Source of the DNA: a virus
Reading direction: 5' to 3' (one strand)
Virus record (IMG/VR): IMGVR_UViG_3300048592_000418
Span: 1 to 64,000 of that record
Length of the DNA stretch: 64,000 nt
Positions 1 to 64,000 of the stretch are shown piece by piece. Each line of letters starts with the position of its first letter. Within the stretch, counting starts at the first letter, position 1. Made by a program: the position numbers and the translations under genes. The notes beneath the pieces were generated by a model. That model had not been told where the DNA came from. It worked only from the letters and a program-made list of their open reading frames with translations, and made no database searches.

Positions 1-117
1 GGCAGCGGCGGCACTTACACCGCCGGCCGAATCTACTTCACGGATTCAGTTTACCTCTACGAAAGCGCTGGCGTGCTCTACCTGAATGACGGCAACGGAG
101 ACCGTGCTTTGACGTAG
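1..117 (+). CDS. 3' end of upstream gene, probably a tail protein (partial)
   Basis: Frame open from base 1: GSGGTYTAGRIYFTDSVYLYESAGVLYLNDGNGDRALT, TAG at 115-117; adjacent to tail-fibre genes. Confidence 0.55.
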   Translation, partial: GSGGTYTAGRIYFTDSVYLYESAGVLYLNDGNGDRALT

Positions 118-165
118 CGGTTTCGGGTTGAAGTTCCTGCGCTCCGGAGTCAGAACCGGATCGGA

Positions 166-633
166 ATGTCACAGATCAAGGCAGGACTTGTGTCCGTCAC
201 AAACGGTTCCGCGACTGTCGTCGGGAACGCGGATGCCGATTGGTCTGATGTCGTCGGCGGCGAAATCTTCACGATCCAAGGGTCCGGCGTTTGGTTCGAC
301 GTGCTATCCGCCGCGTTTGTCACGGATCACTGGGAACTGACGCTTGCAACGCCGTATTCCGGCGCAACGGCCGCGGGGCAAGCCTACGCGATCACGACAT
401 CGTTCACGCCAGAACTCAGCATCCCGTATCCTGATCGCGGCGACGTGGAAACCGCTTCGATCATGAAACGGGCGATGCTGACCGTTGACAGCAAGATCAC
501 GACGATTTCGCCGGGTTCGTTTGTCGCGCTGTTCGGCGAAGATTCCCAGTCGGCGACGTTCACGTTCGGGGACAATTTCACAATCGTTGAGGGCGCCAGT
601 CCCTATCCTCACGCAGAAATCACGCTCAACTAA
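166..633 (+). CDS. Tail fibre/spike N-terminal (anchor)-like protein
   Basis: GLVSVTNGSATVVG...ELTLATPYSGATAAGQAYAI resembles N-terminal domains of phage tail fibres; context. Confidence 0.65.
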   Translation: MSQIKAGLVSVTNGSATVVGNADADWSDVVGGEIFTIQGSGVWFDVLSAAFVTDHWELTLATPYSGATAAGQAYAITTSFTPELSIPYPDRGDVETASIMKRAMLTVDSKITTISPGSFVALFGEDSQSATFTFGDNFTIVEGASPYPHAEITLN

Positions 634-641
634 TTCCCGCC

Positions 642-3047
642 ATGGCAACCACTGTCACACTCGTTAAGCTCTCCGCACTGACGCAGATTCAAACCGATCT
701 GACGAACGCCGTTGCCGCGAGCGCTTCGGCCGCAGCCGCGTCGGCAACGCTCGCGTCGGAATGGGCAAGCAAGACTTCCGCGGCCGTCGCTGGCGGCGAG
801 TTCAGTGCGAAGGAATATGCGCAGGGCGCGCAAGCGGCGACGGGCGGAAGCTCGAAGAACTGGGCACAGCAAACCGGCGCGGACGTGACGGGCGCGGCGG
901 CAAACTCCCGCTCGGCGAAAAGCTGGGCACAGGAAGCGATCAAGGGCGCGACGTTGGGCGGCTCGGCGAAGGACTGGGCACAGGACACCGCGAGCACGGT
1001 TGACGGGACGAGCTTCAGCGCGAAGGAATACGCGCAGGGAACGCAGGCGGCAACGGGAGGATCCGCAAAGAATTGGGCACAGCAAACGGCCGCTGATGTT
1101 ACCGGAGCGGCGGCGAATTCCCGCTCTGCAAAATCGTGGGCACAGGACAATCTCGCCGGCGCGACGCTCGGCGGCAGCTCGAAGGACTGGGCACAGAGCG
1201 GCAGTTTGCCGGATGGCGTGAACAAGTCCGCGAAAAGCTATGCGCTGGACGCGGGGACGAGCGCGAGCGCTGCGGCAACTTCGGCCGCGCAGGCTGCGGC
1301 GATTGCGGCCGGGCTGAATTACAAGGGGACCGTCGCCGGCGCATCCGTGGCGGCAACTTCAACGGCCGCGGGCGACTGTTACGCGATCACGGCCGCGGGA
1401 ACCTCGCAATCTGTCACGTGGGCCGAAGGCGATCTGGCGATCTACCGCGGCACGTCCGGAAACTGGGACAGGATCCCGGCCGCTGTCGTCATGGGCGTTC
1501 ATGCGGCGCTTCGGAACAATCTCACACCGCGCGGCGGCGCTTACGTTGACGGGACGGGATCGGCTCGAATCGCGTCAACGCTGACCGGGCAGACGATTGA
1601 CGTTGATCCGTTCTCCGTCGTGTTGGTCATTGACGTTCCGCTTGCAAACCCGGCCATCGGCCGCGGGATGTTCGCGATCTCGGAAAACATTGGGGCGCCT
1701 ACGTCGCCGACGCGCGCCTTCATTTCCGAACTTAGCACGAACGGAGATCTGTGGTTCACGATCATCGGGACCGCATCGAATGGCGATTACAACCGTGCAA
1801 CGATCACAGGATTTCGCGCGCTGTATGCCGGGAAGACAGTCATTCTTTCCGTTGTTCGTCCGGCGGCTGGAAACCTACTCGTTTACGCCAACGCCGTTTC
1901 ACTTACGCCGACATATTCGTCTGGCGGAACTCCGCCGGGCTGGCAGACGCAGCTTTCTAGCACGTATTTTTCCGTCGGATACCAGAACACAACGGAAATA
2001 TGGGATGGCGCAATCCGCTCCGCTTCGCTGTATAATCTTCCGCTGACTGCTGCTGATGTCGCTGAAATCAATGAACTGAACGGCGCCGTGCCGTTCCGGT
2101 TTCAGTTCGGGAACATCAACTTTTATTCAAGCAACTTTACCGCAAATGCGGACGCGTGGACTACCGTCGGGGCAACTGCTTCCGGAAACATTGATTCAGT
2201 AAACGGCGTGGATAATACGCTGCGGGTTCATGCAAGCGGTGAAACAGGGCAGCATGTCGGGAGACGAACCGGCGCATACGCAGCGAAAAAGCGATTCAGG
2301 ATCCGTGGATCAATCTATATTCCAGTAGGACAAACGAACCTGAACAGCGTTTATTTAATGTTCAGCGGAAGTAATAACAGCGCAACGACGTGGATACCAA
2401 ACTCAGGTGCCGTATCGTGGACTCCTAACGCAGCGTGGCAAACAATTGAACTGGATGCGACCTTGGCACCCGGTTTCAACGCTTCTAACTTGTCGTTCTA
2501 TATGAACAACGGCGTCACGTTCACCGGCGCCAACTCGCCGACGGACGACGTTTTTTATTTATACGGAGTGAAAGTCGCGCAGCTTGGAGCCATCGTGCAT
2601 CTTCCGATGGACGACGGATGCGGCCGGCAGTTCATGGACAAATCGTCGAACAAGCTGCATGCGATTGCTTCAGCGTCCGGCATTTCGCACATGGTTGAAC
2701 TGGACGAAGCCGCTTACGTCCAAACCGCATTGACGGCAAATGGCGAACTGCTGGACACGGCCGGCGTTCTTCGCACTGATGCCGTTTTGCTGGACGTGAT
2801 CGTGAAGAACACGACGGCGAATCAGGTTTACGGCTTCGGCATCGGAATGTCTTCCGGCGTGCGGGATCTGACCTATGAAACGGACATCCCGGCGAACTCT
2901 GTCGTTGTGCTTCCGATCAAGCGCGCGGATCTCGCCGGGCTGACCGTTGGGACGGCGCCTTTCGGCCGCGCTTATTACTCTGCTGCATCGTGGAATTCCG
3001 GTTCGCTGAACATCAGCATTCGCTATCGCCGCGAGCGAGATCTCTAA
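642..3047 (+). CDS. Tail fibre / receptor-binding protein: Ala-rich repeats, LamG/ConA-like domain, CBM-like domain
   Basis: AKxWAQ repeats; LamG-like ...LLVYAN...WDGAIRSASLYNLPLTAADVAEI; lower-GC beta-rich distal part. Confidence 0.8.
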   Translation: MATTVTLVKLSALTQIQTDLTNAVAASASAAAASATLASEWASKTSAAVAGGEFSAKEYAQGAQAATGGSSKNWAQQTGADVTGAAANSRSAKSWAQEAIKGATLGGSAKDWAQDTASTVDGTSFSAKEYAQGTQAATGGSAKNWAQQTAADVTGAAANSRSAKSWAQDNLAGATLGGSSKDWAQSGSLPDGVNKSAKSYALDAGTSASAAATSAAQAAAIAAGLNYKGTVAGASVAATSTAAGDCYAITAAGTSQSVTWAEGDLAIYRGTSGNWDRIPAAVVMGVHAALRNNLTPRGGAYVDGTGSARIASTLTGQTIDVDPFSVVLVIDVPLANPAIGRGMFAISENIGAPTSPTRAFISELSTNGDLWFTIIGTASNGDYNRATITGFRALYAGKTVILSVVRPAAGNLLVYANAVSLTPTYSSGGTPPGWQTQLSSTYFSVGYQNTTEIWDGAIRSASLYNLPLTAADVAEINELNGAVPFRFQFGNINFYSSNFTANADAWTTVGATASGNIDSVNGVDNTLRVHASGETGQHVGRRTGAYAAKKRFRIRGSIYIPVGQTNLNSVYLMFSGSNNSATTWIPNSGAVSWTPNAAWQTIELDATLAPGFNASNLSFYMNNGVTFTGANSPTDDVFYLYGVKVAQLGAIVHLPMDDGCGRQFMDKSSNKLHAIASASGISHMVELDEAAYVQTALTANGELLDTAGVLRTDAVLLDVIVKNTTANQVYGFGIGMSSGVRDLTYETDIPANSVVVLPIKRADLAGLTVGTAPFGRAYYSAASWNSGSLNISIRYRRERDL
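801..1226 (+). repeat. Tandem intragenic duplication, 213-bp (71-aa) period
   Basis: ttcagtgcgaaggaatatgcgcaggg at 801 and ttcagcgcgaaggaatacgcgcaggg at 1014; the unit FSAKEYAQG...GATLGGS.KDWAQ occurs twice. Confidence 0.9.
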
Positions 3048-3085
3048 AGTCGTTTCGCATTCATAACCTTCAACCCGCGATCATC

Positions 3086-3367
3086 ATGACAATCGTTCCT
3101 CTCCCGTCTCCCTACAACGAAACGACGCACGTGCGGCTTGTCCGCATCGATCTCGAAGTGTCTCCCGGCGTCGTTCACTACAAGCAAGGGCATTTCACGT
3201 GCGAGCCGGAGGAAGTGCCGGCGATGCCGTATTCCGAAGCCGAGCTTCCGGCCGCGTGGGAAGAGCGCGCCGAGCTGAACACCGCCGAGATCCCGCTGGG
3301 GATCACGACGCTCGAACAAGTCCTGATCGCCATCGTCACCGAACTGCTGGGAAATGGGCGCACATAG
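3086..3367 (+). CDS. Small acidic protein after the fibre (putative fibre chaperone); ends in slippery G GGA AAT
   Basis: ATG 3086, MTIVPLPSP...TELLGNGRT*. Confidence 0.6.
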   Translation: MTIVPLPSPYNETTHVRLVRIDLEVSPGVVHYKQGHFTCEPEEVPAMPYSEAELPAAWEERAELNTAEIPLGITTLEQVLIAIVTELLGNGRT

Positions 3368-4641
3368 GTTATGTCCGCAGCGGGACAACTTACACGTATT
3401 ATATCAACGGCGTTGCGTCAGGAACCGGAACCGACAGTAGCGATTACAGTGCCGCTTCGTCCAAGATCGGCGCCGCAAGTATTTTGACGGAAATTCCGTT
3501 CGCCGGAATAATCGCACAGCCGGTCATGCTTAACCGGGCATTGTCGCCTACTGAAATGCTTTCGCTTTATGAATCGGGATCTCCGGACACTGACGATTTC
3601 CCGACAAATAAAGCGGGCACATCAATTTATACGTCCGATTTTTCTGCGGGCGTAGATTCATGGCAGACCGGGGCCGGTCGCACCGTTGCGGGAAACGTTG
3701 ACGGCATCAATGGTCAAAACGACTGGCTTTCTGCCACGAACGACTCGAACACCGTCGCTAACGCATATCGTCCTATTACATGGGGCGCGAGGCGAGTCCG
3801 CGTCGCATACCGGGTATTCATCCCGGCCGGTTCTCCAATCACGGCTATTCAAACCCGAACCGATACAGCCGCGGGACTCTCGACGCCTGTCGCTGCAAAT
3901 ACACAGTATGACATAAGCTATGAACTCACCGTCGGAACCGGAACGGTGATTCGCGTTGACGCCGATACTAGCTCCGCGGCTGGAACAGTTTTTTATATTC
4001 GTGGAATGACAATCACTCCGATTGGAGCGGTTTTCGCGCCCGATGCGGTGCAACCCGGCGCGGGATCGACTTGGTATGACATGAGCGCCGTCGCGGCGAA
4101 TCTAACAATTCCGGTCGGCGTGAGTTGGCGGATTTTGAACAAAGGACTTCCCGTCGGCGGACTGATGGATTTGCTGAACGGTCAGATCAAGTTCCCGGCA
4201 ACGCAAAACCCGTCCAGCGACGTGAACACGCTGGACGATTACGAAGAAGGCACGTTCACCGTGACGCTGCTTCCCGGAACGAGCGGAAGCATCACACTGG
4301 ATCCGGCGTATGCGACGGCTCGTTACACGAAGATCGGGCGCGTCGTTTCCATCCAAGGCGTTTGCGTCGTTCAGTCGATTTCATCGCCGGTTGGAACGCT
4401 GAAGATCGGAGGACTGCCGTTCGCGTCAGGAAACGCCGTCGGAAATTACGCAGCAATTGCGCTTCAAGCGTTGAGTTTGGAGACAACGGCGACGATGCCG
4501 GGGCAGGGCGCGATCCTTCCGAATTCGTCCGTGATCGATGTTTTCACGAGGTTTGCGGGCGGAGCTGGCGGGATCACGAGCAACGCGGCGGACATTCGCG
4601 CCGGGACGGAGATCCGTTTCTCCGGCACTTACAGCGTCTAA
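3346..4641 (+). CDS. Start-less paralogous tail-fibre C-terminal module (half LamG, CBM-like, LDDYEEGT domain)
   Basis: AGKWAHIGYVRSGTTYTYYING...NRALSPTEMLSLY parallels the 642 gene from AGK onward; NTLDDYEEGTFT...YTKIGRVV is a common fibre-tip motif; first in-frame ATG only at 3526, mid-domain. Confidence 0.75.
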   Translation, partial: AGKWAHIGYVRSGTTYTYYINGVASGTGTDSSDYSAASSKIGAASILTEIPFAGIIAQPVMLNRALSPTEMLSLYESGSPDTDDFPTNKAGTSIYTSDFSAGVDSWQTGAGRTVAGNVDGINGQNDWLSATNDSNTVANAYRPITWGARRVRVAYRVFIPAGSPITAIQTRTDTAAGLSTPVAANTQYDISYELTVGTGTVIRVDADTSSAAGTVFYIRGMTITPIGAVFAPDAVQPGAGSTWYDMSAVAANLTIPVGVSWRILNKGLPVGGLMDLLNGQIKFPATQNPSSDVNTLDDYEEGTFTVTLLPGTSGSITLDPAYATARYTKIGRVVSIQGVCVVQSISSPVGTLKIGGLPFASGNAVGNYAAIALQALSLETTATMPGQGAILPNSSVIDVFTRFAGGAGGITSNAADIRAGTEIRFSGTYSV

Positions 4642-4705
4642 GCTGTTTGACACGCTCCGCCCGTGCGCGCATCACGGGCGGAAAACTCACGAACCGAAAC
4701 CGAAC

Positions 4706-5125
4706 ATGAAATTCAGAAAAATCGAACTGCTGGAACGTCCTGTGATGGACGAAGTGAACGGCAAAGAGATCCAGATCGGGATCTTCAGCTATCGCGCGAT
4801 CCTGCGCGAAATCCTGATGACGGGGCCGGCGCCGGAGCCTGCGCGCGGATTCGCCGGCGGACTGACGACGGACGAGATCGCGCAATCGATCATGACTTAC
4901 GGCCGCGTGAAGGATGCCGTCGCGAAGAACGAAAAATTCGTCCTGCTGGACAAGGAATGTTATGACTACCTGATGCGGCGTCTCGCAACGTTCCGCTGGC
5001 AGAGCGCCAACGAAACGACGCACGAATTTTGCCGTTACATCAAAGCCGTTCCGGAAGAGGAATTCGAGGTAACGCGCAAGCCGGACCCGGTTCCCGCTCC
5101 GGCGCCGACGGCCGCGGCGAATTGA
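4706..5125 (+). CDS. Hypothetical protein
   Basis: ATG after ACGAACCGAAACCGAAC leader; TTGACA at 4647. Confidence 0.7.
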   Translation: MKFRKIELLERPVMDEVNGKEIQIGIFSYRAILREILMTGPAPEPARGFAGGLTTDEIAQSIMTYGRVKDAVAKNEKFVLLDKECYDYLMRRLATFRWQSANETTHEFCRYIKAVPEEEFEVTRKPDPVPAPAPTAAAN

Positions 5126-5165
5126 GTTGCGCACGGAGCGCGGAGCGTGCGACAACATCCGCGCT

Positions 5166-5615
5166 ATGAAGACGATCACCCGATTCGGCTTGTTTGCCGT
5201 GGCGCTGCTTTTTGCGGCCGTCGCGTTCGTTGGCGGTTCCCCCAGCAGGGGGAAGGTTCCCGCGCTCTCGGAACTCGCGTTCGGCATCGCCGACGTGGGC
5301 ATGGTCGCGGATCTGGCGTATGACGTGAACGAGTTCCCGCAGCTCGCGAGCGCGGACGTTTCCCCGGCGAACACCGCCGCGGCGTCCGTGCAAGCCGCGA
5401 CGCTCGGCGATCAGTTACTCGTGACGAACCTCGCCGGCGCGGAGCATTACGCGCGAGAACCCCAGCGAATGACACTCGCGGCCGTCTGGCGAAATTCGAC
5501 GCACATCAAACAGCCGCCGGCGATCAGCGTGTTCGCGATCCCTGAACCGGGCGGACGAGCGTCCGACGTGCTCGCGCAGCTCACGAGTTGCAATCCCGAC
5601 TTCAGGCGAACGTAA
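5166..5615 (+). CDS. Secreted/membrane protein with signal peptide, moron-like
   Basis: MKTITRFGLFAVALLFAAVAFVGG; followed by a terminator. Confidence 0.65.
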   Translation: MKTITRFGLFAVALLFAAVAFVGGSPSRGKVPALSELAFGIADVGMVADLAYDVNEFPQLASADVSPANTAAASVQAATLGDQLLVTNLAGAEHYAREPQRMTLAAVWRNSTHIKQPPAISVFAIPEPGGRASDVLAQLTSCNPDFRRT

Positions 5616-5637
5616 AGCCGCCGGCCGCAGAATTTGG

Positions 5638-5670
5638 AACCCGCCGATCCCTTGGTCGGCGGGTTTTTTG
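5638..5670 (+). terminator. Rho-independent terminator
   Basis: AACCCGCCGA-tcccttgg-TCGGCGGGTT-TTTTG. Confidence 0.85.
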
Positions 5671-5713
5671 TTGTTGGCGTTCGCGGGTCAATCGGGTTAT
5701 TCCCGGATTGCCC

Positions 5714-6301
5714 ATGAAGAAACACCCGGCGCGTTCAATCGGTGGTTTCGCGTTGGCTGCGCTCGCGCTGCTGATGCTGTTCGCTTCGTGTTCCCGTCAA
5801 TCGGGGAAAGTCGCTTCGGGCGTCGCACTGGATCGCGGCGCCGTAGTGCTCACGCTGTTACAGGAAGGCGTTTCGCCGCTGGGGATTCAGCTTTCGTCAT
5901 CGGCTTATGCCGAAGTGAACGAATCGGCAATCCCCGCGCTGGTGGAGGAATTCCGCGCGGATCTCTCGAAGAAGGGGATCCCCGTCTCTGACATCAGCGG
6001 CCGGACGGGTTACGATGCGCGGTTCCAATGCACGGCGTTCGCGGACTTCTTCGCGGGAAGCACGGCCGCGCGCATGATGGGCGAACTCTGGCACTCGCCG
6101 TTGAACGTGAACCGTCCGACGATCTTCGTCGTTTGGTATGTTCAGGACAATGCGCCGCGCGACGCGGACGGGAATCCCATCGGGCACGCGATCAACCTGA
6201 TGATCGTGAATGGCCGGCGCTGCGTCTGGATCGAACCGCAGACCGGGCGCCGGCTGGCGTTATCGGCCGCGGAGAAACTGACGGCACGCGTTCGAGCATG
6301 A
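5714..6301 (+). CDS. Lipoprotein with papain/transglutaminase-like Cys-His-Glu motifs
   Basis: Lipobox LFAS-C; FQCTAFADF, GHAINL, WIEPQTG. Confidence 0.6.
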   Translation: MKKHPARSIGGFALAALALLMLFASCSRQSGKVASGVALDRGAVVLTLLQEGVSPLGIQLSSSAYAEVNESAIPALVEEFRADLSKKGIPVSDISGRTGYDARFQCTAFADFFAGSTAARMMGELWHSPLNVNRPTIFVVWYVQDNAPRDADGNPIGHAINLMIVNGRRCVWIEPQTGRRLALSAAEKLTARVRA

Positions 6302-6975
6302 AACGCATTTACACCGGATTTCTTCACGGCCGGAACGATCCGCTCGTGATCGCCGACGAAACTTTCGCCGGAACGCCGAAGCCGTCCGGCGAAGACAATC
6401 ACGCGCACACGCCGGAACGGCTGGATCGTCCGATTGTTTACCTGAATTGCACGTTCATCGCGAACGGCGCGAGTGAGGCGCTGAAGTTCTCGCGGCATTG
6501 GCATATCACCGTTCAGGGTGGCGAGATCATCGGCGGCGTTGAAGACGGGCTGGACATCGTGCGCGGCGGCGATCTCGTGTTCAACGAAGTCCGCTTCAAC
6601 TGCGCGAAATCGAAGCAGGACGTGACATGCAAGGGCGGCGCGCGGGACATTCGTTTTTATCGCTGTCCGGGGCTGCGGCGGATCGTGCTCGGCGACTTCA
6701 CGAAATATGACACCTTCGCGATCATGCCGGACGGCCGCGAACGCCGTCTGTCGCTGTTTGGCGCGTTGCCGCGTCCGCCCGTGCGCAATGTCTTCGTGCG
6801 CGCCGAATCGCCTGTGCGGGTCACGCGCTGGCACGCAGAGCGCACGGACGGCGACGCTGATGATCGGAGCCTTCGCTTGCTCGTGAAGCCTTACTTTTGG
6901 GCGCGCGGGAAGTTCTTCCGCGAGACGAAGCCGGCGCCGCGCGCCGAGCACATTCTGGATCCTCGCGAACTATGA
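6298..6975 (+). CDS. Parallel beta-helix (pectin-lyase-like) protein
   Basis: IVYLNCTF, ITVQGGEIIGGVEDGLDIVRGGDLVFNEVRF, DIRFYRC. Confidence 0.55.
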   Translation: MKRIYTGFLHGRNDPLVIADETFAGTPKPSGEDNHAHTPERLDRPIVYLNCTFIANGASEALKFSRHWHITVQGGEIIGGVEDGLDIVRGGDLVFNEVRFNCAKSKQDVTCKGGARDIRFYRCPGLRRIVLGDFTKYDTFAIMPDGRERRLSLFGALPRPPVRNVFVRAESPVRVTRWHAERTDGDADDRSLRLLVKPYFWARGKFFRETKPAPRAEHILDPREL

Positions 6976-8114
6976 AATTGCGCATCGCATATTTGATCGG
7001 GCAAATCGTGTTCTTCGCCGTCGCGGCGGTTTTTTTGGGCGGAACTTTGTCCGGCTGTTGGCTGACCGGCGGGACGAAGAAGCCGGAAGATCCGCGGACC
7101 GTCGTTGCTCCCGTCGGAGGCGAGGCGAAGAAGCTCGGCGAACAGGTGAAGACGGAGATTCCCGCGGCCGTGCTCGAACAGCAGGCACAGCAGCGCAGGG
7201 CCGCGAGCAAGGCCGTCGCGCAGTTCGAGGCGATCACGCACTCCGCCGGCACGATCACGACGCCGGAGGAACAGAACGCGCGCACGGCGATCACCGAATC
7301 GGCCGAACAGGGGAAGCGCGAACTCGGCGGCGAATCGACGCCGGAGGATCGCGCGGCAGCGCTCGCGGCGGCGAATGCCTTTCTCGCCGGCGAAATCGAA
7401 CGCGGGAAGGTACTGATCGCGAACGCGCGGGCGGAAGCCGACGAAGCGAAGAAGGCGCGTGACGCGGCAAACGAAGCCGTGCGCGTCGCGCTCGAAAACG
7501 CGAAGCGGCAGGCGGACGCGGCGGAAGCGGAAGCGAAGCGGATTGCCGCGGATAATCAGAAGCGTTTCGACGAACTGGCGCGCCGCGTGACGGCCGCGGA
7601 GGAACGAGCGAAGAACGCCGAAGACGAAGCTCGGAAGAAAGCGCTCGGATGGCTGTCATGGGTGGAACTGGGTTTGGGCGCCGTGTTCGTGCTCGTCGGC
7701 GCCGCGACTGCGTATCTGACGCAGGGCCGGGAATGGCTGCGCGCTCTGATCGCGGCCGGCGCCGGCGGGTTCTGTTTTTCGTGCTACTGGGCACAACATC
7801 AGCCGTGGTTCAAATGGTTCGTGATCGGCGGAATCGTGCTCGGCGTCGTTGCGCTCGGCGTCTGGATCTGGCGGGAGTTCGCGGACGCGAAGGACGTGAC
7901 GACGAAACAGCAGGCGCTTGCCGAACTCGAACGCGTGCGAAATGCCGGCCGCAAGGTTGTCGCCGAGCTGGACGAGTGGAAATCGGAAGCCGGCGAATCC
8001 GTGAAGCCGCTACTCGAACGCCTTTCGCGCCGGATGAACGATGACGAAAAGATCGCCATTCATGATTTGCGGCGCGAGTCCGCCGTTGCGGTCAAAGCGA
8101 AAGGCAAAACATGA
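6972..8114 (+). CDS. Lipoprotein with long coiled coil and three TM helices (unimolecular-spanin-like)
   Basis: Lipobox LSG-C; ~210-aa Ala/Glu/Lys-rich helix; three hydrophobic segments; charged C-terminal tail. Confidence 0.6.
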   Translation: MKLRIAYLIGQIVFFAVAAVFLGGTLSGCWLTGGTKKPEDPRTVVAPVGGEAKKLGEQVKTEIPAAVLEQQAQQRRAASKAVAQFEAITHSAGTITTPEEQNARTAITESAEQGKRELGGESTPEDRAAALAAANAFLAGEIERGKVLIANARAEADEAKKARDAANEAVRVALENAKRQADAAEAEAKRIAADNQKRFDELARRVTAAEERAKNAEDEARKKALGWLSWVELGLGAVFVLVGAATAYLTQGREWLRALIAAGAGGFCFSCYWAQHQPWFKWFVIGGIVLGVVALGVWIWREFADAKDVTTKQQALAELERVRNAGRKVVAELDEWKSEAGESVKPLLERLSRRMNDDEKIAIHDLRRESAVAVKAKGKT

Positions 8115-8650
8115 ACGCAGAAGCGATCCATCCGTCGAATTCCAGTGTCGGCACCGGGGAAAGCACTAATCCGTTCCCCCGCAAATCGACTGGACAGGTT
8201 TTCAGAGAAATTCGACAACATGGCATGTCAATAAAACGCGCATCGGAGCTGTTTGCTTCCGCGTCACCTTTGATTGTCGGGATCTGGCGCGTTGCCGTGA
8301 TCCTGTGCCTTGCTGGACTGTTCTTCCTGAAGACAGTTTTCCCGACAAAGGATGAAGTGACGACGCTTTACGGGAAGCTCCCGGCTGCGGTGGAGAAGCT
8401 GACGGAGATCGCCGCGCAGCAGCAGCGGATCAACGAAGACGGCGCGCGCGTGAACGCACCGAACCGGCTGGCGAATCTGGAACGCATTGCGGAGGAAAAT
8501 CGCGCCGTGAACAACGCGCAGCAAACGCAGTTGAATGCGACGGATCGTCAGCTCGCAGTGATCACCGAACAACTGAAGAGCATCGGTGACAAAGTTGACG
8601 CCGGAAACCGCCGTCTCGAAAAGATAGCGGACAGGATCGGATCTCCGTAG
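8111..8650 (+). CDS. Single-TM coiled-coil protein (holin/haemolysin-like)
   Basis: TM IVGIWRVAVILCLAGLFFL; heptad-rich C-terminus. Confidence 0.5.
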   Translation: MNAEAIHPSNSSVGTGESTNPFPRKSTGQVFREIRQHGMSIKRASELFASASPLIVGIWRVAVILCLAGLFFLKTVFPTKDEVTTLYGKLPAAVEKLTEIAAQQQRINEDGARVNAPNRLANLERIAEENRAVNNAQQTQLNATDRQLAVITEQLKSIGDKVDAGNRRLEKIADRIGSP

Positions 8651-8694
8651 TCGGAAAATTTCCCCGGTAGTTCATCGGGGAAAACATTTTTCGC

Positions 8695-8746
8695 TTGCGC
8701 TTGTGCGCATCGTGAACCAAACACGGTTCCGGGCGCTGGGAACCAT
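8695..8746 (+). promoter_or_regulatory. Class II promoter/operator plus downstream half-site
   Basis: TTGCGC-N12-TGAACCAAACACGGTTCC (8713-8730); GGAACCAT at 8739. Confidence 0.7.
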
Positions 8747-8778
8747 TTTCGGCGCGACGAAAACGAAACGAATTCATC

Positions 8779-9648
8779 ATGGATACACCGACAACGGCGG
8801 CGGAAACTACGGGAGCCAAAAGAGGTTCCCTTGCGACGAAACTCGCGATGGTTCTGACGAAGATCAATCGCGTCCCGAAGAACGGCGAAAACAAGTTTCA
8901 CAATTACAAGTTCGTCACCGAATCGGATCTGTCCGATGCAGTGCGGGCCCACCTTGGCGAAGTTGGCGTGTTCATCTTCACCGATCAGGCGGAAGTGACG
9001 CGCACCGAATGGAAAAAGACGAGCCGTGGGGAAGAGCAATGGATGACGCGCGTGAAGCTCACGCACACGTTCGTTGACGGCGACACGGGCGAGACGTTCA
9101 GTGTCACGAGTTACGGCGAGGGAATCGACGGTGGGGACAAAGGACTTTACAAATCGATCACCGGCGCGACGAAATACTTCCTTTACAAGAATTTTCTGAT
9201 CTCCACTGGCGACGATCCGGAGCGCGAAAACGACAACGAACGCCGGCAGGATCGCGAGGAAGCAGGCAGCGACGGACGCTACGCGCGCCGCGAGCGCGTT
9301 AATCCCGACGGCGACGGCGGACGCTCCCGCCAGCAGCAGAGCACGGGCGCCGCGGCCGGAACGGCGCAGCAGGAAAAGAAGGCGCCGGAAGTCCCGCGGG
9401 ATCCGGAAGTGAAGCTGGGGGACATGCTCCCGAATGGCGAGAAATGGGAAAACGTCGTCATTCACTTCGGGAAGAAATACAAGTCGAAGAAGCTCGGCGA
9501 ACTGACGCCGGAGCAGATCAACGCATGGGCGGACGAGTGGAATCCGTTCGCTGACGCCGAGGGAAACCGGCGCGAGGCGTCAGACGAAGACAAACACCTT
9601 CGGATCGCGCTGAACGCTTACAAGCGCGAGCGCGACGCGAAGCAGTAA
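8779..9648 (+). CDS. erf: ERF-family single-strand annealing protein
   Basis: VPKNGENKFHNYKFVTESD...YGEGIDGGDKGLYKSITGATKYFLYKNFLISTGDDPE. Confidence 0.9.
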   Translation: MDTPTTAAETTGAKRGSLATKLAMVLTKINRVPKNGENKFHNYKFVTESDLSDAVRAHLGEVGVFIFTDQAEVTRTEWKKTSRGEEQWMTRVKLTHTFVDGDTGETFSVTSYGEGIDGGDKGLYKSITGATKYFLYKNFLISTGDDPERENDNERRQDREEAGSDGRYARRERVNPDGDGGRSRQQQSTGAAAGTAQQEKKAPEVPRDPEVKLGDMLPNGEKWENVVIHFGKKYKSKKLGELTPEQINAWADEWNPFADAEGNRREASDEDKHLRIALNAYKRERDAKQ

Positions 9649-9694
9649 ACTCCCGCAGCGCGCATCCCGCGCTTTTCCTCCCTCGCTTTAGGAA

Positions 9695-9710
9695 TGTTCC
9701 ACGTGGAACA
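9695..9710. promoter_or_regulatory. parS: parS centromere-like site (ParB/Spo0J consensus)
   Basis: Intergenic perfect palindrome TGTTCCACGTGGAACA, extended to GAATGTTCCACGTGGAACATTC (9692-9713). Confidence 0.9.
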
Positions 9711-9742
9711 TTCACGCTTTCACCTATCCGCACGAAACGATC

Positions 9743-12112
9743 ATGAAATTAGAACGCATCATTGCCCGTGGTATCATGGGCTTAAACATAGACGAGAAAC
9801 TAGACGCGGCGAACGTGTTCGTCGCTCCGAATTGGCTGAAGGGAAAGACGGCGCGCGCGCATGCGATCACCGTCCTTTTGCTCGGCTATCTTCCGAAGCT
9901 CGGCAAACGCAATCAGGACACCGCGCGGCTGATGTCGGCGCGCGAAATGCATTTGGAAGGGCATTTTACCGGCGGGATCGTCCTGTCCCGGACGTTCACG
10001 ATGAAGGGCGGATCCGTGAAGTGCGAAGCGAAGATCCCGCCGCAGCTCGGCAACGCGGACGAACTGGCGATCATGCTGAACTTCGGCGAATACGCTGCGC
10101 AGACGGAACAGGCGCGCCGGGATTACGTGTTCGGACTGCTGAACCTGTCCGCGATGACGGAGTTCAGCGAATCAGCCATGGTGGGCGAAGTCCGTGCGGC
10201 CGTTGCGAAGGCGTGCGGCGAAGACGACGCGACGCGCAAGGCCGTTGACGCGCTGACCGCGAAGATCGCCGATTGCGTGAAGGAACAGGCGCCGGAGCTG
10301 ACGCGGGGCTGTGCATATTCTCCCGGCGAGGATCCGGAGCTGTCCCCGCAGCAATGGCTAGGCGTCGCACTCGAAGCCGCGGCCGAATTCACGAAGTCCG
10401 CGAAGGAATACGCCGCGCGGATGGAAAAGACGGTTCAGGGCATCACGACATTGAAACTTCAGGACACGGCGCCGGCCGTGAACCTCGCGGCCGTTGAAGC
10501 CGAGCGGGAGCGCGTCACGCGCGAGCGGGAAGCCATCGTTGCGCGCCGGGAAGAGCTGAACGCGCAGAAGAAGCAGATCGACGAAGCTCGCCGGCGCCGG
10601 AACCTGATCACGGAAACGCTGCGCGAACTTCAGCCGAAGATCGAAGCGCTCGCGGCACTGAAGGCGAAGCTCGCGGCGAACACGTCGAACAGCGAAGCGG
10701 CGGCGAAGGAAATGTTCGCGCTCGTGAAGACGCGGCACGATCTGGACACGCAGCTTCGCGAAATCGACGCCGCGGGGATCCGCCGGCGGGAAATCAATCA
10801 CCGGCTTCCGGCGTTGAAGCGCGCGAAGGACAAGGCGCAAGCGTGCCGCGATCACATGGAAGAGCTGGACAAGCGTTTCAGCTTCGAGCGGCTGACGACT
10901 GCGGGGCAGGCAGTGGCAACGGCGGAGGAAGCCGCGCGGTTCAATGCGAACGAGCAAACGCGGATCGGGCGCGATCTGCTGGACTACCGGCGCACGCTGG
11001 AAGGCCGGGAAACGGCGCTGGCGAGCATCGGAGCCGCGACGCAATGCCCGACATGCCATGCGGCCGGCGAAGGCTGGAAAGCGCTGCGAACGGCCGAACT
11101 GAACACGGAGATTCAGGAACTCACCGGCAAGATCGCGGCGCTGTCCGACGAATTGGAAGAACTGCGCGTGACGGCGGCGGAAGCAAGCGCGGCCGTGATG
11201 AAGGCGAAGAATGCGCACGCGGAGCTGATGCAGTTCGGACGCGAGCGCGATTCGCTCGAACGCGAGATCAAAGACTACGCGCGAGACGCGGAGGAAGCGG
11301 ACAAGCTCGAAGCCGAGCTGACCGCGCTCCCGCAGCCGAACGCGGAGCTGACCGCACAGTTCGGCACGGCGAACGCGCGATGGTCGGAGCTGGCGAAGGC
11401 GGCAGACGAGCGGCGCGCGCTCGAAGCGGACATTGCGAAGGCGGAAGCCGCGGCCGGCGACGTGCAACGGCTGAACGCCGAGCTGACCGCGCTGACGCCG
11501 GACGATCCGCAGATCGAAGCGGCGATTCAGGCGAAGGTTTCGGAATACAACGCGAATCTGACGCGCGCGAACGAGCTGGATCAGCAACGCCGGCTTGCGG
11601 AGAAACGCCAGAACGACGCGCAGCGCGCGGCCGAAGCGGAAACGCAGCGGACGGAAGCGCTCGCGGAAGTTGCCGTGTCGAAACAGGCGGCGGCAACGCT
11701 GAAGGAAATTCAGGAACGCTTTGTTCGCGCTGCATTCGATCCCGTGCTGAAGTCGGCGAACGCGCACTTCGGCGCCATCCTGCAAACGCCGCTCGCATAC
11801 AACGACGGCGAGATCGGCACGTGGCGAAACGGAACATGGGTTTCGCACAAGACATTCAGCGGCGCCGAAGAACGGCTTGCCTACTGCGCGATCAGCATCG
11901 CACTCGCCGCGCGCTCGAAGCTGAAGATCGCGATCATTGACGAACTCGGCACGGTGGACGACGGCAACGCCGCGAAGCTGATCGATGCCGTAGGCGCCGC
12001 GCTCGAAAGCGGATTCATCACGCAGTTCGTCGGAATCGACGCCGGCCGCGCGAAGCTCTATCGCGATCACGCCGCGTTCACAAATTACGTGTTGAACGTT
12101 CGCGAACTTTGA
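9743..12112 (+). CDS. Rad50/SbcC-like SMC-family ATPase
   Basis: Atypical Walker A APNWLKGKT, long coiled coils, zinc hook CPTC, signature FSGAE, Walker B IIDELGTVD. Confidence 0.85.
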   Translation: MKLERIIARGIMGLNIDEKLDAANVFVAPNWLKGKTARAHAITVLLLGYLPKLGKRNQDTARLMSAREMHLEGHFTGGIVLSRTFTMKGGSVKCEAKIPPQLGNADELAIMLNFGEYAAQTEQARRDYVFGLLNLSAMTEFSESAMVGEVRAAVAKACGEDDATRKAVDALTAKIADCVKEQAPELTRGCAYSPGEDPELSPQQWLGVALEAAAEFTKSAKEYAARMEKTVQGITTLKLQDTAPAVNLAAVEAERERVTREREAIVARREELNAQKKQIDEARRRRNLITETLRELQPKIEALAALKAKLAANTSNSEAAAKEMFALVKTRHDLDTQLREIDAAGIRRREINHRLPALKRAKDKAQACRDHMEELDKRFSFERLTTAGQAVATAEEAARFNANEQTRIGRDLLDYRRTLEGRETALASIGAATQCPTCHAAGEGWKALRTAELNTEIQELTGKIAALSDELEELRVTAAEASAAVMKAKNAHAELMQFGRERDSLEREIKDYARDAEEADKLEAELTALPQPNAELTAQFGTANARWSELAKAADERRALEADIAKAEAAAGDVQRLNAELTALTPDDPQIEAAIQAKVSEYNANLTRANELDQQRRLAEKRQNDAQRAAEAETQRTEALAEVAVSKQAAATLKEIQERFVRAAFDPVLKSANAHFGAILQTPLAYNDGEIGTWRNGTWVSHKTFSGAEERLAYCAISIALAARSKLKIAIIDELGTVDDGNAAKLIDAVGAALESGFITQFVGIDAGRAKLYRDHAAFTNYVLNVREL

Positions 12113-12141
12113 TTCACAAACGCGGTTCACGAAACGAAACC

Positions 12142-13845
12142 ATGACGAAGACACGCACGGCCGCGCAGACGGCCGCAATCGAATCCGACGCGAACGAGAT
12201 CGTTCTGTTGGCGGGACCGGGTTCCGGAAAAACAACGACGCTGATCGCGCGCATCCTGCATCGCGTCACGTTCGGCACGGCGCCGAAGAAGATCGCATGC
12301 ATCACGTTCACGAACGCCGCGGCGGACGAAATGGCCGCGCGCTTGCCGTCTGATGTTGTGCTCGGCTACGTCGGCACGCTTCACGGCTTCGCGCTCCGCT
12401 ATCTTCAGCGCTTCGGCCGACAAGTCGGCTACGGCGAGCGCGTTTCGCTGATCGGCGAAGACGAAGGCCGCGATCTGATGGAATCCATCGCGCGCGAGCT
12501 GAAGGTGAATCAGTCGCTTGATCGCCTGTGGGAAATGAAGAAGCAGGGCCGTCCGACGCAGCCGCGGCTTTCTCGCGATCACCTTGTCGTCGCCGAGTAT
12601 TTTGATCGGCTGAAGCGGGAGAGCGCGGCGGATTTCGACGTTCTGTTGACGGAGTTTCGCGATCTGCTTATGTCCGGCGCCGGCCGCGCGCTCGGCGACG
12701 ATTTCGCGGAGCTATACGTTGACGAGTTTCAGGACTCCGGAACCGTGGATTTTCAGATTTACGAACTGCTTCCTGTCGCGCGGAAGTTTTATGTCGGCGA
12801 TCCCGATCAATCGATCTACGGGTTCCGCGGCGCGGACGTGAACGGCATCCTGAAGAAAGCGCGCGGCGCCGGCGTTACCGCGATCAAGCTGGAAGAGAAT
12901 TTCCGTTCGCTCCCGGCGATCTGCGAAGCCGCGCAACGGCTGATCGAAAACAATCCGATCCGCGCGGCGAAGCGGACGATCAGCGCGTCTTCCGATCAAT
13001 GGGCCGATGACGCGGTGACATCGCTTCCCGCGTGCGATAACGAGCGCGAGGAAATTGGCCGCGTGATCGGAATCCTTCGGGACGAGCGCGCGGACATGGA
13101 TTCCGAGCGCATGCGGCCGGACTGGCACGACATTGCGATCCTGACGCGGACGAACGCGCTCGCCTACTCCTTCCGCGACGCGATCCGCGCGGCAGGGATC
13201 CCGGTTCACGAGCCGAAGAAGCGAACGGACCCGATGGCGTTTAGCATGCTGATCACGACGCTGAACTTCCTGATCGATCCGGAAAACAACCTCGCCGCGG
13301 AACAATACGTTCGCGCGCGGATGGGGAAGGAAATTGCGGCCGATCAGCGGCGGCAGGCAGCGGCGCGCCAGTGTTCGATCAACGCGCTTGCGATGCGTTA
13401 TCCGCAGAACATTCCCGCGCTGGACGCGCCGAAATGGCTGCGCGAAATCGGCATGGACGGCGAAGCGGTCATGTTCGTCTCGGAAAAGCTCCGCGCGATG
13501 CACGCGACGGCTGACACGACGATGGCGGATCTCGCGCTGCGCGTCATGATGCGCGAAGACGCGGACGACGATGACAGCGGCGGCGTTCACGTGATGACGG
13601 TTCACGCCGCGAAGGGCCGCGAATGGGATGTCGTCATTCTTCCCGCGTTCGAGGAAGAAGTGACGCCGAGCACGCGCATGGGCGCGAACATTCCGGAGGA
13701 ACGCCGGCTTGCCTACGTTGCCGCTACACGCGCGCGGCATCGGCTTTACATCACGACGGCGCGCGAGCGCGTCGCGAAATGGGGCGGATCACGCGTGCAT
13801 CGGCCGTCGCGCTTTTTGCGTGAACTGCTGGGGAATAACTCGTGA
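12142..13845 (+). CDS. uvrD: UvrD/Rep/PcrA-family SF1 helicase
   Basis: AGPGSGKT, TFTNAAA, VDEFQD, VGDPDQSIYGFRGA, ENFRS, TVHAAKGREW, EERRLAYVAATRAR. Confidence 0.95.
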   Translation: MTKTRTAAQTAAIESDANEIVLLAGPGSGKTTTLIARILHRVTFGTAPKKIACITFTNAAADEMAARLPSDVVLGYVGTLHGFALRYLQRFGRQVGYGERVSLIGEDEGRDLMESIARELKVNQSLDRLWEMKKQGRPTQPRLSRDHLVVAEYFDRLKRESAADFDVLLTEFRDLLMSGAGRALGDDFAELYVDEFQDSGTVDFQIYELLPVARKFYVGDPDQSIYGFRGADVNGILKKARGAGVTAIKLEENFRSLPAICEAAQRLIENNPIRAAKRTISASSDQWADDAVTSLPACDNEREEIGRVIGILRDERADMDSERMRPDWHDIAILTRTNALAYSFRDAIRAAGIPVHEPKKRTDPMAFSMLITTLNFLIDPENNLAAEQYVRARMGKEIAADQRRQAAARQCSINALAMRYPQNIPALDAPKWLREIGMDGEAVMFVSEKLRAMHATADTTMADLALRVMMREDADDDDSGGVHVMTVHAAKGREWDVVILPAFEEEVTPSTRMGANIPEERRLAYVAATRARHRLYITTARERVAKWGGSRVHRPSRFLRELLGNNS

Positions 13846-13911
13846 ACCGTTTCAGCTTTACCCTGAACTGATTTTCGGGATTTCTCCCATTCCTTCCTGA
13901 TTCAACGAAAA

Positions 13912-13950
13912 CAAAACCCGCCGGGCGTTGGAAGCGCTCCGGCGGGTAAA
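13912..13950 (-). terminator. GC hairpin with U-tract on the minus strand, upstream of the initiator gene
   Basis: AAA-ACCCGCCGG...CCGGCGGGT; the A-run precedes the stem on +. Confidence 0.55.
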
Positions 13951-14043
13951 ACTAACAAACGTGATGGCGAACAATGATCATGGGGTCGCACCTGTCAAGG
14001 TCAGCTTCCCCGGAATATCCTGTCAGAAAGCGGAGGGCCGCGC

Positions 14044-14811
14044 ATGACGCCGAAAACGCACTCGTTCGACGTGGAATGCGCCAAAGTGATCGGCGTGGAC
14101 TGCGCAATCGTTCTGGCGTCAATCGCTTGGTGGGTAGGTCACAATAAAGCGAACCGGCGAAATTTCCGGAACGGCCGGCATTGGACCTATAATTCCGCGA
14201 AAGCATGGTCCGAGCTGCTTCCCTATTTCACGCCGAAGCAGATCCGCAGGATTCTCGAAGAACTGGAATCCGCCGGGCTGATCCTGAAGGACAACTTCAA
14301 TGAAAACACCTATGATCGCACGCTTTGGTATTCACTGACCGAAAAGGGCGAAAGCATTTGCCTTTCCGGGAAAATGGAAGGGCCGGTTGCGGAAGATGGA
14401 GATCCCGATCCGGTCCTTTCAATAGACAGTTCAATACCAGTTCAGAACCAAACGAAGGCAGCGGCGGGAGGAAAACCGGATTCAGAAATAGTGTTTCCCC
14501 CGATTCTCTGCACTCCCGCGTTCGGCATGAAGTGGAAGGAATGGCTCGAATATCGGCGGAAGGTTAAGCGCGATCCAGTAAAGCCGGCGACGCAGCGCAG
14601 GCAGCTCGAACGGCTCGCTGCGATTGGCGAAGCGAAGGCGCGCGCATGCATCGATCAGAGCATGGATAATCAATGGTCCGGGCTTTTCCCGGAGAAATTC
14701 GCGGCTGGCGGAGCGAAGTTCCAAGGCAAGACGGGCGGCACGTTTTCGGAATCGCAGTATGGCGAAAACCCATTCGGGGACACCGCCGGCGGAGAAAGGC
14801 AAGCGTCATGA
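14044..14811 (+). CDS. Phage replication initiator / replisome organizer
   Basis: HSFDVECAKVIG...WTYNSAKAWSELLPYFTPKQIRRILEEL (wHTH); C-terminal WKEWLEYRR...DQSMDNQWSGLF. Confidence 0.85.
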   Translation: MTPKTHSFDVECAKVIGVDCAIVLASIAWWVGHNKANRRNFRNGRHWTYNSAKAWSELLPYFTPKQIRRILEELESAGLILKDNFNENTYDRTLWYSLTEKGESICLSGKMEGPVAEDGDPDPVLSIDSSIPVQNQTKAAAGGKPDSEIVFPPILCTPAFGMKWKEWLEYRRKVKRDPVKPATQRRQLERLAAIGEAKARACIDQSMDNQWSGLFPEKFAAGGAKFQGKTGGTFSESQYGENPFGDTAGGERQAS

Positions 14812-15575
14812 GCGCAGACGCACCGAAGGGACCGCCGAAGCGGCAGATTACGGCCGCGTGCTGCAAATGCGGAACCGCGTTTCAGCTCGAACAGACGCAC
14901 GTCGCGGGCAATTGGTGGCCGACTGAAGGCATTTGCGACGCGTGCGACGAAGAGCACGTGAAGAAGGCGCGCGGCGCACAGCCGAAGGCGGAAAAGCCGA
15001 TCTGGCAGCGGCGCACGGACGAGTTCACGCCGGAAGATTTCCGCGTTCTGATTCGCGCGAAACTCCCGATGGCGATTACGTCCTATCGCGAGCCGGCGAG
15101 TTCGCACGAAACGGCGATGAAATGGACGACGGCCGCGGGCCGGAGTCTGCTGCTGGTGGGGGACACCGGATTAGGGAAAACGCGCACGATGTTCGCGCTC
15201 GCGGCGGAGCTGATGCGCGCGAACCCGCTGCTGAACGTGCTGAAGTTCGACTGCATCAGCTTCGGCGAGGAATCGAAGGCGCGCCGGTTTACAGGCAAGG
15301 GCGCCGAGTGGTTCCGATACATGGCGCGGATCGATCTCGTGATCTTCGATGACTTGTTCCGCGGCGTGCTGGACGAACAGGTTCAAGAGGAACTTTTCGC
15401 GCTGATCTCCACCCGCTGCGACGCGAAGAAGCCGATCATCGCAACGACGCAGTTCACCGGGGACACGATGGCGCAAGTTCTGAAGGCGCATCACGTCGCC
15501 GCACTCTCCCGACGCTTTAGGGATTACTTCCAAGTCGTCCCATTCCTGAAACCGCAACCATCATTGAAGAAGTGA
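14808..15575 (+). CDS. DnaC/IstB-like AAA+ helicase loader
   Basis: CxxC pairs, GDTGLGKT, VIFDDL, IIATTQ, SRRFRD. Confidence 0.85.
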   Translation: MSADAPKGPPKRQITAACCKCGTAFQLEQTHVAGNWWPTEGICDACDEEHVKKARGAQPKAEKPIWQRRTDEFTPEDFRVLIRAKLPMAITSYREPASSHETAMKWTTAAGRSLLLVGDTGLGKTRTMFALAAELMRANPLLNVLKFDCISFGEESKARRFTGKGAEWFRYMARIDLVIFDDLFRGVLDEQVQEELFALISTRCDAKKPIIATTQFTGDTMAQVLKAHHVAALSRRFRDYFQVVPFLKPQPSLKK

Positions 15576-16273
15576 GCGAAAACCAAAGTAACGAAATGAG
15601 CACGAAAAACACCGTGAAGATCGGGGATCGTGAATACGATCTTTCCGAAGTCGCCGACGTGGCGCAATTGCAAGCGACGCTTGTCCCGGACAATTGGCCG
15701 GGGAACAAGGCCGATTGCGTCCGCCTGTTCCTGCAAACGCGGGAACTGCTGGCGTTCCAGTTCAGCCGGCATCTCGCGCACAATTGGCTGAAGCTGTGCA
15801 AGACCGCGCAGGAAACGAAGGAAGACGGCGATCCCGCGAAGGTGAAGGCCGGATTTGCGTTCGAGCTGGATCAGTCGGCGCCGCTTGTCGCCGCGATTAC
15901 GAAATGCAAAATGTCCTTCAGCGCGACGCATTCGACGGAATCGAAGCCGATCACGAAGGACATCACGCAAGGCGAATTTCTCGGCGATGACATGAGCGTC
16001 ATTCTCGACACGTCTTCGCTGGACAAGGAAATGCAGGAATCGGAAAAGCCGGCCGCGGGCGAGGGCGGAGAGAACGGCGCCGGCGAGCCGGGCGAACCCG
16101 GCGAAGGTGGGGAGCGCGCGCCGGCCGATGCGAACGGCGCGGACGCCGGCGGAGAAAATCCGCCTGATCCGGAGAACCCGCCGGCCGCGGAACCGGGCGC
16201 CGAGCCGGAGAAATCCGGGAAGAAAAAGCGCAGCCGGAAGAAGAAGGAAGCGACCGCAGCCGCGGCGGGATAA
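15572..16273 (+). CDS. Hypothetical protein with acidic disordered region and Lys-rich tail
   Basis: GTGA-coupled ORF. Confidence 0.7.
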   Translation: MSENQSNEMSTKNTVKIGDREYDLSEVADVAQLQATLVPDNWPGNKADCVRLFLQTRELLAFQFSRHLAHNWLKLCKTAQETKEDGDPAKVKAGFAFELDQSAPLVAAITKCKMSFSATHSTESKPITKDITQGEFLGDDMSVILDTSSLDKEMQESEKPAAGEGGENGAGEPGEPGEGGERAPADANGADAGGENPPDPENPPAAEPGAEPEKSGKKKRSRKKKEATAAAAG

Positions 16274-16329
16274 CGCGCGCGCACTCGCACGGACCGCCGG
16301 GCGCGGGATTCGTCCCCGCTCGGCGGTTC

Positions 16330-16956
16330 ATGCCGATTGACAACACGACGATCACGACTGAGAAAACGACTATGACGAGAACACGAACCGAGTTGGCGAA
16401 GGATGGGAAACGAATGCTCGAAATGCTGATCGCGTCCTTCACGGATCACCGCGAAGCGATCACTGTCACGATGCGGGAGCTTCAGTTTTCCGTCGCTTAC
16501 ACGATCCGCGTTCACGACGAAGATCAGGGCAAGGTGATCGGCAAAGGCGGGCTGCATATCCGCGCGATCAAGCACATCATGACGAAGGCCGGCGCCAGTG
16601 TTGGGCTCGCTGTTCGCGTCACGCTGTTGACGGACGAAGAACGCCGCAACGTCGGCGCACCGTTCTGGAACAATCCCGATTACGATCCGAAGCCGGCCGT
16701 CGAACTGCTGAAGGGTTTCGTCGGCGCGCTTGTGCAATATCCGGCCGTCGTCACCGCGGAGAAAGCGGACGAAGCGATCTATTTTCAGATCGCGCTCGGC
16801 TCGCAATCGGACTTCACGAATTTTCACACGCCAGACGAGACGGGACTGACAACGAAGGCGGCGCTCGAAGCTCTTTGGAAGGCTTACGGGAACAAGGAAG
16901 GCGCCGTTTTCTACGTTGACGCTGTTCAGCTCGCCACGGCCGGAAAGCGTGCGTGA
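16330..16956 (+). CDS. KhpA-like KH RNA-binding protein with a second, degenerate KH repeat
   Basis: IRVHDEDQGKVIGKGGLHIRAIKHIM; second repeat VELLKGFVGALVQYPAVVT lacks GxxG. Confidence 0.85.
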   Translation: MPIDNTTITTEKTTMTRTRTELAKDGKRMLEMLIASFTDHREAITVTMRELQFSVAYTIRVHDEDQGKVIGKGGLHIRAIKHIMTKAGASVGLAVRVTLLTDEERRNVGAPFWNNPDYDPKPAVELLKGFVGALVQYPAVVTAEKADEAIYFQIALGSQSDFTNFHTPDETGLTTKAALEALWKAYGNKEGAVFYVDAVQLATAGKRA

Positions 16957-17399
16957 GCTGTAAACAGCTCGATCACCTGACGGCGCGGATGTTCGATCAT
17001 CCGCTGCGCTATCACGTCGAAAGCGCGAGCCGGCCGCACGTCACGCACCTTTGCGAGCTGAACCTGTATCGCGGAAACGGAAAATGTTCGTGCGAATACT
17101 TCGATTTTACCCTGTCCGGAATTCTCGCGCAGGGCATCACGCCGGCGGATGCCGTTGCGCGCGGAATCGTGAAGCTGGAACGCAAAGACGGCCGTCCGAA
17201 GAAAGACACCCGCGACGCGCTGCGTTGCGATCACCTGATTGAAGCTCGGCGCCAATTCGCCGAAGACATGATCCATGCAATACACTCGAATGAAAAGACG
17301 CACCGGGTTGAAGCGAAGCGGATTTCTAAAGCGGACTTGCTCGCTGCGCGCGAAGAAGTCCGGCACGACATCCGCGAAGCGCATGCCGCGCATTACTGA
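16953..17399 (+). CDS. SWIM zinc-finger protein
   Basis: GKCSCEYF...RCDHLIEAR. Confidence 0.7.
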   Translation: MSCKQLDHLTARMFDHPLRYHVESASRPHVTHLCELNLYRGNGKCSCEYFDFTLSGILAQGITPADAVARGIVKLERKDGRPKKDTRDALRCDHLIEARRQFAEDMIHAIHSNEKTHRVEAKRISKADLLAAREEVRHDIREAHAAHY

Positions 17400-17829
17400 A
17401 CAGCGCGCGGCCGAACGGCGCGAATACGCGGAGCTGCGCGAGCGTTACCTTCGCGATCATCCGGTTTGTCAGTTCTGGATCGCCGAGCGCGGACTGGACG
17501 AACAGATCGTTCTTCAGCAGCTCGGCGGAAATCTCCGGCCGGGCGATCTATGGTGGAGCGGCGAGCGCGTGCCGTTCTCGAATCAGATCCATCACCGGAA
17601 CAAATGTCGCCGTGCGCGGCTGACGGATGAACGATGGATCATGGCCGTCTCGCAGCGCGGACATGATGGCATCGAAGGCCGGAAGACATGGGCGCGGGAA
17701 CGCGGCTACCTGCTTCCGATTCAGGCGGACGCGGAAGGTCGCTGGGGCGCCGGGAATCAGGCGTTGACGACGCCGGAACTGATGGCGTCGCGTGTCACGG
17801 TCGCGCCGGCGGAGAAAGTGACGTTTTGA
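17290..17829 (+). CDS. HNH-like nuclease
   Basis: MKRRTGLKR N-terminus; DHPVCQF, NQIHH, AVSQRGHDGIE. Confidence 0.6.
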   Translation: MKRRTGLKRSGFLKRTCSLRAKKSGTTSAKRMPRITEQRAAERREYAELRERYLRDHPVCQFWIAERGLDEQIVLQQLGGNLRPGDLWWSGERVPFSNQIHHRNKCRRARLTDERWIMAVSQRGHDGIEGRKTWARERGYLLPIQADAEGRWGAGNQALTTPELMASRVTVAPAEKVTF

Positions 17830-17832
17830 ATC

Positions 17833-18048
17833 ATGAAACCGAAGAAGCCGAATCGTGACATCGGGACGGATGATCTGACGATTACGTTCGGACCGATCAC
17901 CGTGCAGCGAATCGGGTTCATGGGGAAACGTGGGAAGAAAAATGGGCCGGCTTTGATCACGGTTAAACCTGACGGTCGCATAATTGGTCCGAATGGGCGG
18001 CAACTTCGGGGCAAAGTGACGGTGACAATCACGAGGGAATTCCGATGA
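17833..18048 (+). CDS. Small basic hypothetical protein
   Basis: Coupled to the next gene by ATGA. Confidence 0.55.
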   Translation: MKPKKPNRDIGTDDLTITFGPITVQRIGFMGKRGKKNGPALITVKPDGRIIGPNGRQLRGKVTVTITREFR

Positions 18049-18590
18049 CGCCGGCTGAATACCTCACGCTGAAACAAGCGATCATCGCGCTCGGATACAG
18101 CGAAATGATCGAATGGTCCGAGTCATTGAAGCCGGTCAGTGATCCGGATACGTTTTGGGAGGAATACGCGTGGGTTGTCCTGAACTCCGGCATGAAGGAA
18201 CAGATCGCGCGGCAGATTTGGAACAAGGTTCGTCCGGCCGTGCGCGAAGGTCGCGGCGCCGGATCCGTGTTCGGATACAAGGCGAAAGCGCGCGGGATCG
18301 ATCTCGTTTACGCCGGCCGGCTGAAGCTGCTGCGCACGTATCAGCAAACGCCTGATGCGGAAAAAATGACATGGCTTCGCGGTCTGCCGTTCATCGGGCC
18401 GATCACCGTTTACCATTTGGCGAAGAACTACGGCTTCGATTGCGCGAAGCCGGATCGTCACCTTGTCCGCATCGCCGGATCGGCGGAAGCGGCGCACGCA
18501 CTTTGCGCGCATATCGCGCGCGTCACTGGCGACAGGATTGCGACCGTTGACGTTGTGATCTGGCGCGCCGCAAACCTGAAACTCGCATGA
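18045..18590 (+). CDS. HhH-GPD superfamily DNA glycosylase-like protein
   Basis: LRGLPFIGPITVYHLAKNYGFDCAKPDRHLVR. Confidence 0.8.
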   Translation: MTPAEYLTLKQAIIALGYSEMIEWSESLKPVSDPDTFWEEYAWVVLNSGMKEQIARQIWNKVRPAVREGRGAGSVFGYKAKARGIDLVYAGRLKLLRTYQQTPDAEKMTWLRGLPFIGPITVYHLAKNYGFDCAKPDRHLVRIAGSAEAAHALCAHIARVTGDRIATVDVVIWRAANLKLA

Positions 18591-18943
18591 ACACGAAAAC
18601 AACGATCACGATTGAGGCATATCGCGAACAATGGAGCGGCGCTGTTGTTCTGATGGCATGGAGAACTGACCCGGACGGAAAGAGTTTCTCCGGCGAAGTG
18701 AAATGGGAGGAAGTGCCGGCCGGAGTTATGCCGCGGCCGATGCTGAAGATTCCACGCGAAGGATCGGAGGACTCAGCGGGGCTTCAGGTTCTCGCCGACT
18801 CGCTTTTTCAGTGCGGAATCCGGCCGTCGCAAACGCTCGGCACGGCCGGCGAAAAGCAGGCGATGGCCGCGCACCTGTCCGACATGCGCACGCTCGCCGC
18901 GCACGCGCTGAAGGTTCAACTTCCGAACACAAAAACATCATGA
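18587..18943 (+). CDS. Hypothetical protein
   Basis: ATGA-coupled ORF. Confidence 0.7.
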   Translation: MNTKTTITIEAYREQWSGAVVLMAWRTDPDGKSFSGEVKWEEVPAGVMPRPMLKIPREGSEDSAGLQVLADSLFQCGIRPSQTLGTAGEKQAMAAHLSDMRTLAAHALKVQLPNTKTS

Positions 18944-19287
18944 CGCCGCAGCAACTTCGCACCGAAGGGTTTTTTCAAATGGTCCGGGAAAACGTGATCG
19001 TGAACACGCCGTTCGAGTTCACGCTGATCCTGAAGGACGAGTTCGGCCGGATCTCCGGCAAATACACGCTGAAGCGCACGCCGGCCGGGAGCTATGACGC
19101 GCAGGCGTCGGATTCACTCGGACCCGGCGGAACGGAACGCGTGCTTGTCGCGGAAACCGCCGTGACATCGCTCCCGCTTCTGCTGAAGCGCAATCCGCAG
19201 ATCCTTCGCGCGCTCGCCATCGCGAAAACCGCTGGCGTGCCGCTGAAGCTGATCGGCATCGAACCGCAAATGTTGAAGCTGTCGTGA
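18940..19287 (+). CDS. Hypothetical protein
   Basis: ATGA-coupled ORF MTPQQLRTEG. Confidence 0.65.
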   Translation: MTPQQLRTEGFFQMVRENVIVNTPFEFTLILKDEFGRISGKYTLKRTPAGSYDAQASDSLGPGGTERVLVAETAVTSLPLLLKRNPQILRALAIAKTAGVPLKLIGIEPQMLKLS

Positions 19288-19742
19288 GCACGATCATTCA
19301 GCGGTTCGACAGCGAAGTTGACGGCTGCAAGCTGATTCACCTGACGGCGCTCGTTCGCATCGGATTGGATCCGACGCGCTCCCCGCAGGAAGTCGGCGTG
19401 CTCGTTACCGTCGGGACCGTGACGCTTTCTCCGCAAGACTGGCACTTCAAACAGTTCTTCGTTGAAAAGGAATTTCGCGCGCAAGGCATCGGCTCCGCCA
19501 TGCTCGCGGCGATGATCGAAATCGCGGACCGGAACGCCGCGTTCAGTATTTCATGCGCCGTTGATCCGAAGAACAACGACGCGCGGAATTGGTATCTCGC
19601 GCGCGGCTTCGTGCCGGTTTATCGCTTCGGCGACGGTGATACGCTGATGGCGCGCGTGCTGGACGCGGGAACTGTAATCGCGGCGGAGCGGTTGAAGGTG
19701 ACGACGGAAAAGCACGGCGCGCCGAAATTTGAATGGTCATGA
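19284..19742 (+). CDS. GNAT-family acetyltransferase
   Basis: FFVEKEFRAQGIGSAML...NNDARNWYLARGF. Confidence 0.85.
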   Translation: MSTIIQRFDSEVDGCKLIHLTALVRIGLDPTRSPQEVGVLVTVGTVTLSPQDWHFKQFFVEKEFRAQGIGSAMLAAMIEIADRNAAFSISCAVDPKNNDARNWYLARGFVPVYRFGDGDTLMARVLDAGTVIAAERLKVTTEKHGAPKFEWS

Positions 19743-20302
19743 GCACGTTTCACCTTGATCGAAAAAACGCGTCGAACGACGGACTCGGCTTCGAGCACGA
19801 AATGGAATTCACGTTCGCGGCATACGCTCGCGCGCGCGTCGCGACGGCGCGGAAGGTTTCGCCACCCGCACGGATCGTCGGGAGCTTTTCCGCTCGGAAG
19901 GTGATCTTCATGCCGAACCCATTTCTCGACTTTGCCGGCGCATGGACGAAGCACGCCGGCCGCGCGCTGTTTCTCGAAGCGAAAAGCACCGGCAACGGCC
20001 GCTTGCCGTTCCAGCGCGACGCCGGGATCAAGGTCAGTCAGCTCGAAGCGCTTCTTCAGTGGGCGGACGCCGGCGCGGCCGTCGGCGTGATCTGGCACCG
20101 GACGGACATCAGGAAAACGGCGATGCTGACGCTGTTCGAGCTGTGTCGCGCGAAAGGACAGGACGCCGCAAGCGTCCCGTGGGAAGACGCGCGGCCGGTT
20201 CCGCAGGGCCGCGGCGGCGTGATTCATGACGTGCTCGCCGTGCTGGAAGCCGAATACTATCCGCCGGCGCCGTCCGGCCGTGTCACACTCGTTCCAGCAT
20301 GA
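19739..20302 (+). CDS. recU: RecU-like Holliday junction resolvase
   Basis: GLGFE, LDFAG, FLEAKST, RLPF, QLEAL. Confidence 0.8.
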   Translation: MSTFHLDRKNASNDGLGFEHEMEFTFAAYARARVATARKVSPPARIVGSFSARKVIFMPNPFLDFAGAWTKHAGRALFLEAKSTGNGRLPFQRDAGIKVSQLEALLQWADAGAAVGVIWHRTDIRKTAMLTLFELCRAKGQDAASVPWEDARPVPQGRGGVIHDVLAVLEAEYYPPAPSGRVTLVPA

Positions 20303-20550
20303 GCCGCTTTCCCCGCAGCGATCCCGCGTCCGGGTGGGCGCACGTTGACGTTCGCCTGAACGCGAACGGGACGTTCGACATCCTGACATCCTTCACGCTT
20401 TGCCCGCTGGGGAATCTTCAGGGTGAAAAGGTGAAGAACCTGAAGCGGACCGGCATCACGGACAAGGGGGAAGCGCTCCGGAACGCCGAAACGCTGGACG
20501 CCTATCTTGAAATGCAGGAAAACCGAGGAACCAAAAAAGGCGAAAAATAA
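20299..20550 (+). CDS. Hypothetical protein
   Basis: ATGA-coupled ORF. Confidence 0.65.
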   Translation: MSRFPRSDPASGWAHVDVRLNANGTFDILTSFTLCPLGNLQGEKVKNLKRTGITDKGEALRNAETLDAYLEMQENRGTKKGEK

Positions 20551-20552
20551 TC

Positions 20553-20594
20553 GAAAATAGGTCTTGCAATGGAACCAAACATGGTTCCTAGTGT
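20553..20594 (+). promoter_or_regulatory. Class I promoter/operator
   Basis: A-tract, TTGCAA(20564)-T-GGAACCAAACATGGTTCC-TAGTGT; 19-bp spacer. Confidence 0.85.
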
Positions 20595-20621
20595 CGGCAC
20601 GATAACGAAACGAACACGAAA

Positions 20622-20759
20622 ATGAGCCGCACCGCACAAATCAAATTCAACGGGATTTGCCTGATTCGTCAGCTTATCCGCCGCAACGGCAGCAAAGCCG
20701 TTTTTCACTTCCGCGGGATCATCCGGGCGATCAGCAACGTCAATCTCGCCGCGTCATGA
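20622..20759 (+). CDS. 45-aa basic peptide (absent from ORF track)
   Basis: MSRTAQIKFNGICLIRQLIRRNG...; follows an ACGAA leader, ATGA-coupled to the next gene. Confidence 0.6.
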   Translation: MSRTAQIKFNGICLIRQLIRRNGSKAVFHFRGIIRAISNVNLAAS

Positions 20760-21766
20760 AACGGAACCCGCTGAAGCACGAAATCGAAGCCGCGAAGCGC
20801 GCGCTCGAAAAAGCGGTCAGTGCGCACAAAGCCGCGATCCGCGACTTGGCGCCGAAGCTCCCGGACACCGGCGGAATGATCGTCCGCATCACGGATCCCG
20901 TCCTGCTGGCGTTCAATGACGTGATTTACACCCACCCGAACGCGGCACAGGTTGCCGGCTACGTCCGCCGCGTCGAAAAGCTCGCGAAGCTCGTTCCCGC
21001 GGTCGCCGCGGCCGGCGCCGCACAGCTCGCGGCCGTCGTTGCGGCCGGAGAAAAGATCGCCGAGCTGAAGAAGCAGAACGACGAAGAAGGCGCGCAGATG
21101 GTGGATGCCGCAGCGCAGGACGAAGCGAATCCGGACCGCAAGGCGGCGCGCGAAATGGGATTCACGGAAGCGACGCTGGCGTTCGTCACGGCCGCGCTGA
21201 AGCCGACGGAAGAGCACCTGAAGGCGGCATATTACGCCGCGAACGTGAAGAATTATCGCGCGGTGATCGCTTCGCTCGAAGCGGCCGGCTGGGACATGGA
21301 AAAGGCGTTCCCGCATCCGCACGGCAGCATGAGCCGCGCGCAGTATCGGAGCGCGGACGCGGCGCGGAAGAATGCGCAGCGATTCACCGAATGGGATCAC
21401 GCGAAGCGCACGCTCGGATCGAATCGTTTCGGCGGGCCGGAGCCGGTGAAACTGAAGCGCACGGAATCCGAACAGCTCGCGAAGCTGATGGAAGACGCCG
21501 CGCGTGACGCGAAGCTGGCGCTTCAAAGCTACTGCTGGAAGCTCGCCGGAAAGATCACTTCCGAACTCGCCGACGGTGACACCGTGACGGCCGCGACGTA
21601 TGCCGGCGGATCGAACGTTTGGGGATGGAGCTTCGTCAACGTGACGACGGCCGCGGGTTCGCAGAGCTGGAAGACGAAGATGATCGTGAACTTCAGCGTT
21701 TACGGGAAGGCGTTCAATCAGTGGCCGACAACGCTCGAATGGAGCAAGGGAGGGAAGTCTTCGTGA
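20756..21766 (+). CDS. Hypothetical protein
   Basis: ATG 20756 MKRNPLKHE; typical codon usage. Confidence 0.75.
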   Translation: MKRNPLKHEIEAAKRALEKAVSAHKAAIRDLAPKLPDTGGMIVRITDPVLLAFNDVIYTHPNAAQVAGYVRRVEKLAKLVPAVAAAGAAQLAAVVAAGEKIAELKKQNDEEGAQMVDAAAQDEANPDRKAAREMGFTEATLAFVTAALKPTEEHLKAAYYAANVKNYRAVIASLEAAGWDMEKAFPHPHGSMSRAQYRSADAARKNAQRFTEWDHAKRTLGSNRFGGPEPVKLKRTESEQLAKLMEDAARDAKLALQSYCWKLAGKITSELADGDTVTAATYAGGSNVWGWSFVNVTTAAGSQSWKTKMIVNFSVYGKAFNQWPTTLEWSKGGKSS

Positions 21767-22344
21767 TTGGGATCTATCAGATCCTTTGCGTTTCCTCCGG
21801 CCGGTTTTACATCGGTTCCGGAAGGAACATGCCGGAGCGTTGGAAGCAGCATCGGCGTGATCTTGTCGCCGGCAGGCACTTCAACCCGTTTCTGCAAAAC
21901 GCGTGGAATAAGCACGGCCGCGACGCATTCCGGTTCGTCGTTCTCGAAGTTGTCGCCGACGTGGCGAACCTACTGGAACGCGAGCGCGAGCACATTCTGA
22001 CGCTGAAGCCGGCGTTCAATCTCACGGACACGCCGCAAGGCGGGCCGGTGCGTATCGGCATGAAGAACACGCCGGAGCAAAACGCAAAAATCGCGCGGGC
22101 GCATTTGGGAAAGAAGCATACGCCGGAGACGCTGCGGAAAATGAGTGAGGCGAAGAAGGGCCGTGTTCCATGGAACAAGGGCAAGACTTGCGGTCCGTCA
22201 TGGAACAAGGGCCGCGGCTGGACGCCGGCACAGCGCGAAAAACTGATGAAGGTTCACGCCGAACGCGGTTCGCTGTCACCTGAACATCGCCGAAGCATCG
22301 GCGAGGGTTTGCGCCGCGCGTGGCAAGAGGGACGCAGAACATGA
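21763..22344 (+). CDS. GIY-YIG homing endonuclease with NUMOD3 repeats
   Basis: GIYQI...FYIGS...RWKQH; GMKNTPEQNAKI, GKKHTPETLRKMSEAKKG. Confidence 0.92.
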   Translation: MIGIYQILCVSSGRFYIGSGRNMPERWKQHRRDLVAGRHFNPFLQNAWNKHGRDAFRFVVLEVVADVANLLEREREHILTLKPAFNLTDTPQGGPVRIGMKNTPEQNAKIARAHLGKKHTPETLRKMSEAKKGRVPWNKGKTCGPSWNKGRGWTPAQREKLMKVHAERGSLSPEHRRSIGEGLRRAWQEGRRT

Positions 22345-23171
22345 CGACGGACACGCTGAAAATCTATCTCGCGCCGAAGACGGCGAGCGAAGCGGAATAT
22401 CGGCTCGGCGTGATTCTGGATCGCACGAACCGGGAACTCCGCGCGGACAACGTGACACGCGCCGAACTCGAAGCGGCAGCGCGCGCGCTCGCCACCCGCC
22501 GGGCCGGTGAGCACGAATTCGGCCGCGCGGTCTGGAAGCTGATCGCCGATGAACTCGCTTGGGCGGATCACTACGGCGCCGCGGACCGCATTCGCGCGCT
22601 GCTGAAGGGGAAGCCGATCCCGGAGCGCGCACGCGTGCGACCGGCGCCGGGGAATCAGCGCACGAAGCTCTGGACGAACGTTTCCCGGTTCCCGGACGCG
22701 CTAGTTCGCGCGATGATCACGTTCATTCTCGAAGGCGGACGACTGCCGAAGGACTGCCGGATCAAGATCGGGCAGACTCCGCGCGGCTGGGGCAGCGGCC
22801 GGGGCTGGGGCGCGACGGTCAGCAGCGGCTTCAGCGGCCGGCGCACCGTGTCCGGCGGCAAGGCATACGTCCGCGCGCCGGGGCCGGAAACGGATCGCCG
22901 GGTTCTGCGGAACCCCGGACATGGCGGCTACCTTCCGCGCGTTTACTTCGGCGGCGAGGAACGATTTTTTGCCGTGCTCGCGCACGAACTGCGGCACGTG
23001 TTCCAGCCGACGCAATCGAAGTTCCGCGAATGCCGGAACGTGCGGCGGCATCAGCTCGGCACGAACGGCAAACTCTGCGAGGTTGACGCGTGCCTGTTCG
23101 AGATCCGTGCTCTGCGTCGCTTCCGTCGCGAGTTCCCGCGGCCGGCGCCGGCGATCCTTCCTCTCCCATGA
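22341..23171 (+). CDS. HExxH metallopeptidase-like protein
   Basis: VLAHELRHVFQ...CEVDA. Confidence 0.6.
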   Translation: MTTDTLKIYLAPKTASEAEYRLGVILDRTNRELRADNVTRAELEAAARALATRRAGEHEFGRAVWKLIADELAWADHYGAADRIRALLKGKPIPERARVRPAPGNQRTKLWTNVSRFPDALVRAMITFILEGGRLPKDCRIKIGQTPRGWGSGRGWGATVSSGFSGRRTVSGGKAYVRAPGPETDRRVLRNPGHGGYLPRVYFGGEERFFAVLAHELRHVFQPTQSKFRECRNVRRHQLGTNGKLCEVDACLFEIRALRRFRREFPRPAPAILPLP

Positions 23172-23680
23172 AAACGAAAACGATCAAACCCCGTCCCGGC
23201 TTCAGCGTTTGCGAACTCTCCGGCGGCATGATGCGCGGCGGCGGGACACCGGACGAAGTTCGGCTGGAAATTCGCGATCCAGTCAGCGGCGTTCAATTTC
23301 TCGAACTGCGGATCGATCCCGGCGAAATGATGCGCGCGCTGACAGGCGCGACGGTCAACGCCGAGTTCGAGCTGTCCGCCGTTCACCTGATCGGCATGAA
23401 GCACGAACGGAAAACGGAGCTGATTCCGTTTGACTGCTTCGATCCGAAATCGAAGCGACTCGGCGACGGCTCGCGCATTCAGGAATCGCACCATCAACGC
23501 ACGAACGCCATGCGCAAAGCGCTGGAACCGTTCGAGCGTGACGGCTGGATCGGCGACGGTTCTGATCTGCTGAACATGCACAATCGGATCGGCGGGCGGC
23601 AGGGCGAAAAAATCCCGAAGCAGAAAGTCGGCTTCACGCGCTACGTCCACCCGCAGACCGGCGAGCCGGTCAAAATCTGA
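23168..23680 (+). CDS. Hypothetical protein
   Basis: ATGA-coupled ORF. Confidence 0.7.
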   Translation: MKTKTIKPRPGFSVCELSGGMMRGGGTPDEVRLEIRDPVSGVQFLELRIDPGEMMRALTGATVNAEFELSAVHLIGMKHERKTELIPFDCFDPKSKRLGDGSRIQESHHQRTNAMRKALEPFERDGWIGDGSDLLNMHNRIGGRQGEKIPKQKVGFTRYVHPQTGEPVKI

Positions 23681-23684
23681 CGCC

Positions 23685-23894
23685 ATGCTGAAGCACGCAC
23701 TTTCCGAAGCGGCGATCACGGCCGCGAAGCTCCGGGCGATGGGATACGCCGATCCGGATCCGAATTCCGCGGCCGGAGTGTTTCGCGCGGCCGAACTCTG
23801 GCATCGCGTCGCGCGCATTCAGCGCAGGCTCGGACGCCGGATGAAGGATTCCGATTGGACACGCGTCCCGCAGTGCTGCGGCGTAGGCGCTTGA
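23685..23894 (+). CDS. Hypothetical protein
   Basis: Short ORF in gene run. Confidence 0.5.
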   Translation: MLKHALSEAAITAAKLRAMGYADPDPNSAAGVFRAAELWHRVARIQRRLGRRMKDSDWTRVPQCCGVGA

Positions 23895-23927
23895 TCCTGT
23901 TTCCGCGCACAGCGAACATTTTTCACC

Positions 23928-24236
23928 ATGGATCCAAAACGACAAGACACACTGAACATCATTGCCGAAGCGCAGGCTGCATGCGCTTTGCCCGTAAAGC
24001 CGCACGCACTGGAAGCGGTCGGAGAAGTTGATCTGAAACGCATGGTTCACGCGCTCGCTGAAAAAGTGCTGATCGAACGTCGGCACGTCGCCGCGCTAAT
24101 GCCGGCCGCGGAAACGTTGCTGCATCACAAGCGCGAGATCGGAAAACAGTTCATCGAATTCCAGTCCGCCGTGGATGGCGTGAAGGCGCAGCAAAAACTT
24201 GTTCGCGCTGCGCGTCGCGACGCCGGGATCGGCTGA
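23928..24236 (+). CDS. Hypothetical protein
   Basis: ORF in gene run. Confidence 0.65.
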   Translation: MDPKRQDTLNIIAEAQAACALPVKPHALEAVGEVDLKRMVHALAEKVLIERRHVAALMPAAETLLHHKREIGKQFIEFQSAVDGVKAQQKLVRAARRDAGIG

Positions 24237-24286
24237 TTCATTCACACTGCGCACAGGTTATTCACCGAAGCACGAAAACGACTCAC

Positions 24287-24664
24287 ATGAAGCTGACACC
24301 CGAAAGCACGCGCGTCCTTTACGCGAACAGCGAAGGCGGAACCGTCGTCCTGATCGTCAATCACGTAACGGCCGCGCGTCGCTGGGAGGTTTACGAGCGC
24401 GGGAAAACTTCGAGCCGGGCGGCGTCGCTGAAGGAACGCCAGCAGTTCGAGCACGCGACGAATCCGCGGCGCGGACATATCACGACGCGCGAGGAATGGA
24501 TCGCGCGCCATCCCGGCGACTTCATCGATCCGAGTCTCACGCATCGCGCAGCGCACGGCGAAGCCGGAGGGCCGATGTTCTGGCAATGGCACAAGAGCGA
24601 AGCCGATGCGCGCGAATGGCTGATTTCCGCCGGCGCCGCGATTGACGAAAATTCCGAAAAATAG
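24287..24664 (+). CDS. Hypothetical protein
   Basis: ACGAA leader; stop abuts the next promoter. Confidence 0.65.
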   Translation: MKLTPESTRVLYANSEGGTVVLIVNHVTAARRWEVYERGKTSSRAASLKERQQFEHATNPRRGHITTREEWIARHPGDFIDPSLTHRAAHGEAGGPMFWQWHKSEADAREWLISAGAAIDENSEK

Positions 24665-24698
24665 TGCTTGCACACGGAACCAAACTTGGTTCCATTGT
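24655..24698 (+). promoter_or_regulatory. Class I promoter/operator
   Basis: TTGCAC(24668)-AC-GGAACCAAACTTGGTTCC; CATTGT at 19-bp spacing. Confidence 0.8.
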
Positions 24699-24705
24699 GG
24701 GCACG

Positions 24706-24993
24706 ATGACGAACACGAAACGAAACAGCCGGATCCGGAACTGGGAGCCGTGCGCATATACCGCTCCCGCCAAGTCCGCCGAGCGCATCAAAGCGTTTCT
24801 TCGCGCCGGCGGGCGCGCCGAAGTCAGGACTTACCTGACGGTCACGACGATTGACGGCCGGACACTCTTGCGCTTCGAGTCCGTCGGCGCTTACCTGCTG
24901 CGCGACGAAGGCGAAGGCTACCGGATGCAGCGCGGGAACTCGTCCGTTTATCTGATGCCCGGTCAGCTCAAAATCTCGGCGCCGCTCGCATGA
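24706..24993 (+). CDS. Hypothetical protein
   Basis: First ATG after the promoter. Confidence 0.65.
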   Translation: MTNTKRNSRIRNWEPCAYTAPAKSAERIKAFLRAGGRAEVRTYLTVTTIDGRTLLRFESVGAYLLRDEGEGYRMQRGNSSVYLMPGQLKISAPLA

Positions 24994-25220
24994 ACACCGC
25001 GACGAAAATTCACGTCAGCGCGAAGGCTGCAACGGTCGGCTGGACTGCGGCCGGCGTTCAGATCTGCGCAGGAAAAAGCCGCGTCAACTGGAAGGCGTGG
25101 GAAGTCAATTCGCTCGGACAGCCGACGAACACACGCAATTTCGGCGGGAAGCCGGAGCTGATTGCGTATCTCGAAACGGTGATCGATGCGGATGCGACGG
25201 CCGCGCGGAAATGGTGGTGA
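24990..25220 (+). CDS. Hypothetical protein
   Basis: ATGA-coupled ORF. Confidence 0.6.
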   Translation: MNTATKIHVSAKAATVGWTAAGVQICAGKSRVNWKAWEVNSLGQPTNTRNFGGKPELIAYLETVIDADATAARKWW

Positions 25221-25224
25221 TGCC

Positions 25225-27171
25225 GTGAACAAGCTCTTCAAATACAGCATCGGGACGAGTCCCTACCCGGAACTTTCCGTGACGCTATGGGGCGAGGATC
25301 GCGGGAAGTTCCCGGATCTCGAATCCGCGCTTCACGGCTTGTTCCTCGGACATCCGTTCCCCGTCGCACTGACGGGCCGATGGCAGGATCGCTTTTTCCC
25401 CGGAATATCGCTCGCCGGCGTGCCGGCCGAAGAAGTCGTTCAGGTTTGGACGACGGATCCGGAAGTCGTGAAGCGCTTCGAGAAAGCGCTGAAGGCGCAG
25501 ACGAAGACGGACAAGCCGGAATCCCACCACGAAGGATTCGTTCCACACGATGGCACCGGCGAGCGCATGGGGATCGCGTGCGAAATCCACGTCGGAATGA
25601 TTCATCGGTTTCAGATGCCGAAGATCGCCGGGCTGCTGACGGATGGCACGATTCCGAAAGGCGCGACATCGCCGGCCGGCGCGCGCATGCTGTCGTTCAC
25701 GCCGAACGCACGGAGCGCGCTGCAACTGAAGATTTTTCAGGCACAGCTCGCCGGCATCAGCGGCCGGCATGATCTGGACGGACTGCGCGAGCAAATGAAG
25801 GGACAGCTCGCGAACATGAACGAGGGGATCCGGATGCTGAACGCCTATTGCAACGGCACGGAATCGCTTCAGCACTTGCATCGCGGGGACCGCGCACCGG
25901 GCGCCGATCCTTACTGCCTGTTTCAGTCGCGCGTCTATTTGGACGAAGAACTAGGGCTGATCGCGAACCTTGTGGAAATGGACTTTTCCGACGTTCCGCA
26001 GGCTGACAAATGGCTTTTCGCTTCGGACCGATGGAAGAAGCTGCTTCCGCTTCCGAAGTGCATTCTCGTCACGCGCATTCGCCGCGACGAAAAGGACTAT
26101 GGGCCGGGCGCCGGCATGGTCGCGGCTTACTGGAACGCGCTGAACATGGCGCATCTTGTCTGGATCCGCGACGGGGAAAACGTCTGGCGCTTCGGGACTG
26201 ACGTGAAGTTTGAAGAGCGGATTTTTCCCGCGGCCGATGACGCGTCCGAACTCGTGTCCCGGATTCAGGAAATGATCTGGCGCACGCACTACGCGCCGAA
26301 GAAAGAGCGCGAAGATCCGTTCCCGGAGCAGAAGCTAAAGCCGGCCGCTCCGTGGGAATCGAAAAACCCGGTTTCGGTGAAGTGGGAAGATGACGTGAAG
26401 TTTCCGACGCTCGAATCATGGCTTTCGAGTGATCGCTACACGCCGGAGCTGAACCTTTCGATCCATCGCCGCGCGTCCGACGCGCTGCGCGCGCACGCTC
26501 GCGCGAGCATGCCGTTCGCGTTGCTGCTTCAGGGAATCATTGATTTGAAAGGCATCCTGAACATTCCGGCCGGGTCAGATCTTTTCGATTCGCAGACGCA
26601 GGCGCGCTTCATTCGCCTGATCTCGGACTTCAGCGGCGGCATCGCCGATTCACGGCTGACGAAGCAGTTCGAGCGGCACGTGAACGGCTGCGCGCTGAAA
26701 CCCGGTGATCGGATCGTCGGCTGGCGCTGGGGCGTTTACACGGATTCGGATCGATGGGCCGGGGAAGTGAAATGGAACAAGGGGAAGAAGGCGCATGGAC
26801 TGTTTGTCTTCACCGTGCATCACGTGAACGAAAGCGATCCGAAGAAGGATTGGAGCGGGAAGAACTTCGAGATCTTCGCCCACCATCCTGAGCCGAAGAA
26901 ACGCGCTTACGTGAACCGCTACGGCAGCGGCGAGCCGTTCAATCAGAAGATGGCGCCGAATGGCGCGCCGATCTGCGGCGAGTTCCTACCGCTGGATCTC
27001 CCGGAATCACTCGCCGAAAAGCTGTTGGATGATCGAAACTGGAAGCGCGCAAACGCGTGGGCGGTTCCGCTGCTGGCGCAATGGCACGATCTGCGGAAGC
27101 AGTTCGCGGCCGTGCCGGACGAAAAGCCGTTCTCGCTGAAGATGCGGAAGAAGGCGGAGGAAATCGAATGA
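25225..27171 (+). CDS. Large hypothetical phage protein
   Basis: ~650-aa ORF, probable GTG start; no motif recognised. Confidence 0.75.
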   Translation: MNKLFKYSIGTSPYPELSVTLWGEDRGKFPDLESALHGLFLGHPFPVALTGRWQDRFFPGISLAGVPAEEVVQVWTTDPEVVKRFEKALKAQTKTDKPESHHEGFVPHDGTGERMGIACEIHVGMIHRFQMPKIAGLLTDGTIPKGATSPAGARMLSFTPNARSALQLKIFQAQLAGISGRHDLDGLREQMKGQLANMNEGIRMLNAYCNGTESLQHLHRGDRAPGADPYCLFQSRVYLDEELGLIANLVEMDFSDVPQADKWLFASDRWKKLLPLPKCILVTRIRRDEKDYGPGAGMVAAYWNALNMAHLVWIRDGENVWRFGTDVKFEERIFPAADDASELVSRIQEMIWRTHYAPKKEREDPFPEQKLKPAAPWESKNPVSVKWEDDVKFPTLESWLSSDRYTPELNLSIHRRASDALRAHARASMPFALLLQGIIDLKGILNIPAGSDLFDSQTQARFIRLISDFSGGIADSRLTKQFERHVNGCALKPGDRIVGWRWGVYTDSDRWAGEVKWNKGKKAHGLFVFTVHHVNESDPKKDWSGKNFEIFAHHPEPKKRAYVNRYGSGEPFNQKMAPNGAPICGEFLPLDLPESLAEKLLDDRNWKRANAWAVPLLAQWHDLRKQFAAVPDEKPFSLKMRKKAEEIE

Positions 27172-27935
27172 ACACCGAAAATTCAGTTGTCCCGCGGAAT
27201 AGTGCGTTCGCGCTGGATCAGTGCATCGAAGCCGCGTTCCGGCCGCTCGACATTCCGACGGACTGGGACGCCGTGATTGCGAACGCCGGCGAGCTAGACG
27301 CCGAAGCGATGACGGCCGAATTGAAGTCCGGCGAGCCGTGGCCGAATAACGAGCTGAACCGGCTGCGCGTGTTCCGGCTGCAAACGAAGATCCTGATCGC
27401 GCTGCGGCATGCTCGCGGCTTGCCGCAATATGCCGAGCACATTTGCCCGGACTGCGGAACGCGGAAGTGCTACGCCGTGCGCATGGGCTGGCGTTCCTAC
27501 TGCCTTCCGTGCTGTGAAGCTCCGCTGCTGATCCCATGCTCGAACCGCTATCGGACGAGCACGCGGCCGGCGTTCGACACGACAACGAACCGCTGGGGGA
27601 TCTCTTACATCCGCGACGGCGGAAGCAGTGACGGCGGTTACACCGGCGCGATCATCGCGTCCGGTTTCGAGAACCGCGAAGAAGCGATGATCGCGGACGC
27701 GGCGCCGCATCGGTTCTGGCAGCTCTTCAATCGTGTTGTGCCGGCCGGGCATCAATGCGACTGGGGGACGGTTTTCCCCGTCGGCGATCTGTTCCGTCAG
27801 CGCTTGCCGATGACGCCGGAGGAATGGCGCGCATGGCTCGAAGGGAACATGCGACAGGCACAGGCGGAAGAGTCCGAGCCGTTCGAGGGAGTGATCCGCG
27901 ACGTGGCGAAGGCATACTTCCGGGAAGAGCGTTGA
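27168..27935 (+). CDS. Hypothetical protein with Cys clusters
   Basis: CPDCG...CLPCC. Confidence 0.65.
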   Translation: MNTENSVVPRNSAFALDQCIEAAFRPLDIPTDWDAVIANAGELDAEAMTAELKSGEPWPNNELNRLRVFRLQTKILIALRHARGLPQYAEHICPDCGTRKCYAVRMGWRSYCLPCCEAPLLIPCSNRYRTSTRPAFDTTTNRWGISYIRDGGSSDGGYTGAIIASGFENREEAMIADAAPHRFWQLFNRVVPAGHQCDWGTVFPVGDLFRQRLPMTPEEWRAWLEGNMRQAQAEESEPFEGVIRDVAKAYFREER

Positions 27936-27982
27936 AAAATCGGGGCTTTACTTTCCAACACGAAGGAACCAAAAAAGGCGCA
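27933..27982 (+). promoter_or_regulatory. Class II promoter with operator half-site
   Basis: TTTACT(27947)-N12-GGAACCAAAAAAGGCG; the same 16-mer occurs at 20527. Confidence 0.65.
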
Positions 27983-27987
27983 CGAAG

Positions 27988-28308
27988 ATGAAACGACAAA
28001 TCACACTCGCAGTTCTGAACGCAGCGATTTCGCTGATGCTCCGCATCGAAGCGCGGGCGCGAGTGTGGCGCGCGAATCTCGAAGCGTGCAAGACGCGCCG
28101 CATCGGCGGGCACTGCATCGAAGTGACTCCGGGTCTGATGGAAGTCCGCGGAAGCGTCCGCGGCACGTTCATTCCCGCTGGCGGCGAACTGCCTGCCGGC
28201 TTCTACGGCCGCGGGCCGGTGGGTCCGGATCGCTCGAAGAACTTCCGCGAGCTGATGCCGGATCCGCTCGAACATTTCCAGCGCTCGAACAACTCGAAAC
28301 GCACATGA
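27988..28308 (+). CDS. Hypothetical protein
   Basis: First ORF after the promoter. Confidence 0.6.
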   Translation: MKRQITLAVLNAAISLMLRIEARARVWRANLEACKTRRIGGHCIEVTPGLMEVRGSVRGTFIPAGGELPAGFYGRGPVGPDRSKNFRELMPDPLEHFQRSNNSKRT

Positions 28309-28625
28309 ATCAGAAGACGACACCGAACACCGAAATCGACAAGGGCAAGGAACTGACGCGCCGGGCGCTCGCCAAAGTTGAAAAATACTTGGACAAGACG
28401 CCGGGCAGCGTGAAGCGACTCGCCGAATTCCTGACGAAGCGGACCGGCCGCGAAGTCGCGCGTCAGCGCGTCACGCGCTGGTTTGCTTCCGATCTGGCCG
28501 CACGGCCGGAACCGCTTTTCAGCACGGGCTTGCTTATGCTGGAATGGTGGAAGCTCGAACAGAAACGCGCCGAGCGGGAAAAGCAGAAGAGCGAAACCGC
28601 TCCGGCTACGGCTCCGGCGGAGTGA
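28305..28625 (+). CDS. Cro/XRE-like HTH DNA-binding protein (candidate operator-binding regulator)
   Basis: SVKRLAEFL...VARQRVTRWF...PEPLFSTGLLMLEW. Confidence 0.6.
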   Translation: MNQKTTPNTEIDKGKELTRRALAKVEKYLDKTPGSVKRLAEFLTKRTGREVARQRVTRWFASDLAARPEPLFSTGLLMLEWWKLEQKRAEREKQKSETAPATAPAE

Positions 28626-28825
28626 CGCAGGCAATCGAATTCGTTGACGGACCGGCGGACGGCGGGCGGCTCGAACTGCTGCTTGCGGCTCCGATGATCC
28701 CGGACCGGATCAACGTTCGGCAGACACCGCACGATCCGAATTCGATTTACCGTTTCAGCCATCAGCGCGAAGCCGACGGCGCCGCGATCTACGTTTACGA
28801 AAACCCGCAACCCGCTCCCGCATGA
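28622..28825 (+). CDS. Hypothetical protein
   Basis: GTGA-coupled; FVDGPADG motif. Confidence 0.6.
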   Translation: MTQAIEFVDGPADGGRLELLLAAPMIPDRINVRQTPHDPNSIYRFSHQREADGAAIYVYENPQPAPA

Positions 28826-29289
28826 AATACTCGAAGAAGTGCGAATGCTGCGGACACGTCGTCACGGCCTACACGCTTCCGCTAAACGAAGGCATGGTTC
28901 GCGCGTTCATTCTGTTTGCGCGAAAATACATTCAGGCCGTGACGGACAAGTCACGAAAAGATCACATGCTGAAGAAGGGCGAGATCGGGCTGACGAATAC
29001 TCAGTATTCCAATTTCCAAAACCTCAGACACTACGGGCTGATCTGGCAGCGCGAGCGGGGCGGGGCATGGATGCTGACGAAGCTCGGATCGGAATTCTAC
29101 TTCGGAACCGCGACGATTCTGACACCGGCCGCGCACATGGGCGGGAACACGCTCCCGCCGGATCATCCCGCGTGGAACACCCACCCGCAGCCGCGGCGCA
29201 CGATTTCGATCCGCGACGTGCTCCCGGAGGAATACAAACAACGGCCGGAGTTTCAGGCGGAGAAATCGGGGCAACTGACGTTCGCATGA
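28822..29289 (+). CDS. Zn-ribbon plus wHTH-like protein
   Basis: CECCG; NFQNLRHYGLI...WMLTKLG. Confidence 0.6.
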   Translation: MKYSKKCECCGHVVTAYTLPLNEGMVRAFILFARKYIQAVTDKSRKDHMLKKGEIGLTNTQYSNFQNLRHYGLIWQRERGGAWMLTKLGSEFYFGTATILTPAAHMGGNTLPPDHPAWNTHPQPRRTISIRDVLPEEYKQRPEFQAEKSGQLTFA

Positions 29290-29909
29290 CAACGCACACG
29301 GAGGATCCGAAGTTCAAAGTAGTTGCCGGAGAAATTGCGCAGCGCATCGCCGGCGTCATGACGGGACTCGAACAAGTCCAGCAGGCGACGCAGCGCGCAA
29401 CGAACGCCGCGCACGCGCTGAACGGTTACATCGAACGCGCGCAGTCAATCTTCGCGATTGCATTCGTCAGGAAGGCGATTGACCGCGAGCACTTCGCGCA
29501 CGCGTCGCCGAAGACGCGCCGGCGCTGGATCGAACGGCTCGAAGCCAAGGTGACGACGGACATCAGGGAAGCCATGAGCTGCGAAGAAGTGTGCTTCATG
29601 CTGAACGCGACTTGCACCGTTCACCTTTTTCCCGCATCAGACGAGACTCGCGCGCATTGGAACGCCGTTGCGAGCGCGCGAATCAAACAACTCGAAACGA
29701 ACATGAACGACAAACGAACTGACAAGGAACGAGCCGAATTCGTCGTGAAGCTGAAAGACGCGGAAGTGATTTTGAGCATGCGCTCGCTTCGCTTCGTTGA
29801 AGCGATCCTTCCGCTCTGCCGTAACATCGCCGGCGGCGCCGGGGAATTCACTGCATCGCAGCGCGAAAGCATCGACATGCTTATGACTCAGCACGGGGGG
29901 AGCGTCTGA
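29286..29909 (+). CDS. Hypothetical protein
   Basis: ATGA-coupled ORF. Confidence 0.6.
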   Translation: MTTHTEDPKFKVVAGEIAQRIAGVMTGLEQVQQATQRATNAAHALNGYIERAQSIFAIAFVRKAIDREHFAHASPKTRRRWIERLEAKVTTDIREAMSCEEVCFMLNATCTVHLFPASDETRAHWNAVASARIKQLETNMNDKRTDKERAEFVVKLKDAEVILSMRSLRFVEAILPLCRNIAGGAGEFTASQRESIDMLMTQHGGSV

Positions 29910-30534
29910 TCCGATGCTCCGCTTTGTGACAGTCTTCGCAGAGTGTCAGGCCGTTACTGACTTCAAATCGAAGTTCAGGAAATTGGGCGAATGGCTTTAC
30001 GTGATGCGCGTGCAATTTTGGGCGATCATCGCACGGGCATCGCACGCACTTGTAACCGTCGCGCCGAAGAACTGCGCGACGCCAGCGGCGACTTTCAGGC
30101 GTCCAACGGGCACGGATCTTTTTCTGAGACTGACCCGCGCTGAAGAGATAATGATTTTCACCGCGCGGCGTTCGCTCGCTCGTCAATTGGGAGATCAACG
30201 CGCGAGTTTCTGGCGTATGCTTTTTTCCGAGGCGATTGGATGGTTTTCCTTTTCTGGATTCGCTCATTTTTGCACGAGATTCGAGCGTGTGCTTCATACC
30301 TTTGAACGGGCTTGGTCCGTAAACGCGCGGCTTCTTCGGACGGCGCGGATGAAGTTTGCAGCATCGTTTTATTCCGTCGTAACGCGAGCGATCTACGGTG
30401 AATGCATCGCGAGGACGCCAGTCGTTGCACTTATTACACCACGCGAATGCAGCGAGCTTTTCACGGAGCTGTTCAAGTGTCATGCCGTGACGCTTCGCTT
30501 CAATCTTCAGCGCGCCTTCGCGTGTTTGTGCCAT
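29881..30534 (-). CDS. HNH homing endonuclease with NUMOD3 repeats (only minus-strand gene)
   Basis: GMKHTLESRAKMSESRKG, GKKHTPETRALIS, VLRRDGYKCVRC...LHAHHVKPF...SNGLTLCEDCHKAEH. Confidence 0.9.
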   Translation of the reverse strand: MAQTREGALKIEAKRHGMTLEQLREKLAAFAWCNKCNDWRPRDAFTVDRSRYDGIKRCCKLHPRRPKKPRVYGPSPFKGMKHTLESRAKMSESRKGKPSNRLGKKHTPETRALISQLTSERTPRGENHYLFSAGQSQKKIRARWTPESRRWRRAVLRRDGYKCVRCPCDDRPKLHAHHVKPFAQFPELRFEVSNGLTLCEDCHKAEHRIRRSPRAES

Positions 30535-30570
30535 TCCTGAAATTCAGACAAATTCGCAACATTTTTCAAT

Positions 30571-31749
30571 ATGGGACTGAACACGAAAATTTCATGGGCA
30601 CATCACACGCAAAATTTCTGGTGGGGCTGCACTGAAGTCAGCGAGGCGTGTGATTTCTGCTATGCGCGGATCTTCGCGGAGCGGAAGAACGTTGAAGGAT
30701 CACACATCCGCGTAAAGTGGGGGAAGGACGAGCCGCGGTTTCACACGAGCGAACACAATTGGAACGAGCTGTTCCGCTATAATCGCAAGGCGCGCGAGCT
30801 GGGATCGCGTCAGCTCGTTTTCTGTTCGAGCATGGCGGATATTTTCGATCCGGAAGTTCCGTTGGAATGGTTCGCGGAAGCGTTTGATCGCATGCTGCGC
30901 TGTCAGGATCTCGACATTCTCGCGCTGACGAAACGGCCGCAGATCATCCGCGCGCGCATCGCCGCGGCGCTCCCGGATCACGCGGGGACGAAGCTGGACG
31001 CGCTCGCCGCATTCGGTCGCGAGTTCATTCACGAGGGGAAGCCGTTTCCGAACATCCGATTCGGAACGACGATTGAACTTCAGAAATACATGCCGCGGCT
31101 GCTGTCACTTTGCGACATCCCGGCGCATTTGCTGTTCGTCAGCGCGGAACCGATGGTGGGGCCGCTCAACTTCCGCAAAGCCTGCATGACGGCCGGCGGA
31201 TGGGTGGATTTTCTCGAAGGCAAACGCTACGTCACGGACCCGCGCAAGCCGGGCACGATGGACGGCGTGATCCGCGTCGAAAAGCTGAAGAACCGCGTCG
31301 GACAGGTGATCGCCGGCGGGGAGAGCGGAGAGCATTCGCTGAAGATCCGGCCGATGCATCCGCTTTGGCCGCTGTCCATCATGCAGCAATGCCGCGGCGC
31401 GAACTCCGCGTTTTTCTTCAAACAGTGGGGCGAATGGATTCCGCGCGCGTTCGCCGATCAGCTCGGAATCAGCATCGCGAACGACGTGATCGATCAATGG
31501 CGCTTTACGGACGGGACGGAGATCGTCCGCGTGTCATTCGGCAAGCGCGGGAAAATCGACGACATGCTGATCGAACAGAAGCCGGACGGCGGGCGGATCG
31601 CGAAACGTTATCACGAGGTTCCCGGCTACTCGCCGATTGAGACGGACAAAGGGCCGAAGCTCGTCAGTCATGGCATGCAGTCGTTCGAGAATTTTTTCCC
31701 CAGCCGAAACCAACAATCCCGATCACCATGTCCGAACAACGCACGATGA
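30571..31749 (+). CDS. Phage Gp37/Gp68 (DUF5131) protein
   Basis: TKISWAHHTQNFWWGCTEVSEACDFCYA, FCSSMADIF, LTKRP, SAEPMVGP, IAGGESG, FFFKQWGEW. Confidence 0.92.
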   Translation: MGLNTKISWAHHTQNFWWGCTEVSEACDFCYARIFAERKNVEGSHIRVKWGKDEPRFHTSEHNWNELFRYNRKARELGSRQLVFCSSMADIFDPEVPLEWFAEAFDRMLRCQDLDILALTKRPQIIRARIAAALPDHAGTKLDALAAFGREFIHEGKPFPNIRFGTTIELQKYMPRLLSLCDIPAHLLFVSAEPMVGPLNFRKACMTAGGWVDFLEGKRYVTDPRKPGTMDGVIRVEKLKNRVGQVIAGGESGEHSLKIRPMHPLWPLSIMQQCRGANSAFFFKQWGEWIPRAFADQLGISIANDVIDQWRFTDGTEIVRVSFGKRGKIDDMLIEQKPDGGRIAKRYHEVPGYSPIETDKGPKLVSHGMQSFENFFPSRNQQSRSPCPNNAR

Positions 31750-32261
31750 AACGTCTTTTCTGGCGCCTGTGGTTCGCGAATCAGCGCGATTTTCAGGAAC
31801 CCGGAATTTACCTCACGCAATCACACACGGCGACGCTGAAGCGCATTCACGACGACATCGAAGCCGTCAGTGAAGACGACTTGGAAGGCGTCGCAAAGAT
31901 CAACGCGCTTGTCGCCGAGCGGAACCGGCTGAAGTTCAATCACCGGATCTTTCCGCTCTGGCAGAGCACGCCGCGCGCGGAGCTGGTCGAATTTCCGGAA
32001 GTCACGGTGATTATCGCGAAGGATCAGCCGCAATATCGGCCGCTTCCGGCGCATCGCGTGCCGGGAGATCCGCAGGGCCGGATCGTGTTCTGCTGGAAGC
32101 TGAACTTTCTCGCGCGGCTGCGCGTGCTCTTCACGGGCGAACTCTGGCATCAGGTTTTGACGTTCAATCACCCGCTGCAACCGCAGCAATTGGACGCGGT
32201 GAAGCCGGACATGGCGCCGGCGCCGGTTCCGCAGGCTGAACCCGTTCCCGCTTCGCCGTGA
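31746..32261 (+). CDS. Hypothetical protein
   Basis: IAKDQPQYRPLPA...CWKL...RVLFTGELW. Confidence 0.7.
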   Translation: MKRLFWRLWFANQRDFQEPGIYLTQSHTATLKRIHDDIEAVSEDDLEGVAKINALVAERNRLKFNHRIFPLWQSTPRAELVEFPEVTVIIAKDQPQYRPLPAHRVPGDPQGRIVFCWKLNFLARLRVLFTGELWHQVLTFNHPLQPQQLDAVKPDMAPAPVPQAEPVPASP

Positions 32262-34072
32262 CTGCGCTGAACATCGGCACGGCGCGCGACGGCCGCGCGT
32301 TTACTCTCCCGCTCGAAGTCGTGACGACATCGCTCGCGATTCTCGCGAAGAAGCGCGTCGGGAAGAGTTACACCGCGGCCGTGATCGCGGAAGAGCTGAT
32401 GACGGCCGGTCAGCCGGTTGTCATCGTGGACATCACGGGCGCGCACTGGGGACTGAAGTCCAGCGCGAACGGCTCGAAGGCTATGTTCCCCGTTGTCATC
32501 TTCGGCGGGCGTCACGCGGACGTTCCGCTTGAAGAAAACGCCGGTAAGGTGATCGCCGCGGCCGTCGTTGAAAAACGGTTCTCCGCGATTCTCGACTTTT
32601 CGATCATGTCGAAAGCCGGGATGAAGCGCTTCCTGCTGGCGTTCATGGAAGAGCTTTACCGCATCAATCAGGAACCGATTCACCTGATTTGCGACGAAGC
32701 GGACCGCTACGCTCCACAGAAGCCGGACGGGGATGACGCGAAGCTGATCGCCGCGATGGACGACATCGTTTCCCGCGGCGGGATCAAGGGCATCGGCGTT
32801 TCGCTGATCACGCAGCGCTCGGCGAAGCTGAACAAAAACATCCTGACGCAATGCGAGCTTCTGATCGCGCTGCGCATCGTGCATCCGCTGGACGCGAAAA
32901 GCGTGATGGAATGGATCGAAATGCACGCGACGGAATCGGAGGCGAAGGAAATGCTCGAATCGCTCCCGACGCTTCCCATCGGCACCGGCTGGTTTTGGTG
33001 GCCGAACGAAGGCGAGCGGGACATTTTCGAGCGCGTGCGCGTCCGGCCGCGGCGGACGTTCGACAGCGGCGCGACGCCGAAAGCCGGCGTGAAAGTCGAA
33101 CAGCCGCGTCAGCTCGCATCCGTTGACGTGGCACAGCTCGGCGCGGACATCGCGTCATGCGTCCAGCGCGCGAAGGACAACGATCCCGCGGCGCTCCGGG
33201 CGGAGATCGCGCGGCTGAAAGGCGAGGTTCAGCGCGCGACGCGCGCGCAGCTCGCGGCCGAACTCGCAACGCCGAAGATGCCGGAACGCGTGTTCATCCT
33301 GTCGGACGAGCAAACGCGCTTGCTGAATCAGGTTCGCGACGCGCTGACGCAAGCCGAGCGCGGCGTGACGGAGCGGACGAAGGTGATCGAATTCGCCACC
33401 CTGACGCTTCAGAGCATCAATTCTGCGGTGAACGCGATTCACGGGAAGGATGCAACGGCGCCGGCGCCGCTCGTCATTCCGGGATGCGCGACGCGCGAGC
33501 AAGCCGTTCGGGCCGGGCGGTCCGTTGGCGTCGTTTGGCCGGATGCAGCTCCGAACCGGCCGGAAGTGACGGTTTCAAAGAACGGCGTTCGCTGGCGCGA
33601 ATCCGATTCGCTGTCTTCACCGCAACGGAAGTTGCTGACGATCCTCGCGCAGAACCCGGAAGGATGCCGGATCGAAAAGCTCGCGCTTTTGGGTGGATAC
33701 CGGATCGGCGGCGGATTCCGGAACCTGTTTTCGCAGATGCGCACGGCCGGCTGGATTGACGGCGAGAACACGGGGACGATGACGATCACGAAGTCCGGCC
33801 GCGAAGCGCTCGGCGACTTCGATCCGCTTCCGACGGGATCGGCGTTGGGCCGTTATTGGCTCGAAAGCGGCCGGCTGGGTGGGCCGGAAAAGCGGATCCT
33901 GCAAATGCTGCTGGACGATCCGAACGGCTTCACGATGGAACAGATCGCCGGACATTTGGACTACCGGATCGGCGGAGGCTTCCGGAACCTGTTCAGCAAA
34001 CTTCGCACGGCCGGGCTGATCGTCGGCTCGAACACGGAGCGCATGCGCGCGCATCCCGAACTTTTCGACTGA
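32258..34072 (+). CDS. HerA/FtsK-like (DUF87) ATPase with two C-terminal winged-helix repeats
   Basis: AKKRVGKSY, IVDITG, CDEAD, ITQRSA; YRIGGGFRNLFS twice. Confidence 0.85.
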   Translation: MTALNIGTARDGRAFTLPLEVVTTSLAILAKKRVGKSYTAAVIAEELMTAGQPVVIVDITGAHWGLKSSANGSKAMFPVVIFGGRHADVPLEENAGKVIAAAVVEKRFSAILDFSIMSKAGMKRFLLAFMEELYRINQEPIHLICDEADRYAPQKPDGDDAKLIAAMDDIVSRGGIKGIGVSLITQRSAKLNKNILTQCELLIALRIVHPLDAKSVMEWIEMHATESEAKEMLESLPTLPIGTGWFWWPNEGERDIFERVRVRPRRTFDSGATPKAGVKVEQPRQLASVDVAQLGADIASCVQRAKDNDPAALRAEIARLKGEVQRATRAQLAAELATPKMPERVFILSDEQTRLLNQVRDALTQAERGVTERTKVIEFATLTLQSINSAVNAIHGKDATAPAPLVIPGCATREQAVRAGRSVGVVWPDAAPNRPEVTVSKNGVRWRESDSLSSPQRKLLTILAQNPEGCRIEKLALLGGYRIGGGFRNLFSQMRTAGWIDGENTGTMTITKSGREALGDFDPLPTGSALGRYWLESGRLGGPEKRILQMLLDDPNGFTMEQIAGHLDYRIGGGFRNLFSKLRTAGLIVGSNTERMRAHPELFD

Positions 34073-34539
34073 TGAACGTTTCGCTCGAACTTCAGCGCGG
34101 AAAGGCCGGCGAACATTTTGTGTGCTGCGATCTGATTCGCCAAGGATTCAGCGCGTTCCTTGCCGATCAGGGATTGCCCTATGACGTGCTCGTTGACACT
34201 GGCACAAAGATTTTCCGCATGCAGGTAAAGACAACCGGCGGACTCGTGAGCTTGCCGCGGGCGCCGAACATTTACCGATTCGGAACACGGAGAGCAAAAG
34301 GCGGGATTTCGGTTCCGTCTCAATCGTCCGCAGATTTTTGGGCTTTCGTCGCTTTGGATATTTACGCCGTCGCATACATCCCGGCGTCTCAAATGCTCGC
34401 GAGAAGCGGATCGATGAAGCAGACAGTCGATTTCAAAAGCCGGCTGATTACATACACCGGCCGCGTATATTCAAACGGCGCCGTGCGAACGCCGGCGTGG
34501 GGAAAGCACCTTCAGGATTTTGGAAAATTCCAGCCATGA
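34072..34539 (+). CDS. PD-(D/E)XK endonuclease (homing-type)
   Basis: RGKAGEHFV...PYDVLVD...RMQVKT; lower GC. Confidence 0.8.
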   Translation: MNVSLELQRGKAGEHFVCCDLIRQGFSAFLADQGLPYDVLVDTGTKIFRMQVKTTGGLVSLPRAPNIYRFGTRRAKGGISVPSQSSADFWAFVALDIYAVAYIPASQMLARSGSMKQTVDFKSRLITYTGRVYSNGAVRTPAWGKHLQDFGKFQP

Positions 34540-35078
34540 AAAAATTCAACGTTGTGCTGGCAGATCCAGCATGGACCTACCGCGATAAGGCGAACGCCGG
34601 GAAGCGCGGGGCATCGCACAAATATGGCGTGATGACGCTCGAACAAATTTGTGCGCTTCCGGTGCAATCCATTGCAGCCGAAAACTGCGTTTTGTTTCTT
34701 TGGGCAGTTCCGCCGATGCTTCCTGACGCGTTCAGAGTGATCGAATCATGGGGTTTCAAATACAAGACAATCGGCTTTTGGTGGGCGAAGCGTAACAAAA
34801 AAGCGAACACGCCGTTTTTCGGCATGGGGCATTGGACGCGCGCGAACGGAGAACCGTGCTTGCTCGCGATTCGCGGGAAGCCGAAGCGAGTGAACGCCGG
34901 CGTCAGTCAATTCATTTGGCACCGGATTGCGCGGCATAGTCAGAAGCCGGACGAGACGCGCCGGCGGATTGTTCGACTGATGGGTGACGTTCCGCGCGTG
35001 GAACTTTTCGCGCGCGAGAACCCGCCGGGCTGGGACGTTTGGGGCAATCAGTGCGAAGCGACGGTCAAACTGACGTGA
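34536..35078 (+). CDS. MT-A70 family adenine methyltransferase
   Basis: VVLADPAW, LFLW, WGFKYKT, GMGHWTRANGEPCL, HSQKP, RVELFARE, GWDVWGNQ. Confidence 0.93.
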   Translation: MKKFNVVLADPAWTYRDKANAGKRGASHKYGVMTLEQICALPVQSIAAENCVLFLWAVPPMLPDAFRVIESWGFKYKTIGFWWAKRNKKANTPFFGMGHWTRANGEPCLLAIRGKPKRVNAGVSQFIWHRIARHSQKPDETRRRIVRLMGDVPRVELFARENPPGWDVWGNQCEATVKLT

Positions 35079-35386
35079 GCGCTCTAAGCTGGGAATGCAT
35101 CGGGCACGATCCGACGCGTTGGGCGCTCGGAACGCTCGTGATGCGGCAGCAGCGTTCGACGCTTCAGAATCCGGTCGCTGATGTTTCACGGCGAGCTGAT
35201 GGCCGTTGGACTTGGCGCCGGCTGGATCGTGCCGATTGCGAGGGAATCGAACCCTCACGCGAAACCGCGATGACGGCCGCGGAAAAGGTTGACGCGAACG
35301 CGCCCACCCGTGACGGATCATCGCGTGACGACGAAACTAGACGAGCCGCGCGCGCAAGTGTGGACGCATCGCGCATTGATCGATGA
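35075..35386 (+). CDS. Hypothetical protein
   Basis: GTGA-coupled ORF; overlaps the next gene. Confidence 0.45.
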   Translation: MSALSWECIGHDPTRWALGTLVMRQQRSTLQNPVADVSRRADGRWTWRRLDRADCEGIEPSRETAMTAAEKVDANAPTRDGSSRDDETRRAARASVDASRIDR

Positions 35387-36170
35387 TCTCGCGGCGACTC
35401 GTCAGGACTGCATTTGCTTCGCGGAAGTCGGGATCGGTTCGCGATGGCTTCAGGGCGGGAAGATCCCGATCCCGGACTTGCTGACGCTTCAGCGCAGTTA
35501 TACGAAACCGGCGCCGACGATCTACGAATGCAAGGTGAGCAAACAGGACTTTGCCGGCGACGTGCGCACGGGCAAATGGATGAAGTATCTCCCGCTCTGC
35601 TGTCGCTTTTATTTCGCGCTCCCGGAAGGCATCGTGAAGAAGACGGAGATCCCGGAAGAAGCCGGGCTGATCGTGCGCGGCGTTACCGAATGGCGCGTTG
35701 TGAAGGCGCCGAAGTTTCACGTCCCGACGGAATGGGATCTCGTGAACGTGCAATCGCTTTTGCTCGCCGGCGCATGGACGCAGGAACGAGCGCGGAACCT
35801 GCGCGAGCGCTTGGTTTGGGCGGACAACGGGAAGATCGCGGAGAGCGCGAAGGCGCTCGGCTGGAACATTCGCGAGGCAATCGCGCGGCTGCGCACCGGG
35901 GAAGCGGCGTCTGCCGGCGGGCACGTGATGAACGCCGTTGCGGAAGTGCTCGGCGTCAGCGTCCCGGAGTTGGTTGGAATGTCCGAGTCATCGATCAAGC
36001 TCGCGCTCGCGAACAAGGAAAAGACGGATCTCGCGCTCGAAGCGCTGTCCGAGCTGGCGAGCGCGATCCGCTGGGGGAACACGGAAAATCTGGCGAAGTT
36101 GCTCGCGCAATTTAAGCCGCGTTATGAAATCACGAAAACGAAACGAAAAAATGGAACAGCAATCCTTTGA
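35310..36170 (+). CDS. MmcB-like PD-(D/E)XK protein
   Basis: IPDLL...IYECKVSKQDFAGD...KWMKYLPLCCRFYFALP...IPEEAGLI. Confidence 0.8.
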   Translation: MTDHRVTTKLDEPRAQVWTHRALIDDLAATRQDCICFAEVGIGSRWLQGGKIPIPDLLTLQRSYTKPAPTIYECKVSKQDFAGDVRTGKWMKYLPLCCRFYFALPEGIVKKTEIPEEAGLIVRGVTEWRVVKAPKFHVPTEWDLVNVQSLLLAGAWTQERARNLRERLVWADNGKIAESAKALGWNIREAIARLRTGEAASAGGHVMNAVAEVLGVSVPELVGMSESSIKLALANKEKTDLALEALSELASAIRWGNTENLAKLLAQFKPRYEITKTKRKNGTAIL

Positions 36171-36768
36171 TCAACTGCTTCAGGGCGCGCGCGAAATGAA
36201 GGCGATCCGCGCCGGGGAAATGGCGCCGGCGCGCGTCACCGTCATTCCGGACGATTTCACGGTGATGACGTGCGTGACGCTCTGGCAACCGTGGGCAAGT
36301 GCGCTGTTCGTGCCGCGGCTGGACGGATCCGGGCTGATGCTGAAGGTTCACGAAACGCGCGGGTGGGCGCCGAGCGCGAAGCAACTGAAGCCGGGGGACA
36401 GGCTGGCGATCAGTGCGGCGAAGACGCAGCGGGACACGGAGTCCGGCGAATACCTCGCGGATTGGTGGAACGAGCGCGTTCGGCTGACCGCGTATCGCGC
36501 CGCGTTCGCGGCCGTCGGCTGGCGCGACTGGGACGATCTTCCGTTCGGCGCGATCATCGGCTTCGGGACATTTGTAGGAGCGACGCAGACGGAAAGGCTG
36601 TTCGGGAAAATCGATCAGCATGATCGGCACTGGGGGAACTTCGGGCCGCATCGCTACGGCTGGGAGCTGCGCGACGTGAAGCGATTTCCGGCGCCGATCC
36701 CGTGCCGCGGGATGCAAACCCTGTTCCCGGTCCGGATCCCGAATGCAGCGCTCGCGGCGGCGACATGA
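36151..36768 (+). CDS. ASCH domain protein with antitoxin-like N-terminal extension
   Basis: TLWQPWASAL...KVHETRGW...LPFGAIIG...YGWEL...PIPCRGMQTLF; first ~35 aa resemble HigA2/NadS N-termini. Confidence 0.85.
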   Translation: MEQQSFDQLLQGAREMKAIRAGEMAPARVTVIPDDFTVMTCVTLWQPWASALFVPRLDGSGLMLKVHETRGWAPSAKQLKPGDRLAISAAKTQRDTESGEYLADWWNERVRLTAYRAAFAAVGWRDWDDLPFGAIIGFGTFVGATQTERLFGKIDQHDRHWGNFGPHRYGWELRDVKRFPAPIPCRGMQTLFPVRIPNAALAAAT

Positions 36769-37313
36769 GCTTCGAGGCGTTCGACGGCCGGGACGGCGTG
36801 ATCGTGCTCTGTCCGGCGTGCTCGTGTCCGCCGCTGATGGAAGTGCGGCCGTCATGGGGTTTCGCTCGGCACACGAGCGCGCGGGAAGGCCGGCGCTTTT
36901 GGATTTGGTCGGCGGCGTGCGCACACTCCGCGGCCGTGGATCCTAAGCAGGTGATCCCGGATGACGGTCGCGCGGCCGTTGAAGCGCGCTGGACAGCGGA
37001 AACGCTGAAGGCGTTCGGCACCTACACGGCGAACTGGAAGCCGGAACACCGTGAGGCATGGCGCGAAAAATTTCCTGAAAATAGTGCTTTACAGGAAGCG
37101 AAAAAGGAACCAAACATGGTTCCCGACGATACGAAACCAAACGAAACGAAGCACGGAAATGAACACTCGCACACTGACCCCGGAACAGCTCGAACGGACC
37201 GCGAAAGCGATGCAGCTTCACGCGAAGCTGGCAGCGGTGGACATCACGGAGATCCCGACGCTGACGCTGGATCGTTGCATCAGCCGGAAGGATCAGGCGA
37301 AGCTCGCACGTGA
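36765..37313 (+). CDS. Hypothetical Zn-finger protein; frame runs through the next promoter
   Basis: CPACSC; no stop before the promoter at 37088. Confidence 0.5.
   Translation: MSFEAFDGRDGVIVLCPACSCPPLMEVRPSWGFARHTSAREGRRFWIWSAACAHSAAVDPKQVIPDDGRAAVEARWTAETLKAFGTYTANWKPEHREAWREKFPENSALQEAKKEPNMVPDDTKPNETKHGNEHSHTDPGTARTDRESDAASREAGSGGHHGDPDADAGSLHQPEGSGEART
37076..37123 (+). promoter_or_regulatory. Class II promoter/operator
   Basis: GAAAATAGTGC-TTTACA(37088)-N12-GGAACCAAACATGGTTCC. Confidence 0.85.
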
Positions 37314-37587
37314 GCTTTTCCGCAAGCTGGGGCTGAAGGGGATCAGCGTCACGGCGCCGAATTATTCGATGGCAAGCACGGTGGACGTTTCGCTTCCGAA
37401 GCGCTGCGATCACGATATGGAGATCGTCGAACGCGACGGCAATCACGGCCGGGATCCGGCGCATCAGGCGAATTGCGCGGCCGGACGGCGCATCGAAGCG
37501 ATTTTGCTCGCGGCGTTCCCGCAGCACGATGATCGGAGCGACTACGGCGCCGACTACTCGGATCGTTGCTGGTCGGTGAATTCATGA
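37159..37587 (+). CDS. Hypothetical protein, LPD29-like
   Basis: AKLARELFRKLGLKGISVTAPNYSMASTVDVS...DDRSDYGADY. Confidence 0.55.
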   Translation: MNTRTLTPEQLERTAKAMQLHAKLAAVDITEIPTLTLDRCISRKDQAKLARELFRKLGLKGISVTAPNYSMASTVDVSLPKRCDHDMEIVERDGNHGRDPAHQANCAAGRRIEAILLAAFPQHDDRSDYGADYSDRCWSVNS

Positions 37588-37781
37588 AACCGCCGACCGG
37601 AACGCGCTGCGAAGTGCTTTGGCACTTCTACGATCCGAAGCTGAAAAAGCACGTTGAACGCTGGCTTCCCGGCGTGCTGTATCAGCGGAACCCGCACGAT
37701 GGGCGTTGCTGGGTTCGCACTGACTGCGGGAAGGAAGCGGCCGAAGCGGCGCCGGAGTGCGTCCGCGATCCTCAGTCATGA
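37584..37781 (+). CDS. Small SH3-like hypothetical protein
   Basis: ATGA-coupled ORF. Confidence 0.55.
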   Translation: MKPPTGTRCEVLWHFYDPKLKKHVERWLPGVLYQRNPHDGRCWVRTDCGKEAAEAAPECVRDPQS

Positions 37782-38422
37782 ACCTGTCATTTCAACCCCG
37801 TGAAGCTCCGGCCGCAGTCGCGGCGAAGCTCGCCGAAGCGATTCCGTCGCTGAAGGTGAAACAGAAAAAGGTTTGGGGCTGGGAGCTTCAGCTAGAACTT
37901 CCGAACAAGATCACCGTTTCGATCCATTCGTCGCGCGTGCGCAGTGGGTGGGGATCGCGCGGATCTGAAAACGGCGTTCTGGAAAAGATCACCGTCGTTT
38001 ACGATTCTGATTATTACAACGGTTACAAAAGCCGGGACACGTTCCGGCGCTCCGTCCAGTTCAAGCACAACGGCACGCACAACGCTTACGAGGCGACGGA
38101 AGTGAAGATCGATGTCGCAGCGCTGCGCGAAAAACTTTCCGAAGTCATGACATTCGCCGAGCACAACGAAGCGCGGCTGGCGCAACGGCGCGAGACGCTG
38201 ACGGCCGCGGAGCATCACGCGAAAGAGCGCGCGCGGAATTTCAAAGACCGGCTGATCGCGGAAGGCTTGGAAAAATTCCCGGTCAGTCCGTCTGATCTGT
38301 GCATAGAACTGGATCACGACGCGAAGAAGGACATGGATCGGCCGGTGAAAATCGCGCTGCGCATGGACGACGATGACGCGATTCAGGTGATCGCGCTTGT
38401 GAATAAACTGCTGAAAAAATAG
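37778..38422 (+). CDS. Hypothetical protein
   Basis: ATGA-coupled ORF. Confidence 0.7.
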   Translation: MNLSFQPREAPAAVAAKLAEAIPSLKVKQKKVWGWELQLELPNKITVSIHSSRVRSGWGSRGSENGVLEKITVVYDSDYYNGYKSRDTFRRSVQFKHNGTHNAYEATEVKIDVAALREKLSEVMTFAEHNEARLAQRRETLTAAEHHAKERARNFKDRLIAEGLEKFPVSPSDLCIELDHDAKKDMDRPVKIALRMDDDDAIQVIALVNKLLKK

Positions 38423-38464
38423 GCTTGCACGCGTCGCGGCGGGAACCATGAATGGTTCCGCGAC
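38412..38464 (+). promoter_or_regulatory. Class II promoter/operator
   Basis: TTGCAC(38425)-N11-GGAACCATGAATGGTTCC (38442-38459), flanked by GTCGC...GCGAC. Confidence 0.8.
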
Positions 38465-38501
38465 ACGAAAAAATCGAATTCAGCGGAGAACCCGCTAACC
38501 C

Positions 38502-40655
38502 ATGACGACGAACTTAGACGATAAATTCAACCGGCCGGATCCTGTCTTCCGCGCTCCCATTGCGACGGCGCCAGTCTCGAAGGACAAAAACCCGCCGGTC
38601 TGGCCGGAGAAATTCCGCGCCGTGCTGTCCGTGCTGAAGTGGGACGAAGAAGATCTGGAAGTCCCGACGAAATACGGTCCGCGGCTGCTGCGGAAGGCAT
38701 TCCCGACACCGCAGTTTTACGAGCTTTGGCGCGACGAAAAGCCGGCGCTGAAAGAGCTGGGGATCTCGCTCGGACGCAATCCGCGAACGGACGAGTGGGA
38801 AGTTTGCCTGTGGCGCGAACTCCCGAAGGAACGCACTGCCGAGCGCGAAGCGGCGAAGGCGGCAAGCCGCGCGACGGATGCCGTGATCGATGTTCCGAAG
38901 CCGGACGGGCTGGAATATCTCGGCTATCAGCGCGCGGGGATCGCGTTTGGCATGCACCGGCCGGCGACGCTGATCGGCGATGAAATGGGACTGGGGAAGA
39001 CGATTCAGGCAATCGGCATCATGAATGTCGACACGGCCGCGAAGCGGATTCTCGTCCTTTGCCCGGCGTCGCTGAAGCTGAACTGGCACCGCGAGCTGAC
39101 GAAATGGCTCGTTCGGAAGCGCATCATTTTCGTCGGCGACTCGAAGGTTTGCCCGGATCTCGCCGACGGGATCGTGATCATCAATTACGACGTGCTGCAC
39201 AAGCACGCGGACTTCCTGCATTCCGTCGTTTGGGACATCGTTGTTGCGGACGAAGCGCACTACCTGAAGAACCGGAAGGCGCGCCGCTCGGAAATGGTTT
39301 TCGGTTACAAGCCGACGAAGAAGGAAGCGTTCAACGGCGCCGTCGAAAAGCCGGCGATTCAGGCGAAGCGGAAGATCTTCCTGACGGGAACGCCGATTGC
39401 GAACCGCACCGCGGAGCTGTTTCCGATCATTCACTATCTGGATCCGGTTTCATGGCCGACCTTCTTCGGCTACGCGCGGCGCTATTGCGCGGCGACGCAG
39501 GGCGCGCACGGCTGGGACTTTTCCGGCGCGTCGAATCTGGAAGAGCTTCAGGACAAACTTCGGCAAACGATCATGGTTCGCCGGCTGAAAAAAGACGTGC
39601 TGAAGGAACTCCCGCCGAAGCGGCGCCAGATCATCGAAATCCCCGCGGAAAAAGACATGGTTGCGGACATTCGCGCGGAAATGGACGCGTATGATCGCGC
39701 CATGAGCGGCGAGGGGATCGAACAGCTCGAAGTTGAAGCCGAGCTGGCGAAGGCGTCCGACGATCCGGAGGTTTACAAGCGGGCCGTTGAAAAGCTGAAG
39801 AAGGCCGGACAGGCGGCGTTCACGATGATCAGCGCGGTCCGCGCGGCGACGGCGGAGCGCAAGATCCGGATGCAGGCTGTCCGCGATCATCTCGAAGAAG
39901 CCGTTGAGAACAGCGGGAAGGTGATCATTTTCGCGCATCACAAAACCGTCGTTGCCGCGATTCTGGAACAGTTCGGCAACGCGGCCGTGGCAATCGTCGG
40001 CGACACGCCGATGAAGGATCGGCAAGACAACGTTGACCGCTTTCAAAAGGATCCGACGTGCAAGGTGATCGTCGGCTCGTTCGGCGCGATGGGAGTCGGG
40101 CACACGCTGACGGCTTCGAGTCACGTGATCATGGTGGAACTCGACTGGGTTCCCGGCAACGTGACGCAGGCGGAGGATCGCGCGCACCGTATCGGGCAAC
40201 TGGAAAACGTGCTCGTGCAACACTTGGTTCTCGAAGGTTCGCTGGACGCGCGGATCGCGAACAAGATCGTCGAAAAGCAGGACATCATTGATCGCGCGCT
40301 GGACAAAATCACGCTCGCCGCGGCGCCGATCAGCGTTCGGCCGAAGCGGAAGAGCGATGACGCAGCGACGGCCGGCGCGACGCCGGACAAGCTCGCCGAA
40401 GTCGGCGCGAAGCTGACGAACGACCAGATCGCCATGATTCACGAAGGGCTGAAGCGGCTCGCCGGAGTCTGCAACGGCGCCGTGGACTGGGACGGGATGG
40501 GTTTCAGCAAAATCGACACGATGATCGGAAAGTCGCTCGCGTTCTCTGCGTTCCTGTCCCGGAAACAGGCGGCGCTCGGAATGCGCCTGTGCATCAAATA
40601 CCGCGGGCAGCTCGGCGACGGCATGATCGCGCGCATCAAAGGGGACATGGTATGA
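38502..40655 (+). CDS. SNF2 helicase (HARP/SMARCAL1-like)
   Basis: DEMGLGKTIQA, CPASLKLNW, DEAH, LTGTP, RRLKKDVLKELPPK, QAEDRAHRIGQ. Confidence 0.95.
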   Translation: MTTNLDDKFNRPDPVFRAPIATAPVSKDKNPPVWPEKFRAVLSVLKWDEEDLEVPTKYGPRLLRKAFPTPQFYELWRDEKPALKELGISLGRNPRTDEWEVCLWRELPKERTAEREAAKAASRATDAVIDVPKPDGLEYLGYQRAGIAFGMHRPATLIGDEMGLGKTIQAIGIMNVDTAAKRILVLCPASLKLNWHRELTKWLVRKRIIFVGDSKVCPDLADGIVIINYDVLHKHADFLHSVVWDIVVADEAHYLKNRKARRSEMVFGYKPTKKEAFNGAVEKPAIQAKRKIFLTGTPIANRTAELFPIIHYLDPVSWPTFFGYARRYCAATQGAHGWDFSGASNLEELQDKLRQTIMVRRLKKDVLKELPPKRRQIIEIPAEKDMVADIRAEMDAYDRAMSGEGIEQLEVEAELAKASDDPEVYKRAVEKLKKAGQAAFTMISAVRAATAERKIRMQAVRDHLEEAVENSGKVIIFAHHKTVVAAILEQFGNAAVAIVGDTPMKDRQDNVDRFQKDPTCKVIVGSFGAMGVGHTLTASSHVIMVELDWVPGNVTQAEDRAHRIGQLENVLVQHLVLEGSLDARIANKIVEKQDIIDRALDKITLAAAPISVRPKRKSDDAATAGATPDKLAEVGAKLTNDQIAMIHEGLKRLAGVCNGAVDWDGMGFSKIDTMIGKSLAFSAFLSRKQAALGMRLCIKYRGQLGDGMIARIKGDMV

Positions 40656-41062
40656 CGATCACGGCGGAAATGCAGCGCGCAATTGAACGCGCTCGGCACA
40701 ACGGCGGAAAGCTGAAGCGGCTTGTCGGCGGCTACTGGATCGGCGTGAACGATTCGGTTTCCGGCGGACACTTCAGCACGCGCACCGTTGAAGCGCTCGT
40801 GTCTCGCGGAGTCATGATCTACTCGGCGAAGCGCAGCGGCCGGAACGGCGAGTTCCCCGTTGAAGCTACGCTGAAGGAAATCGCGCAGAAGGTGGGCGCC
40901 GAGCCGGTGATCGGAACGCGGCGGGCCGGCGCGGCACGGTTCAGCAAGGGCGCGCGGGAAGCCATTGCCGACTTGCGCGGCGTCACGGACGAGACGCCGG
41001 CGCGAAGCATCGAACGCGAGCCGAAGCGAATCGGGGATTTGCTTCCCGGACTGGACGCATGA
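40652..41062 (+). CDS. Hypothetical protein
   Basis: ATGA-coupled; GGYW...TVEALVSRG. Confidence 0.65.
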   Translation: MTITAEMQRAIERARHNGGKLKRLVGGYWIGVNDSVSGGHFSTRTVEALVSRGVMIYSAKRSGRNGEFPVEATLKEIAQKVGAEPVIGTRRAGAARFSKGAREAIADLRGVTDETPARSIEREPKRIGDLLPGLDA

Positions 41063-41523
41063 GCAAGCCGCGAATGAACGAGCAAACGTCTCGGCTTTCC
41101 GAGACGCTGCTTCACATGGCACCGGGCGAATGCGGAGTGTGCAAGCGCACGGCGAGCGATCCGGACGTGAAGCGCATGGAACTTTGGCAGGAACACGATC
41201 ACAACGATAAGCCGGAACAGCGGTTCGTTTGGTTGTGCGACACGTGCGCAGGACATATTATCGATCCGCATCCGCGGCTTTACGCGCGACTGGATCCGAA
41301 CGCGCCGGCGCCGGGCGCAATGGAGATTTGCCGGAAGTGCGTCCATCGCCGCGGCTGGAAATGCACGCAGACAAAGGCGAGCGGCGGGCCGGGGATCGTC
41401 GTGAACGCAACGAAGGGGATGACGGTTCACATTGACGGCACGAAGAACGGGAAGCGATTCGGATTCTGGCACACGACATTTCCCGCTCCGCCGAGCGGAT
41501 GCACCGGACGAAAGGAACGATGA
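41059..41523 (+). CDS. Cys-rich HNH-like protein
   Basis: CGVC, WQEHDH, LCDTC, CRKC. Confidence 0.55.
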   Translation: MSKPRMNEQTSRLSETLLHMAPGECGVCKRTASDPDVKRMELWQEHDHNDKPEQRFVWLCDTCAGHIIDPHPRLYARLDPNAPAPGAMEICRKCVHRRGWKCTQTKASGGPGIVVNATKGMTVHIDGTKNGKRFGFWHTTFPAPPSGCTGRKER

Positions 41524-41885
41524 AAACGATCAGCGATCATTTTGACAAAGCGCTTCAGGGCTGGGGCGGGACGCCGGTGGCAACGTGTCAATGCGGCCGG
41601 ATTCACTTCGCGGAGAGCGGCGAAAACATGGATCCCGGCGAGCTGGACGCGCTGAAGGCGAAGCGCAAGGCGGACCCGAGCAAATACATCACAGCGGAAG
41701 GCGATGGCGTCGGCGTGATCACCTTCAACGGCGTCACGCACGTCTGGAATTGTCCGTGCGAATCGCTCGCGCGGATCGAAGAATGGATTTGGGCGCATCG
41801 CGAGACGATCACGCGTTACCTGCGCGCGCGACTGGACGCCGAAGCGAAGGCGGCAACGGAACAGGCGGAGCGGCTGAAGCTATGA
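41520..41885 (+). CDS. Hypothetical protein
   Basis: CQCGRIHF...CPC. Confidence 0.65.
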   Translation: MKTISDHFDKALQGWGGTPVATCQCGRIHFAESGENMDPGELDALKAKRKADPSKYITAEGDGVGVITFNGVTHVWNCPCESLARIEEWIWAHRETITRYLRARLDAEAKAATEQAERLKL

Positions 41886-42226
41886 TTCCCGACGCCGATT
41901 CATTCCTGAAGCTGATTTCAAATCGCGAGCAAGTGATCGCCGCGATCCTCGCGGACATGGATTCATGCGCGAAGAACGCCGAAGCGTTCGCGAAGCTGTG
42001 CGAGCTGTTCGACGCGGGAAAGGAAGTCAGCACGGAAAAGGCGTTGAAGGCGGCGGCGAAGTCGCTGCGGCACTCGAACGAGGTAAACCGGCGCATGATG
42101 TTTCTGCTGCTGGTTTACGTCAGCGGAAGTCACTTCACCGGCGACGCGGCCGGCATCATGGTAAAGCTCGGACGCGGGGAAGAAGCGCTGAAGGCCGTTT
42201 TCGACCAAAAGCTGAAGGGCCGCTGA
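41882..42226 (+). CDS. Hypothetical protein
   Basis: ATGA-coupled ORF. Confidence 0.65.
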   Translation: MIPDADSFLKLISNREQVIAAILADMDSCAKNAEAFAKLCELFDAGKEVSTEKALKAAAKSLRHSNEVNRRMMFLLLVYVSGSHFTGDAAGIMVKLGRGEEALKAVFDQKLKGR

Positions 42227-42319
42227 TGGTCGCGATTCGTGAACAGTTCAGTCCGCCGAGCGAAACGCGCCGAGCATGGCGCCGGTTCGTGCAAGCGCTC
42301 GCGCGTTTGTGTTGGCGCC

Positions 42320-42367
42320 TGAAATTAGGGCTTTACTTGTGCTCACGCTGGAACCATTCATGGTTCC
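42320..42367 (+). promoter_or_regulatory. Class II promoter/operator
   Basis: TTTACT(42332)-N12-GGAACCATTCATGGTTCC, the exact reverse complement of the 38442 site. Confidence 0.8.
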
Positions 42368-42383
42368 GAATTACGAAACGAAA

Positions 42384-44483
42384 ATGAAAACGACACCGAT
42401 TATCGCTCAAGTTTGGGCGACAGCGTTCGCCGGCGCGCCGTCAGAATGGCCGGAATGGTTCGCGCTTTGGTATGACACGAACACGCCGATTCCGCGTTGC
42501 ACGGAGCCGAGCGCGAACATTCTCGAATCACTCGCGGAAGAATTCCGCGAAGGCGATGAAGCGGCCGGCGAGGTTCGCGCGACATGCCTGAACTGGCAGC
42601 GCGATCCGTGCTTCGATCTGACGGAATATGATCACGTCGCGAAATGGATCGGTTCGCGTGCGTGGACTGCCGTTCATCAGTGGGAAGACGCTTGGCAAAC
42701 CTACTGGCAGCAAAAGAAGGCTCGCGGCGAGGAAGTCGCTCGCGAAATGTTTTTTCACTGGCGCGAGACATTCGCCAACGAAGCCGTCGCGCGCTTCCTC
42801 AAAAACGCAAAGCATCCGTCATCATGGCATCATTCGACAAAACGATCCTCATCGGGAATCTCGTCCGGGATCCCGAACTCCGCGTCACGCCGAAAGGCAC
42901 CCCGATCTGTCAGTTCGGGATCGCCATCAATCACACGTATCAGCTCGAAAGTGGAGAAAAGCGCGAAGAAGTCGTCTTTCTCGACTGCGAATGCTGGGGA
43001 AAGCGTGGCGAGACAATCGCGAAATACTTCACGAAAGGAAAACCGATCCTTGTCGAGGGCCGGCACAAGCTCGAACAGTGGGAAGACAAAAACACGAAGC
43101 AAAAGCGCAGCCGGATCAAAATCGTCGTTGAACAGTTCCGCTTCGTTGACTCCGCTCGTTCACGCGAAGACGGCGACGGCGGCGGCGACGAAGACGACGA
43201 TCACCGGACGCCGGCGCGCAGTTCTGGCGGGAGCGCTCCCGGCCGCGGATCAGGCGCGTCTAGACCCGCAAGCAACGAAAATCTCGACGAAGACGTTCCC
43301 TTCTGATCATGGATCCAAACGCAACGACGGTGGAGATCGAAGCGGCGCGCCTGTCGCGGGAACAGTCGCTTCAGATCGGGACGACTCACGACGCGCTGAC
43401 GCGAGTCATGCGGGTTCTGGATTGCACGCCGGCGACGGCCGCGGGACTTCTGCGGCAAGCCTTCCTTCGGGACATGGCGAAACCGCCGGCGCAACGGGAA
43501 GGGCTGGCGAACTCGCTCGCGGCCGTGATGGCAGCGCGGTTCCCGCTGCTGATGCGGGACAAAAACGGCCGGCTGACGCTGGCGCGCTGATCCATGAACC
43601 CGGAAGCATGGAAACCGATAAACCCGGAGCCGCCGGGCGAGCCGATGATCGTTCACAAGGGCCGGAGCACGGGGAAAAGCGTGCTGATGGTGGGCGCGAA
43701 CTTCGGCAAATCGGAAACGCTGCGGCAGCAAGTCGCGGCGCTGCTGGCAGCGGATCACCGGCTGTTCGTGGTTCCGCAGAACCCGCCGGCGGAAGTGCTC
43801 GAAGCGCTGCGGGCGGAGCGCGCGAGGGAAGCGGAGCACTGGATCTTCCGGGACGAGCTGAAGACGCCGGCGGAAATCCGGGCGCTGCTGGGTCGCGAAG
43901 TGGTGATCGTGGCGCACGAAGCAAACCCGATGATCACGGCGGAAAGCATCCTCGCGGCGAAAGAAAAACTGATGCAGGAACCGCCGGCGTTTCAAAAGAT
44001 CGTCGCGGAGCGGATCCCGATCAGCGCGGACACAAACGCAACCGAACCTTGGCCGGAGCCGTCGGACAAGCCGGCGAAACGGCCGCGGGGATTCGCGAAG
44101 GCGAAGGGCTGGAAGGCAAAGCAGCGGGCGAAGCGAAAGGCGCAACGTCGGGCAAGGCAGCGCGCGCGCGGCTGAAGTGGGAATTCGAGGCGCCGCTTTA
44201 CACCGGCGACGAACGAGCGCGGGGCGCATGCATCAAAGCGACGGACGCGGCCGGGAAGCTCGTTCACTGGATCCCGCTCGGCGCCTATCCGTCGGACTCG
44301 CATCAGGCGAGCGCGCGCGAAATGGTCCGGCTGCTGAACGACGCGGAAGACATGCGGGCGCCGGTTCCGGAGCTGGAAGGCTCGTTTCCGCTCGTCCTTT
44401 ACTTCGGCAGTCAGGCGGACGCGGACGAGTTCACGCGCATCGCGCAGGCGGCACAACCCGGATTGACGGCGAAGCAGCTATGA
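42384..44483 (+). CDS. Trp-rich protein whose frame stays open across ssb and two more genes
   Basis: ATG after promoter and ACGAA leader; protein-like to ~42820 and again from 44172. Confidence 0.45.
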   Translation: MKTTPIIAQVWATAFAGAPSEWPEWFALWYDTNTPIPRCTEPSANILESLAEEFREGDEAAGEVRATCLNWQRDPCFDLTEYDHVAKWIGSRAWTAVHQWEDAWQTYWQQKKARGEEVAREMFFHWRETFANEAVARFLKNAKHPSSWHHSTKRSSSGISSGIPNSASRRKAPRSVSSGSPSITRISSKVEKSAKKSSFSTANAGESVARQSRNTSRKENRSLSRAGTSSNSGKTKTRSKSAAGSKSSLNSSASLTPLVHAKTATAAATKTTITGRRRAVLAGALPAADQARLDPQATKISTKTFPSDHGSKRNDGGDRSGAPVAGTVASDRDDSRRADASHAGSGLHAGDGRGTSAASLPSGHGETAGATGRAGELARGRDGSAVPAADAGQKRPADAGALIHEPGSMETDKPGAAGRADDRSQGPEHGEKRADGGRELRQIGNAAAASRGAAGSGSPAVRGSAEPAGGSARSAAGGAREGSGALDLPGRAEDAGGNPGAAGSRSGDRGARSKPDDHGGKHPRGERKTDAGTAGVSKDRRGADPDQRGHKRNRTLAGAVGQAGETAAGIREGEGLEGKAAGEAKGATSGKAARARLKWEFEAPLYTGDERARGACIKATDAAGKLVHWIPLGAYPSDSHQASAREMVRLLNDAEDMRAPVPELEGSFPLVLYFGSQADADEFTRIAQAAQPGLTAKQL
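42824..43306 (+). CDS. ssb: Single-stranded DNA-binding protein
   Basis: ILIGNLVRDPELRVTPKG...KGKPILVEGR...DEDVPF. Confidence 0.97.
   Translation: MASFDKTILIGNLVRDPELRVTPKGTPICQFGIAINHTYQLESGEKREEVVFLDCECWGKRGETIAKYFTKGKPILVEGRHKLEQWEDKNTKQKRSRIKIVVEQFRFVDSARSREDGDGGGDEDDDHRTPARSSGGSAPGRGSGASRPASNENLDEDVPF
43309..43590 (+). CDS. Hypothetical protein
   Basis: ORF directly after ssb. Confidence 0.6.
   Translation: MDPNATTVEIEAARLSREQSLQIGTTHDALTRVMRVLDCTPATAAGLLRQAFLRDMAKPPAQREGLANSLAAVMAARFPLLMRDKNGRLTLAR
43594..44175 (+). CDS. Hypothetical protein with basic C-terminus
   Basis: Ends KAKQRAKRKAQRRARQRARG. Confidence 0.6.
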   Translation: MNPEAWKPINPEPPGEPMIVHKGRSTGKSVLMVGANFGKSETLRQQVAALLAADHRLFVVPQNPPAEVLEALRAERAREAEHWIFRDELKTPAEIRALLGREVVIVAHEANPMITAESILAAKEKLMQEPPAFQKIVAERIPISADTNATEPWPEPSDKPAKRPRGFAKAKGWKAKQRAKRKAQRRARQRARG

Positions 44484-44725
44484 CGGAAGCCGAACCTGTC
44501 CTTCGCATGCCGGAACACCGGGCGCGCGTCCATCGCTACCGGCGCGCCGGCGGAACGCGTCAGGAATGGCGCTGTGCGGCCGGCTGCGGCTTTCACGCGG
44601 CCGGAAGCACGGAAGGCGATGCACTGTTTAACATGCGCCAGCATTTCGACGGGAAAACGTGCTGCGCTCTCACAACGGGCATGAAGGCGACGGGCCGATT
44701 TATGCCACCCGCGAGCTTCCAATGA
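44480..44725 (+). CDS. Small Cys-containing hypothetical protein
   Basis: ATGA-coupled ORF. Confidence 0.55.
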   Translation: MTEAEPVLRMPEHRARVHRYRRAGGTRQEWRCAAGCGFHAAGSTEGDALFNMRQHFDGKTCCALTTGMKATGRFMPPASFQ

Positions 44726-45228
44726 AGAACGAGTGCGTTTTTTCACCGTGCCGCGGCTGGCGTTACACGCTCGAACACGTGATCGAAGAAGCTCCGCCGC
44801 TGATCGCCGCTCGGCGCATGCAATGGATCGGGCTGAATCCGAGCACGGCGGACGAGAACGAGCTGGACAACACGCTTCGTCGCGTCCGCGCGTTCTCACT
44901 CGCGGCCGGATTCGGCGGGTTCATCATGACGAACGTGTTCGCATGGCGCGCGACGAAGCCGGCGGACATGAAGAAGCAGCCGGATCCCATCGGGCCGGAG
45001 AACGACGCTTGGCTGATGCGCGTCGCCGAGCGCTGCGAAGCTCACGTTGCATGCTGGGGAGGCATCGCGAATTTCCCGCGCGCTCTCCGGCCGCGGGCGG
45101 CGACTGTGCGGCTGATGTTCTCGCGCGCGAATCGGCCGTTGCTGTGCCTGAAGATTGCCGCGGACGGATCGCCGTGGCATCCGCTTTACGTTGACGGCGA
45201 CACGCCGCTTAAACCCTACGTGATATGA
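44722..45228 (+). CDS. DUF1643 family protein
   Basis: FSPCRGWRYTL, IGLNPSTAD, NVFAWRATKP, IGPENDAWL, ACWG, PWHPLY. Confidence 0.92.
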   Translation: MKNECVFSPCRGWRYTLEHVIEEAPPLIAARRMQWIGLNPSTADENELDNTLRRVRAFSLAAGFGGFIMTNVFAWRATKPADMKKQPDPIGPENDAWLMRVAERCEAHVACWGGIANFPRALRPRAATVRLMFSRANRPLLCLKIAADGSPWHPLYVDGDTPLKPYVI

Positions 45229-45473
45229 AAACGGTGAAGATCCTTTCGTCTCGAAGCACGATGGACGGCGAAGAACGTCGCGCGCTCGCACTCGCCGAAG
45301 CGCTCGGCGTCGTTGCGACGAAGGCGAGGAAAAAGGCGCGCGACATAATTCCGATTGCGTGCGTTGAAGTCGCGAAGCGCTTCCCGGCCGGGACTGATTT
45401 CAGGAAGGATCTCACGTCGCGAGCTGAAGCGCGTCAGCTTGTCGAACAGCTTCAACGCGCGACAAAATCATGA
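45225..45473 (+). CDS. Hypothetical protein
   Basis: ATGA-coupled ORF. Confidence 0.55.
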   Translation: MKTVKILSSRSTMDGEERRALALAEALGVVATKARKKARDIIPIACVEVAKRFPAGTDFRKDLTSRAEARQLVEQLQRATKS

Positions 45474-46003
45474 TGAACGAAAACGAACACTTGCTGACCG
45501 TGCTCGGCGAAGAAGGCGGCGAAGTCGCCAAAGAATGCGCGAAGGCGCTGCGCTTCGGCATTGCCGACAAGCTGACGCTGGATCCGGAAGGGCCGCGCGG
45601 GACGGAAGGTCCGACGAACGCGGAAAAGATCGTTGCCGAGCTGAACGACTTGCTCGGCGTCGCGCGCATGCTTGTTTCCCGCGGCGTCATCCCGGCGGGC
45701 TGGGAAAGCGAGGCGCGCCAGCAGCGGAAGATCCGGCGCGTGATCCAATACATGAATTACGCTGTCAGGGTGGACGCGCTCCGCGATTTTACGGTTCGCG
45801 ACGCAATCGAAGTTGAAGCGCTTCCCATCGCGCCGGGCGCGTTGACGACGCGGACCGGCGACAAGATCACGCACGTCGGAATGGACGTGCTCGGCATTCA
45901 TGCCGGCGAAGACGATTGCGCATGCATCGCGGACACGAACGGCACGCACTGGGCAACGGGCGACAAAGACGGCCGCAAGGTCCGCGTGCGCGTTCAGAAC
46001 TGA
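45470..46003 (+). CDS. MazG-like nucleotide pyrophosphohydrolase domain protein
   Basis: LGEEGGEVAKECAKALRFG...AELNDL. Confidence 0.7.
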   Translation: MMNENEHLLTVLGEEGGEVAKECAKALRFGIADKLTLDPEGPRGTEGPTNAEKIVAELNDLLGVARMLVSRGVIPAGWESEARQQRKIRRVIQYMNYAVRVDALRDFTVRDAIEVEALPIAPGALTTRTGDKITHVGMDVLGIHAGEDDCACIADTNGTHWATGDKDGRKVRVRVQN

Positions 46004-46013
46004 GTTTTTCACC

Positions 46014-46232
46014 ATGAACACAATCGCAAAGCAGCTTGTCGCGGACATGGGCGCCGCGTTGATCGGCCGTGAGATTCACACGATTCCGTTCGGCGCATAT
46101 CCCGGCGGAGTCGCGAAGGTGACGGAGCTGACGCCGGATCCGCAGGCGCCGGAAATCGTCATGCAAGTCGAACACCCGACGTTCGGATCCATCGGCGTGT
46201 TCGAGGACGAACCCGTTGAACTCGCTTCATGA
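46014..46232 (+). CDS. Hypothetical protein
   Basis: ATG 46014, coupled to the next gene. Confidence 0.6.
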   Translation: MNTIAKQLVADMGAALIGREIHTIPFGAYPGGVAKVTELTPDPQAPEIVMQVEHPTFGSIGVFEDEPVELAS

Positions 46233-47146
46233 AGTCTGAAACGGGCGGGAAGAAGGTCGCGGAATTCGTTTTCGCATACAAGGGACCGGAGACGCAGCGC
46301 GCGCCGGAAGGCGAGCACGCGGAACCCGATGAAGACAGGAAGCCGCTTCCGCTCGTCCGCGATCAGAAATGCCGGATCGCCGTTTACGTCGTCTCGAAGC
46401 TGAAGGAAACGGATTCGCCACCCCATGAAACCGGCGAGTCATATTTCCGTCTGGAATGCGACGCGCCGAAGATGCGGCTCGAAGGAACGGACATCGAACT
46501 TTTGAGGAAGGAAGCGTTCGGCCGGTGCAATGAGCATTACGCGACGAAATGGGAACCCTACTTCATCGTTGAAGTTCGGCGCATCGGATTCTCGAACGGC
46601 TACGGGACGGATCTGGATTTTTGCTATCGCGAATGCTGGAAGGGAACCGCGCATGACGGGACGCTTTTACTGAAGGATCGCCACTGGGGAGAGCGTGACG
46701 AAAAGATCAGCGCATGGCCGGGCGAATTCCGGGACCGCGAAGGCAAGGTGATCGCGTGCATCCCGAAGACGCCGGCGAACAAGGTCGCGCTGGAACAGTT
46801 CACCGCGAAGATTGATCAGATTCGCGGCGCGCTCGCCGACATGCTGCGGCCGGAACTGATCATGCATACGCTTTTGAATCAGAATCAGCTCGCGCTTCGC
46901 GCGCCGAAGACGGCGCCGGCCGAATACGTGACGCACGCGCCAGTTCCGAACGAGATCACGGAGGAAATGATCGCACAGGTGACGGAGGCGATCCGCACTT
47001 CGGGGAAGGCGCACATTCACACGGCATTCGTTCAGCGGCGTTTGAAAATCGGATGGCTGCGCGGTCAGCGCGTGATTGAAGAGCTGAAGAAGCGATCCAT
47101 TCTCGGCGACGAAACAGCGGCCGGTTTTATTATTCTTGCATCATGA
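46229..47146 (+). CDS. Hypothetical protein with C-terminal FtsK gamma-like winged helix
   Basis: EEMIAQVTEAIRTSGKA..TAFVQRRLKIGWLRGQRVIEELKKRSILG. Confidence 0.75.
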   Translation: MKSETGGKKVAEFVFAYKGPETQRAPEGEHAEPDEDRKPLPLVRDQKCRIAVYVVSKLKETDSPPHETGESYFRLECDAPKMRLEGTDIELLRKEAFGRCNEHYATKWEPYFIVEVRRIGFSNGYGTDLDFCYRECWKGTAHDGTLLLKDRHWGERDEKISAWPGEFRDREGKVIACIPKTPANKVALEQFTAKIDQIRGALADMLRPELIMHTLLNQNQLALRAPKTAPAEYVTHAPVPNEITEEMIAQVTEAIRTSGKAHIHTAFVQRRLKIGWLRGQRVIEELKKRSILGDETAAGFIILAS

Positions 47147-47418
47147 AGACGAAAAAACATCCCGAACCCGTCGTTGATCTTCGCGATTGTCCGCTGTGCG
47201 GCGCCGGCAATGCCGACGGCGAAAACAACGTGCGATTTAGCGCGCAGGTTTTCGGCACGATTCACAGCCGGCCGACGCATTCGGACATTGATCCGCCGAA
47301 TCACTTCTTCCAAGCCTGTCAAATGGTCCGGTGCAACGTCTGCGGAATCACGCTGATCGATACGCGTGATGCGAAGAAGGAATGGAACGAAGGGCGCGGC
47401 CGTTACTCGCGAAAATGA
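47143..47418 (+). CDS. Lar-like Zn-ribbon protein
   Basis: LRDCPLCG...VRCNVCG...AKKEWN. Confidence 0.6.
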   Translation: MKTKKHPEPVVDLRDCPLCGAGNADGENNVRFSAQVFGTIHSRPTHSDIDPPNHFFQACQMVRCNVCGITLIDTRDAKKEWNEGRGRYSRK

Positions 47419-47705
47419 AGCGCGTGACACTTCACGAAGCCGAACGCCAGATCGTCGCCGGCACGATTGACCGGCTGACGCAGTGCATGGGAAACCCGGA
47501 TGGGTGGACGCCGGGCGATCAGGCGTTGCTCGAATCAGCGCTGGAAATCCTTGGCGTTCGGCCGCGCGGATTCGGCGGCAAGGCAACCCCGGAGGAAATG
47601 ATCGGATCGGGGAAACCGCCGGCGGCTCCGGAGGAATTCAAAACCGGATGGGCGCCGGAAAACGATGCGGACGATGAAGACGAAATGGACGATCCTTCCC
47701 ACTGA
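47415..47705 (+). CDS. Hypothetical protein with acidic C-terminus
   Basis: ATGA-coupled ORF. Confidence 0.6.
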   Translation: MKRVTLHEAERQIVAGTIDRLTQCMGNPDGWTPGDQALLESALEILGVRPRGFGGKATPEEMIGSGKPPAAPEEFKTGWAPENDADDEDEMDDPSH

Positions 47706-48186
47706 TCGCTTTCTCGAAATCCACGAAGCGGAGCTGAACGCGAAGACGGCCGCGGAGCTGAAGCGGGACGCATGGGCCGGCGACGCGCTGCTTCGCGCGG
47801 CCGTCACGATTATCGTGATCGCGCTCGAACCGAAGGACGCGCAGCGGCGGAACTGGATCGTTTGCCAAGCCGTGAGCAATGAACACATGGCGATTTGTTG
47901 CCGCTCGTTCATGCCGCGCTCGCCGGCGGGACTGAAGCAGAGCACGGCGTAAAACCGCTATCGCGAAGACGTTCACCGACACGGGACGCGGCTCGAAGCG
48001 GCTGTGCTTTACGAATACCGGCGCCGCGGCGGGGCGGAACACGGCGGCATCACGGCCGCGATTGAGATTGCGCGATTCCTGATCTCGAAGACGTGCTTTG
48101 CCCGGACGAACGAAGCGGTAACTGTCCCGATTGACAACACGGCTTTGGCTGCTCTGACTGCCGTGCATGACGCCGAAACGAGCTGA
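47674..48186 (+). pseudogene. Mini-RNase III-like gene interrupted by in-frame TAA (47950-47952)
   Basis: AWAGDALL...AVSNEHMA...STA*NRY...GTRLEAAVLYEYRRRGG, all in one frame. Confidence 0.65.
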
Positions 48187-48805
48187 CGGAATTCCAGTCC
48201 ACTGCGCGCACTCGAAGCTGGTTGAGATCGGCACGTTAAAGCCGCATCCGAAGAATCCCAACACACATCCCGAGCGGCAAGTGAAGTTGCTCGCGAAGGT
48301 GATCAAGCTGAACGGATGGCGTCGCGCCATCGTCGTGTCAGACCGGAGCGGATACATCGTGAAGGGACACGGCACGCTGATGGCCGCGCAGCTCGCGAAG
48401 CTGAAGGAAGTCCCCGTTGACGTTCAGCACTACGAAGACGACGAAGCGGAGATCCGCGATCTGATCGCCGACAACCGGATCCCGGAATTGTCCTATCGTG
48501 AAAACCGCAGTGTCGTCGCGCTGCTTCAGCAGCTCGAAGCGAAGGGACAGGACATCGAATCGGCCGGCTACGCGAACGACGAACTTCAGGCATTGATCGC
48601 GACGCTCGAAGCGAACGTGACGGACGGCGCGCAACGCGCGGGCCGGCGCACGCACAACGAAGCGGACACGATGCTAGTTCTCGGACCGTATCGCGTGAAG
48701 ATCCCGCGGGCGGATTTCGCGAGCTGGCACGAAAAGATCCGTCAGCAAGTCGGCTTCAAAGCTGAAGACGTTCACGCGGAAATCCGGCGCCGGCTGTCCC
48801 TCTGA
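48167..48805 (+). CDS. ParB/Srx N-terminal domain protein
   Basis: LKPHPKNPNTHPERQVKLLAKVI..NGWRRAIVV...IVKGHG...LIADNRIPELS. Confidence 0.9.
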   Translation: MTPKRADGIPVHCAHSKLVEIGTLKPHPKNPNTHPERQVKLLAKVIKLNGWRRAIVVSDRSGYIVKGHGTLMAAQLAKLKEVPVDVQHYEDDEAEIRDLIADNRIPELSYRENRSVVALLQQLEAKGQDIESAGYANDELQALIATLEANVTDGAQRAGRRTHNEADTMLVLGPYRVKIPRADFASWHEKIRQQVGFKAEDVHAEIRRRLSL

Positions 48806-50331
48806 TGAAGCTCGTTCCCGTCAAACTGCTGACGCCGGCGGCATACAATCCGCGCGTCGTTGATCCCGAACGGCTGGCAATGGTCCGGCTGTCGCTGCGG
48901 AAGCTGGGCTGGCTTCTTCCCGTGTTCGCGACGGAGGAAGGCGAGATCCTGAGTGGGCATCAGCGCACGCACGAAGCCGCGGCGCTCGGATACACGCAAG
49001 TTCCCGTTCGGCCGCTCCCACCCATGGCGACGGGGAAGCTGAAGGCGCTGAACATCCTGTTCAATCGTTCCACGAACGACATGGACATTGACGCCGTTCC
49101 GGCGGAGCTGAAGGCGCGCATTTCCGCGGAGGACGTGCGCAAGCTCGCCGCGGCGCTCCCGGATCACCCGATCAGCTCGTTCCCGTGCATGCACGCAAAC
49201 CGGGTGGAGATCGGGCCGCTCGTGAAGGCGAACGCCGGCCGCTGGATTCCCTACGCATACACGGTCGCGAAGTCGCTCGCCGCGCAGGGGATCACGATGC
49301 CGTTGATCGTGGGGCCGGATGACGTGGTGATCAACGGCATCGGCCGGTTGCAAATGCTCGCCGAGCGGAAGGAAGAAACGGCGGAAGCGATTTACCTGCG
49401 CGCGGAGCAAGCGGAGTTCGCGCGGCTGATGCTGAACTTCCTTTCGATGGATTTCGACCTGAAGGCGAAATATGCGGATCTTCTGCGTTACGGCAGTTTT
49501 CGCCGGCTGCGGCGGCAGCGCACCGAACTGGGACGCGGCTTCGTCTTCGCGATCACCGGGAACCGGGCCGCGCGTCATTTCGACATCACGGACGCGGCAT
49601 CGCGCGAGCGCTGGATCGCCGAGCACGGCCGCAACGTGCTGGACTTCGGCGCCGGACACCTGACGGAAACGAACCTGCTTCGCGCCGTTGGCGTGGAATG
49701 CACGCCGTTCGAGCCGTATCGCGTGAACCCGGACCGGGAGGAAATCGACAAGGCGGAATCGCTGCGCGTCGTCCGCGAATTCCTCGCCGCAGTGGAGAGC
49801 AAGCGCGAGTTCAGCAGCATCTTCATCAGCTCCGTCCTGAACTCCGTTCCGTTCGAGGAAGATCGGCGCGCCATCGTGACGATTCTGCGCGCATGCGCCG
49901 GCCGGCGGACGAAGGTTTACGCCGTCGCCAGCAGCGATCAGCAACGCGGGTTGAAAAACATGGGGAAGAAGTTCCTGAATCAGCGTTCGGAGCAATACGG
50001 CTTCATGCTCGCGGGTTACGAACCGAACGTGATCGTCGGCGAGCTGGCGACGAAGCCGAAAGCGCAGAAATACCACACGCCGGACGAGTTCCACGCGCTG
50101 TTCCGGACCGGATTCGGCCGCGTGTCCGTGAAGTATGACGGGGAAGGCGGCGCGAACATCAGCGCGATTGCCTGCGACCCGATGCCGTTCCGCTCGAAGG
50201 CCGATTTCGCGCAGCTCGCCGCGGCGCTGGCGTTCGAGTTTGATCTTCCATACCCGGACGGCTCGCGCATGGGCATGGCGGAGGAAGCGAAGGCGGCGTT
50301 CGGCGAACGGCTGGGGCAGATCATCGCATGA
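48805..50331 (+). CDS. Tandem ParB-like domains fused to SAM-dependent (amino-type) methyltransferase
   Basis: PAAYNPR...ILSGHQR; second ParB-like VINGIGRL; VLDFGAG; FISSVLNSVPF. Confidence 0.85.
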   Translation: MKLVPVKLLTPAAYNPRVVDPERLAMVRLSLRKLGWLLPVFATEEGEILSGHQRTHEAAALGYTQVPVRPLPPMATGKLKALNILFNRSTNDMDIDAVPAELKARISAEDVRKLAAALPDHPISSFPCMHANRVEIGPLVKANAGRWIPYAYTVAKSLAAQGITMPLIVGPDDVVINGIGRLQMLAERKEETAEAIYLRAEQAEFARLMLNFLSMDFDLKAKYADLLRYGSFRRLRRQRTELGRGFVFAITGNRAARHFDITDAASRERWIAEHGRNVLDFGAGHLTETNLLRAVGVECTPFEPYRVNPDREEIDKAESLRVVREFLAAVESKREFSSIFISSVLNSVPFEEDRRAIVTILRACAGRRTKVYAVASSDQQRGLKNMGKKFLNQRSEQYGFMLAGYEPNVIVGELATKPKAQKYHTPDEFHALFRTGFGRVSVKYDGEGGANISAIACDPMPFRSKADFAQLAAALAFEFDLPYPDGSRMGMAEEAKAAFGERLGQIIA

Positions 50332-50483
50332 ACACGAGCTTCCGCATTCCCGGATGGAGTTTTCACGTTCCGATCCCAGTGGGAACGCGCGCAAGCGTCT
50401 GCATCGTCCGCACGAAGAAGCAGAAGCCGAAAATCTATCTGGACGGGAAGCCGGTGAAGGCGCGCGTCCGGCGCACGACATGA
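50328..50483 (+). CDS. 51-aa basic peptide (absent from ORF track)
   Basis: MNTSFRIPGW...; ATGA overlaps at both ends. Confidence 0.55.
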   Translation: MNTSFRIPGWSFHVPIPVGTRASVCIVRTKKQKPKIYLDGKPVKARVRRTT

Positions 50484-50707
50484 CCCCGGCCGCAACGCAT
50501 TTCTGGCGATGGAAGACGCGGCTCCCGGAGCGCAAGGGAACCGGCTGCATCATGCTCGCGCGGGGCCGGCTGAATTCATGCCTGATCCAGTTCGTCGCCG
50601 ACGGCTGGAAGGTGATCACGTCACGCAATGCCGTTCGCAAAGTCGTCGACACGGACAAGCGAAAACAGAACAACGACTTGCACGCCAAAACATCCGCAAA
50701 ACTGTGA
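50480..50707 (+). CDS. Small hypothetical protein
   Basis: WRWKTRLPERKG..C.MLARGRLNSCLIQF.DG.KVITSRNAVRK. Confidence 0.65.
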   Translation: MTPAATHFWRWKTRLPERKGTGCIMLARGRLNSCLIQFVADGWKVITSRNAVRKVVDTDKRKQNNDLHAKTSAKL

Positions 50708-51432
50708 ATTCGTCGACACCCGAAGCCGAAACAGGCGTTCCCGCTCCGCGCGGGCGCTGGGAATTCAACACAGCCGTCGCCGAAAAGTTCGACGAACACG
50801 TTCGGAAGAGCGTTCCGGATTACGAGGCGATCCAGTTCACGGCCGCGGCGCTGTGCGATTGGTTCGCACCGGCCGGCGGAACCGTCATGGACTTTGGATG
50901 CGCGACGGGGCAGACGTTGGGCATGATCGCCGGCACGAATGCCGGGAAATCGCTCCGGCTGGTGGGTTACGATGGCAGCGAAGCCATGATCACGAAGGCG
51001 CAGAACATGCGCGCGAAGGGCATCACGTGGCAACAGGGCTGGCTTCCCGGCTGTCTCGAAATCGGCCGCGATCAGCCGATCAACTTCGCGCTGTTCCTTT
51101 ACACGCTGCAATTCCTGACGCCGGAGGACAGGGCGCGCACGCTGAAAGCGGCGGCGGACCGGCTGGCGCCGGGCGGCGCTCTGTTCGTGGTGGAAAAGGT
51201 CTTCGGCAGCACGCCAGCGTTCCACGATCTGACGAGTCAGCTATACGCGGAAATGAAGCTGACGAACGGGCTGACGCCGGATGAAGTGCAGGCGAAGGCG
51301 CGCAGCCTGCGCGGCGTGATGCATCCGCTGACCGTGGCGGAGAACGAGGCAGCATTCCGCGCGGCCGGGCTGACCCGGCACGAACTGATTTACCGGCGGC
51401 TGTCGTTCGCCGGATGGATCGTGACGAAATAA
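50704..51432 (+). CDS. cmoA: CmoA-like (carboxy-SAM synthase family) protein
   Basis: WEFNTAVAEKFDEHVRKSVPDY, DFGCATG, DGSEAMI, YTLQFL, LAPGGALFVVEK, KLTNG, SLRGVM. Confidence 0.85.
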   Translation: MNSSTPEAETGVPAPRGRWEFNTAVAEKFDEHVRKSVPDYEAIQFTAAALCDWFAPAGGTVMDFGCATGQTLGMIAGTNAGKSLRLVGYDGSEAMITKAQNMRAKGITWQQGWLPGCLEIGRDQPINFALFLYTLQFLTPEDRARTLKAAADRLAPGGALFVVEKVFGSTPAFHDLTSQLYAEMKLTNGLTPDEVQAKARSLRGVMHPLTVAENEAAFRAAGLTRHELIYRRLSFAGWIVTK

Positions 51433-51444
51433 CCCCCGCACCGC

Positions 51445-51729
51445 ATGAAAGACGAAAATCCACCCTCCGAACCGCCGAAGCCGGCGGCGCCGATCACCAT
51501 GCTCGAACTCGAAGAATACCTGTTCGCGCAAACCGCGTCCGACTTCGCGAAACGTTCGAGCGCGGAGCACGCACACGCGCACATCCGGGAATCCTTCCGG
51601 ATGCACCGCTTCTTCGTCTTCACGTGGCTGATGCAGAACGGCGTCTCCATCCCCGTGCATCTCGTCGCGGACGGCGCGCATCCGCCGGTGGGACAGCAGG
51701 CGCCGGACAAACCCGTTTCCCCGTCATGA
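51445..51729 (+). CDS. Hypothetical protein
   Basis: ORF in gene run. Confidence 0.6.
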   Translation: MKDENPPSEPPKPAAPITMLELEEYLFAQTASDFAKRSSAEHAHAHIRESFRMHRFFVFTWLMQNGVSIPVHLVADGAHPPVGQQAPDKPVSPS

Positions 51730-52157
51730 GCGAATTCCGAAACAATTTGCGAAAGGGTGATCGCGTCGTTCACGCGGACACGAAGCGGCCGGGAAGCGTG
51801 GCATTCACGCCAAAGGGCCGGCAGACGGCCGTCACGTGGCAGGGAACGAAGGTTCCCAGTTATTGCGACGTGATGACGCTGCGGCTCGTTCTGGACGATA
51901 AAGGCACGCTGGACGACGTTCCACCCGTTGACGGGGAACCGCCGGCGCTGGAAGGCACGGCCGCGAAGCGCGGGCACGCCGGAAGCATCCCGAAGGCTCC
52001 CGCGGCGCCGGCGAGCGCGCTGGACGCGCTGAAAGCCGAGCGCGACGGCATCGCCGCACGGATGCGAGCGCTCGAAGACGAGTTCCGCGGGCTGAAGCAG
52101 CGGCGCGAAAAGCTGGATCAGGCGATCACCGTCCTGACGGCGCCGGCGGGTGGGTGA
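51726..52157 (+). CDS. Hypothetical protein, SH3-like N-terminus plus coiled coil
   Basis: LRKGDRVVH...; ATGA-coupled. Confidence 0.65.
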   Translation: MSEFRNNLRKGDRVVHADTKRPGSVAFTPKGRQTAVTWQGTKVPSYCDVMTLRLVLDDKGTLDDVPPVDGEPPALEGTAAKRGHAGSIPKAPAAPASALDALKAERDGIAARMRALEDEFRGLKQRREKLDQAITVLTAPAGG

Positions 52158-52160
52158 ACC

Positions 52161-52856
52161 ATGGCCGAAGAAGCGACAGTAAAACCGCCGATTGAACTGA
52201 CGGCCGCGCAGGCGCGCACCGTCCTGAAGGCGAATCGCGCCAACATCCCGAAGCACACGGCCGCGCTGCTGTCCAAGGTCGCGCGGAACAAACCCCTGAC
52301 GGACCGCGAGCGCGGACTGTTGGAAGGCGTTATTGTGAACGCAGAACGGAAACGGCGCGAGGGACAAAACGGGACAAAACGGCGCGCAGGCGCGGACAGA
52401 ATGGGCCGGACGGAGCGGGATTTTGCCGTCGCTGTGCGTCGCCGGCGCGTTCTCGAATGCCGGATGCGCATGCTTCCCGTCCGGGACATCGCCGCAGAGC
52501 TGGGAATCGACAAAAAGACCGTCTGCGCGGATCTGAAGGCGCTGGAAAAGGAGTTCGCAGCGTTCGCGCCGACGGAGAACCGGGCGTTGCTCGCACAGCA
52601 GATCGCGCAAATGGACATCCTGATCGGCGAAAACACGGCGATGGCCGCGAAGTTCACGGCGCCGTCGGCGAAGGCGGCGTTCCTGCGCAACGCAGCGCAG
52701 GCGATGCAGGACAAGACGCGGCTGCTGGAAAACGTCGGCGTGATCAAAGTCGTCCCGAAGGTGATTCACGCGGCCGGGCCGAACGACGGGCCGATCCCCA
52801 TCGAAACGACGGCGAAGATCGTGCTTCTGCCGGCGCTGGAAGAAGGGAAGCAGTGA
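52161..52856 (+). CDS. terS: Terminase small subunit (putative)
   Basis: HTH VRDIAAELGIDKKTVCADLK; C-terminal HAAGPNDGPIPIE. Confidence 0.7.
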   Translation: MAEEATVKPPIELTAAQARTVLKANRANIPKHTAALLSKVARNKPLTDRERGLLEGVIVNAERKRREGQNGTKRRAGADRMGRTERDFAVAVRRRRVLECRMRMLPVRDIAAELGIDKKTVCADLKALEKEFAAFAPTENRALLAQQIAQMDILIGENTAMAAKFTAPSAKAAFLRNAAQAMQDKTRLLENVGVIKVVPKVIHAAGPNDGPIPIETTAKIVLLPALEEGKQ

Positions 52857-53128
52857 GCGGGATCAACGCCATGATTGACCGGGCGTGCGGCGTGACGCCG
52901 GAAATGCGGTCGCAATGGGCGCGCGACGCTGCGGCGCCGAAAATCGTGCTCGCGTGCCAGCGTTGCGGCGCGGAGAAATCGACGACACGGGATCCGGTTT
53001 GGCCGAAGTCTGCGGCGTTCTGTTTGTTCCCGTGCTCGGACTGCATTACGCGCGAGGAACGGCGGAATCTGATTCTGGCGCCGCTGGAATTTTTCGACGC
53101 GCTCGGCGTGCGGATCCCGTTTCCATGA
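52853..53128 (+). CDS. Zn-finger hypothetical protein
   Basis: CQRC...CSDC; GTGA-coupled. Confidence 0.6.
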   Translation: MSGINAMIDRACGVTPEMRSQWARDAAAPKIVLACQRCGAEKSTTRDPVWPKSAAFCLFPCSDCITREERRNLILAPLEFFDALGVRIPFP

Positions 53129-53307
53129 ACCAAAAACGGTTCAACCCGATGCGGTTTGCCGTTGCATGCGCGGCGCTTGGCGCTTTGCTGGCGCTCGTCT
53201 TCTTCACTTGCTGCGGCGAACGCCTGTGCGCATGGCTGACCGATTGGATCGATCTGCGCATTGATCGCGTTGGCCGATGGCTGAACAACGAACCCAAACG
53301 AAAATGA
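53125..53307 (+). CDS. Small membrane protein
   Basis: FAVACAALGALLALVFF. Confidence 0.5.
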   Translation: MNQKRFNPMRFAVACAALGALLALVFFTCCGERLCAWLTDWIDLRIDRVGRWLNNEPKRK

Positions 53308-55049
53308 ACGGAATGCACATCGACACGAGGCGCGAGGGATTTCAGATGACGCGCGAACGCCGGCGCTCGAACGCGGAATGGCCGGCATGGCTGAACGCAG
53401 CATGGAACACCCCGATTGACGAACCGGGCGCGGTTTACCCGGACCCGAATGATCCGGATCGCTCGAACGGGCGCGTTTGCGTCAATGTCCACCCGGACGG
53501 CTGTTCGCGGCAGATAGTCGAATGGAACGAATGGATCATTCGCGAGGCTGACGGCCGGCTGTGGGTGACGGACAGCAGCGATCCGACGATTGCGAACATC
53601 GAAATCGCGGCCGGTCAGGAGCTGAAGCAAGAGCGGCGCGCATACATCGCCGAGAAATTGCTTCAAACGGCGCCGGAATTGGCCGCTGAACTGGACACGC
53701 TCCGCGCCGAGTTGGCCGAAGCAAAATCGAATTACATCGGCGCATGCCAGACAATCGCGGCGATGCATGCCGCGGCCGTGGGTGGAATTCGGGGACCGAA
53801 CCGCGGCGTCGTTGAAGACGTGGCAGACGTTGCCGAGCGGCTTCGCTTGCTCGAACTCTCGCGCACCGATCCCGAAAAAAGTCTCGCCGCGCACGCGATC
53901 CAGTTGAACGCGACGCTGCGCAAGACGCAGGAAGAACTTCAGACCGCGAACGCGCTGCTGGACGGGCTGAAACGGCCGAACCCGGCGGCAATCGATCAAG
54001 TCGTGGAACGGCTTTGGGGGAAGGCTGGCACGAACACGCCGGACACATTCCGGGATGAAGCGCGGCGGATCCTGCGCGAGCACTTCGGCGAGTTCGGCAC
54101 GAATGATCGCGCCGAGCTGGAAAAGCTCCGCGGCTACTATCGCCAGATCGGCGCGACGCTCGGCGATGACGCAGTGATCAGCCGAGTCCGGGCACAGGCG
54201 GACACGATCAACCGGCTGCGCATGGAGCTTTCCGCGCTCGAAACGCTGAAGACGGACACTGAAGCGCACGCGGACAGGCTGGCGTCTGCGCTCGGATGGC
54301 TCGCGAGCACGTGCGGGACGCAGGTTCCGGCCGTGGTGGACGCGCTGCGAGCGCACGCCATGCGACGCGGCGCCGATTTTCAGGACGCCGGGCCGATCCA
54401 GTCGCCGGCGCTGATTCCCGCGCGAAAGCTCCCGGAGGGAACGGCGTTGCTGTATCCGGGCGTTCATCAGGTTCGCGGCGTTATCTGCGCGCGTGACGTG
54501 ATCGTGACGCCGGCGAAGATTCCGGACCGGACGAAGCTCGTGATCTTCGATGGCGTGCTTTTCCACGTCTGGCAGGCGTTCGCGACGGACGCCGGGACTG
54601 TGCTGCTCGCGGCGCCGGATTCTGCCGTGATGGAAACGGACGACGAAGCGGACGCAGCGGAGGCAATGCGGCTCGCGGGAATGGCTGCGACGGATGAACA
54701 CGTGATCGCGCGGCTGCGCGCGTTCCCGCGTCCGCGGCACGTCGGCATTCAGCCGAAGCCGCTCCCGACGCATCCGGTTGACGCGATGAAGGCGATCGGC
54801 ATTCCCATGGATCCGGACGTGGAACGCGATCTTCGTGCGCACTGCGACGCACCTGTTGACGTTTCGGCGATGGACGGCGGGCCGAAGCGAATCGGCGACG
54901 TGCTCGAACAGTGCGGCCGGGAACACGCGGAGGCGATGCAGCGGATTGAAATTCAGCGCGCGCAGTTGAACCCGAACCCGCCGGCGGAACTGGCTCGGCA
55001 GGCGATGGCGAAAGCGCGCGATATAGTCAGCGAAGGGAATCACCCATGA
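53304..55049 (+). CDS. Multi-domain coiled-coil hypothetical protein
   Basis: EGFQMTRERRRSNAEWPAWLNAAW N-terminus; central heptads. Confidence 0.7.
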   Translation: MNGMHIDTRREGFQMTRERRRSNAEWPAWLNAAWNTPIDEPGAVYPDPNDPDRSNGRVCVNVHPDGCSRQIVEWNEWIIREADGRLWVTDSSDPTIANIEIAAGQELKQERRAYIAEKLLQTAPELAAELDTLRAELAEAKSNYIGACQTIAAMHAAAVGGIRGPNRGVVEDVADVAERLRLLELSRTDPEKSLAAHAIQLNATLRKTQEELQTANALLDGLKRPNPAAIDQVVERLWGKAGTNTPDTFRDEARRILREHFGEFGTNDRAELEKLRGYYRQIGATLGDDAVISRVRAQADTINRLRMELSALETLKTDTEAHADRLASALGWLASTCGTQVPAVVDALRAHAMRRGADFQDAGPIQSPALIPARKLPEGTALLYPGVHQVRGVICARDVIVTPAKIPDRTKLVIFDGVLFHVWQAFATDAGTVLLAAPDSAVMETDDEADAAEAMRLAGMAATDEHVIARLRAFPRPRHVGIQPKPLPTHPVDAMKAIGIPMDPDVERDLRAHCDAPVDVSAMDGGPKRIGDVLEQCGREHAEAMQRIEIQRAQLNPNPPAELARQAMAKARDIVSEGNHP

Positions 55050-55867
55050 TCGCACTCACATTCACTCGCACCGAATGGGCGGCGTTCGGCATGGGCGCCG
55101 GCGTCGTCATTCTTCTGTTCCTGATCGCGGCCGGTCTGCTGTTCTGGCACTGGGGAAGAACGATCCCGCCGGAGTTTCGCGAGAAACCGCCGGGACCGCC
55201 GGAGCATCAGAACTGCCGATGCGTGCCGCGGCCGGAGCTGACGCCGGACGAGCGGGATCGGATGACTCACGGCCGATTTGAGAACACCCCGGATCCGAAA
55301 CGTGACACGCTGGGGCTGATTCTGGCGCGAATGTTCATCTTCGTCCCGACGGAAGGGCCGGCGGCGAACACGCGACGGCTGATCGATGGCGCCGAAGCGC
55401 AGGCGATGGCGCTCGGCGTTTACAAGGAACCGGCGACGGTGATCCGCATGCTCTCGAACCTTCAGCGCGGGGAATGCGCGTGCGTCAGTGTCGCCGGCGG
55501 CATGCTCGAACGGCCGCGCAAGCTCGGCGAGGTTCCGCATCCGACGCCGGGACGGGACAACGTGTCCCCGCTGCGCAATCACCCGGAACTCGCGGAGGAT
55601 CCGCAATACATCCGGCAATGCCTGCGCTCGCGGGACATGGCGGAGGACTACGCAGCGCGCACCGGACGCCGGCCGGAGCTGTTCGGCTTGCGCTCGGCGG
55701 CGGGAAGCGGGATCCTGCTGACGCGCAAGCGGGCCGTGGAATTCGCTGCGAAGCATTATCCGCCGTCCGGCGCCGAAGACATCATTGCCAGTCTCGCGCG
55801 CGGCGCATGCAGTCGCGTTGACGTTGGCAGCGGCACGATCACGAGGTTCGAGCTGACGGCGAGCTGA
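55046..55867 (+). CDS. Membrane-anchored protein with internal repeat
   Basis: N-terminal TM; PPEHQNCRC; duplicated L.RG.C..V.V..G...R unit. Confidence 0.6.
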   Translation: MIALTFTRTEWAAFGMGAGVVILLFLIAAGLLFWHWGRTIPPEFREKPPGPPEHQNCRCVPRPELTPDERDRMTHGRFENTPDPKRDTLGLILARMFIFVPTEGPAANTRRLIDGAEAQAMALGVYKEPATVIRMLSNLQRGECACVSVAGGMLERPRKLGEVPHPTPGRDNVSPLRNHPELAEDPQYIRQCLRSRDMAEDYAARTGRRPELFGLRSAAGSGILLTRKRAVEFAAKHYPPSGAEDIIASLARGACSRVDVGSGTITRFELTAS

Positions 55868-56103
55868 TGCCGCTCGCGCGAATGCATGTCATCCCAGTCG
55901 GCGGAGCGGAGCCGGTTCACGTCGCTTCGCCGAACTGCTGGTGTTATCCCGCGGTGAAGACGCTCGAAAACCCGGCGCCGGCATATCATCCGGACATGAT
56001 TGTTCACAACGCCGACGATAAGCGCGAGCGTTGGGAACAGGTGACAGGACGGCCGCGCGATCCCGGCGCGAAATGGGTGAACGTCTGCGAAGAAGTCCCG
56101 TGA
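55867..56103 (+). CDS. Small metal-binding protein
   Basis: HV.P...H....CWC.P....IVHN..D.RE. Confidence 0.6.
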   Translation: MPLARMHVIPVGGAEPVHVASPNCWCYPAVKTLENPAPAYHPDMIVHNADDKRERWEQVTGRPRDPGAKWVNVCEEVP

Positions 56104-56894
56104 GGAACATCCGCCGGCACAATTTGGACGAACCCCGGCCGCGACACGTCGAAAAGGCCGCGCGATCACCCGAAACCGCCGCGCGACGGCCGGAAAAGGT
56201 CGCGCAACCCGTGGAAACGGCACCGCGAACGGCCGCGGAGCCGGTGCGATACCCTCCGGAATTCGTCGGACCGCCGGCGCTCGAAGGCTACGCTCGCGCG
56301 CATTTCACGCGCTGGGGATGGCGCACGGAGATCCCGCGGGACAGGTTCGCGCGGATCGGCAAATGGGGCGAAACCGGGATTCAGGGAATCGGGCCGAACG
56401 GCCGGATCCTGTGCCTGTGCGGCTGCGGCCGGGAAGTTCCCGTGTCGAAACGGCACACGACGAAGTTCCGGCCGGGCTGCTGGGAGGAATGGGCGAAGGT
56501 TCACGACGCGAGCACGGTCCGACGGCACGTCTGGAAGCGGGACAAGGGCGTTTGCGCGGAATGCAGGGTGGACACCGAAGCGCTGAAGCGCGAGACGGCC
56601 GCGAAGCTCGGCGAAGACGTGCGGCGCAACTGGGACGGGAATTTTTACTTCGTCGGCTTCAGCCGCGCGGCGCGCCGGGCCCACCATATCCCGCCGGGAT
56701 TCCCGGACGTTGATCGCGCATGGTGGGAAGCCGATCACCGCGTCCCGGTGATCGAAGGCGGCGGGCTGTGCTCACTCGAAGGCATGCGGACGCTGTGCAT
56801 CCCCTGTCACAAAAAGGCGACGGCCGCGCTTGCTGCTAGACGCGCCGCGGCGCGCGTTCCACCCTCCGCGGAATGCCAGCTTCAACTTTCCTGA
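56100..56894 (+). CDS. HNH endonuclease
   Basis: RDKGVCAEC...WEADHRVPVIEGGG...RTLCIPCHKKAT. Confidence 0.88.
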   Translation: MRNIRRHNLDEPRPRHVEKAARSPETAARRPEKVAQPVETAPRTAAEPVRYPPEFVGPPALEGYARAHFTRWGWRTEIPRDRFARIGKWGETGIQGIGPNGRILCLCGCGREVPVSKRHTTKFRPGCWEEWAKVHDASTVRRHVWKRDKGVCAECRVDTEALKRETAAKLGEDVRRNWDGNFYFVGFSRAARRAHHIPPGFPDVDRAWWEADHRVPVIEGGGLCSLEGMRTLCIPCHKKATAALAARRAAARVPPSAECQLQLS

Positions 56895-57325
56895 GATCGC
56901 GCGACTGGCGCGAAAAACTCGGCGGCGTTTCCATCGCCTATTTCTGGAACGAGACGTTCGGCTTCGGCGTTCTGACGTGTTGGCCGATCAACTTCGCGCA
57001 GTTCAAAACGATTGCGCGGCACTACGGCGTTGCGCGAGCTGACATCGCCGCACTGGGAACGACGGAGATCCGGAGCGCGCAGTATTTCTTTTTCCCGGAG
57101 CGCGAAACGCACGTGATCGCGTTCTCGAAGCGGGAAGTCGCGGCGCGTGACGTAGGCGTGATCGCGCATGAGTCGTTCCATTGCGTGCGGAATGCGCTGC
57201 GGCGCCGGGGAATCACGACGGACGGCGGCGACGGCGAGGAAGCGCACGCCTACGCGCTCGGATGGCTGACGAACAAGATCACGGACGCACGCGGGATCGT
57301 GCGTTACCGGGATCCGTCCAAGTAG
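56873..57325 (+). CDS. HExxH motif protein
   Basis: IAHESFH...EEAHAYALGWL. Confidence 0.7.
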   Translation: MPASTFLRSRDWREKLGGVSIAYFWNETFGFGVLTCWPINFAQFKTIARHYGVARADIAALGTTEIRSAQYFFFPERETHVIAFSKREVAARDVGVIAHESFHCVRNALRRRGITTDGGDGEEAHAYALGWLTNKITDARGIVRYRDPSK

Positions 57326-57341
57326 AATCTAATTGGATTCC

Positions 57342-57384
57342 CGAAAAAAGTGCTTGCAAAGGAACCAAACATGGTTCCTAGTGC
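57342..57384 (+). promoter_or_regulatory. Class I promoter/operator
   Basis: TTGCAA(57354)-A-GGAACCAAACATGGTTCC-TAGTGC. Confidence 0.85.
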
Positions 57385-57406
57385 AGTCCACGAAACGAAC
57401 CCGAAC

Positions 57407-57997
57407 ATGAAAACATTCCAATTCGTCACTGACATCGCGAAGAACAATTCCGTTGATCCGGAGTTCATCGCGTCCGAACTCGGACACGCCGGGCCGAACG
57501 CGGCAAACGGCGCTTTGCTTGCCGTGCGTCGCGTCTGCGATGGCGGCGAAGTTCGCCGCGTGTTCCAGCTCGGCAACGGCCGCAAGGTTCTCCGGGTAGA
57601 GAGCTACGGCCGCACGATCAGCATTTACGAAAACGCGGAAGACATTCCCGCGGCGCCGCAGACGCTTCCCGTCGGCACGGTGATCGCCGGCTTCACGTAT
57701 TCGACGAGCCGGAAGGATGGACTCCCGACGGCGTTCGCGTCGCGCGACTGCGAAACGTCGTTCAAGATCGAAGACGTGCGCGAGTGGCACGTGTCGCGGG
57801 AATACGGCAGCGCGATCTATCGGCTCGGCGCGACGCTCGCCGACGGCCGGCTTGTGTTCGTCGTCCGCTCGCAGCTTCCGAATTACATCGCCGATCCGCT
57901 CGGCAAGATCGCGGAAGCCGTGCGGCGGAACACCGTCCGGCACAGCGGCGGAAGCCGTTCGATCCAGTTCTGGCACGGGCCGGCGCTGAAAACCTGA
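57407..57997 (+). CDS. Hypothetical protein flanked by promoter direct repeats
   Basis: ATG after ACGAA leader. Confidence 0.7.
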   Translation: MKTFQFVTDIAKNNSVDPEFIASELGHAGPNAANGALLAVRRVCDGGEVRRVFQLGNGRKVLRVESYGRTISIYENAEDIPAAPQTLPVGTVIAGFTYSTSRKDGLPTAFASRDCETSFKIEDVREWHVSREYGSAIYRLGATLADGRLVFVVRSQLPNYIADPLGKIAEAVRRNTVRHSGGSRSIQFWHGPALKT

Positions 57998-58037
57998 AAA
58001 AATGTCTTGCAAAGGAACCAAACATGGTTCCTACTGT
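57996..58037 (+). promoter_or_regulatory. Class I promoter/operator
   Basis: TTGCAA(58007)-A-GGAACCAAACATGGTTCC-TACTGT. Confidence 0.85.
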
Positions 58038-58044
58038 GCGCACG

Positions 58045-58449
58045 ATGAACACGAACACGACGCAGGGAACCCGGATCGCGGAAGCCTTCGTGATTGAAGG
58101 CGATCTTTACGCAGGCGTGAACGGCTGGGGCGAGCCGTTCGAGACGTTCAACGCTCAAGTCGGCGTCACGACGGCGGACGGCCGCAAGCTCGTCCATCGC
58201 GAATTTTGCGCCGTCGGCGTCGTTCACACGGATGAAGGCGATTTCGTCGCTCCGTCTCGCCGTCGCGCTCGCGCTTTCGCGGATCGCGTTGCTGCGGCCG
58301 GCGTGATCGATGAAGCGCGCTGGGAACCGATGGAAGAACCGGAAGCGCTCGAAGTGCGGCTTCATCGTGAATTTCTGCGCGAGGAAGCGGAGCGTCACGG
58401 CACGCAGCCGGCCGGCGCCGCGGCTTATGCTCGCATGCTGGCGCGGTGA
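58045..58449 (+). CDS. Hypothetical protein
   Basis: First ATG after the promoter. Confidence 0.7.
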   Translation: MNTNTTQGTRIAEAFVIEGDLYAGVNGWGEPFETFNAQVGVTTADGRKLVHREFCAVGVVHTDEGDFVAPSRRRARAFADRVAAAGVIDEARWEPMEEPEALEVRLHREFLREEAERHGTQPAGAAAYARMLAR

Positions 58450-58595
58450 TGACTCGAAGCGAAGTCTCGAAACTGACGCACGCGAAGCGGCGAATCCGCC
58501 GGCATTGGCCGCGGCGCTCGAACCCGCGCGTTCGCGAGTGGATTCGCCGCGACATCGCCGTCATTCGATTTCTGAAAACTGGAAGCTGGGAATGA
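58449..58595 (+). CDS. 48-aa Arg-rich peptide (absent from ORF track)
   Basis: MTRSEVSKLTHAKRRIRRHWPRRSNPRVREW...; overlaps at both ends. Confidence 0.55.
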   Translation: MTRSEVSKLTHAKRRIRRHWPRRSNPRVREWIRRDIAVIRFLKTGSWE

Positions 58596-58807
58596 AGCTC
58601 GAACCGAAACAGATCACGCGCATGTCGCGACGGCGGAACCCGCGCGTCAAAGGCGGCGACGTTTTGCTTGCCGAGCACGGCGGGAAATGGGTTCGGATTT
58701 CAACGGCGACGTGGATCCGCGCAATCGAAGCGGGCGTTCCGTGGGATCACACTGGCGAATGGGCCGGCGCTCGCGTTCCCGGAGCGACGGGAGATCCGCC
58801 TAAGTAG
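58592..58807 (+). CDS. Small hypothetical protein
   Basis: MKLEPKQITRMSRRRNPRV; ATGA-coupled. Confidence 0.55.
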   Translation: MKLEPKQITRMSRRRNPRVKGGDVLLAEHGGKWVRISTATWIRAIEAGVPWDHTGEWAGARVPGATGDPPK

Positions 58808-58962
58808 GCGCACGAAGGTTGACAGGCTCGGCATCCGCCGGCGTTCTCTCACGAGACGCCGGCGGCGTCATTTATGCGCGGCGCGCGAACCATACATGAC
58901 GAAATGATCACGAGAACCGAAGCGAACGCGTGCGCGTTCGAGTCATCCGCGCATCCTGTCTG

Positions 58963-60345
58963 ATGGTGGCACATGCGCCAATTTCGACGGAGCCGGTGAC
59001 GGTCTGGAAGCCGAACAGCGGTCCGCAATACAAGTTTCTTGCGTGCGCTGCGCGTGAAGTGCTTTACGGCGGAGCCGCCGGCGGCGGGAAAACTGACGGG
59101 CTGCTGATGGGAGCGATCCGCTTCCGCGAGAACCCGAACATGCGGGCAATCGTGTTTCGGAAAACGTTCCCGATGCTGTCAAAGATCATCGACAGATCGA
59201 AGGCGCTTTATCCGCACCTCGGCGCGCGTTACAACGAATCGAAGCACGTCTGGCGCTTCCCGGCCGGCGGATTCGTGCGCTTCGGCAATCTCGACAAACC
59301 CGGCGCGGAAGAGAACTACCAAGGCGAAGACTTCACTTACATCGCGTTTGACGAGCTGACGCAGTGGGCAACGGCGAAGCAATACACGTATCTGCGATCA
59401 CGTCTGCGTTCGAGCGCGGGAAGCGGGATCTCGCACCTGATGATTCGCGGCGCGTGCAATCCCGGCGGGCGCGGGCATGGGTGGGTGAAGTTGCACTTCG
59501 GGATCGATGACGCCGGCAACGCGGCCGATTTCATTGACACCGGCACGCCGGATCAGCCGGGAACCGGATTCCGTCGCGTGTTCATCCCCGCTCGGCTGCG
59601 CGACAATCCGTTTTTGTCCGGCACGGATTACGAGCGCGAGCTGATGGCGCTCCCGCACGATCTGCGCGTCGCGCTGTTAGATGGCCGCTGGGATGTCGTC
59701 GCCGGCGCCGTGTTCGGGCATCACTGGAACCCGCGGCTTTGGGATGACAAAGACACGCCGGGCAACGTCTGCGACGCGTTCGAGATTCCGCAGCACTGGA
59801 AGATCTGGCGCGGAGCTGACGACGGCTTCAATGCGCCGGCGTGCTGTCTATGGTTCGCGCAGAACGATGATCGGATCTTCGTGGTGGATGAACTTTACCG
59901 GGAAGGCATGTCCCCGGAAGCATTCGCGGAAGAAGTCCTGAAGCGGGACAATCAGCTTCGGGCCGGCGGCAGGATCACGGGCGTCATTGATCCGGGCGCG
60001 TTCGCAAAGACGGGCATCACGCACAAGCAAGGGCAGTCCCGCGGGCAAATCATGAACGCGTGCGGCTGTCACTGGGAGGAAGCCGAGAAAGGGCCGCATT
60101 CGCGCGTGAATGACGTTTCGCTTGTCGCAACGTCGCTCTCGAAGGTTTTACCGGACGGCCGGCGGAAAGTGATCGTGTTCCGGCGCTGCAAAAACCTGAT
60201 CCGAACGATTCCGGTTCTCCCGCGTGACGACGTGAACCCGGAAGACGTGGACAGCGATTCGGAAGATCACGCTTATGACGCTTTTCGTTACGGGTTGCAA
60301 TGGCGCCGGCGGGAGATCAAACAGGGGAAGCTCTCCGGTCTGTAA
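58963..60345 (+). CDS. terL: Terminase large subunit
   Basis: YGGAAGGGKT, FDELTQ, ACNPGGRGHGWVK, DNPFL, LLDGRWD, GADDG, DHAYDAFRY. Confidence 0.97.
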   Translation: MVAHAPISTEPVTVWKPNSGPQYKFLACAAREVLYGGAAGGGKTDGLLMGAIRFRENPNMRAIVFRKTFPMLSKIIDRSKALYPHLGARYNESKHVWRFPAGGFVRFGNLDKPGAEENYQGEDFTYIAFDELTQWATAKQYTYLRSRLRSSAGSGISHLMIRGACNPGGRGHGWVKLHFGIDDAGNAADFIDTGTPDQPGTGFRRVFIPARLRDNPFLSGTDYERELMALPHDLRVALLDGRWDVVAGAVFGHHWNPRLWDDKDTPGNVCDAFEIPQHWKIWRGADDGFNAPACCLWFAQNDDRIFVVDELYREGMSPEAFAEEVLKRDNQLRAGGRITGVIDPGAFAKTGITHKQGQSRGQIMNACGCHWEEAEKGPHSRVNDVSLVATSLSKVLPDGRRKVIVFRRCKNLIRTIPVLPRDDVNPEDVDSDSEDHAYDAFRYGLQWRRREIKQGKLSGL

Positions 60346-60359
60346 ACCGCTTCCCGAAA

Positions 60360-62027
60360 ATGCCTGTTTCAACCTTTCATCCGCTATACATGAAGGCCGT
60401 TCCGAAGTGGGAACGGATTCGCACGGTTCTCGAAGGCGAAGACAAAGTGAAGGAAGCCGGCGACAAGTATTTGCCGCGGCTGTCCGCGCAGACTGATGAC
60501 GAATACAACGCTTACAAAATGCGCGCGCAGTTCTTCAATGCGACCGGGCGCACGCATGGCGGTTTGCTGGGGCTGATTTTCGGACAGGATCCGAACGTGA
60601 TCGTCCCGAAGGACATCGAAGAATGGCTGGACGACGTGACGCTGACGGGGATGACGTTCTTCGGATTCTCGAAGCACGTCACCGATCAGATTCTCGGACC
60701 CGGCCGCTTCGGGATCTACGTGGATTTTGATCAGGACGCCGGCCGGTCATACTTGGTCGGATACACGACGGAACAGATCATCAACTGGCGCACGGAGCGG
60801 CGGAAGGGGAAGCAGTTCGTGACGATGGTCGTTCTGAAGGAATCCGTCGAATCGGTTCAGGCGGATCCGTTCGTCGCCGAAGTTCAGGAACGTTATCGCG
60901 TGCTTTTGCTCGAACCCGCGGACGGCGGGAACGGCAAGCCGATCTTCAAAGTGCGGCTGTATCAGAAGCGGCCGAACGCGGCGCCGGGGAAGGAATCGCC
61001 GACGAAGCGGGCGCGCACAGCTCGAACGGCGCGACTCGGCAACGATGACGAGCTGATGAAGGAAGCCGCGGCGGCGGCGAAAAAGCCGTCAGAAGTTCCG
61101 ACGGAAGGCGACTTCGAGATCACGGAGATCGTCCCGGTGATCCGCGGAACACCGCTCGAATTTATTCCGTTCACGTTCGTCGGCGTGACGCGCAACGAAG
61201 CGGATCCGGAGCGTCCACCCTTGGAAGACGTGGCAACGGTGAACCTGTCCCACTATCGGACGAGCGCGGATCTCGAACACGGCCGGCACTTCACCGGACT
61301 GCCGACGGCATGGGTTGCGGGATTTGACACGGACGAAGAGCTTCGGATCGGCAGCGGCACGGCATGGATCAGCAAGGATGCGAGCGCGAAGGCCGGCTTT
61401 CTCGAATTCACCGGGCAAGGGCTGAAGGCGCTCGAAGTCGCGCTGGAACAGAAAGAGAAGCAAATGGCCGTTCTCGGCGCGCGCTTGCTCGAACAGCAGA
61501 AGAAGGAAGCCGAGACGGCCGAAACGCTGAAGCTGCGGCAGGCTGGCGAATCGTCCGTGCTCGCGTCCATCGCAACGACGGTAGGCGAAGCGCTGACAAT
61601 GGCGCTGCGGTTTCTCGACTACTGGCGCACGGGCGGCGCGCTCGAAACCGATCCGCAGAAGATCAGCGCGGAAATGAACACCGAATTCATTGACGCGTCG
61701 CTGACTTCGCAGGAAGTCACCGCGCTCGTTTCGGCGTGGCAGGGCAAAGCGATCTCGCATCTCACCTTGCTTCACAATTTCGCGCGCACCGGAATTCTCC
61801 CGCCGGACATTTCGCCGGAAGACGAGCAAGCTCGGATCGATGACGAAGCTCCGTCGCTTACCGGCGACGCGTTGCCGCTGGATCCCGATGACGGCACTGT
61901 TCCGGCGACGCAGCGCGACGCGCAGACGGCCGCGGCGAAGAAAAAGGCCGCGGACGAAGAAAACGAACGCATGATGCGCGAAAAGGAAATGCAGATGAAG
62001 GCGAAGCCGGGCGCATTCAAAAAGTAG
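60360..62027 (+). CDS. Portal protein (DUF4055 type)
   Basis: HPLY...YLPRL...YKMRAQFFNATGRT...PPLEDVATVNLSHYRTSADLEHGRHFTGLPT; follows terL. Confidence 0.9.
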   Translation: MPVSTFHPLYMKAVPKWERIRTVLEGEDKVKEAGDKYLPRLSAQTDDEYNAYKMRAQFFNATGRTHGGLLGLIFGQDPNVIVPKDIEEWLDDVTLTGMTFFGFSKHVTDQILGPGRFGIYVDFDQDAGRSYLVGYTTEQIINWRTERRKGKQFVTMVVLKESVESVQADPFVAEVQERYRVLLLEPADGGNGKPIFKVRLYQKRPNAAPGKESPTKRARTARTARLGNDDELMKEAAAAAKKPSEVPTEGDFEITEIVPVIRGTPLEFIPFTFVGVTRNEADPERPPLEDVATVNLSHYRTSADLEHGRHFTGLPTAWVAGFDTDEELRIGSGTAWISKDASAKAGFLEFTGQGLKALEVALEQKEKQMAVLGARLLEQQKKEAETAETLKLRQAGESSVLASIATTVGEALTMALRFLDYWRTGGALETDPQKISAEMNTEFIDASLTSQEVTALVSAWQGKAISHLTLLHNFARTGILPPDISPEDEQARIDDEAPSLTGDALPLDPDDGTVPATQRDAQTAAAKKKAADEENERMMREKEMQMKAKPGAFKK

Positions 62028-62049
62028 CGATTTAGCGTAAAGCGCTAAA

Positions 62050-63177
62050 ATGCCGACGAAACGAAACCTTCACGAAAAGCTCGCGGACAAGATCACCGCG
62101 CATCAGATCACGCTCGAACGGCTGAAGGCCGGCGAAAAGCAGAGCGTGATCGCCATGCTGCGCGATCTCGAAAAGTCGCTGATTCTCGAACTCGAAAAGT
62201 TGGACGTTACCGGCGCGGCGTCTCGCTACCATCAGGCGCGGCTCGCGAAGCTGCTTCAGTTCGCGAAGGAAACCATTCGCGGATCGTATCGAGGAATCCG
62301 TGACGATCAGCGGGAAGCGCTGCAAGGGCTGGCGAAGCTGGAAGACAGCTTCGTTCGCCGGGCCGTGAACGGGACAATCGGCGTTGATCTGATGACGGTG
62401 ACGCTTTCGGCCGAAACGCTGAAGACGCTCGCGAGTGATACGCTGATCATGAAGGCGCCGTCTGCCGAATGGTGGAGCCGGCAAGCCGGGGACACGCTTC
62501 AGCGCTTCACGGATAACATGCGCGACGGCGTTTTGCGCGGCGAACCCACCACGGAGCTTGTGCGGCGCGTGCGCGGCCGGCGGGAAAATCAATTTGCCGA
62601 CGGCATCATGCAAACGAGCTATCGGAACGCCGAAGCGCTCGTTCGGACATCCGTTCAGACCGTCGCGAATGAAGCGCGACTGGAAACCTACGCGGCGAAC
62701 GCCGACGTGATCAACGGGACGCAATGGGTTTCGACGCTGGACAGGCGCACAACGAAGATCTGCATCGCACTCGACGGGAAGGTTTGGGATCGCGAGCTGA
62801 AACCCATCGGACACAAGCACAAGTTCCCCGGTCCAACGGCGCACTGGGGATGCCGGAGCACTCAGATCCCCGTGATGAAAACGTTTCAGGAACTCGCCGG
62901 CGCGAAGGAAACGCGTTCGTTGGTGGAGCAAGCGACGGAACAGAGGAAGGACATGCTTCGCGCGTCCATGGACGGACAGGTCGCCGGCGTCCAGACGTTC
63001 GACGAATTCCTGAAGCGGAAGGATGGCAAATATCAGGATCAGCTTTTGGGTCGCGAGCGCGCGAAGCTCTGGCGCGACGGCAAGATCACTGCGGACGATC
63101 TGACGAATCAGGACAATCGGCCGCTGACCGTGAAGCAGCTTCAGAAGCTCGCCGAGCGGAGAACGGGCGGCGGATGA
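62050..63177 (+). CDS. Minor head protein (MuF / SPP1 gp7-like)
   Basis: AEALVRTSVQ, WVSTLDRRTTKICIALDG, GPTAHWGCRS. Confidence 0.92.
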   Translation: MPTKRNLHEKLADKITAHQITLERLKAGEKQSVIAMLRDLEKSLILELEKLDVTGAASRYHQARLAKLLQFAKETIRGSYRGIRDDQREALQGLAKLEDSFVRRAVNGTIGVDLMTVTLSAETLKTLASDTLIMKAPSAEWWSRQAGDTLQRFTDNMRDGVLRGEPTTELVRRVRGRRENQFADGIMQTSYRNAEALVRTSVQTVANEARLETYAANADVINGTQWVSTLDRRTTKICIALDGKVWDRELKPIGHKHKFPGPTAHWGCRSTQIPVMKTFQELAGAKETRSLVEQATEQRKDMLRASMDGQVAGVQTFDEFLKRKDGKYQDQLLGRERAKLWRDGKITADDLTNQDNRPLTVKQLQKLAERRTGGG

Positions 63178-63275
63178 ACGCGAAACGGAAACGGAAGCTC
63201 GAAGCGGCTGGCTGGAAGGTCGGCACTGCGAAAGAATTTTTGCGCAGAGCGCGCAGGAAGCGAAAGGCGAAATGA
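63174..63275 (+). CDS. 33-aa peptide resembling an XRE/HigA antitoxin N-terminus
   Basis: MNAKRKRKLEAAGWKVGTAKEFL; ATGA overlaps at both ends. Confidence 0.65.
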   Translation: MNAKRKRKLEAAGWKVGTAKEFLRRARRKRKAK

Positions 63276-63376
63276 AGGCGCCGGCGTTCGCTGTCCTGCT
63301 TCGCGCCATCGTCGCGGCCGTTATTCCGGCGCGAATCCGGACCGCTTGGCGCGTGCGTTATCTCGGCATCAGGTGA
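63272..63376 (+). CDS. 34-aa hydrophobic peptide
   Basis: MKAPAFAVLLRAIVAAVIPARIRTAWRVRYLGIR. Confidence 0.45.
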   Translation: MKAPAFAVLLRAIVAAVIPARIRTAWRVRYLGIR

Positions 63377-63439
63377 ATCGCGCCGCGGCCGGCGCAATAG
63401 GGTTGACGACTACTTCGCGGTTCGGGTTTTTTCTGTGTC

Positions 63440-63700
63440 GTGTCCGGCACGAAACGCAGTCGCGAACAGCTCGAAGAAATGATCGCGGAAGCGCAGCGGC
63501 TTCACGCAGCGCGCGGCGGCATCCATGACATGAACGCAGCGCTTCACATCCTGACTTCGCTGCGGTTCCTCTTTGAATGCGGCGAGGAATGGCGCATTCG
63601 CTGGGATCGCGCGGATCGGCTGCTGGCGAACATGCGCGTTTGCTTCGCGACTGGATTTTACCCGAAGCATCTCGCGAGCGCTCAACCTGTTTTCGCATGA
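63440..63700 (+). CDS. Hypothetical protein
   Basis: GTG start after TTGACG (63403). Confidence 0.55.
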   Translation: MSGTKRSREQLEEMIAEAQRLHAARGGIHDMNAALHILTSLRFLFECGEEWRIRWDRADRLLANMRVCFATGFYPKHLASAQPVFA

Positions 63701-64000
63701 ACCCGGAGCGCTGGAATCGGCCGAAGCAGACAATCTTCACGACGGAAACGACGGATGGCGATTGCTGGCGTTGCTGCATCGCCGCGATCCTGAACGTTCC
63801 CGCGGAGAGCGTCCCGCACTTCGGAGCCGATCCGCACTGTGACGCAGAAACGCAAAAATGGCTGAACGCTCGCGGCTACGTGATGATCCAAGTTGAGGGC
63901 GGCGGATTCTATCCGCCGATCCGTTTCCCGCAGTGGGGCAAGCCGGTTCAGGACAAGACGCCGAACACGGCGGTTTATCCGATCATCGCGTGCGGTCCCA
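63697..64000 (+). CDS. Peptidase C39-like protein (partial)
   Basis: KQT...GDCWRCCIAAILNVPAESVPHF; runs off the window. Confidence 0.6.
   Translation, partial: MNPERWNRPKQTIFTTETTDGDCWRCCIAAILNVPAESVPHFGADPHCDAETQKWLNARGYVMIQVEGGGFYPPIRFPQWGKPVQDKTPNTAVYPIIACGP

Follow-up and report, generated by a model that had tools for sequence, protein, structure and literature searches.

Genes and features of the fibre locus

The window analysed here comprises 64,000 nucleotides of the 102-kb genome of an uncultured phage, a metagenome-assembled IMG/VR contig whose ends are closed by a 127-bp terminal repeat. The junction at position 3346, with which much of this analysis is concerned, is taken from this assembly. 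Close relatives were found neither in IMG/VR, nor in GTDB, nor in one metagenome scan. The relevant features are collected in Table 1.

Table 1. Features of the tail-fibre locus and of related positions in the window
Feature	Position	Strand	Remarks
Tail-fibre gene P0001 (gene 642)	642..3047	+	801 aa, expressed fibre
GCCGGGAAG	1827..1835	+	A396-G397-K398 of P0001; conserved LamG strand motif
Small gene P0002	3086..3367	+	93 aa; ~91-aa family following this fibre type
Putative illegitimate junction	3346..3349	+	small-gene 3' end joined to mid-LamG; placed at the protein level
Start-less orphan fibre 3' part P0003	3346..4641	+	431 aa, native stop kept
Heptamer G GGA AAT	3349..3355	+	in the small-gene frame; a -1 slip would enter the orphan frame
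Sigma-70-like TTGACG-17-AATAAT	3484..3512	+	in-frame ATG at 3526-3528 follows
GC-rich hairpin, 9 bp	4657..4681	+	16 nt past the orphan stop, no T-run; read from sequence
Downstream gene P0055	4706..5125	+	139 aa, no family
ERF-family single-strand annealing protein	8779..9648	+	PF04404, E 5.6e-14

The fibre P0001 starts with a shaft of SAKxWA repeats. A LamG-like domain follows (about nt 1530-2085); the middle is hypervariable, and the C-terminal domain (nt 2577-3044), with RYRRERDL at its end, is conserved. P0001 itself gave no Pfam LamG match, and the domain was assigned via its relative P0018 (PF13385, E 8.5e-10). Residues 290-801 are co-linear in more than 12 proteins with 41-54% identity, and in the comparison with the nearest relative identity breaks at residue ~297.

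The small protein P0002 is 91-94% identical to P0041, P0052 and P0053, and belongs to a previously undescribed family of about 91 aa, which follows one fibre type. On a related contig (L091), a P0002 homologue begins 31 nt past the stop codon of a fibre gene of the same type. Family members apparently also accompany the fibres P0016 and P0028, as judged from contigs of matching size. The predicted fold of the family consists of four strands and a C-terminal helix (pLDDT 90.7). For P0002, neither Pfam nor PHROG matches were obtained, and structure matches were weak (best Foldseek E at least 0.39, VIA Z at most 4.0). The one argument for an assembly or chaperone role of the Tfa, Mu U, P2 G or T4 gp38 kind is the position of the gene behind the fibre gene; comparison of the family with the Tfa/U/G assembly proteins gave no match in sequence or fold.

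The truncated fibre frame and its junction

Downstream of the fibre gene, the orphan frame runs for 431 codons without a stop, in agreement with the original prediction of about 430. As also predicted, it begins in the middle of a LamG domain and is startless. The Pfam profile Laminin_G_3 (PF13385) matches residues 2-70 with positions 79-149 of its 151 (E 1.1e-7), so that the first half of the domain, which has about 150 positions in full, is missing. This half is present in longer proteins of the same type (P0004, P0005 and P0009, 775-1222 aa), which are fibre-like, co-linear with the orphan and reach about 80 aligned residues further upstream; for P0004, the profile match covers the whole domain (positions 3-150). 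The orphan retains the C-terminal half of LamG (3349-3555), a middle domain (about 3622-4089) that is homologous to the middle of gene 642, and, at its end, a fibre-tip domain of wide occurrence (4186-4638), which is followed by the native stop. In the tip, 29 of the 32 strongly conserved residues are kept. The orphan also matches phrog_17970 (E 8e-12), 526 IMG/VR loci and, in tblastn searches, Vibrio phage genes annotated as "tail protein". C-terminal homology identifies it as a former tail-fibre or receptor-binding protein. It does not qualify as a working fibre protein, having neither a start of its own nor the N-terminal part for virion attachment.

The reading frame is open already from 3067 on, and its upstream stretch is an off-frame reading of the small gene. 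A start codon is not present at or near 3346. In-frame starts are limited to GTG 3199 and 3256, which fall within the small gene in a frame other than its own, TTG 3484 and 3541, and ATG 3526 and 3556.

The orphan is joined to the small gene, at the latter's 3' end. P0002 agrees with its family up to L87 (CTG 3344-3346) and departs from it exactly where the LamG fragment starts. Its C-terminus reads TELLGNGRT before the stop, instead of the native TELQAHA, and the conserved LamG G-K of the orphan begins at GGG 3349. Protein alignments thus appear to place the junction to within about four bases. The codon GCT 3346-3348, which encodes the alanine of the orphan's "AGK", straddles the junction. 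Since native small-gene sequence reaches at least to CTG 3344-3346, this alanine is probably not fibre-derived at all.

A second and independent join of this kind exists. In P0046, an unrelated metagenome protein, the N-terminus of a small-gene protein (residues 1-65) is joined in frame to a LamG domain, again in its middle. The joined part is identical to residues 78-494 of P0054 (417 of 417), in which LamG is complete. Joins between the small gene and LamG therefore do arise and are caught young. Such events recur, and both states can be caught in nature.

The orphan could be an assembly chimera, in which strain variants (one with fibre A and the small gene, one with fibre B) were concatenated at a hypervariable locus, so that the tandem exists in no virion. 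The record is metagenome-assembled, fibre loci are typically microdiverse, and the sole other join of this type (P0046 versus P0054, 100% identical) likewise comes from metagenome assemblies. However, a repeat that might mislead an assembler is not visible at the junction, as the longest exact word common to the two fibre frames has 11 nt and lies elsewhere and out of register (2516/4251). Moreover, the contig closes with its terminal repeat, and composition shifts gradually over the fibre region, without a sharp step at 3346. We regard a chimera as unlikely.

The AGK motif and exchange of fibre tips

According to the original prediction, the orphan is either the trace of a recent module replacement or a silent tip for a recombinase-free host-range switch, brought in by deletion at an AGK microhomology with gene 642, possibly with help from the phage ERF annealase. 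Much of the underlying description is accurate. The orphan parallels gene 642 from a homologous point (in an 11-protein alignment, its first residue is aligned with residue 396 of P0001), the 9-mers at 1827 and 3346 are both on codon boundaries, and the ERF gene exists. The microhomology as such carries no signal, though: the two 9-mers agree at 7 of 9 positions, of which at most 5 nt are consecutive, and this is the chance level (of 342,771 pairs of codon-boundary 9-mers taken from the two frames, 1306 agree at 7 or more positions). G-K is a conserved LamG motif, and the G in question, G397 of P0001, is invariant in the alignments, including the one of 11 proteins. Segment identities between P0001 and its relatives show no discontinuity at residue 396, and 1827-1835 is, as far as alignments can tell, a LamG motif and no breakpoint. 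Deletion of the intervening 1519 bp would indeed restore the frame; this is automatic for any two homologous codon boundaries.

DNA homology between the orphan and gene 642 is lacking: when they are compared in register, protein identity is 20% and DNA identity 36% (the latter also for the two LamG halves), and MAFFT leaves the points 1827 and 3346 unaligned. The ERF annealase would thus lack usable homology between them; proteins of this type have been shown to act on substrates that are 78-100% identical (PMC3945230). Because the actual junction partner of 3346 is the small-gene 3' end and not 1827, an ERF-helped switch at AGK is left without support, as it is by the chance-level 9-mer, the low DNA identity and the missing breakpoint at residue 396. 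We consider it highly improbable that the orphan is a stand-by cassette, swapped in at useful frequency by deletion from 1827 to 3346. The common strand, the homologous domain positions, the in-frame product and the presence of an ERF gene would all suit a cassette, and so would the occurrence, in another lineage, of intact-LamG and truncated forms of one tip that are 100% identical. Yet nothing steers recombination to 1827/3346 in view of the 1306 equally good pairs, the deletion would be one-way, and the resulting LamG domain would be a chimera of halves from two lineages whose identity is 20% and whose lengths are unequal.

Orphan C-terminal cassettes reportedly lie downstream of rhs and cdiA genes. 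Like these, the orphan is a start-less 3' fragment of a long and polymorphic gene, placed just downstream of the complete gene on the same strand, begins in a conserved domain, and could exchange the tip by deletion between homologous stretches. In Rhs and CdiA orphans, exchange is driven by a stub whose DNA is highly identical to that of the main gene. Here, in contrast, a high-identity stretch was not kept (36% in register, unaligned by MAFFT), and there is no immunity-like partner.

Invertible tail-fibre segments are found in Mu (G/Gin), P1 (C/Cin) and e14 (P/Pin). The phage locus resembles them in that a silent alternative tip without its own start adjoins the expressed tip, but the tips here are direct, both on the plus strand, and not inverted. 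In the 102-kb genome, we found no match to the serine invertase family PF00239 (controls match in 12 of 14 genomes), and the search for inverted crossover sites returned only short inverted repeats with 71-93% complementarity and no sensible placement. Resolvase, tyrosine recombinase, integrase and reverse transcriptase genes were not found in the 102-kb genome either. As to a diversity-generating retroelement, PF00078 had no match in the genome, and long direct repeats of the tip are absent.

Possible expression and probable origin of the orphan frame

The orphan is probably co-transcribed with its neighbours, as late genes flank it on the same strand and no terminator is called in between; the hairpin past its stop was not called by the terminator scan. 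Translation could begin at an internal start (ATG 3526, TTG 3484 or ATG 3556) and give a free protein of about 360-385 aa, with middle and tip but no virion attachment. Both of these domains are complete, and the sigma-70-like site ends 14 nt before ATG 3526. On the other hand, promoter-like sites are not enriched (1 in 6 kb versus 1.6 expected from shuffles; not significant), none of the candidates is preceded by an SD-like sequence (other genes here also have none), the ORFs that start at ATG 3526 and 3556 do not appear among the called genes on record, and an anchorless fibre tip has no obvious role. An internally started product is very unlikely.

Alternatively, the orphan might be expressed as a fusion. 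Lambda has a programmed -1 frameshift of the G/GT type in its tail genes, at G GGA AAG. The present locus is similar: a heptamer built on GGGAAA stands close to the end of a small ORF in the tail region, with a longer frame downstream. G GGA AAT is of the X XXY YYZ type in zero frame, it lies exactly at the junction, and the -1 frame is open to 4641. Slippage would join residues 1-90 of the small protein to the orphan in a minor product of about 518 aa, with the small fibre-linked protein as the anchor of a second receptor-binding tip. The undecayed state of the orphan and P0046, an independent in-frame join of the same two partners, would both agree with such a fusion.

Several observations argue against it. 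Unlike in lambda, the last base of the heptamer is T and not G, the A-site tRNA is Asn instead of the slippery Lys, and what lies in the downstream frame is a domain cut short, not a conserved extension. The small-gene family normally ends three codons later: in all eight stand-alone members that we read, the protein stops 3 residues past the equivalent point, without extension. The heptamer derives from the conserved G-K codons, and its presence is therefore largely a by-product. There is no stimulatory structure past it (z -0.35) and no SD-like element upstream. In E. coli, efficient slippage needs the tRNA in the A site to form cognate pairs again, G_GGA_AAC has low efficiency, and even the best heptamers without a stimulator reach only about 0.3% (PMC4066793); low efficiency may carry over to AAU by analogy. 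Finally, the product would hold half a LamG sandwich, and the AF2 model of P0046 is poor (mean pLDDT 46.9), with values of 26-47 for the small-protein part versus 90.7 for the free protein. Expression by frameshifting is thus improbable. If true, this would mean that a phage has a novel means of carrying two tips, but the evidence does not favour it. We also see little probability in a broader version, according to which the ~91-aa protein is a fibre-bound adaptor and its joining to tips is recurrent and selected for display of a second tip, with P0046 as the in-frame case and G GGA AAT of the present phage as a site of low-level -1 slippage. The orphan would then be a minor expressed extension of host range and no fossil.

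In our view, the frame 3346-4641 is probably a recent vestige, which arose either through loss of the 5' part of a second fibre gene, fibre B, or through illegitimate joining in the course of a tip exchange. The prediction of a recent module replacement was broadly borne out to this extent, although simple deletion in a two-fibre tandem fits the orphan as well as replacement does. The vestige would consist of the undecayed 3' two-thirds of a fibre gene whose start, virion-attachment part and first LamG half are gone, and a single illegitimate join at 3346-3349 would have attached it out of frame to the small gene's final codons. In one history, the ancestral arrangement would have been a tandem of fibre A, small gene and fibre B, from which a deletion of a few hundred bases would have taken the 5' part of fibre B. 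In the other, a block of fibre-A tip and small gene would have been imported from a relative by homologous exchange in the conserved shaft, with an illegitimate right-hand join that pushed the old tip downstream. The two histories fit about equally well. The native stop, the 29 of 32 tip residues kept and the absence of stop codons suggest that the event is recent, although a functional gene would equally show 431 stop-free codons and no loss of conserved residues, and both known junctions could permit expression of a fusion (P0046 in frame, the present one via the -1 heptamer). Probably not expressed, and with no dedicated means of being translated or swapped back in, the orphan should decay, and its sole foreseeable use would be to supply sequence for fortuitous recombination with phages that infect the same cell.

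We counted one further observation for a vestige. P0002 and P0055, on either side of the orphan, both have cluster-mates of at least 90% identity on a contig of one size, 78,833 bp. This is the size of the Logan contig with P0056, which is in the 90% cluster of P0055, and likewise of the contig reported for the fibre P0016 and the small protein P0052.

Shuffling of fibre genes is ordinary in phages, and the orphan is most likely its leftover and no ready host-range switch. As a fossil, it provides a clean, datable example of how a receptor-binding gene is rebuilt, with the displaced part undecayed. It is also a warning for annotation, because an open frame of 431-480 codons behind a fibre gene is not necessarily a gene. 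The mosaic fibre genes of P2 (H/G), Mu (S/U), P1 and lambda (stf/tfa) swap C-terminal tips together with a downstream accessory gene. The present locus shares with them the conserved N-terminal shaft, the exchangeable receptor-binding C-terminus, the small gene right behind the tip, breakpoints inside the fibre gene and the persistence of leftovers of older arrangements. It differs in its small-gene family, for which no match to Tfa, U or G was obtained, and in the leftover, which at 431 codons is unusually large and undecayed.

A tail-fibre fragment that begins within a LamG domain

The orphan frame at 3346-4641 runs open for 431 codons up to its own stop. It begins in the middle of a LamG domain, since its residues 2-70 match the Laminin_G_3 profile (151 positions) from 79 to 149 (Pfam, E 1.1e-7). 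In an alignment of 11 proteins its residue 1 pairs with residue 396 of P0001, the expressed tail fibre encoded upstream, and the glycine of the 'AGK' motif is invariant. The only in-frame starts are GTG codons at 3199 and 3256, which fall inside an off-frame read of the preceding gene, followed by TTG and ATG codons from 3484 onward. The C-terminal 150 residues belong to a fibre-tip domain common among phages (phrog_17970, E 8e-12; 526 IMG/VR loci), and 29 of the 32 tip positions with 80% or more conservation among 28 homologues are retained. By these checks of frame, domain, start and tip conservation, the original prediction described the locus accurately, and the fragment is undecayed. Most likely it is what remains of a tail-fibre gene that recently lost its start, a normal outcome of fibre-gene mosaicism.

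Table. Features around the orphan frame
Feature	Position	Strand	Description
Tail fibre gene (P0001)	642-3047	+	801 aa; SAKxWA-type shaft repeats, LamG-like domain, hypervariable middle, conserved 156-aa C-terminal domain
C-terminal domain of P0001	2577-3044	+	residues 646-801, 156 residues
Small gene (P0002)	3086-3367	+	93 aa; overlaps the first seven codons of the orphan in another frame
Heptamer G GGA AAT	3349-3355	+	in the frame of the small gene; -1 slip enters the orphan frame
Hairpin	4657-4681	+	9-bp GC-rich stem CCGCCCGTG / CACGGGCGG, 7-nt loop
P0055	4706-5125	+	gene after the orphan

Relatives of the orphan, in a search limited to longer proteins, were P0004 (1222 aa), P0005 (775 aa) and P0009 (810 aa). 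They are 31-36% identical to it over about 95% of its first 280 residues and reach about 80 aligned residues further upstream; in P0004 the Laminin_G_3 match spans the whole domain. An exact look-up of candidate orphan ORF calls (ATG-start versions) returned no record. An intact, near-identical copy of the displaced fibre may exist elsewhere, among orphan-related proteins of 240-750 aa. Translation of the orphan from an internal start, for which a promoter-like site at 3484-3512 upstream of ATG 3526 could be cited, is very improbable, as one such site per 6 kb is below chance expectation.

From 166 to beyond 9600 every gene is on the + strand, and gene starts within 1-5200 are not preceded by obvious Shine-Dalgarno sequences. 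The window covers bases 1-64000 of an IMG/VR virus record, which as a whole has 102,004 bp and is closed by a 127-bp direct terminal repeat. Close relatives were not found by blastn against phage records, nor were any relatives found among GTDB genomes, and IMG/VR scans with the orphan, its N-terminal part, the fibre family, the small-gene family, P0046 (a natural fusion of small protein and LamG) and the downstream gene gave just distant matches to the tip domain or to shaft repeats. One metagenome scan yielded a single locus, L091, on a contig that stops 58 codons into the small gene.

The junction with the small gene

The small gene belongs to a family of about 91 aa that is previously unnamed, with P0041, P0042-45, P0047, P0049, P0052 and P0053 as members according to an exhaustive HMMER search. 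P0041 is 94% identical to P0002, and the conserved C-terminus of the family reads ...ELQAHA*. The confidently predicted fold (pLDDT 90.7) comprises four strands plus a helix near the C-terminus (76-89); neither sequence nor fold searches gave a convincing match in Pfam, PHROG, PDB or BFVD. P0002 tracks this family through L87 (CTG 3344-3346) and then ends in LGNGRT*, which is the LamG fragment read in the wrong frame. As the family match ends at L87 and the conserved G-K of LamG starts at 3349, the true junction would lie within 3346-3349 and join the 3' end of the small gene to mid-LamG. On the same reading of the protein alignments, the 'A' codon of the orphan was probably created by the junction itself.

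Joins of this kind seem to recur, and to be visible in both states. In P0046 (482 aa, from a 20,875-bp ENA contig) the first 65 residues of a small-gene homologue are fused, with the frame kept, to residues 78-494 of P0054, a 494-aa protein with complete LamG from an 11,240-bp ENA contig; the common part is identical in 417 of 417 residues. The join is at position ~65 of the small protein (87 in the window) and at LamG position ~363 in P0001 numbering (396 in the window), and these differences indicate a separate event. Either the pair represents a structural polymorphism of which both states were caught, or assembly has produced an artefact. P0046 was the sole fused small-protein form in the exhaustive HMMER search, and a word-indexed search for such forms found none. 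It leaves room for the idea that a fusion of small protein and LamG has a use. AF2 was run on P0046 to ask if the truncated LamG is made whole by the small-protein part; the model was poor (mean pLDDT 46.9, with 26-47 in the small-protein part) and provides neither proof of a folded fusion nor support for one.

In the window, such a fusion could arise by a -1 frameshift at G GGA AAT, a heptamer positioned to lead into the orphan frame. This is quite unlikely, as the G-K codons largely account for the heptamer, no structure lies downstream of it (z -0.35), and the similar G_GGA_AAC has low efficiency in E. coli, where efficient slip motifs require cognate A-site re-pairing and even the best heptamers reach about 0.3% without a stimulator (PMC4066793). 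The recurrent join and the junction heptamer merit a look in reads and proteomes. Assembly could also have produced the tandem in the window as a chimera, given that its source is a metagenome contig; we regard this as unlikely, because the join shows no visible repeat common to its two sides.

Shared DNA and the proposed tip exchange

It had been proposed that a deletion between the LamG points 1827 and 3346, guided by 'AGK' microhomology and possibly aided by the ERF annealase, could exchange the fibre tips. The 9-mers at these points are identical in 7 of 9 positions, with an exact core of 5 nt. Between the two frames, 1306 codon-boundary pairs of 9-mers are at least equally good, and the longest exact word in common, of 11 nt, is located away from 1827/3346, so that the match does not stand out as a recombination signal. 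MAFFT left the two points unaligned. In register, the orphan and the gene at 642 have 20% protein identity and 36% DNA identity, and BLASTP connects only the middle domains of the orphan and P0001 (26% over 182 aa, E 2e-4). G-K is no more than a conserved LamG strand motif, and the in-frame product of the deletion follows from the choice of two homologous codon boundaries. The phage does carry a genuine ERF gene, but ERF-type recombination has been demonstrated for substrates with 78-100% DNA identity (PMC3945230), far from the 36% found here. The microhomology switch as proposed is thus not supported, and we consider it highly improbable.

An invertase switch, a shufflon-type recombinase and a diversity-generating retroelement (DGR) were rejected as well, as the required enzymes are not encoded and useful inverted repeats are absent around the fibre region. 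The 102,004-bp record encodes no resolvase, tyrosine recombinase, serine recombinase or reverse transcriptase; given that the genome looks complete, the phage may be virulent or non-integrating.

Flanking genes and history of the locus

In L091 (contig JACCDR012529259.1), the homologue of P0002 begins 31 nt past the stop of P0017, a fibre related to P0001. P0052 and the fibre P0016 both come from 78,833-bp contigs, and P0042 and the fibre P0028 both from 43,767-bp contigs; the equal contig sizes suggest that each small protein accompanies the respective fibre. The small gene is therefore directly 3' of a P0001-type fibre in L091, and presumably also next to P0016 and P0028. P0056, a cluster-mate of P0055 with at least 90% identity, is likewise on a 78,833-bp contig, so that, taken together with P0052, the genes on either side of the orphan seem to be at home in a single phage lineage. 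The fragment has kept its own stop, the hairpin follows 16 nt 3' of it, with no T-run on either strand, and the spacing to P0055 is normal.

Two histories fit the evidence about equally well. Two fibre genes may have stood in tandem, and a deletion of a few hundred bases would then have removed the 5' portion of the second. Alternatively, a block with the tip of the expressed fibre and the small gene may have entered, through a left crossover that would have been homologous and a right one that would have been illegitimate.

Residues 290-801 of P0001 are co-linear with more than 12 proteins at 41-54% identity. Compared to P0016, the nearest relative, identity of 80-86% gives way to 31% where LamG starts, at residue ~297, and residue 396 was rejected as a breakpoint for this reason. 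Among relatives, the C-terminal 156 residues are 64-80% identical and invariably end in RYRRERDL, whereas the preceding ~350 residues are merely 18-53% identical. Lying distal to a variable domain, this conserved one may serve in assembly or trimerisation and be linked to the small gene that follows. In the shaft of the fibre, SAKxWA units are encoded by a 183-nt direct repeat (78% identical copies, 801-983 and 1014-1196), and the number of units varies among relatives.

Follow-up and report, generated by a model that had tools for sequence, protein, structure and literature searches.

An 18-bp inverted repeat common to 16 promoters of an uncultured phage, a probable operator placed in two registers

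MerR- and SoxR-type promoters, such as those of Tn501 merOP and soxS, have a 19-bp spacer that holds a 7-4-7 dyad; with a spacer of this length an unaided sigma-70 promoter works poorly. Lambda cI and the C proteins of restriction-modification systems are XRE-type dimers that activate or repress according to the position of their dyad relative to the -35 and -10; as activators they bind just upstream of the -35 or overlapping it and not inside the spacer, and XRE/lambda-repressor-type proteins bound within the core promoter normally repress. Aca repressors bind inverted repeats inside core promoters (PMC9410906), and the early genes of SIRV2 have one common promoter motif, which is probably repressed by Aca8 (PMC11065993). 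In phage P1, 11 late promoters have a conserved inverted repeat, the Lpa site (PMC10695390), which appears in the P1 annotation as the "-22 region", 4 bp ahead of the -10, and the C1 operators of P1 are dispersed. PeSLs, the repeated promoter/stem-loop motifs of T4-type phages, mediate shuffling (PMC2839356, PMC4122927).

The genome of the uncultured phage IMGVR_UViG_3300048592_000418 is complete at 102,004 bp, and its positions 1-64,000 are the stretch of DNA analyzed here (the window). GGAACCA-N4-TGGTTCC occurs in the window in seven exact copies (20571, 24676, 37106, 38442, 42350, 57361 and 58014) and in nine copies with at most two mismatches against 0.13 expected, and none of 100 shuffles of the window gave nine matches. 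The two-mismatch copies are at 8713 and 8812. All sites listed in a preliminary description of this DNA were recovered at their positions, including the half-sites at 27965, 20527 and 8739, and 8812 is an addition to that list. The whole-genome scan that it had proposed gave 13 exact dyads and one with a single mismatch, the further dyads outside the window being located at genome positions 65298, 66807, 68929, 72228, 74468, 77461 and 79854. The core GAACC-N6-GGTTC was found 16 times genome-wide, 15 times in promoters and once within a gene (53126). With the two-mismatch site 8713 and the half-dyad 27965 included, dyad-bearing promoters total 16, so that the set of nine promoters previously described is real and genome-wide but was undercounted. 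Both 7-bp arms are invariant across the 13 dyad copies, and the 4-bp centre is variable and is flipped in 72228 and also between 38442 and 42350, which is the pattern expected of a symmetric dimer. We consider it quite probable that a dimeric regulator uses the dyad as its operator within these sigma-70-type promoters.

Each of the 16 dyad promoters has two phased A-tracts and a -35 (CTTGCA or CTTTAC), and both elements show conservation across all units, in line with the A-tract and -35-like hexamer noted ahead of the first dyads. With a weight matrix of the A-tract and the -35, every strong copy had a dyad, a partly circular result as the matrix was trained on the same sites. The consensus promoter scanner misses the dyad promoters because it allows only spacers of 16-18 nt. 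Both proposed geometries, offset from each other by about one turn of the helix, hold (11 class I and 5 class II units), and the dyad overlaps the core promoter in both, lying in the -35/-10 spacer (11 units) or over the expected -10 (5 units), which is a Cro/cI/Aca-type layout.

In class I the gap between the -35 (TTGCAA, TTGCAC, TTGCGT or TTGCGC) and the dyad is 1 bp in 9 units and 2 bp in the other two. A (T/C)A-type, TAGTGT-like hexamer forms the -10 after a spacer of exactly 19 bp, a spacing first reported for the window and now seen in 11/11 units. The dyad, centred at about -21.5, fills spacer positions 2-19 (9 units) or 3-19 plus the first base of the -10 (2 units). Class I units of the window, all on the plus strand, are located at 20527-20594 (half-site 20527-20533, A-tracts, -35 TTGCAA 20564-20569, dyad 20571-20588, -10 TAGTGT 20589-20594), at 24668-24708 (-35 TTGCAC 24668-24673, dyad 24676-24693 after a 2-bp gap, -10 CATTGT 24693-24698 overlapping the last dyad base, ATG 24706, 7 nt past the -10), at 57354-57384 in the terminase/portal gap (-35 TTGCAA, dyad 57361-57378, -10 TAGTGC 57379-57384, ATG 57407), and at 58007-58047 (-35 TTGCAA, dyad 58014-58031, -10 TACTGT 58032-58037, ATG 58045, 7 nt past the -10). 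In 5 of the 11 class I units the ATG begins 7 nt past the -10, which suggests that the mRNA of these units is leaderless, and the distance from the -35 to the ATG is fixed at 32 nt even with the dyad displaced by 1 bp. This fixed distance indicates that the promoter frame is genuine and that transcripts start at the ATG or close to it; no use of Shine-Dalgarno sites was found in the phage, and many of the units appear to yield leaderless mRNAs.

A 7-4-7 dyad roughly centred in a 19-bp spacer, between reasonable hexamers, is what class I has in common with MerR/SoxR-type promoters, and the preliminary description had taken it as the hallmark of MerR-type activation. On that interpretation a dimer would activate class I by making up for the over-long 19-bp spacer, be it through MerR-like untwisting or, in the manner of P1 Lpa, at a symmetric element near -22, and would repress class II through the covered -10, so that operator position alone would set a temporal switch. 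The geometry argues for it, since the dyad fills the spacer in all 11 units, the 19-bp frame is retained when the dyad slides by 1 bp, and the class II dyad is moved by 10-11 bp; this shift would keep it on the same helical face, which matters more for activators than for repressors. The Lpa sites of the 11 P1 late promoters provide a precedent (PMC10695390), as P1, like this phage, runs a phage-wide regulon from one short site repeated in many promoters, and as in class I the symmetric element lies directly upstream of the -10 with its centre near -22. A 19-bp spacer in 11/11 units fits conditional activation (MerR, the P1 "-22 region") better than simple repression.

However, no MerR-family protein, which would combine an N-terminal winged HTH with a coiled coil, was found among the ~140 phage proteins in Pfam and PHROGs scans (no match to MerR, MerR_1 or HTH_17), so that of the MerR hallmark the phage has the dyad and its spacer but no recognised protein of its own; a MerR protein of the host may yet fill that place. 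Rough regular expressions for MerR/HTH motifs also had no match, a test too crude to weigh. P1 Lpa gave no homologue in the phage with BLASTP and TBLASTN (best E-value 0.38, although BLAST alone could miss a remote homologue), and P1 C1 gave noise only and no convincing homologue. The sole small regulator-like protein found is XRE-type. P1 late promoters have no -35, and the length of their element is 9 bp, whereas all phage units, although the position of the dyad fits, have a conserved -35, a good one in class I, and an UP-like element; the P1 C1 operators, too, differ from the phage dyad in being asymmetric 17-mers. Unlike at MerR/SoxR promoters, the same dyad lies over the -10 in class II, and instead of one stress operon there are 11 near-identical copies, which have an UP-like element and in many cases an ATG without a leader. 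Moreover, the class I copies are ~82% identical to one another, and the 19-bp spacing is therefore largely one amplified design and not 11 independent cases. Taken together, we regard activation of class I with repression of class II as rather unlikely, and the particular form of it in which an XRE/Cro-type, non-MerR dimer would be a spacer-compensating activator at the 11 largely leaderless 19-bp-spacer promoters and a repressor at the 5 promoters with the dyad on the -10 as distinctly unlikely. In this last case a single protein acting at a single kind of site would govern the entire early-to-middle programme of a phage wholly dependent on host RNA polymerase. Repression is likelier than MerR-style activation and, if a dimeric regulator does use the dyad as its operator, we lean slightly towards class I being repressed.

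The units head ~45 unrelated small genes. Those downstream of class I units are of unknown function, which agrees with the accessory-gene promoters originally proposed, and the class I cassette proteins are not paralogues. The promoter cores of class I units are 82% identical versus 28% in the flanks, and nine of the 11 units were counted within 65.3-79.9 kb of the genome, where seven of the dyads listed above lie. The hyperplastic, unit-rich region of the phage lies between the head protease and scaffold genes. The PeSL cassettes of T4-type phages are similar in having repeated promoter units of ~50-90 bp, small, unrelated and fast-changing genes, and a hyperplastic region. Such cassettes would also be compatible with a dyad that serves, for instance as a hairpin in DNA or RNA, a structural role or one in recombination at a PeSL-like mobile cassette boundary, and the single-stranded dyad hairpin is stable (-6.4 to -8 kcal/mol); alternatively, the GGAAC half could be an ECF-type -35, to which a conserved -10 16-17 nt downstream and a cognate sigma gene would belong. 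But in class I the dyad, placed within the -35/-10 spacer, is outside the transcript of its own unit, and where the PeSL stem-loop is a terminator adjoining the promoter, the phage dyad is within the spacer and has no trailing T-run. No recombinase, integrase, sigma factor or RNA polymerase was found among the ~140 phage proteins (Pfam, PHROGs). As to ECF promoters, the perfectly conserved second arm would be needless and is left unexplained, and class II has no matching -10, its downstream motif not being conserved. A role in recombination would, in any case, be compatible with an operator and not an alternative to it. We therefore consider these non-operator explanations very improbable. Two other promoter types were rejected: N4-type hairpin promoters, as the large proteins of the phage are tape-measure and J-like tail proteins and not a virion RNA polymerase, and the Bacteroidota -33/-7 type, of which the spacing and the -7 motif do not fit in a by-eye comparison.

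In class II (n = 5) the dyad begins 11-12 bp past the -35 (TTTACA, TTTACT, TTGCAC or TTGCGC) and lies over the expected -10, without the 19-bp-spacer layout; this offset, earlier described for the window, is present in 5/5 units. All class II units and the genes behind them described here are on the plus strand. The unit before erf (8695-8730) has a -35-like TTGCGC (8695-8700), a 12-bp gap and a degenerate dyad, TGAACCAAACACGGTTCC (8713-8730), and the erf gene, which has an ERF Pfam match, starts at ATG 8779. At 8739-8829 on the same strand are a half-site GGAACCA (8739-8745) and a two-mismatch dyad (8812-8829) within the first erf codons, which are likely auxiliary sites of the erf promoter; a second site less than 100 bp away is unlikely by chance because only 0.13 are expected per 64 kb. 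A class II-type unit with only half of the dyad lies at 27947-27990 (-35 TTTACT 27947-27952, 12-bp gap, GGAACCAAAAAAGGCGCA 27965-27982, ATG 27988). The unit at 37088-37123 (-35 TTTACA 37088-37093, 12-bp gap, exact dyad 37106-37123, ATG 37159) precedes three small genes of unknown function, the unit at 38425-38459 (-35 TTGCAC 38425-38430, 11-bp gap, dyad 38442-38459 with centre TGAA, ATG 38502) precedes the SNF2 helicase, and the unit at 42332-42367 (-35 TTTACT 42332-42337, 12-bp gap, dyad 42350-42367 with centre TTCA, ATG 42384) precedes the operon that contains the SSB gene (42644-43306). Class II thus heads recombination and replication operons (erf/SMC-like/UvrD, SNF2, SSB), with one that has a small HTH gene, much as had been proposed.

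The small HTH gene encodes gp28305 (106 aa, 28305-28625, plus strand) and is the second gene of the 27965 operon. The protein has no Pfam match and ~40 remote homologues, and its AlphaFold2 model (pLDDT 88.6) predicts a helix-turn-helix of the lambda-repressor/XRE type with a long helix behind it at the C-terminus. Its best structural neighbours are nearly all XRE, Cro, cI, C-protein or Aca HTH proteins (Z 4.8-7.7, a middling range), Aca11, Aca1 and the N-terminal domain of AcrIIA15 among them, and it is of the same fold class as lambda cI and the C proteins. It is the only small regulator-like protein that we recognised in the phage. Pfam and PHROGs recognised no regulator family among the phage proteins, and PDB sequence searches towards the identity of the regulator gave no match. 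Of the other HTH-like matches, that of gp46229 is a C-terminal FtsK-gamma-like domain and that of gp52161 a probable small terminase. At the single gp28305-homologue locus examined there were no repeated dyads. The sites, their geometry and promoter context and the fold class of gp28305 are observations, whereas the existence of a dyad-binding protein, its identity and the sign of its effect are what we infer; gp28305 would be the best candidate for the binder, which could instead be a phage protein without a recognised family or a host protein.

Further, we propose that the 18-bp dyad is the operator of a single dimeric DNA-binding regulator and part of every strong host-type promoter, each of which has two UP-element-like A-tracts, a TTGCAA/TTTACA-type -35 and a TAGTGT-type -10. 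Lacking a recognised polymerase or sigma factor of its own, the phage would have all units transcribed by the host RNA polymerase. The bound protein would lie between the -35 and the -10 in class I, and on the -10 and the start site in class II; repression of both classes is most likely, early and middle transcription being shut off or dampened, as by Cro, Aca or C1, once the regulator has built up. Sensitivity may differ between the two dyad positions, and also at the erf promoter and the operon of the regulator itself, where sites are weak or clustered, and gp28305, encoded behind the half-site promoter, would be the best candidate protein. As a whole, with one dimer's operator in every strong host-type promoter, both classes repressed and gp28305 as the candidate, this proposal is tentative, and we would put it slightly short of an even chance.

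Like the Aca and SIRV2 systems (PMC9410906, PMC6765145, PMC11065993), the phage reuses a strong conserved promoter before many small unrelated early genes, with an inverted repeat in the core promoter and a small HTH protein as the suspected regulator. Unlike in those systems, the operator is common to 16 units over 70 kb, including recombination and replication operons, the candidate gp28305 is encoded outside most target operons, and no cassette gene is known as anti-defence. Lambda cI and C-protein systems also differ, as the phage has no clustered tripartite operator except possibly at erf. The circuit type is already familiar from phage control, and we infer its on/off logic here from sequence features. 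If the proposal holds, the same upstream element, -35 and operator, present 16 times in two registers ~10.5 bp apart, would be a very clean natural experiment in promoter architecture. The promoter motif flags the ~45 small genes as co-regulated and probably early, and such early gene sets elsewhere are rich in host-takeover and anti-defence functions (PMC11065993). The practical value is limited because host and phage are both uncultured.

A host transcription-factor site copied into the phage promoters, which would couple phage transcription to a host signal, might also account for the dyad. No phage regulator is convincingly tied to the dyad, and class I, if immediate-early, would need a factor already present at infection. 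The sole bacterial protein link is a weak one, to a Lentisphaerales MAG (4.7 Mb) with an SSB of 49% identity, and the dyad is absent from this MAG at up to one mismatch; the MAG uses Shine-Dalgarno-like sites, which the phage does not, and because of these differing translation signals it is probably not the host. In JGI metagenomes the exact 18-mer gave 28 single matches, none of which was seen in a phage-like promoter context. We consider a host factor quite improbable and return to the operator of a phage regulator as the preferred explanation. When searching for relatives of the phage in IMG/VR, exact-pattern scans gave only single chance matches for the bare dyad and no match for the dyad with the -35, and the SNF2 homologues there, which belong to phages of great diversity (GC 28-67%), were at most 55% identical and all lacked the dyad. 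A closer relative, absent from IMG/VR, is a 78.8-kb Logan contig with an SNF2 85% identical to that of the phage. In addition, gp28305 homologues at 83-86% identity, likewise absent from IMG/VR, are encoded on contigs.

The 18-bp palindrome GGAACCA-N4-TGGTTCC (the dyad) was present in the window as seven exact and two two-mismatch matches, and dinucleotide shuffles of the window gave a mean of 0.13 matches and never as many as nine. Over the entire 102,004-bp genome we found 13 exact copies and one with a single mismatch, so the regulon suggested by the preliminary description, whose coordinates and half-sites were all correct on re-checking, was borne out and extended by the full-genome motif scan. 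The core GAACC-N6-GGTTC had 16 genome copies, 15 of them promoter-like and intergenic and one intragenic at 53126. The dyad arms were unchanged in 13 copies, while the 4-bp centre was variable (AACA, AACT, TGAA) and was flipped in 72228 and also between 38442 and 42350; fixed arms with a variable, flippable centre are what a symmetric dimer contacting the arms would be expected to leave.

The virus record is complete (102,004 bp, 127-bp overlap between the ends, the window being the first 64 kb), with a GC content of about 61% and essentially all genes on the plus strand. Gene functions were assigned with Pfam and PHROGs and included the tail genes of a lambda-like siphovirus (tape measure, minor tail proteins, tail protein L, J-like tip protein), head and packaging genes (portal, MuF-like head protein, protease, scaffold, terminase), recombination and replication genes (ERF, SMC-like ATPase, UvrD and SNF2 helicases, O-like initiator, DnaC-like loader, SSB, HerA-like), and ParB-like proteins and methyltransferases. 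No RNA polymerase, sigma factor, DNA polymerase or integrase was found in the phage by these scans; lacking the first two, the phage must be transcribed by the host RNA polymerase, and an N4-type hairpin promoter was excluded because the virion RNA polymerase is absent. Relatives of the phage were almost absent among 50,697 deposited phage genomes.

Alignment of the units showed that about 95 nt around the dyad are conserved as a block, in the order two phased A-tracts (CGAAAAATTCC and TGAAAATAGTG), CTTGCAAA, dyad, TAGTGT and an ACGA-rich stretch, with the A-tracts placed like the two UP-element subsites, distal and proximal, of E. coli rrnB P1-type promoters. A weight matrix of A-tracts and -35 gave 18-33 bits at 14 dyad-bearing sites and below 10 bits at the 27965 unit (this matrix did not include 8713, whose score elsewhere was 4.1). 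The best other position reached at most 14.3 bits on the plus strand and at most 15.8 bits on either strand; therefore, there is no strong promoter of this A-tract/-35 design without a dyad, a partly circular result as the matrix was built from the same sites.

Class I, with the dyad between -35 and -10, comprised four units in the window (20571, 24676, 57361, 58014) and seven beyond it (genome positions 65298, 66807, 68929, 72228, 74468, 77461, 79854). The dyad started 1 bp after the -35 in 9/11 units and 2 bp after it in 2/11, and every one of the 11 had a (T/C)A-N4 hexamer at a spacing of exactly 19 bp (TAGTGT in three units, TAGTGC in two, and TACTGT, CATTGT, CAGTGT, CAGTGC, TAACTG and TAGTCC in one each). 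Where the dyad was displaced to 2 bp (two units), the -10 overlapped the last dyad base and the distance from -35 to ATG was still 32 nt; therefore, the promoter frame is maintained and constrained independently of the exact dyad position. A pure hairpin or PeSL-like role of the dyad is unlikely, as it lies inside the spacer and has no T-run. The ATG followed the hexamer by 7 nt in five units and by 4-5 nt in two more, and those mRNAs are probably leaderless or near-leaderless, since the ATG falls where transcription should start (7 nt past the hexamer); such genes carry ACGAAC repeats in their first codons (for example, N-termini MTNTK and MTTTN). No Pfam or PHROG function was assigned to class I genes. 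The terminase and portal genes flank two cassettes, and a further stretch, a 16-kb array, contains nine units; a GC-rich hairpin followed the 58014 cassette. The array comprises about 45 small genes without an assigned function (genome 63.5-80.7 kb) within the structural module, with the head protease on one side and the scaffold and capsid genes on the other, and a clear intrinsic terminator near genome position 80,690 closes it. There was no paralogy among the cassette proteins, and recombination between the repeated units may shuffle the cassettes.

In the five class II units (8713, 27965, 37106, 38442, 42350) the dyad started 11-12 bp after TTTACA, TTTACT, TTGCAC or TTGCGC, an offset of 10-11 bp from class I, and its centre therefore lies at the expected -10. 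The hexamers at 16-17-bp spacing (CAAACA, CATTCA, CATGAA) are poor -10 elements, and no conserved -10 was found downstream of the dyad in these five units. The class II operons carry erf with the SMC-like ATPase and UvrD, the candidate regulator gp28305, three small genes without assigned function, the SNF2 helicase, and SSB. The erf promoter has further sites clustered around it, the half-site at 8739 and the two-mismatch dyad at 8812, which resemble auxiliary operators. An ECF-type promoter is unlikely, as it leaves the second arm and class II unexplained.

Operators located within the core of sigma-70-type promoters most often signal repression, and we favour a circuit in which one dimeric dyad-binding regulator would repress by occupying the core of such promoters. 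The Aca inverted repeat is always within the core promoter and confers repression (PMC9410906), and the early promoter shared by SIRV2 genes is probably repressed in this way too (PMC11065993). A dimer of XRE type at a core-promoter dyad would fit the same picture. A serious rival is that the dyad-binding protein assists RNA polymerase at class I promoters, in a MerR-type or P1 Lpa-like manner. MerR-type regulators help RNA polymerase at promoters with such spacer dyads, and this reading is favoured by a spacer of strictly 19 bp, a dyad centred at about -21.5 and a class II offset that keeps the same helical face. P1 Lpa helps RNA polymerase at its '-22 region' (PMC10695390), to which the class I dyad centre can be likened. 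However, no MerR-family protein was found in protein scans of the phage, nor any Lpa homologue, and the 43-nt promoter cores had 82% mean pairwise identity versus 28% for the flanking DNA, the class I units being for the most part copies of a single design that do not count as 11 independent selections of 19 bp. The preliminary description proposed that one dimer may activate class I and repress class II: its regulon and two registers are real, but the MerR-type switch it proposed is without its defining protein. The circuit is of a kind already known in phages, with an unusually clean two-register layout.

HTH-like matches were obtained for gp46229 (C-terminal FtsK-gamma-like winged helix, E = 3e-7), gp52161 (probable small terminase) and gp28305 (106 aa, 28305-28625). 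The last had no Pfam match, and neither Pfam nor PHROGs has a family that covers it; its remote homologues, about 40 proteins of 80-140 aa, share the motif LAE-x-L-x3-TG-x2-V-x-RQ-x-V-x2-W. Across this unannotated family of about 80-140 aa (with P0125-P0164), PG...LAE.L...TG..V.RQ.V..WLH.DP..R.EP.LG.GLLLL is conserved. An AlphaFold2 model from the homologue alignment (pLDDT 88.6) predicted with confidence an XRE-like HTH with a long helix after it. Its matches among 48,161 PDB representatives were mostly lambda-repressor-like domains: POU-specific domain (Z 7.7), ClgR (5.7), XRE regulators (5.5), LexA-like repressor (5.4), lambda cI N-terminal domain (5.3), restriction-modification C proteins (5.0-5.3), YdaS (4.9) and Aca11 (4.8), modest values (4.8-7.7) as the alignment tool itself warns. 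An XRE/Cro-type HTH appears a reasonable call because the fold class is consistent, neighbours also exist in the ESM Atlas, and weak Foldseek rows were returned for Aca1 and lambda cII. The gene lies behind the sole half-dyad promoter (27965), which would suit weak autoregulation; this position is the one tie between the candidate and the dyad, and no repeated dyads were found at the single gp28305-homologue locus from IMG/VR.

No other sequence with the promoter-dyad unit was found in IMG/VR or JGI metagenomes, and close relatives do exist (SNF2 at 85% and gp28305 at 83-86% identity). A host factor acting at the dyad is possible but unsupported: the sole genome linked by protein match has no such dyads and different translation signals. 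L151, a distant SNF2-sharing phage (IMG/VR contig, 92 kb, GC 65%), has its own 7-4-7 dyad TTTGCGG-N4-CCGCAAA at 9748, 15532, 19413 and 21536, upstream of promoters, two of the four about 10 bp upstream of the promoter-like pair TGGACG-N17-TAG(G/T)GT; therefore, phage-specific dyad regulons may be common among such phages. Two further SNF2-sharing phages carry repeats, L139 four 20-bp palindromes (CCGCGATCAATTGATCGCGG) with a 72-bp period at 994-1230, and L172 three copies (1208, 1579, 3883) of a unit of about 60 nt with an ACAGCCC-N4-GGGCTGT hairpin.

There was no sign of Shine-Dalgarno use in the phage, with SD-like 4-mers ahead of 14% of genes versus 15% of random positions. Many first genes had ACGAA-type repeats upstream instead; ACGAA/AACGA repeats preceded a quarter of the genes following an intergenic gap (examples at window 4681-4705, 12117-12141, 36126-36150), and may be a translation enhancer working on either side of the ATG. 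The same repeats are also the first codons of the apparently leaderless class I genes.

The intragenic core copy, TGAACCAAAAACGGTTCA at window 53126-53143, is a symmetric dyad variant close to the erf site at 8713; it lies within an ORF, about 150 nt ahead of where the large terminase starts, without a recognisable promoter module, and may represent a weak operator, a site related to packaging, or a chance occurrence. A 735-codon ORF at 42276-44483 has atypical GC by codon position and is therefore probably a shadow frame; SSB (42644-43306) and two small genes, in another frame, are the real genes there, with a short gene probably starting at 42384. A minus-strand 217-codon ORF (29881-30534) in a 661-nt gap (29910-30570) of the plus-strand gene call would be one of very few reverse-strand genes. 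Finally, a perfect, parS-like 16-bp palindrome (TGTTCCACGTGGAACA) lies at about 9700-9720, just upstream of the SMC-like gene, and the ParB-like genes lie at 48.2-50.3 kb.

Follow-up and report, generated by a model that had tools for sequence, protein, structure and literature searches.

A ParB-transferase fusion gene linked to a CmoA homologue in phages and prophages: a candidate carboxy-SAM-dependent DNA carboxymethyltransferase system with an enzyme unrelated to CmoX

That DNA is naturally carboxymethylated with carboxy-SAM became known in December 2025, when a single enzyme type (CmoX) and a single product (5-carboxymethylcytosine) were described (PMC12783734). A phage CmoA was biochemically proven to be a Cx-SAM synthase feeding the DNA carboxymethyltransferase CmoX (Yang et al., Nat Commun 2025, PMC12783734), and the products of the CmoA-CmoX-CmoY system of Synechococcus phage S-B43 are 5-carboxymethylcytosine and its glycine amide (PMC12783734). 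ParB-domain proteins are common in phage CmoA-CmoX neighbourhoods, and no other transferase linked to CmoA, specifically no adenine-N6 or cytosine-N4 carboxymethyltransferase, was found by the authors (PMC12783734). In another phage system, ParB176 is needed by the thymine dioxygenase 5mYOX176 for action on double-stranded DNA (PMC13229309).

Here, a window of 64,000 nt (positions 1-64,000 of IMG/VR record IMGVR_UViG_3300048592_000418, with a complete genome of 102,004 bp) was analyzed, and a cassette of five genes was found at 48167-51432 on the plus strand, encoding a ParB protein, a fusion of a ParB, a ParB-like and a class-I methyltransferase-fold domain, two small ORFs and a CmoA homologue. 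With a probability of roughly 55%, we propose on the basis of sequence comparison and analogy that this cassette is a carboxy-SAM-dependent DNA carboxymethyltransferase system of a new type, the enzyme of which would be unrelated to CmoX. Neighbouring genes of the cassette all overlap by 1 or 4 bases, as read from the sequence, with TGATG at 48803-48807, ATGA at 50328 and at 50480 and GTGA at 50704, and the five genes are translationally coupled. The preliminary description of this DNA had listed an overlap-coupled run of a ParB-domain gene, a double-ParB fusion to a SAM-dependent transferase with DFGAG and SSVLNSV motifs, a pair of small ORFs and a full-length CmoA homologue, and all of these elements were recovered, the last with its start moved to GTG 50704.

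The first gene (48167-48805) codes for a stand-alone ParB-like protein of 212 aa, which matched phrog_620 (E 7e-31) and phrog_498 (E 6e-31) as well as Pfam ParB_N at 21.3 bits, a score under the cut-off of 26.3. Between the fusion gene and the CmoA gene lie the small ORFs of 51 aa (50328-50483), which shares the ATGA overlap with the fusion gene, and of 75 aa (50480-50707), with an ATGA overlap upstream and a GTGA overlap downstream; neither showed a match to Pfam or PHROG families or a relative in 163 related loci. The 51-aa ORF is lineage-specific. The 75-aa ORF stands where most relatives have a HAD-like gene (phrog_32036), to which it has no similarity. For a 94-aa ORF and the ORFs at 52161-52856 and 53277-55049, the 163 related loci likewise contained no relatives, and family searches gave nothing informative.

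The fusion protein of 508 aa (48805-50331) aligned over its full length with phrog_5475, a family without assigned function (residues 2-504 on positions 4-457 of 458, E 1.9e-98). It consists of a ParB-CTPase-fold domain (aa 1 to ~110), a degenerate ParB-like domain (aa ~125-200), a helical linker, and the transferase domain (aa ~262-460) followed by a C-terminal extension. Both the PF02195 homology and the GxxR P-motif of the ParB/Srx (ParB-CTPase) N-terminal fold were found. In the first domain GHQR and FNR-TN are invariant among related sequences, and a profile search of the PDB related aa 3-144 to Noc and Spo0J (E 8e-8 to 5e-6). The second domain, in which GIGR replaces GHQR, was seen only by profile-profile comparison, hhalign recognising aa ~154-200 as ParB-like at 94% probability (E 1.2e-7), while BLASTP of the first against the second domain detected no similarity.

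The transferase domain has a confident class-I SAM fold, Rossmann-like with seven strands, in which the GxGxG motif I is intact and the acidic ribose-binding residue after strand 2 is present. Structurally, it is closest to METTL6 (tRNA m3C), Trm9 and small-molecule N-methyltransferases; CmoB is not among the nearest folds, the fold is unlike that of any DNA methylase family, and the sole Pfam methylase match of the fusion, to Methyltransf_23, is weak. The signatures of the canonical DNA amino-methyltransferases (PF01555, PF02086 and MT-A70, with the motif (D/N/S)PP(Y/F/W)) were not found in the fusion, and its invariant stretch N346-S-V-P349-F350, which follows strand 4, is one residue longer than a DPPY-type motif. 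Identity with a disguised CmoX was ruled out, as there is no similarity to the CmoX of Streptomyces phage TurkishDelight, no PF00145 C5-methylase fold with its R350 and no SPPC motif, and so was a paralogue of CmoA, with which hhalign aligned motif I alone at 14% probability. Speculatively, three basic residues that are invariant, R354, K419 and K422, are candidates for gripping the carboxylate of the cofactor.

Given this likeness to small-molecule and tRNA methyltransferases and the lack of DNA-methylase motifs, the case for a DNA substrate comes from the fused ParB domains and from analogy. It would be conceivable that carboxy-SAM is used on a target other than DNA, namely RNA (a tRNA or a phage transcript), a free nucleotide bound to the ParB-CTPase fold, or a protein. 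Besides the nearest structures, such a target would be in line with the finding that ParB-CTPase folds bind CTP, ATP or GTP (PMC12704722) and with the HAD-like phosphatase-type gene (phrog_32036) located between both enzymes in most relatives. By contrast, the characterised ParB-domain partners of phage enzymes so far work on DNA (PMC13229309), ParBc proteins accompany the CmoX DNA modification clusters (PMC12783734), and in most relatives the cassette adjoins packaging genes, so that a non-DNA target seems quite improbable to us.

The cassette of this genome had been placed just upstream of terS in the preliminary description, which was not confirmed: the ORF at 52161-52856 gave weak HTH matches only, and TerL is encoded 7.5 kb downstream of the cassette (58930-60345), followed by the portal gene (60300-62027). 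The assignment of the former ORF as terS is unsupported, and the terminases of the related loci have no match in this genome, the TerL of the window being of a different type.

For the CmoA homologue, the start is most likely GTG 50704 rather than ATG 50509; the 5' part of the longer ORF overlaps the 75-aa ORF in a different frame. [quoted passage not shown] Its score is under the NCBIfam equivalog cut-off of 193.3 bits, as are those of the validated CmoA of S-B43 (SpCmoA, 115.6 bits) and of all phage CmoAs tested, hence this cut-off describes bacterial CmoA only. As compared to the cofactor contacts of E. coli CmoA (Y39, D62, G64, D89, N132, E164 and R199; PMC3663124), the equivalents of Y39, D62, G64, D89 and E164 are kept, as is that of K198, whereas N132 is replaced by L and R199 by A, with R at +1 and +4.

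The loss of N132 and R199 at the aligned positions and the score under the curated cut-off might indicate that the homologue produces not carboxy-SAM but a different derivative of SAM, and that the fusion transfers the group in question. We regard this as highly improbable, as validated SpCmoA deviates likewise, with L at position 132, E at 199 and R at +4, and the AKAR-LRG motif of the window CmoA recurs in CmoAs from canonical CmoX-CmoY clusters; the CmoX-linked CmoAs of TurkishDelight and of Staphylococcus phage F1 likewise share its motif. Deviations from E. coli CmoA at LYTLQF and KARSL, which had earlier been raised as a caveat about the product, probably do not speak against Cx-SAM synthesis for the same reasons. 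Moreover, the window CmoA falls into one clade (SH-aLRT 97) with SpCmoA and the CmoAs of Staphylococcus phage F1 and TurkishDelight, the fusion-linked CmoA of Gordonia phage Evaa is sister to the CmoX-linked one of TurkishDelight (support 95), and fusion-linked and CmoX-linked CmoAs interleave in the tree.

Evidence that both enzymes act together comes from related loci, which were retrieved with an alignment query, a single-protein query having returned none. The fusion gene and a CmoA-like gene adjoin in 146 of 150 informative loci (~97%), the latter following downstream on the same strand. This order was seen in 78 of the 79 IMG/VR loci that were informative and, among informative prophage loci, which come from many phyla, in 68 of 71; of 160 related loci, 153 encode a ParB homologue immediately before the fusion. 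The linkage extends over phages of Pseudomonadota, Actinomycetota, Verrucomicrobiota, Cyanobacteriota and further groups. Phages and prophages from at least six phyla of bacteria contribute hundreds of members to the family, which comprises at least 755 protein relatives, at least 346 IMG/VR stretches and at least 172 stretches among the species representatives of the genome collection, with the closest relatives (P0002 and P0003) at 74% identity. In the 160 related loci a C5-methylase-like ORF was nearby in only nine and a CmoY-like ligase in none, and E. coli CmoB as phmmer query gave no match.

Alternatively, the fusion could be an ordinary SAM-dependent DNA methyltransferase and the CmoA homologue could serve a separate role, for example in raising the level of cmo5U in host tRNA via host CmoB or in draining or altering the host SAM pool. 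ParB-Methyltransf_23 fusions have been catalogued simply as predicted DNA methyltransferases that are enriched in phages (PMC12704722), and the residues named above as carboxylate-binding are candidates only. Furthermore, four informative loci possess the fusion without a nearby CmoA gene, an arrangement that is compatible with use of host Cx-SAM and equally with use of plain SAM; since every invariant residue of the fusion is kept there, these loci do not provide a natural experiment. On the other hand, ~97% adjacency across phyla together with translational coupling would be hard to explain for unrelated functions, CmoA serves DNA modification in the proven system (PMC12783734), and the phage has neither a tRNA gene nor CmoB. 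We thus consider separate functions of the two proteins unlikely.

The absence of CmoB, tRNA genes and C5-methylases, which had been noted for the window, holds for the complete genome of 102,004 bp as well, in which no PF00145 (C5-methylase, CmoX), PF00733 (CmoY, AsnS-type ligase), PF08003 (CmoB, Methyltransf_9), PF01555 or PF02086 domain and no tRNA gene was detected. This leaves the fusion as the sole linked candidate for consuming carboxy-SAM. A canonical MT-A70 adenine methylase encoded at 34536-35078, which the preliminary description did not mention, could in principle consume carboxy-SAM, and it is counted against the proposed carboxymethyltransferase function of the cassette.

Following the carboxymethyltransferase reading, we propose that the CmoA homologue would convert SAM and prephenate to carboxy-SAM, as suggested by homology to the validated phage enzyme, and that the class-I domain of the fusion may subsequently move the carboxymethyl group from carboxy-SAM onto a base of the phage DNA after replication, a step to which gene linkage points. 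The fusion would take the role of CmoX in S-B43, and since its catalytic domain is unrelated to that of CmoX, it would probably act on a different target atom. The enzyme might be brought to double-stranded DNA, or activated there, by the stand-alone ParB protein and by its own ParB-CTPase-fold domain with the degenerate copy, and the likely benefit would be shielding of the phage DNA from host restriction. More tentatively, the ParB-fused enzyme could attack an atom other than C5, e.g., an exocyclic or ring nitrogen of A, C or G, yielding a base modification unseen in nature, and its NTP-binding ParB domains could load it as a sliding clamp, allowing modification throughout the genome. Searches of the literature returned nothing relevant on naturally occurring N-carboxymethylated bases in phage DNA or on DNA modification of any kind in Samunavirus phages. 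The earlier proposal that the fusion uses CmoA-derived carboxy-SAM for DNA modification is strengthened by the comparative genomics and by the S-B43 work (PMC12783734), whereas its suggested product, N6-carboxymethyladenine, is not supported by a fold that lacks the DNA amino-methylase signature. The earlier suggestion of a link between modification and packaging likewise found no support.

If true, the carboxymethyltransferase reading would establish a second, unrelated transferase for carboxy-SAM, probably with a different modified base. It would bring new chemistry to the anti-restriction strategies of phages, offer a further enzyme scaffold with which DNA could be functionalised at chosen sites, and assign a function to the phage-enriched ParB-Methyltransf_23 fusions. 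Direct testing is feasible because the ParB-fusion-CmoA trio is also present in cultured phages, namely in the Samunavirus group of Pseudomonas phages (SM1 and related phages), with UF_RH6 and PaMx31 as further Pseudomonas carriers, in Gordonia phage Evaa and in Aeromonas phage HJ05; at the DNA level, the sole match of the whole cassette to cultured phages was one of 125 bp in the ParB gene.

Among the described systems, that of S-B43 resembles the window in its same-clade phage CmoA, its ParB-domain protein(s), a SAM-fold transferase gene beside CmoA and the lack of CmoB. It differs in that the transferase of the window is a Methyltransf_23-type class-I domain with two ParB-type domains and not a C5-cytosine methylase, and in that the window has no CmoY ligase, so that no further amidation is expected. 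The gene order ParB, ParB, CmoX, amidoligase and CmoA in TurkishDelight parallels that of the window and thus places the fusion in the position of CmoX. In the bacterial CmoA-CmoB pathway (tRNA cmo5U34), the donor is likewise made by CmoA and accepted by a class-I SAM-fold transferase, which in CmoB is selective for Cx-SAM; by contrast, the phage lacks CmoB (PF08003) and a tRNA gene, and its transferase carries ParB domains. As in the case of 5mYOX176 and ParB176 (PMC13229309), a ParB-like protein of the phage stands beside an enzyme that is predicted to modify DNA after replication. The chemistry of the 5mYOX176 system is, however, Fe/2OG oxidation, and its ParB is a separate protein, whereas the window encodes one separate ParB and carries two further ParB-type domains within the enzyme itself. 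An adenine-N6 product would be the acid form of the amide made by phage Mu Mom (N6-carbamoylmethyladenine), which is a chemical analogy only, since Mom has a GNAT fold unrelated to the fusion or CmoA and no amidoligase is encoded in the genome of the window. Finally, the ParB-CTPase-fold/Methyltransf_23 fusions of the ParB fold survey are of the same architecture class and are enriched in phages and prophages, but neither function, cofactor nor a link to CmoA is given there (PMC12704722), and the linkage of the fusion to CmoA is the new element relative to that survey.

The phage genome is complete (102,004 bp, IMG/VR) with direct terminal repeats, its first 64 kb forming the window. Between 48167 and 51432 on the plus strand, five ORFs form a chain in which each start overlaps the preceding stop (TGATG at 48803-48807, ATGA at 50328, ATGA at 50480 and GTGA at 50704), and the overlap-coupled operon of ParB, fusion, two small ORFs and CmoA outlined in the preliminary description is thus visible in the sequence. 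The first ORF encodes a ParB-like protein of 212 aa (phrog_620, E 7e-31; Pfam ParB_N at 21.3 bits, below the cut-off), the second a 508-aa fusion (48805-50331) that aligns along its entire length with phrog_5475, a family of unknown function (E 1.9e-98), whereas relatives were found for neither the third (51 aa) nor the fourth (75 aa). The fifth encodes a CmoA homologue of 242 aa, whose start was placed at GTG 50704 since the longer reading frame from 50509 shares its 5' portion with the 75-aa ORF, which is read in a different frame, and since homologues start about 17 residues ahead of the conserved W-x-F. Upstream of the cassette, at 44659-47146 on the same strand, lie genes for a DUF1643 protein (44659-45228), a MazG-like NTP pyrophosphohydrolase (45470-46003, phrog_4856) and an FtsK gamma domain protein (46229-47146).

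The complete genome yielded no match for PF00145, Asn_synthase, PF01555, D12 methylase, CmoB or a tRNA gene, which extends to all 102,004 bp what had been said of CmoB, tRNA and C5-cytosine methylase in the window. The sole canonical DNA methylase found in the phage is a 180-aa MT-A70 protein with an ADPAW (DPAW) motif (34536-35078, plus strand; Pfam E 9.8e-28), which seems to be a conventional N6-adenine DNA methylase, its use of carboxy-SAM being conceivable. As this gene is located 14 kb upstream of the cassette and the other transferase families are absent, the fusion is the only transferase linked to CmoA.

Carboxy-SAM is made by the CmoA of Synechococcus phage S-B43 (Yang et al., Nat Commun, December 2025, PMC12783734); with it, CmoX, a C5-methylase homologue, generates 5-carboxymethylcytosine within DNA, the carboxymethyl group of which is amidated by the AsnS-like ligase CmoY (PMC12783734). 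For the window protein, CmoA is by far the best family: TIGR00740 was matched at E 2.8e-29 over positions 13-238 of 239, in agreement with its earlier description as full-length, and the E. coli and H. influenzae CmoA structures match at E about 5e-19. Its score of 102.5 bits lies below the curated cut-off of 193.3, as do those of all phage CmoAs tested, including the validated S-B43 enzyme (115.6 bits). Compared with the cofactor-contact residues of E. coli CmoA (PMC3663124), the equivalents of Y39, D62, G64, D89 and E164 are conserved and K198 is invariant across the alignment, whereas N132 is replaced by Leu and R199 by Ala, with Arg at +1 and +4. The S-B43 enzyme likewise carries Leu at 132, Glu at 199 and Arg at +4, and an A-K-A/Q-R-x-L/I-R-G motif is common to the CmoAs of the window, Streptomyces phage TurkishDelight and Staphylococcus phage vB-SscS-F1, the latter two belonging to canonical CmoX/CmoY clusters. 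The caveat that the motif differences may mean another product is therefore no argument for one, and a SAM derivative other than carboxy-SAM appears very improbable. Homology to the validated enzyme supports production of carboxy-SAM by the window CmoA.

Residues 1 to about 110 of the fusion form a ParB-CTPase-fold domain (profile search against PDB: Noc and Spo0J, E 8e-8 to 5e-6) in which GHQR and FNR-TN are invariant. BLASTP found no internal repeat; profile-profile comparison aligned residues 27-73 with 154-200 (94% probability, E 1.2e-7), so that the suggested double ParB stands, although the second copy is degenerate, with GIGR in place of GHQR. The structure predicted for residues 200-508 (pLDDT 89.6, pTM 0.89) indicates with high confidence a class-I SAM-dependent transferase fold, in which the previously highlighted DFGAG constitutes motif I and E303 is the acidic residue after strand 2. 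Neither similarity to C5-methylases nor a (D/N/S)PP(Y/F/W) motif was detected in the fusion. Identity to cultured-phage homologues is only 35-42%; nonetheless, HQR, NR, R181, DFGAG, E303, N346..P349-F350, D353-R354, E406 and K419-x-Q-K422 are invariant between them and the window. Among ESM Atlas matches to residues 255-508, the transferase domain also occurs as stand-alone, mostly viral proteins of about 228-237 aa, and shorter ParB fusions of 377-476 aa exist besides the 500-aa form, so split and fused architectures coexist in the family.

With E ≤ 1e-5 as threshold, the fusion family numbers at least 755 proteins; separately, 346 stretches with it were detected in IMG/VR and 172 among the species representatives of the genome collection, the latter belonging to prophages from Verrucomicrobiota, Alphaproteobacteria, Cyanobacteriota, Planctomycetota, Chloroflexota, Vibrio and others. 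Of 80 IMG/VR loci, 78 have a same-strand match to a CmoA profile downstream of the fusion (of the other two, one is truncated immediately behind it), and 68 of 80 genomic loci contain a CmoA-like gene, 9 being too short to judge and 3 truly lacking it. Overall, the linkage holds in 146 of 150 informative loci, and the trio of ParB, fusion and CmoA recurs in the cultured Pseudomonas phage SM1 and about a dozen relatives, Gordonia phage Evaa and Aeromonas phage HJ05, in line with the co-occurrence that had been proposed as a check. When all neighbouring ORFs were clustered, the core consisted of ParB (in 153 loci), fusion (in 159), a phrog_32036 protein of about 140 aa (in 145) and CmoA (in 144), with a C5-methylase-like ORF in just 9 related loci and a CmoY-like ligase in none. 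Moreover, in a maximum-likelihood tree built quickly from 34 representative CmoAs (short search, several long branches, E. coli as root and sole bacterial outgroup), CmoX-linked and fusion-linked CmoAs are intermixed: the window CmoA falls into a clade of 15 (SH-aLRT 97) including S-B43, Staphylococcus phage F1 and TurkishDelight, and the fusion-linked Evaa CmoA is sister to the CmoX-linked one of TurkishDelight (support 95). One cofactor-making lineage thus serves either transferase, a pattern to be expected if fusion and CmoX both use carboxy-SAM; that the fusion is a plain SAM-dependent methylase, with CmoA unrelated to its action, is unlikely.

In about 145 of 160 related loci (e.g., L018:2305-2727 and L053:7497-7949), the phrog_32036 gene separates fusion and CmoA; its product matches the NIF and PNKP phosphatase families weakly and shows a HAD-like sequence signature, namely a D-L-N-x-T start with T, K and E-S-N invariant. 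The window lacks it and has two unrelated small ORFs in its position. In Erwinia phage pEa_SNUABM_22 (L004) and Alcaligenes phage Afa-NA1 (L001), neither CmoX nor the ParB fusion occurs within 6 kb of CmoA. The genes after CmoA in the Erwinia jumbo phages encode a DUF1611 protein and an AsnS-like ligase, and an adenine methylase of the D12 class is located at a distance of 5 kb; in Afa-NA1 a 439-aa D12-class methylase lies 2.5 kb away. These neighbours are possibly further carboxy-SAM partners.

In most relatives, terS-like and gpA-type TerL genes come right after the cassette, and in Evaa a terminase lies downstream; in SM1 the following genes are unrelated. In the window, about 7.5 kb separate the cassette from the packaging genes TerL (58930-60345), portal (60300-62027) and MuF-like head morphogenesis protein (62050-63177), with an HNH endonuclease (56031-56894) in the gap, all on the plus strand. 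The ORF at 52161-52856 gave only weak HTH matches, and terS is probably one of the unassigned ORFs shortly ahead of TerL instead; the adjacency to terS described before is thus not retained. The distant TerL and the unrelated genes in SM1 leave coupling to packaging unsupported as a rule. An HTH protein of 230-325 aa follows CmoA directly in SM1 and HJ05, and behind a 94-aa ORF in the window, and is followed by a protein of 590-650 aa (window 53277-55049, plus strand; SM1, L005:7465-9396; HJ05, L007:4363-6321). No family match was found for these large proteins and no similarity among them was detectable, so this shared order may be chance.

Following this, we propose that the class-I domain of the fusion would transfer the carboxymethyl group, as suggested by its linkage to CmoA, its position and the lack of an alternative enzyme. 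The substrate would be phage DNA, in view of the ParB domains, the CmoX precedent and the case of a thymine dioxygenase whose activation by a phage ParB is specific to dsDNA (PMC13229309). Transfer from carboxy-SAM to RNA, a nucleotide or a protein instead is somewhat favoured by the fold neighbours, by NTP binding of the ParB fold (PMC12704722) and by the HAD-like gene in most relatives; set against the same ParB domains and precedents, it seems rather unlikely. The best Foldseek matches (E 1e-5 to 1e-4) are small-molecule N- and C-methyltransferases (CcbJ, glycine/sarcosine N-methyltransferases, MtfA, ToxA, PsmD). These neighbours are mostly N-directed, and behind strand 4 the fusion has an invariant N..PF that resembles motif IV of amino-methylases, albeit with one residue extra. 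An N-linked adduct is a plausible guess, N6-carboxymethyladenine being just one option; R354, K419 and K422 are speculative candidates for carboxylate binding.

Taken together, we assign a probability of roughly 0.55 to a carboxy-SAM-dependent DNA carboxymethyltransferase of a new type. The earlier interpretation is partly supported by the CmoA-fusion linkage and the validated CmoA relative, but not as regards packaging coupling as a general rule. ParBc-domain proteins are common near CmoA, CmoX and CmoY, and a preliminary search by the same authors found no CmoA-associated adenine-N6 or cytosine-N4 carboxymethyltransferase (PMC12783734). The comparisons partly support a CmoA-dependent phage DNA modification via a ParB-fused transferase non-homologous to CmoX: whereas S-B43 combines CmoA with CmoX and CmoY, the window genome has neither PF00145 nor Asn_synthase, and the transferase linked to its CmoA is the fusion.

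Follow-up and report, generated by a model that had tools for sequence, protein, structure and literature searches.

The T4 protein Dmd is an antitoxin mimic that acts against RnlA/LsoA. Orphan antitoxins are an established phage counter-defense, as with the NADAR-type proteins that act against DarTG1 (PMC11825919), and a DarG-like antitoxin mimic is encoded by a vibriophage (bioRxiv 10.1101/2023.12.14.571748). The PF05973 toxins are ribosome-dependent mRNases of the RelE/ParE fold, with the gene order toxin then antitoxin (PMC11980606). In S. pneumoniae HigBA, strand β1 of HigA (residues 6–9) pairs with β1 of HigB, and helices α1 (10–17) and α2 (20–42) form a "crossed-scissor" interface with the toxin; the contacts are made by W10, V13, R14, E16, L17, and F18 in α1 and by E22, S26, R29, V30, M33, and S34 in α2 (PMC7984235). 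Peptides mimicking either α1 or α2 disrupted the HigBA complex; RNase activity returned and the cells died (PMC7984235). In V. cholerae, a 20-residue N-terminal antitoxin peptide, VcHigA2(3–22), is able to neutralize the RelE-type toxin VcHigB2 alone (PMC5416850).

The window analyzed here covers the opening 64 kb of an IMG/VR record of 102,004 bp, which has direct terminal repeats and is rated 100% complete. It contains a short ORF directly after muF, a head morphogenesis gene (Table 1). The ORF and its translation were reproduced as originally predicted; the product, MNAKRKRKLEAAGWKVGTAKEFLRRARRKRKAK, is 33 aa long with 15 K/R and 2 D/E residues, a pI of about 12, and a mass of about 3.9 kDa. 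Coupling to both neighbors had also been claimed, and an ATGA overlap was found at each junction: the peptide ATG (63174–63176) overlaps the muF stop codon TGA (63175–63177), and the peptide TGA (63273–63275) overlaps the ATG of the following gene, ORF2 (63272–63274). ATGA stop/start endings are present in 43 of the 114 putative phage genes, and SD-like motifs in 17 of the 114. ATGA overlaps are the usual gene junction in this phage, and the peptide ORF is wired like the other genes.

Table 1. Features at the muF-peptide-ORF2 locus and the second antitoxin-like module in the window
Feature	Position	Strand	Details
Second HTH-less antitoxin-like N-terminal module	36151..36264	+	Extension of ASCH-like ORF
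muF, SPP1 gp7-type head morphogenesis	62050..63177	+	PF04233, E 8.5e-14; phrog_241, E 7e-102
Peptide ORF, antitoxin N-terminal module plus basic tail	63174..63275	+	Stop included
Codons 1–23, antitoxin-homologous, putative β1 + α1 toxin-binding segment	63174..63242	+	Profile 40.3 bits, E 4e-11
Codons 24–33, basic tail RRARRKRKAK	63243..63272	+	Without family homology; profile match stops at position 23
ORF2, 34 codons, MKAPAFAVLLRAIVAAVIPARIRTAWRVRYLGIR	63272..63376	+	Final ORF of the terminase-portal-muF run
GC-rich palindrome GCGCCGCGGCCGGCGC, then TTGACG	63380..63408	+	Gap before next gene (63440)

Upstream of muF, a 471-aa ORF without a Pfam match is taken as the terminase and a DUF4055 protein as the portal. 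The peptide ORF lies at the closing end of this terminase-portal-muF run and is presumably expressed late. The palindrome that follows ORF2 is unique within the window and was not flagged by a scan for consensus terminators; it is a possible operon boundary.

Codon usage was assessed by a log-odds score trained on 17 long genes and applied to 33-codon windows. The peptide ORF scored −2.0, an ambiguous value between the in-frame (14.3 ± 4.8) and off-frame (about −19) levels. Calculated per codon, codons 1–23 are mildly coding-like (+0.21) and the ten tail codons are non-coding-like (−0.69). ORF2 is coding-like with a score of 8.4, which is attained by 0.05% of off-frame windows. The tail DNA is purine-rich and carries the sole SD-like motifs (AAGG/AGGA) ahead of ORF2; because ORF2 itself scores as coding, the tail is best explained as an accidental read-out of this DNA and probably arises only because the frame runs on into the ORF2 ribosome-binding region.

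The muF relatives P0015–P0018 are 63–84% identical at the protein level, the best match in viral and metagenome contig scans was 45% identical, and matches in GenBank phages reached at most 38%. At 120 distant muF loci, neither an antitoxin motif trailing muF nor an ORF2 homologue was detected (0/120 for each), and the slot after muF is variable. C-terminal cargo domains are common in muF homologues, such as PF03496 in P0110 and P0112. Inspection by eye revealed no obvious slippery site for a −1 frameshift into the peptide, and a programmed −1 frameshift that would fuse the peptide to MuF is speculation. A 34-nt direct repeat (D1) and an ATGAA common to both junctions were considered as evidence for an insertion mechanism and set aside as too weak.

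For the protein search, the query was extended to 40 aa by adding seven upstream codons to the peptide. A word-indexed search of 5.8 billion proteins aligned residues 1–23 without gaps to XRE/HTH proteins of 98–110 aa, both sequences starting at Met1, and the match to P0001 was identical at 17/17 positions. Full-length relatives contain HTH_3, HTH_31, or HTH_37 domains (PF01381/PF13560/PF13744). A profile of the N-terminal region from 77 bacterial sequences matched the peptide over profile positions 1–23 with 40.3 bits and an E-value of 4e-11, computed over 3,455 six-frame segments. The peptide contains the family N-terminal pattern M-x3-(K/R-rich)-LEAAGWKVG-x3-EFL from Met1, and all invariant or near-invariant columns within positions 1–23 are kept (K5, L9, E10, A11, A12, G13, W14, K15, V16, G17, F22, and L23). 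These colinear alignments and the 40-bit match agree with the original prediction that the peptide is the N terminus of XRE/HigA-like antitoxins. A phmmer search of 1.8 billion representatives produced P0011 as the sole real match; P0012 and P0013 were dismissed as repeat junk. Searches of Pfam, PHROGs, and NCBIfam with the 33-aa peptide assigned no family (phrog_33617 at E 0.18 was disregarded), and there was no match in the PDB.

A scan for LEAAGWKV in one genome per prokaryote species yielded 165 confirmed relatives from many phyla, of which 80 were fetched as the bacterial locus set. A toxin gene of ~115 codons is located directly upstream of the XRE gene on the same strand at 68 of these 80 loci, as detected with a subfamily HMM, and the five upstream toxin genes sampled match PF05973 (Gp49-like) with secondary matches to ParE_toxin. 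Given this PF05973-type gene and the described gene order (PMC11980606), the original claim that these HTH antitoxins are encoded beside RelE/Gp49-like toxins holds, and the BLAST/HMM check proposed with it retrieved the N termini of ~100–120-aa XRE proteins next to Gp49/RelE-type toxin genes. Judged at the level of sequence, the antitoxin resemblance is far beyond chance, and the 33-codon ORF certainly derives from a Gp49-partnered XRE antitoxin as a captured, trimmed fragment. Nucleotide identity to the 80 bacterial genes is at most 49/69 nt, and a search for a recent donor was negative. Whichever of the 80 bacterial genes is compared, only about half of the residues it shares with the peptide also agree at the third codon position; thus, neither the age of the capture nor its donor can be estimated.

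The rest of a toxin-antitoxin locus is absent. The peptide has no Pfam match to an XRE-type HTH domain (PF01381/PF13560/PF13744), tblastn of full-length P0001 against the phage matched residues 1–27 and nothing more, and a full-length profile searched in six frames across the complete 102,004-bp phage found no HTH remnant beyond position 25. No PF05973 or subfamily-HMM match to a Gp49-like toxin was found in the complete 102-kb record, and the gene upstream of the peptide ORF is muF, not such a toxin. The predicted loss of both the HTH and the toxin is therefore borne out genome-wide: the peptide ORF is an orphan HTH-less fragment, and the phage encodes an antitoxin homologue without a cognate toxin.

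The closest solved relative of antitoxin and toxin alike is S. pneumoniae HigBA (PDB: 6AF3/6AF4). For the antitoxin, the match to 6AF3 has an E-value of 0.0087 with a single-sequence query and 4.8e-7 with a profile query; for the toxin, the E-value is 0.22. The best-scoring stretch of the profile match runs from residue 26 on, and only its envelope extends N-terminally; the link to 6AF3 over the N terminus itself is weak. In the alignment at E 0.0087, peptide W14 corresponds to HigA W10, the β1 + α1 equivalent is kept, and α2 is absent. By homology, the retained piece would comprise strand β1 and helix α1, about half of the toxin interface. The AF2 model of P0001, made from a 71-sequence alignment, has a pLDDT of 92.6 and contains, in order, a helix at 3–11, a loop through GWKVG, a short helix at 19–22, a long helix at 27–49, and the HTH. 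Foldseek comparison of this model with solved structures aligned the HTH core (about 70 residues) and nothing else, which suggests that the antitoxin N terminus is an add-on to that core. HigA2 was absent from the PDB matches and has no detectable sequence relation to the peptide's family. We infer that residues 1–23 may be a toxin-docking segment, with a distant homologue as the source rather than the peptide's own subfamily.

Similar HTH-less modules were found in other viruses, as the original prediction had proposed to check. The WKVGxxxEFL pattern, scanned across 2.9 million viral contigs, identified two further family matches on unrelated contigs, both without an HTH. In L217, a GT2-like ORF carries MKESKQKKLDAAGWKVGSAEEFLG at its end (profile positions 1–24, 43.8 bits); in L239, the module belongs to a 152-aa protein (profile positions 1–34, 57.7 bits), where it is fused to another domain with two adjoining paralogues. 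The L239 fusion protein also contains an HExxH motif, which was discounted as being out of register with the motif in the paralogues. Neither record has a PF05973 match. The motif is also present in P0007 (126 aa), which lacks the HTH, and divergence sets in directly after EFL in the window peptide, L217, and P0007 alike. No full-length family member was detected in the viral contigs by either motif scan or in 50,697 GenBank phages by tblastn. Exact EAAGWKVG matches in viral contigs, in an AbrB-like 60-aa protein and a helicase, were unrelated to the family.

The same phage carries another antitoxin-like N terminus at 36151. This 38-aa extension is identical at 14/27 positions to the N terminus of L247:1474–1854 (pairwise BLASTP, E 1e-5), and it has no match in the PDB. 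L247:1474–1854 encodes an HTH_3 antitoxin and, in its Gemmatimonadales genome, is preceded by the gene for a PF06296 RelE toxin. The L247 match supports the claim that this segment is a second capture from a different antitoxin family.

The best reading of these data, held tentatively and with a relic nearly as likely, is that the peptide acts as a minimal orphan antitoxin, with a Gp49-type toxin of either the host or a prophage as its docking partner. A bacterial type II antitoxin gene would have been captured and trimmed so that the native start and first 23 residues remain and the entire HTH DNA-binding and dimerization domain is lost. The 23 residues would fold into a strand plus a short helix and dock with these onto the toxin in the manner of pneumococcal HigBA. 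Translated via re-initiation after muF, the peptide would bind a Gp49-type (RelE/ParE-fold, mRNA-cleaving) toxin of the host or a resident prophage and serve as an orphan antitoxin that is stable, has no repressor function, and dampens abortive infection by toxin-antitoxin systems. Such mimicry is plausible because the 20-residue HigA2 peptide neutralizes HigB2 (PMC5416850) and because the HTH-less module recurs in viruses. A function is plausibly favored by the intact module from its native Met, the ATGA coupling, the HTH-less recurrence, and the 36151 module; against it stand the half interface, the fortuitous-looking tail, the ambiguous codon score, the late operon, and the 0/120 muF loci. 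A counter-defense gene would be out of place in a late structural operon unless the peptide is packaged, and packaging with MuF is conceivable. A broader version, which we consider rather unlikely, is that the first ~23 residues of the antitoxin are a portable docking module that viruses repeatedly excise and use either alone (the 33-aa gene, L217) or fused (L239 and, by analogy, the ASCH-like ORF at 36151); here, the module would be produced together with the head proteins, enter the virion alongside MuF and the DNA, and be injected to meet the host toxin at the outset of the next infection.

It is quite possible that the peptide is instead a non-functional relic of an antitoxin gene or toxin-antitoxin pair that landed after muF and was then nearly all deleted. 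The first 69 nt would persist because they carry the ATGA junction, and ribosomes would merely bridge muF and ORF2. The tail is in keeping with this explanation: its codon score is non-coding-like, and its DNA is the purine-rich stretch that precedes ORF2. A stop on the next ATGA needs the right frame alone, roughly a 1-in-3 chance. The ambiguous score of the whole ORF, the 0/120 count of homologues after muF at distant loci, and the absence of the 33-aa product itself from the short-protein search results of the protein collection point the same way. Erosion does not, however, readily account for invariant family positions and a native Met that are all intact, with zero frameshifts or stops, or for the same module-boundary truncation arising independently in L217 and P0007. 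The second trimmed antitoxin N terminus in the same genome also argues against a relic, and in a compact 102-kb genome whose genes overlap, DNA of no use tends to be lost.

Two further explanations grant the peptide an activity of another kind. It could take the antitoxin docking site or perturb the toxin-antitoxin complex, leaving a Gp49-type mRNase free or active, which might serve late host shut-off or harm cells that carry a rival prophage toxin-antitoxin system. This competitor is a real alternative because only half of the inferred interface is retained, β1 + α1 alone, and α1 or α2 mimic peptides released active HigB in the closest solved system (PMC7984235); late timing also suits shut-off better than defense blocking. 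We nevertheless consider it improbable, because an activated abortive-infection toxin would normally hurt the phage and VcHigA2(3–22) is a short N-terminal peptide able to neutralize its toxin (PMC5416850). We regard as about equally improbable a generic basic peptide associated with the head or DNA, which might neutralize the charge of packaged DNA and in which the antitoxin likeness is historical only. K/R residues make up 15 of the 33 positions, the ORF shares a transcript with terminase, portal, and muF, and a feature search in the Atlas returned clusters of unannotated 40–45-aa proteins (score 0.94, a weak recognition). Conservation, however, falls on the non-basic LEAAGWKVGTAKEFL core and not on charge, the tail looks fortuitous, and no such peptide follows muF in relatives (120 distant loci).

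If the minimal orphan antitoxin does bind a toxin, hardly any known natural anti-toxin-antitoxin factor would be smaller, and its existence would indicate that phages can reduce an antitoxin to a 23-residue docking segment. It would also provide a sequence rule for finding anti-defense genes among tiny unannotated phage ORFs, namely antitoxin termini without a DNA-binding domain, and natural peptide leads to switch RelE/HigB-type toxins off, or on. A relic would still be a record of how a gene was captured and then eroded at the variable position behind muF.

The peptide has partial counterparts in several known systems. Like MuF-linked cargo and polymorphic toxin modules, the peptide ORF fills a variable position 3′ of the muF core; those modules, however, are fused and are toxins, whereas the peptide has an ORF and ATG of its own, in the −1 frame relative to muF, and is antitoxin derived. 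The HigA β1/α1 region, which the peptide matches, contacts the toxin in 6AF4. Compared with S. pneumoniae HigBA-type antitoxins, the peptide is 33 aa rather than about 100–120; lacks α2, the HTH, the dimerization element, and the upstream toxin; and has a foreign basic tail and a place in a phage late operon. With V. cholerae HigA2 it shares a short N-terminal antitoxin segment that precedes the HTH domain, but HigA2 has a long helix and then a strand, whereas the peptide's family has a strand and then a short helix, and the toxins differ. The HigA2 peptide is also a laboratory construct, whereas the phage peptide is a natural ORF. The phage orphan antitoxins (NADAR, DarG-like, and Dmd) are likewise antitoxin homologues or mimics in phages without the toxin, for which neutralization of a host toxin-antitoxin defense has been proposed or shown; they consist of complete domains or enzymes, from about 60 to several hundred residues long, act early, and have demonstrated activity, whereas the peptide described here is a 23-residue putative docking segment in a late operon. 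Phage orphan antitoxins are already known, but one reduced in nature to a 23-residue docking segment would be new.

The N-terminal module of the XRE/HigA-like antitoxins was found without the HTH in two viral contigs. In L239, the profile built from 77 bacterial N termini matched residues 1 to ~37 of a fusion protein (profile 1–34, 57.7 bits), in which the module is followed by a ~115-amino-acid domain of uncharacterised type. Two tandem paralogues of this domain lie in the same contig, both without the module, and the LWYR motif is common to all of them. The fusion protein had no Pfam match, and a Gp49 toxin was not found anywhere in the L239 record. In L217 (an 85-kb record, 17% complete according to CheckV), the C-terminal part of a GT2-like ORF consists of MKESKQKKLDAAGWKVGSAEEFLG and a further 28 residues that are unrelated; the module stops here at the same boundary as in the 33-codon peptide encoded directly after muF in the window. 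The L217 module end could be a separate 52-amino-acid gene translated from an internal Met.

The extension of the ASCH-like ORF shares 14 of 27 residues (pairwise E 1e-5) with the N terminus of an HTH_3 antitoxin encoded after a PF06296 RelE toxin in L247, a Gemmatimonadales locus. With this extension, the same phage seems to carry a second antitoxin module that has been trimmed, this one from a different TA family.

Features of the window and of related contigs
Feature	Location	Strand	Description
Module-fusion protein	L239:2647-3105 (IMGVR_UViG_3300043444_000400)		152 aa, viral; profile match
Paralogues of ~115-aa domain	L239:3874-4314, 4299-4751		
GT2-like ORF, module near C terminus	L217:6394-7200 (IMGVR_UViG_3300010883_027406)		268 aa
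N-terminal extension of ASCH-like ORF	window 36151-36264		like HTH_3 antitoxin N terminus
HTH_3 antitoxin	L247:1474-1854		
Viral protein with ELMEAAGWKVGD	L002:7542-7724	-	60 aa
ORF2, MKAPAFAVLLRAIVAAVIPARIRTAWRVRYLGIR	window 63272-63376		34 codons, ATGA-coupled to peptide
Perfect GC-rich palindrome GCGCCGCGGCCGGCGC, then TTGACG	window 63380-63408		between ORF2 and next gene

The octapeptide ELMEAAGWKVGD alone is not specific to the XRE family, because it also occurs in a viral protein (L002) where its context looks like the AbrB/SpoVT type. Among the 80 bacterial loci, 12 carry an XRE gene of the Gp49-associated family with no recognisable Gp49-like toxin directly upstream (L004, L008, L009, L013, L019, L037, L044, L064, L067, L070, L072 and L081). 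These genes are mostly full-length, with L009, L072 and L081 appearing irregular, and in several further loci the toxin frame is frameshifted or truncated. Bacteria too have orphan antitoxins of the Gp49-associated XRE family.

Every long coding-like ORF of the phage record is on the + strand. ATGA ends 43 of its 114 putative genes and an SD-like tetramer precedes only 17; for the most part, the phage apparently depends on stop/start coupling. ORF2 is coding-like (score 8.4, attained by just 0.05% of off-frame windows), and no homologue was found among 120 distant muF loci. The palindrome is single-copy within the window and was not marked by the terminator scan. Four muF homologues of 550–650 amino acids (P0110, P0112, P0117 and P0128) have ADP-ribosyltransferase domains (PF03496, PF01129) at the C terminus, which marks the region following the MuF core as a common place for cargo in the MuF family.
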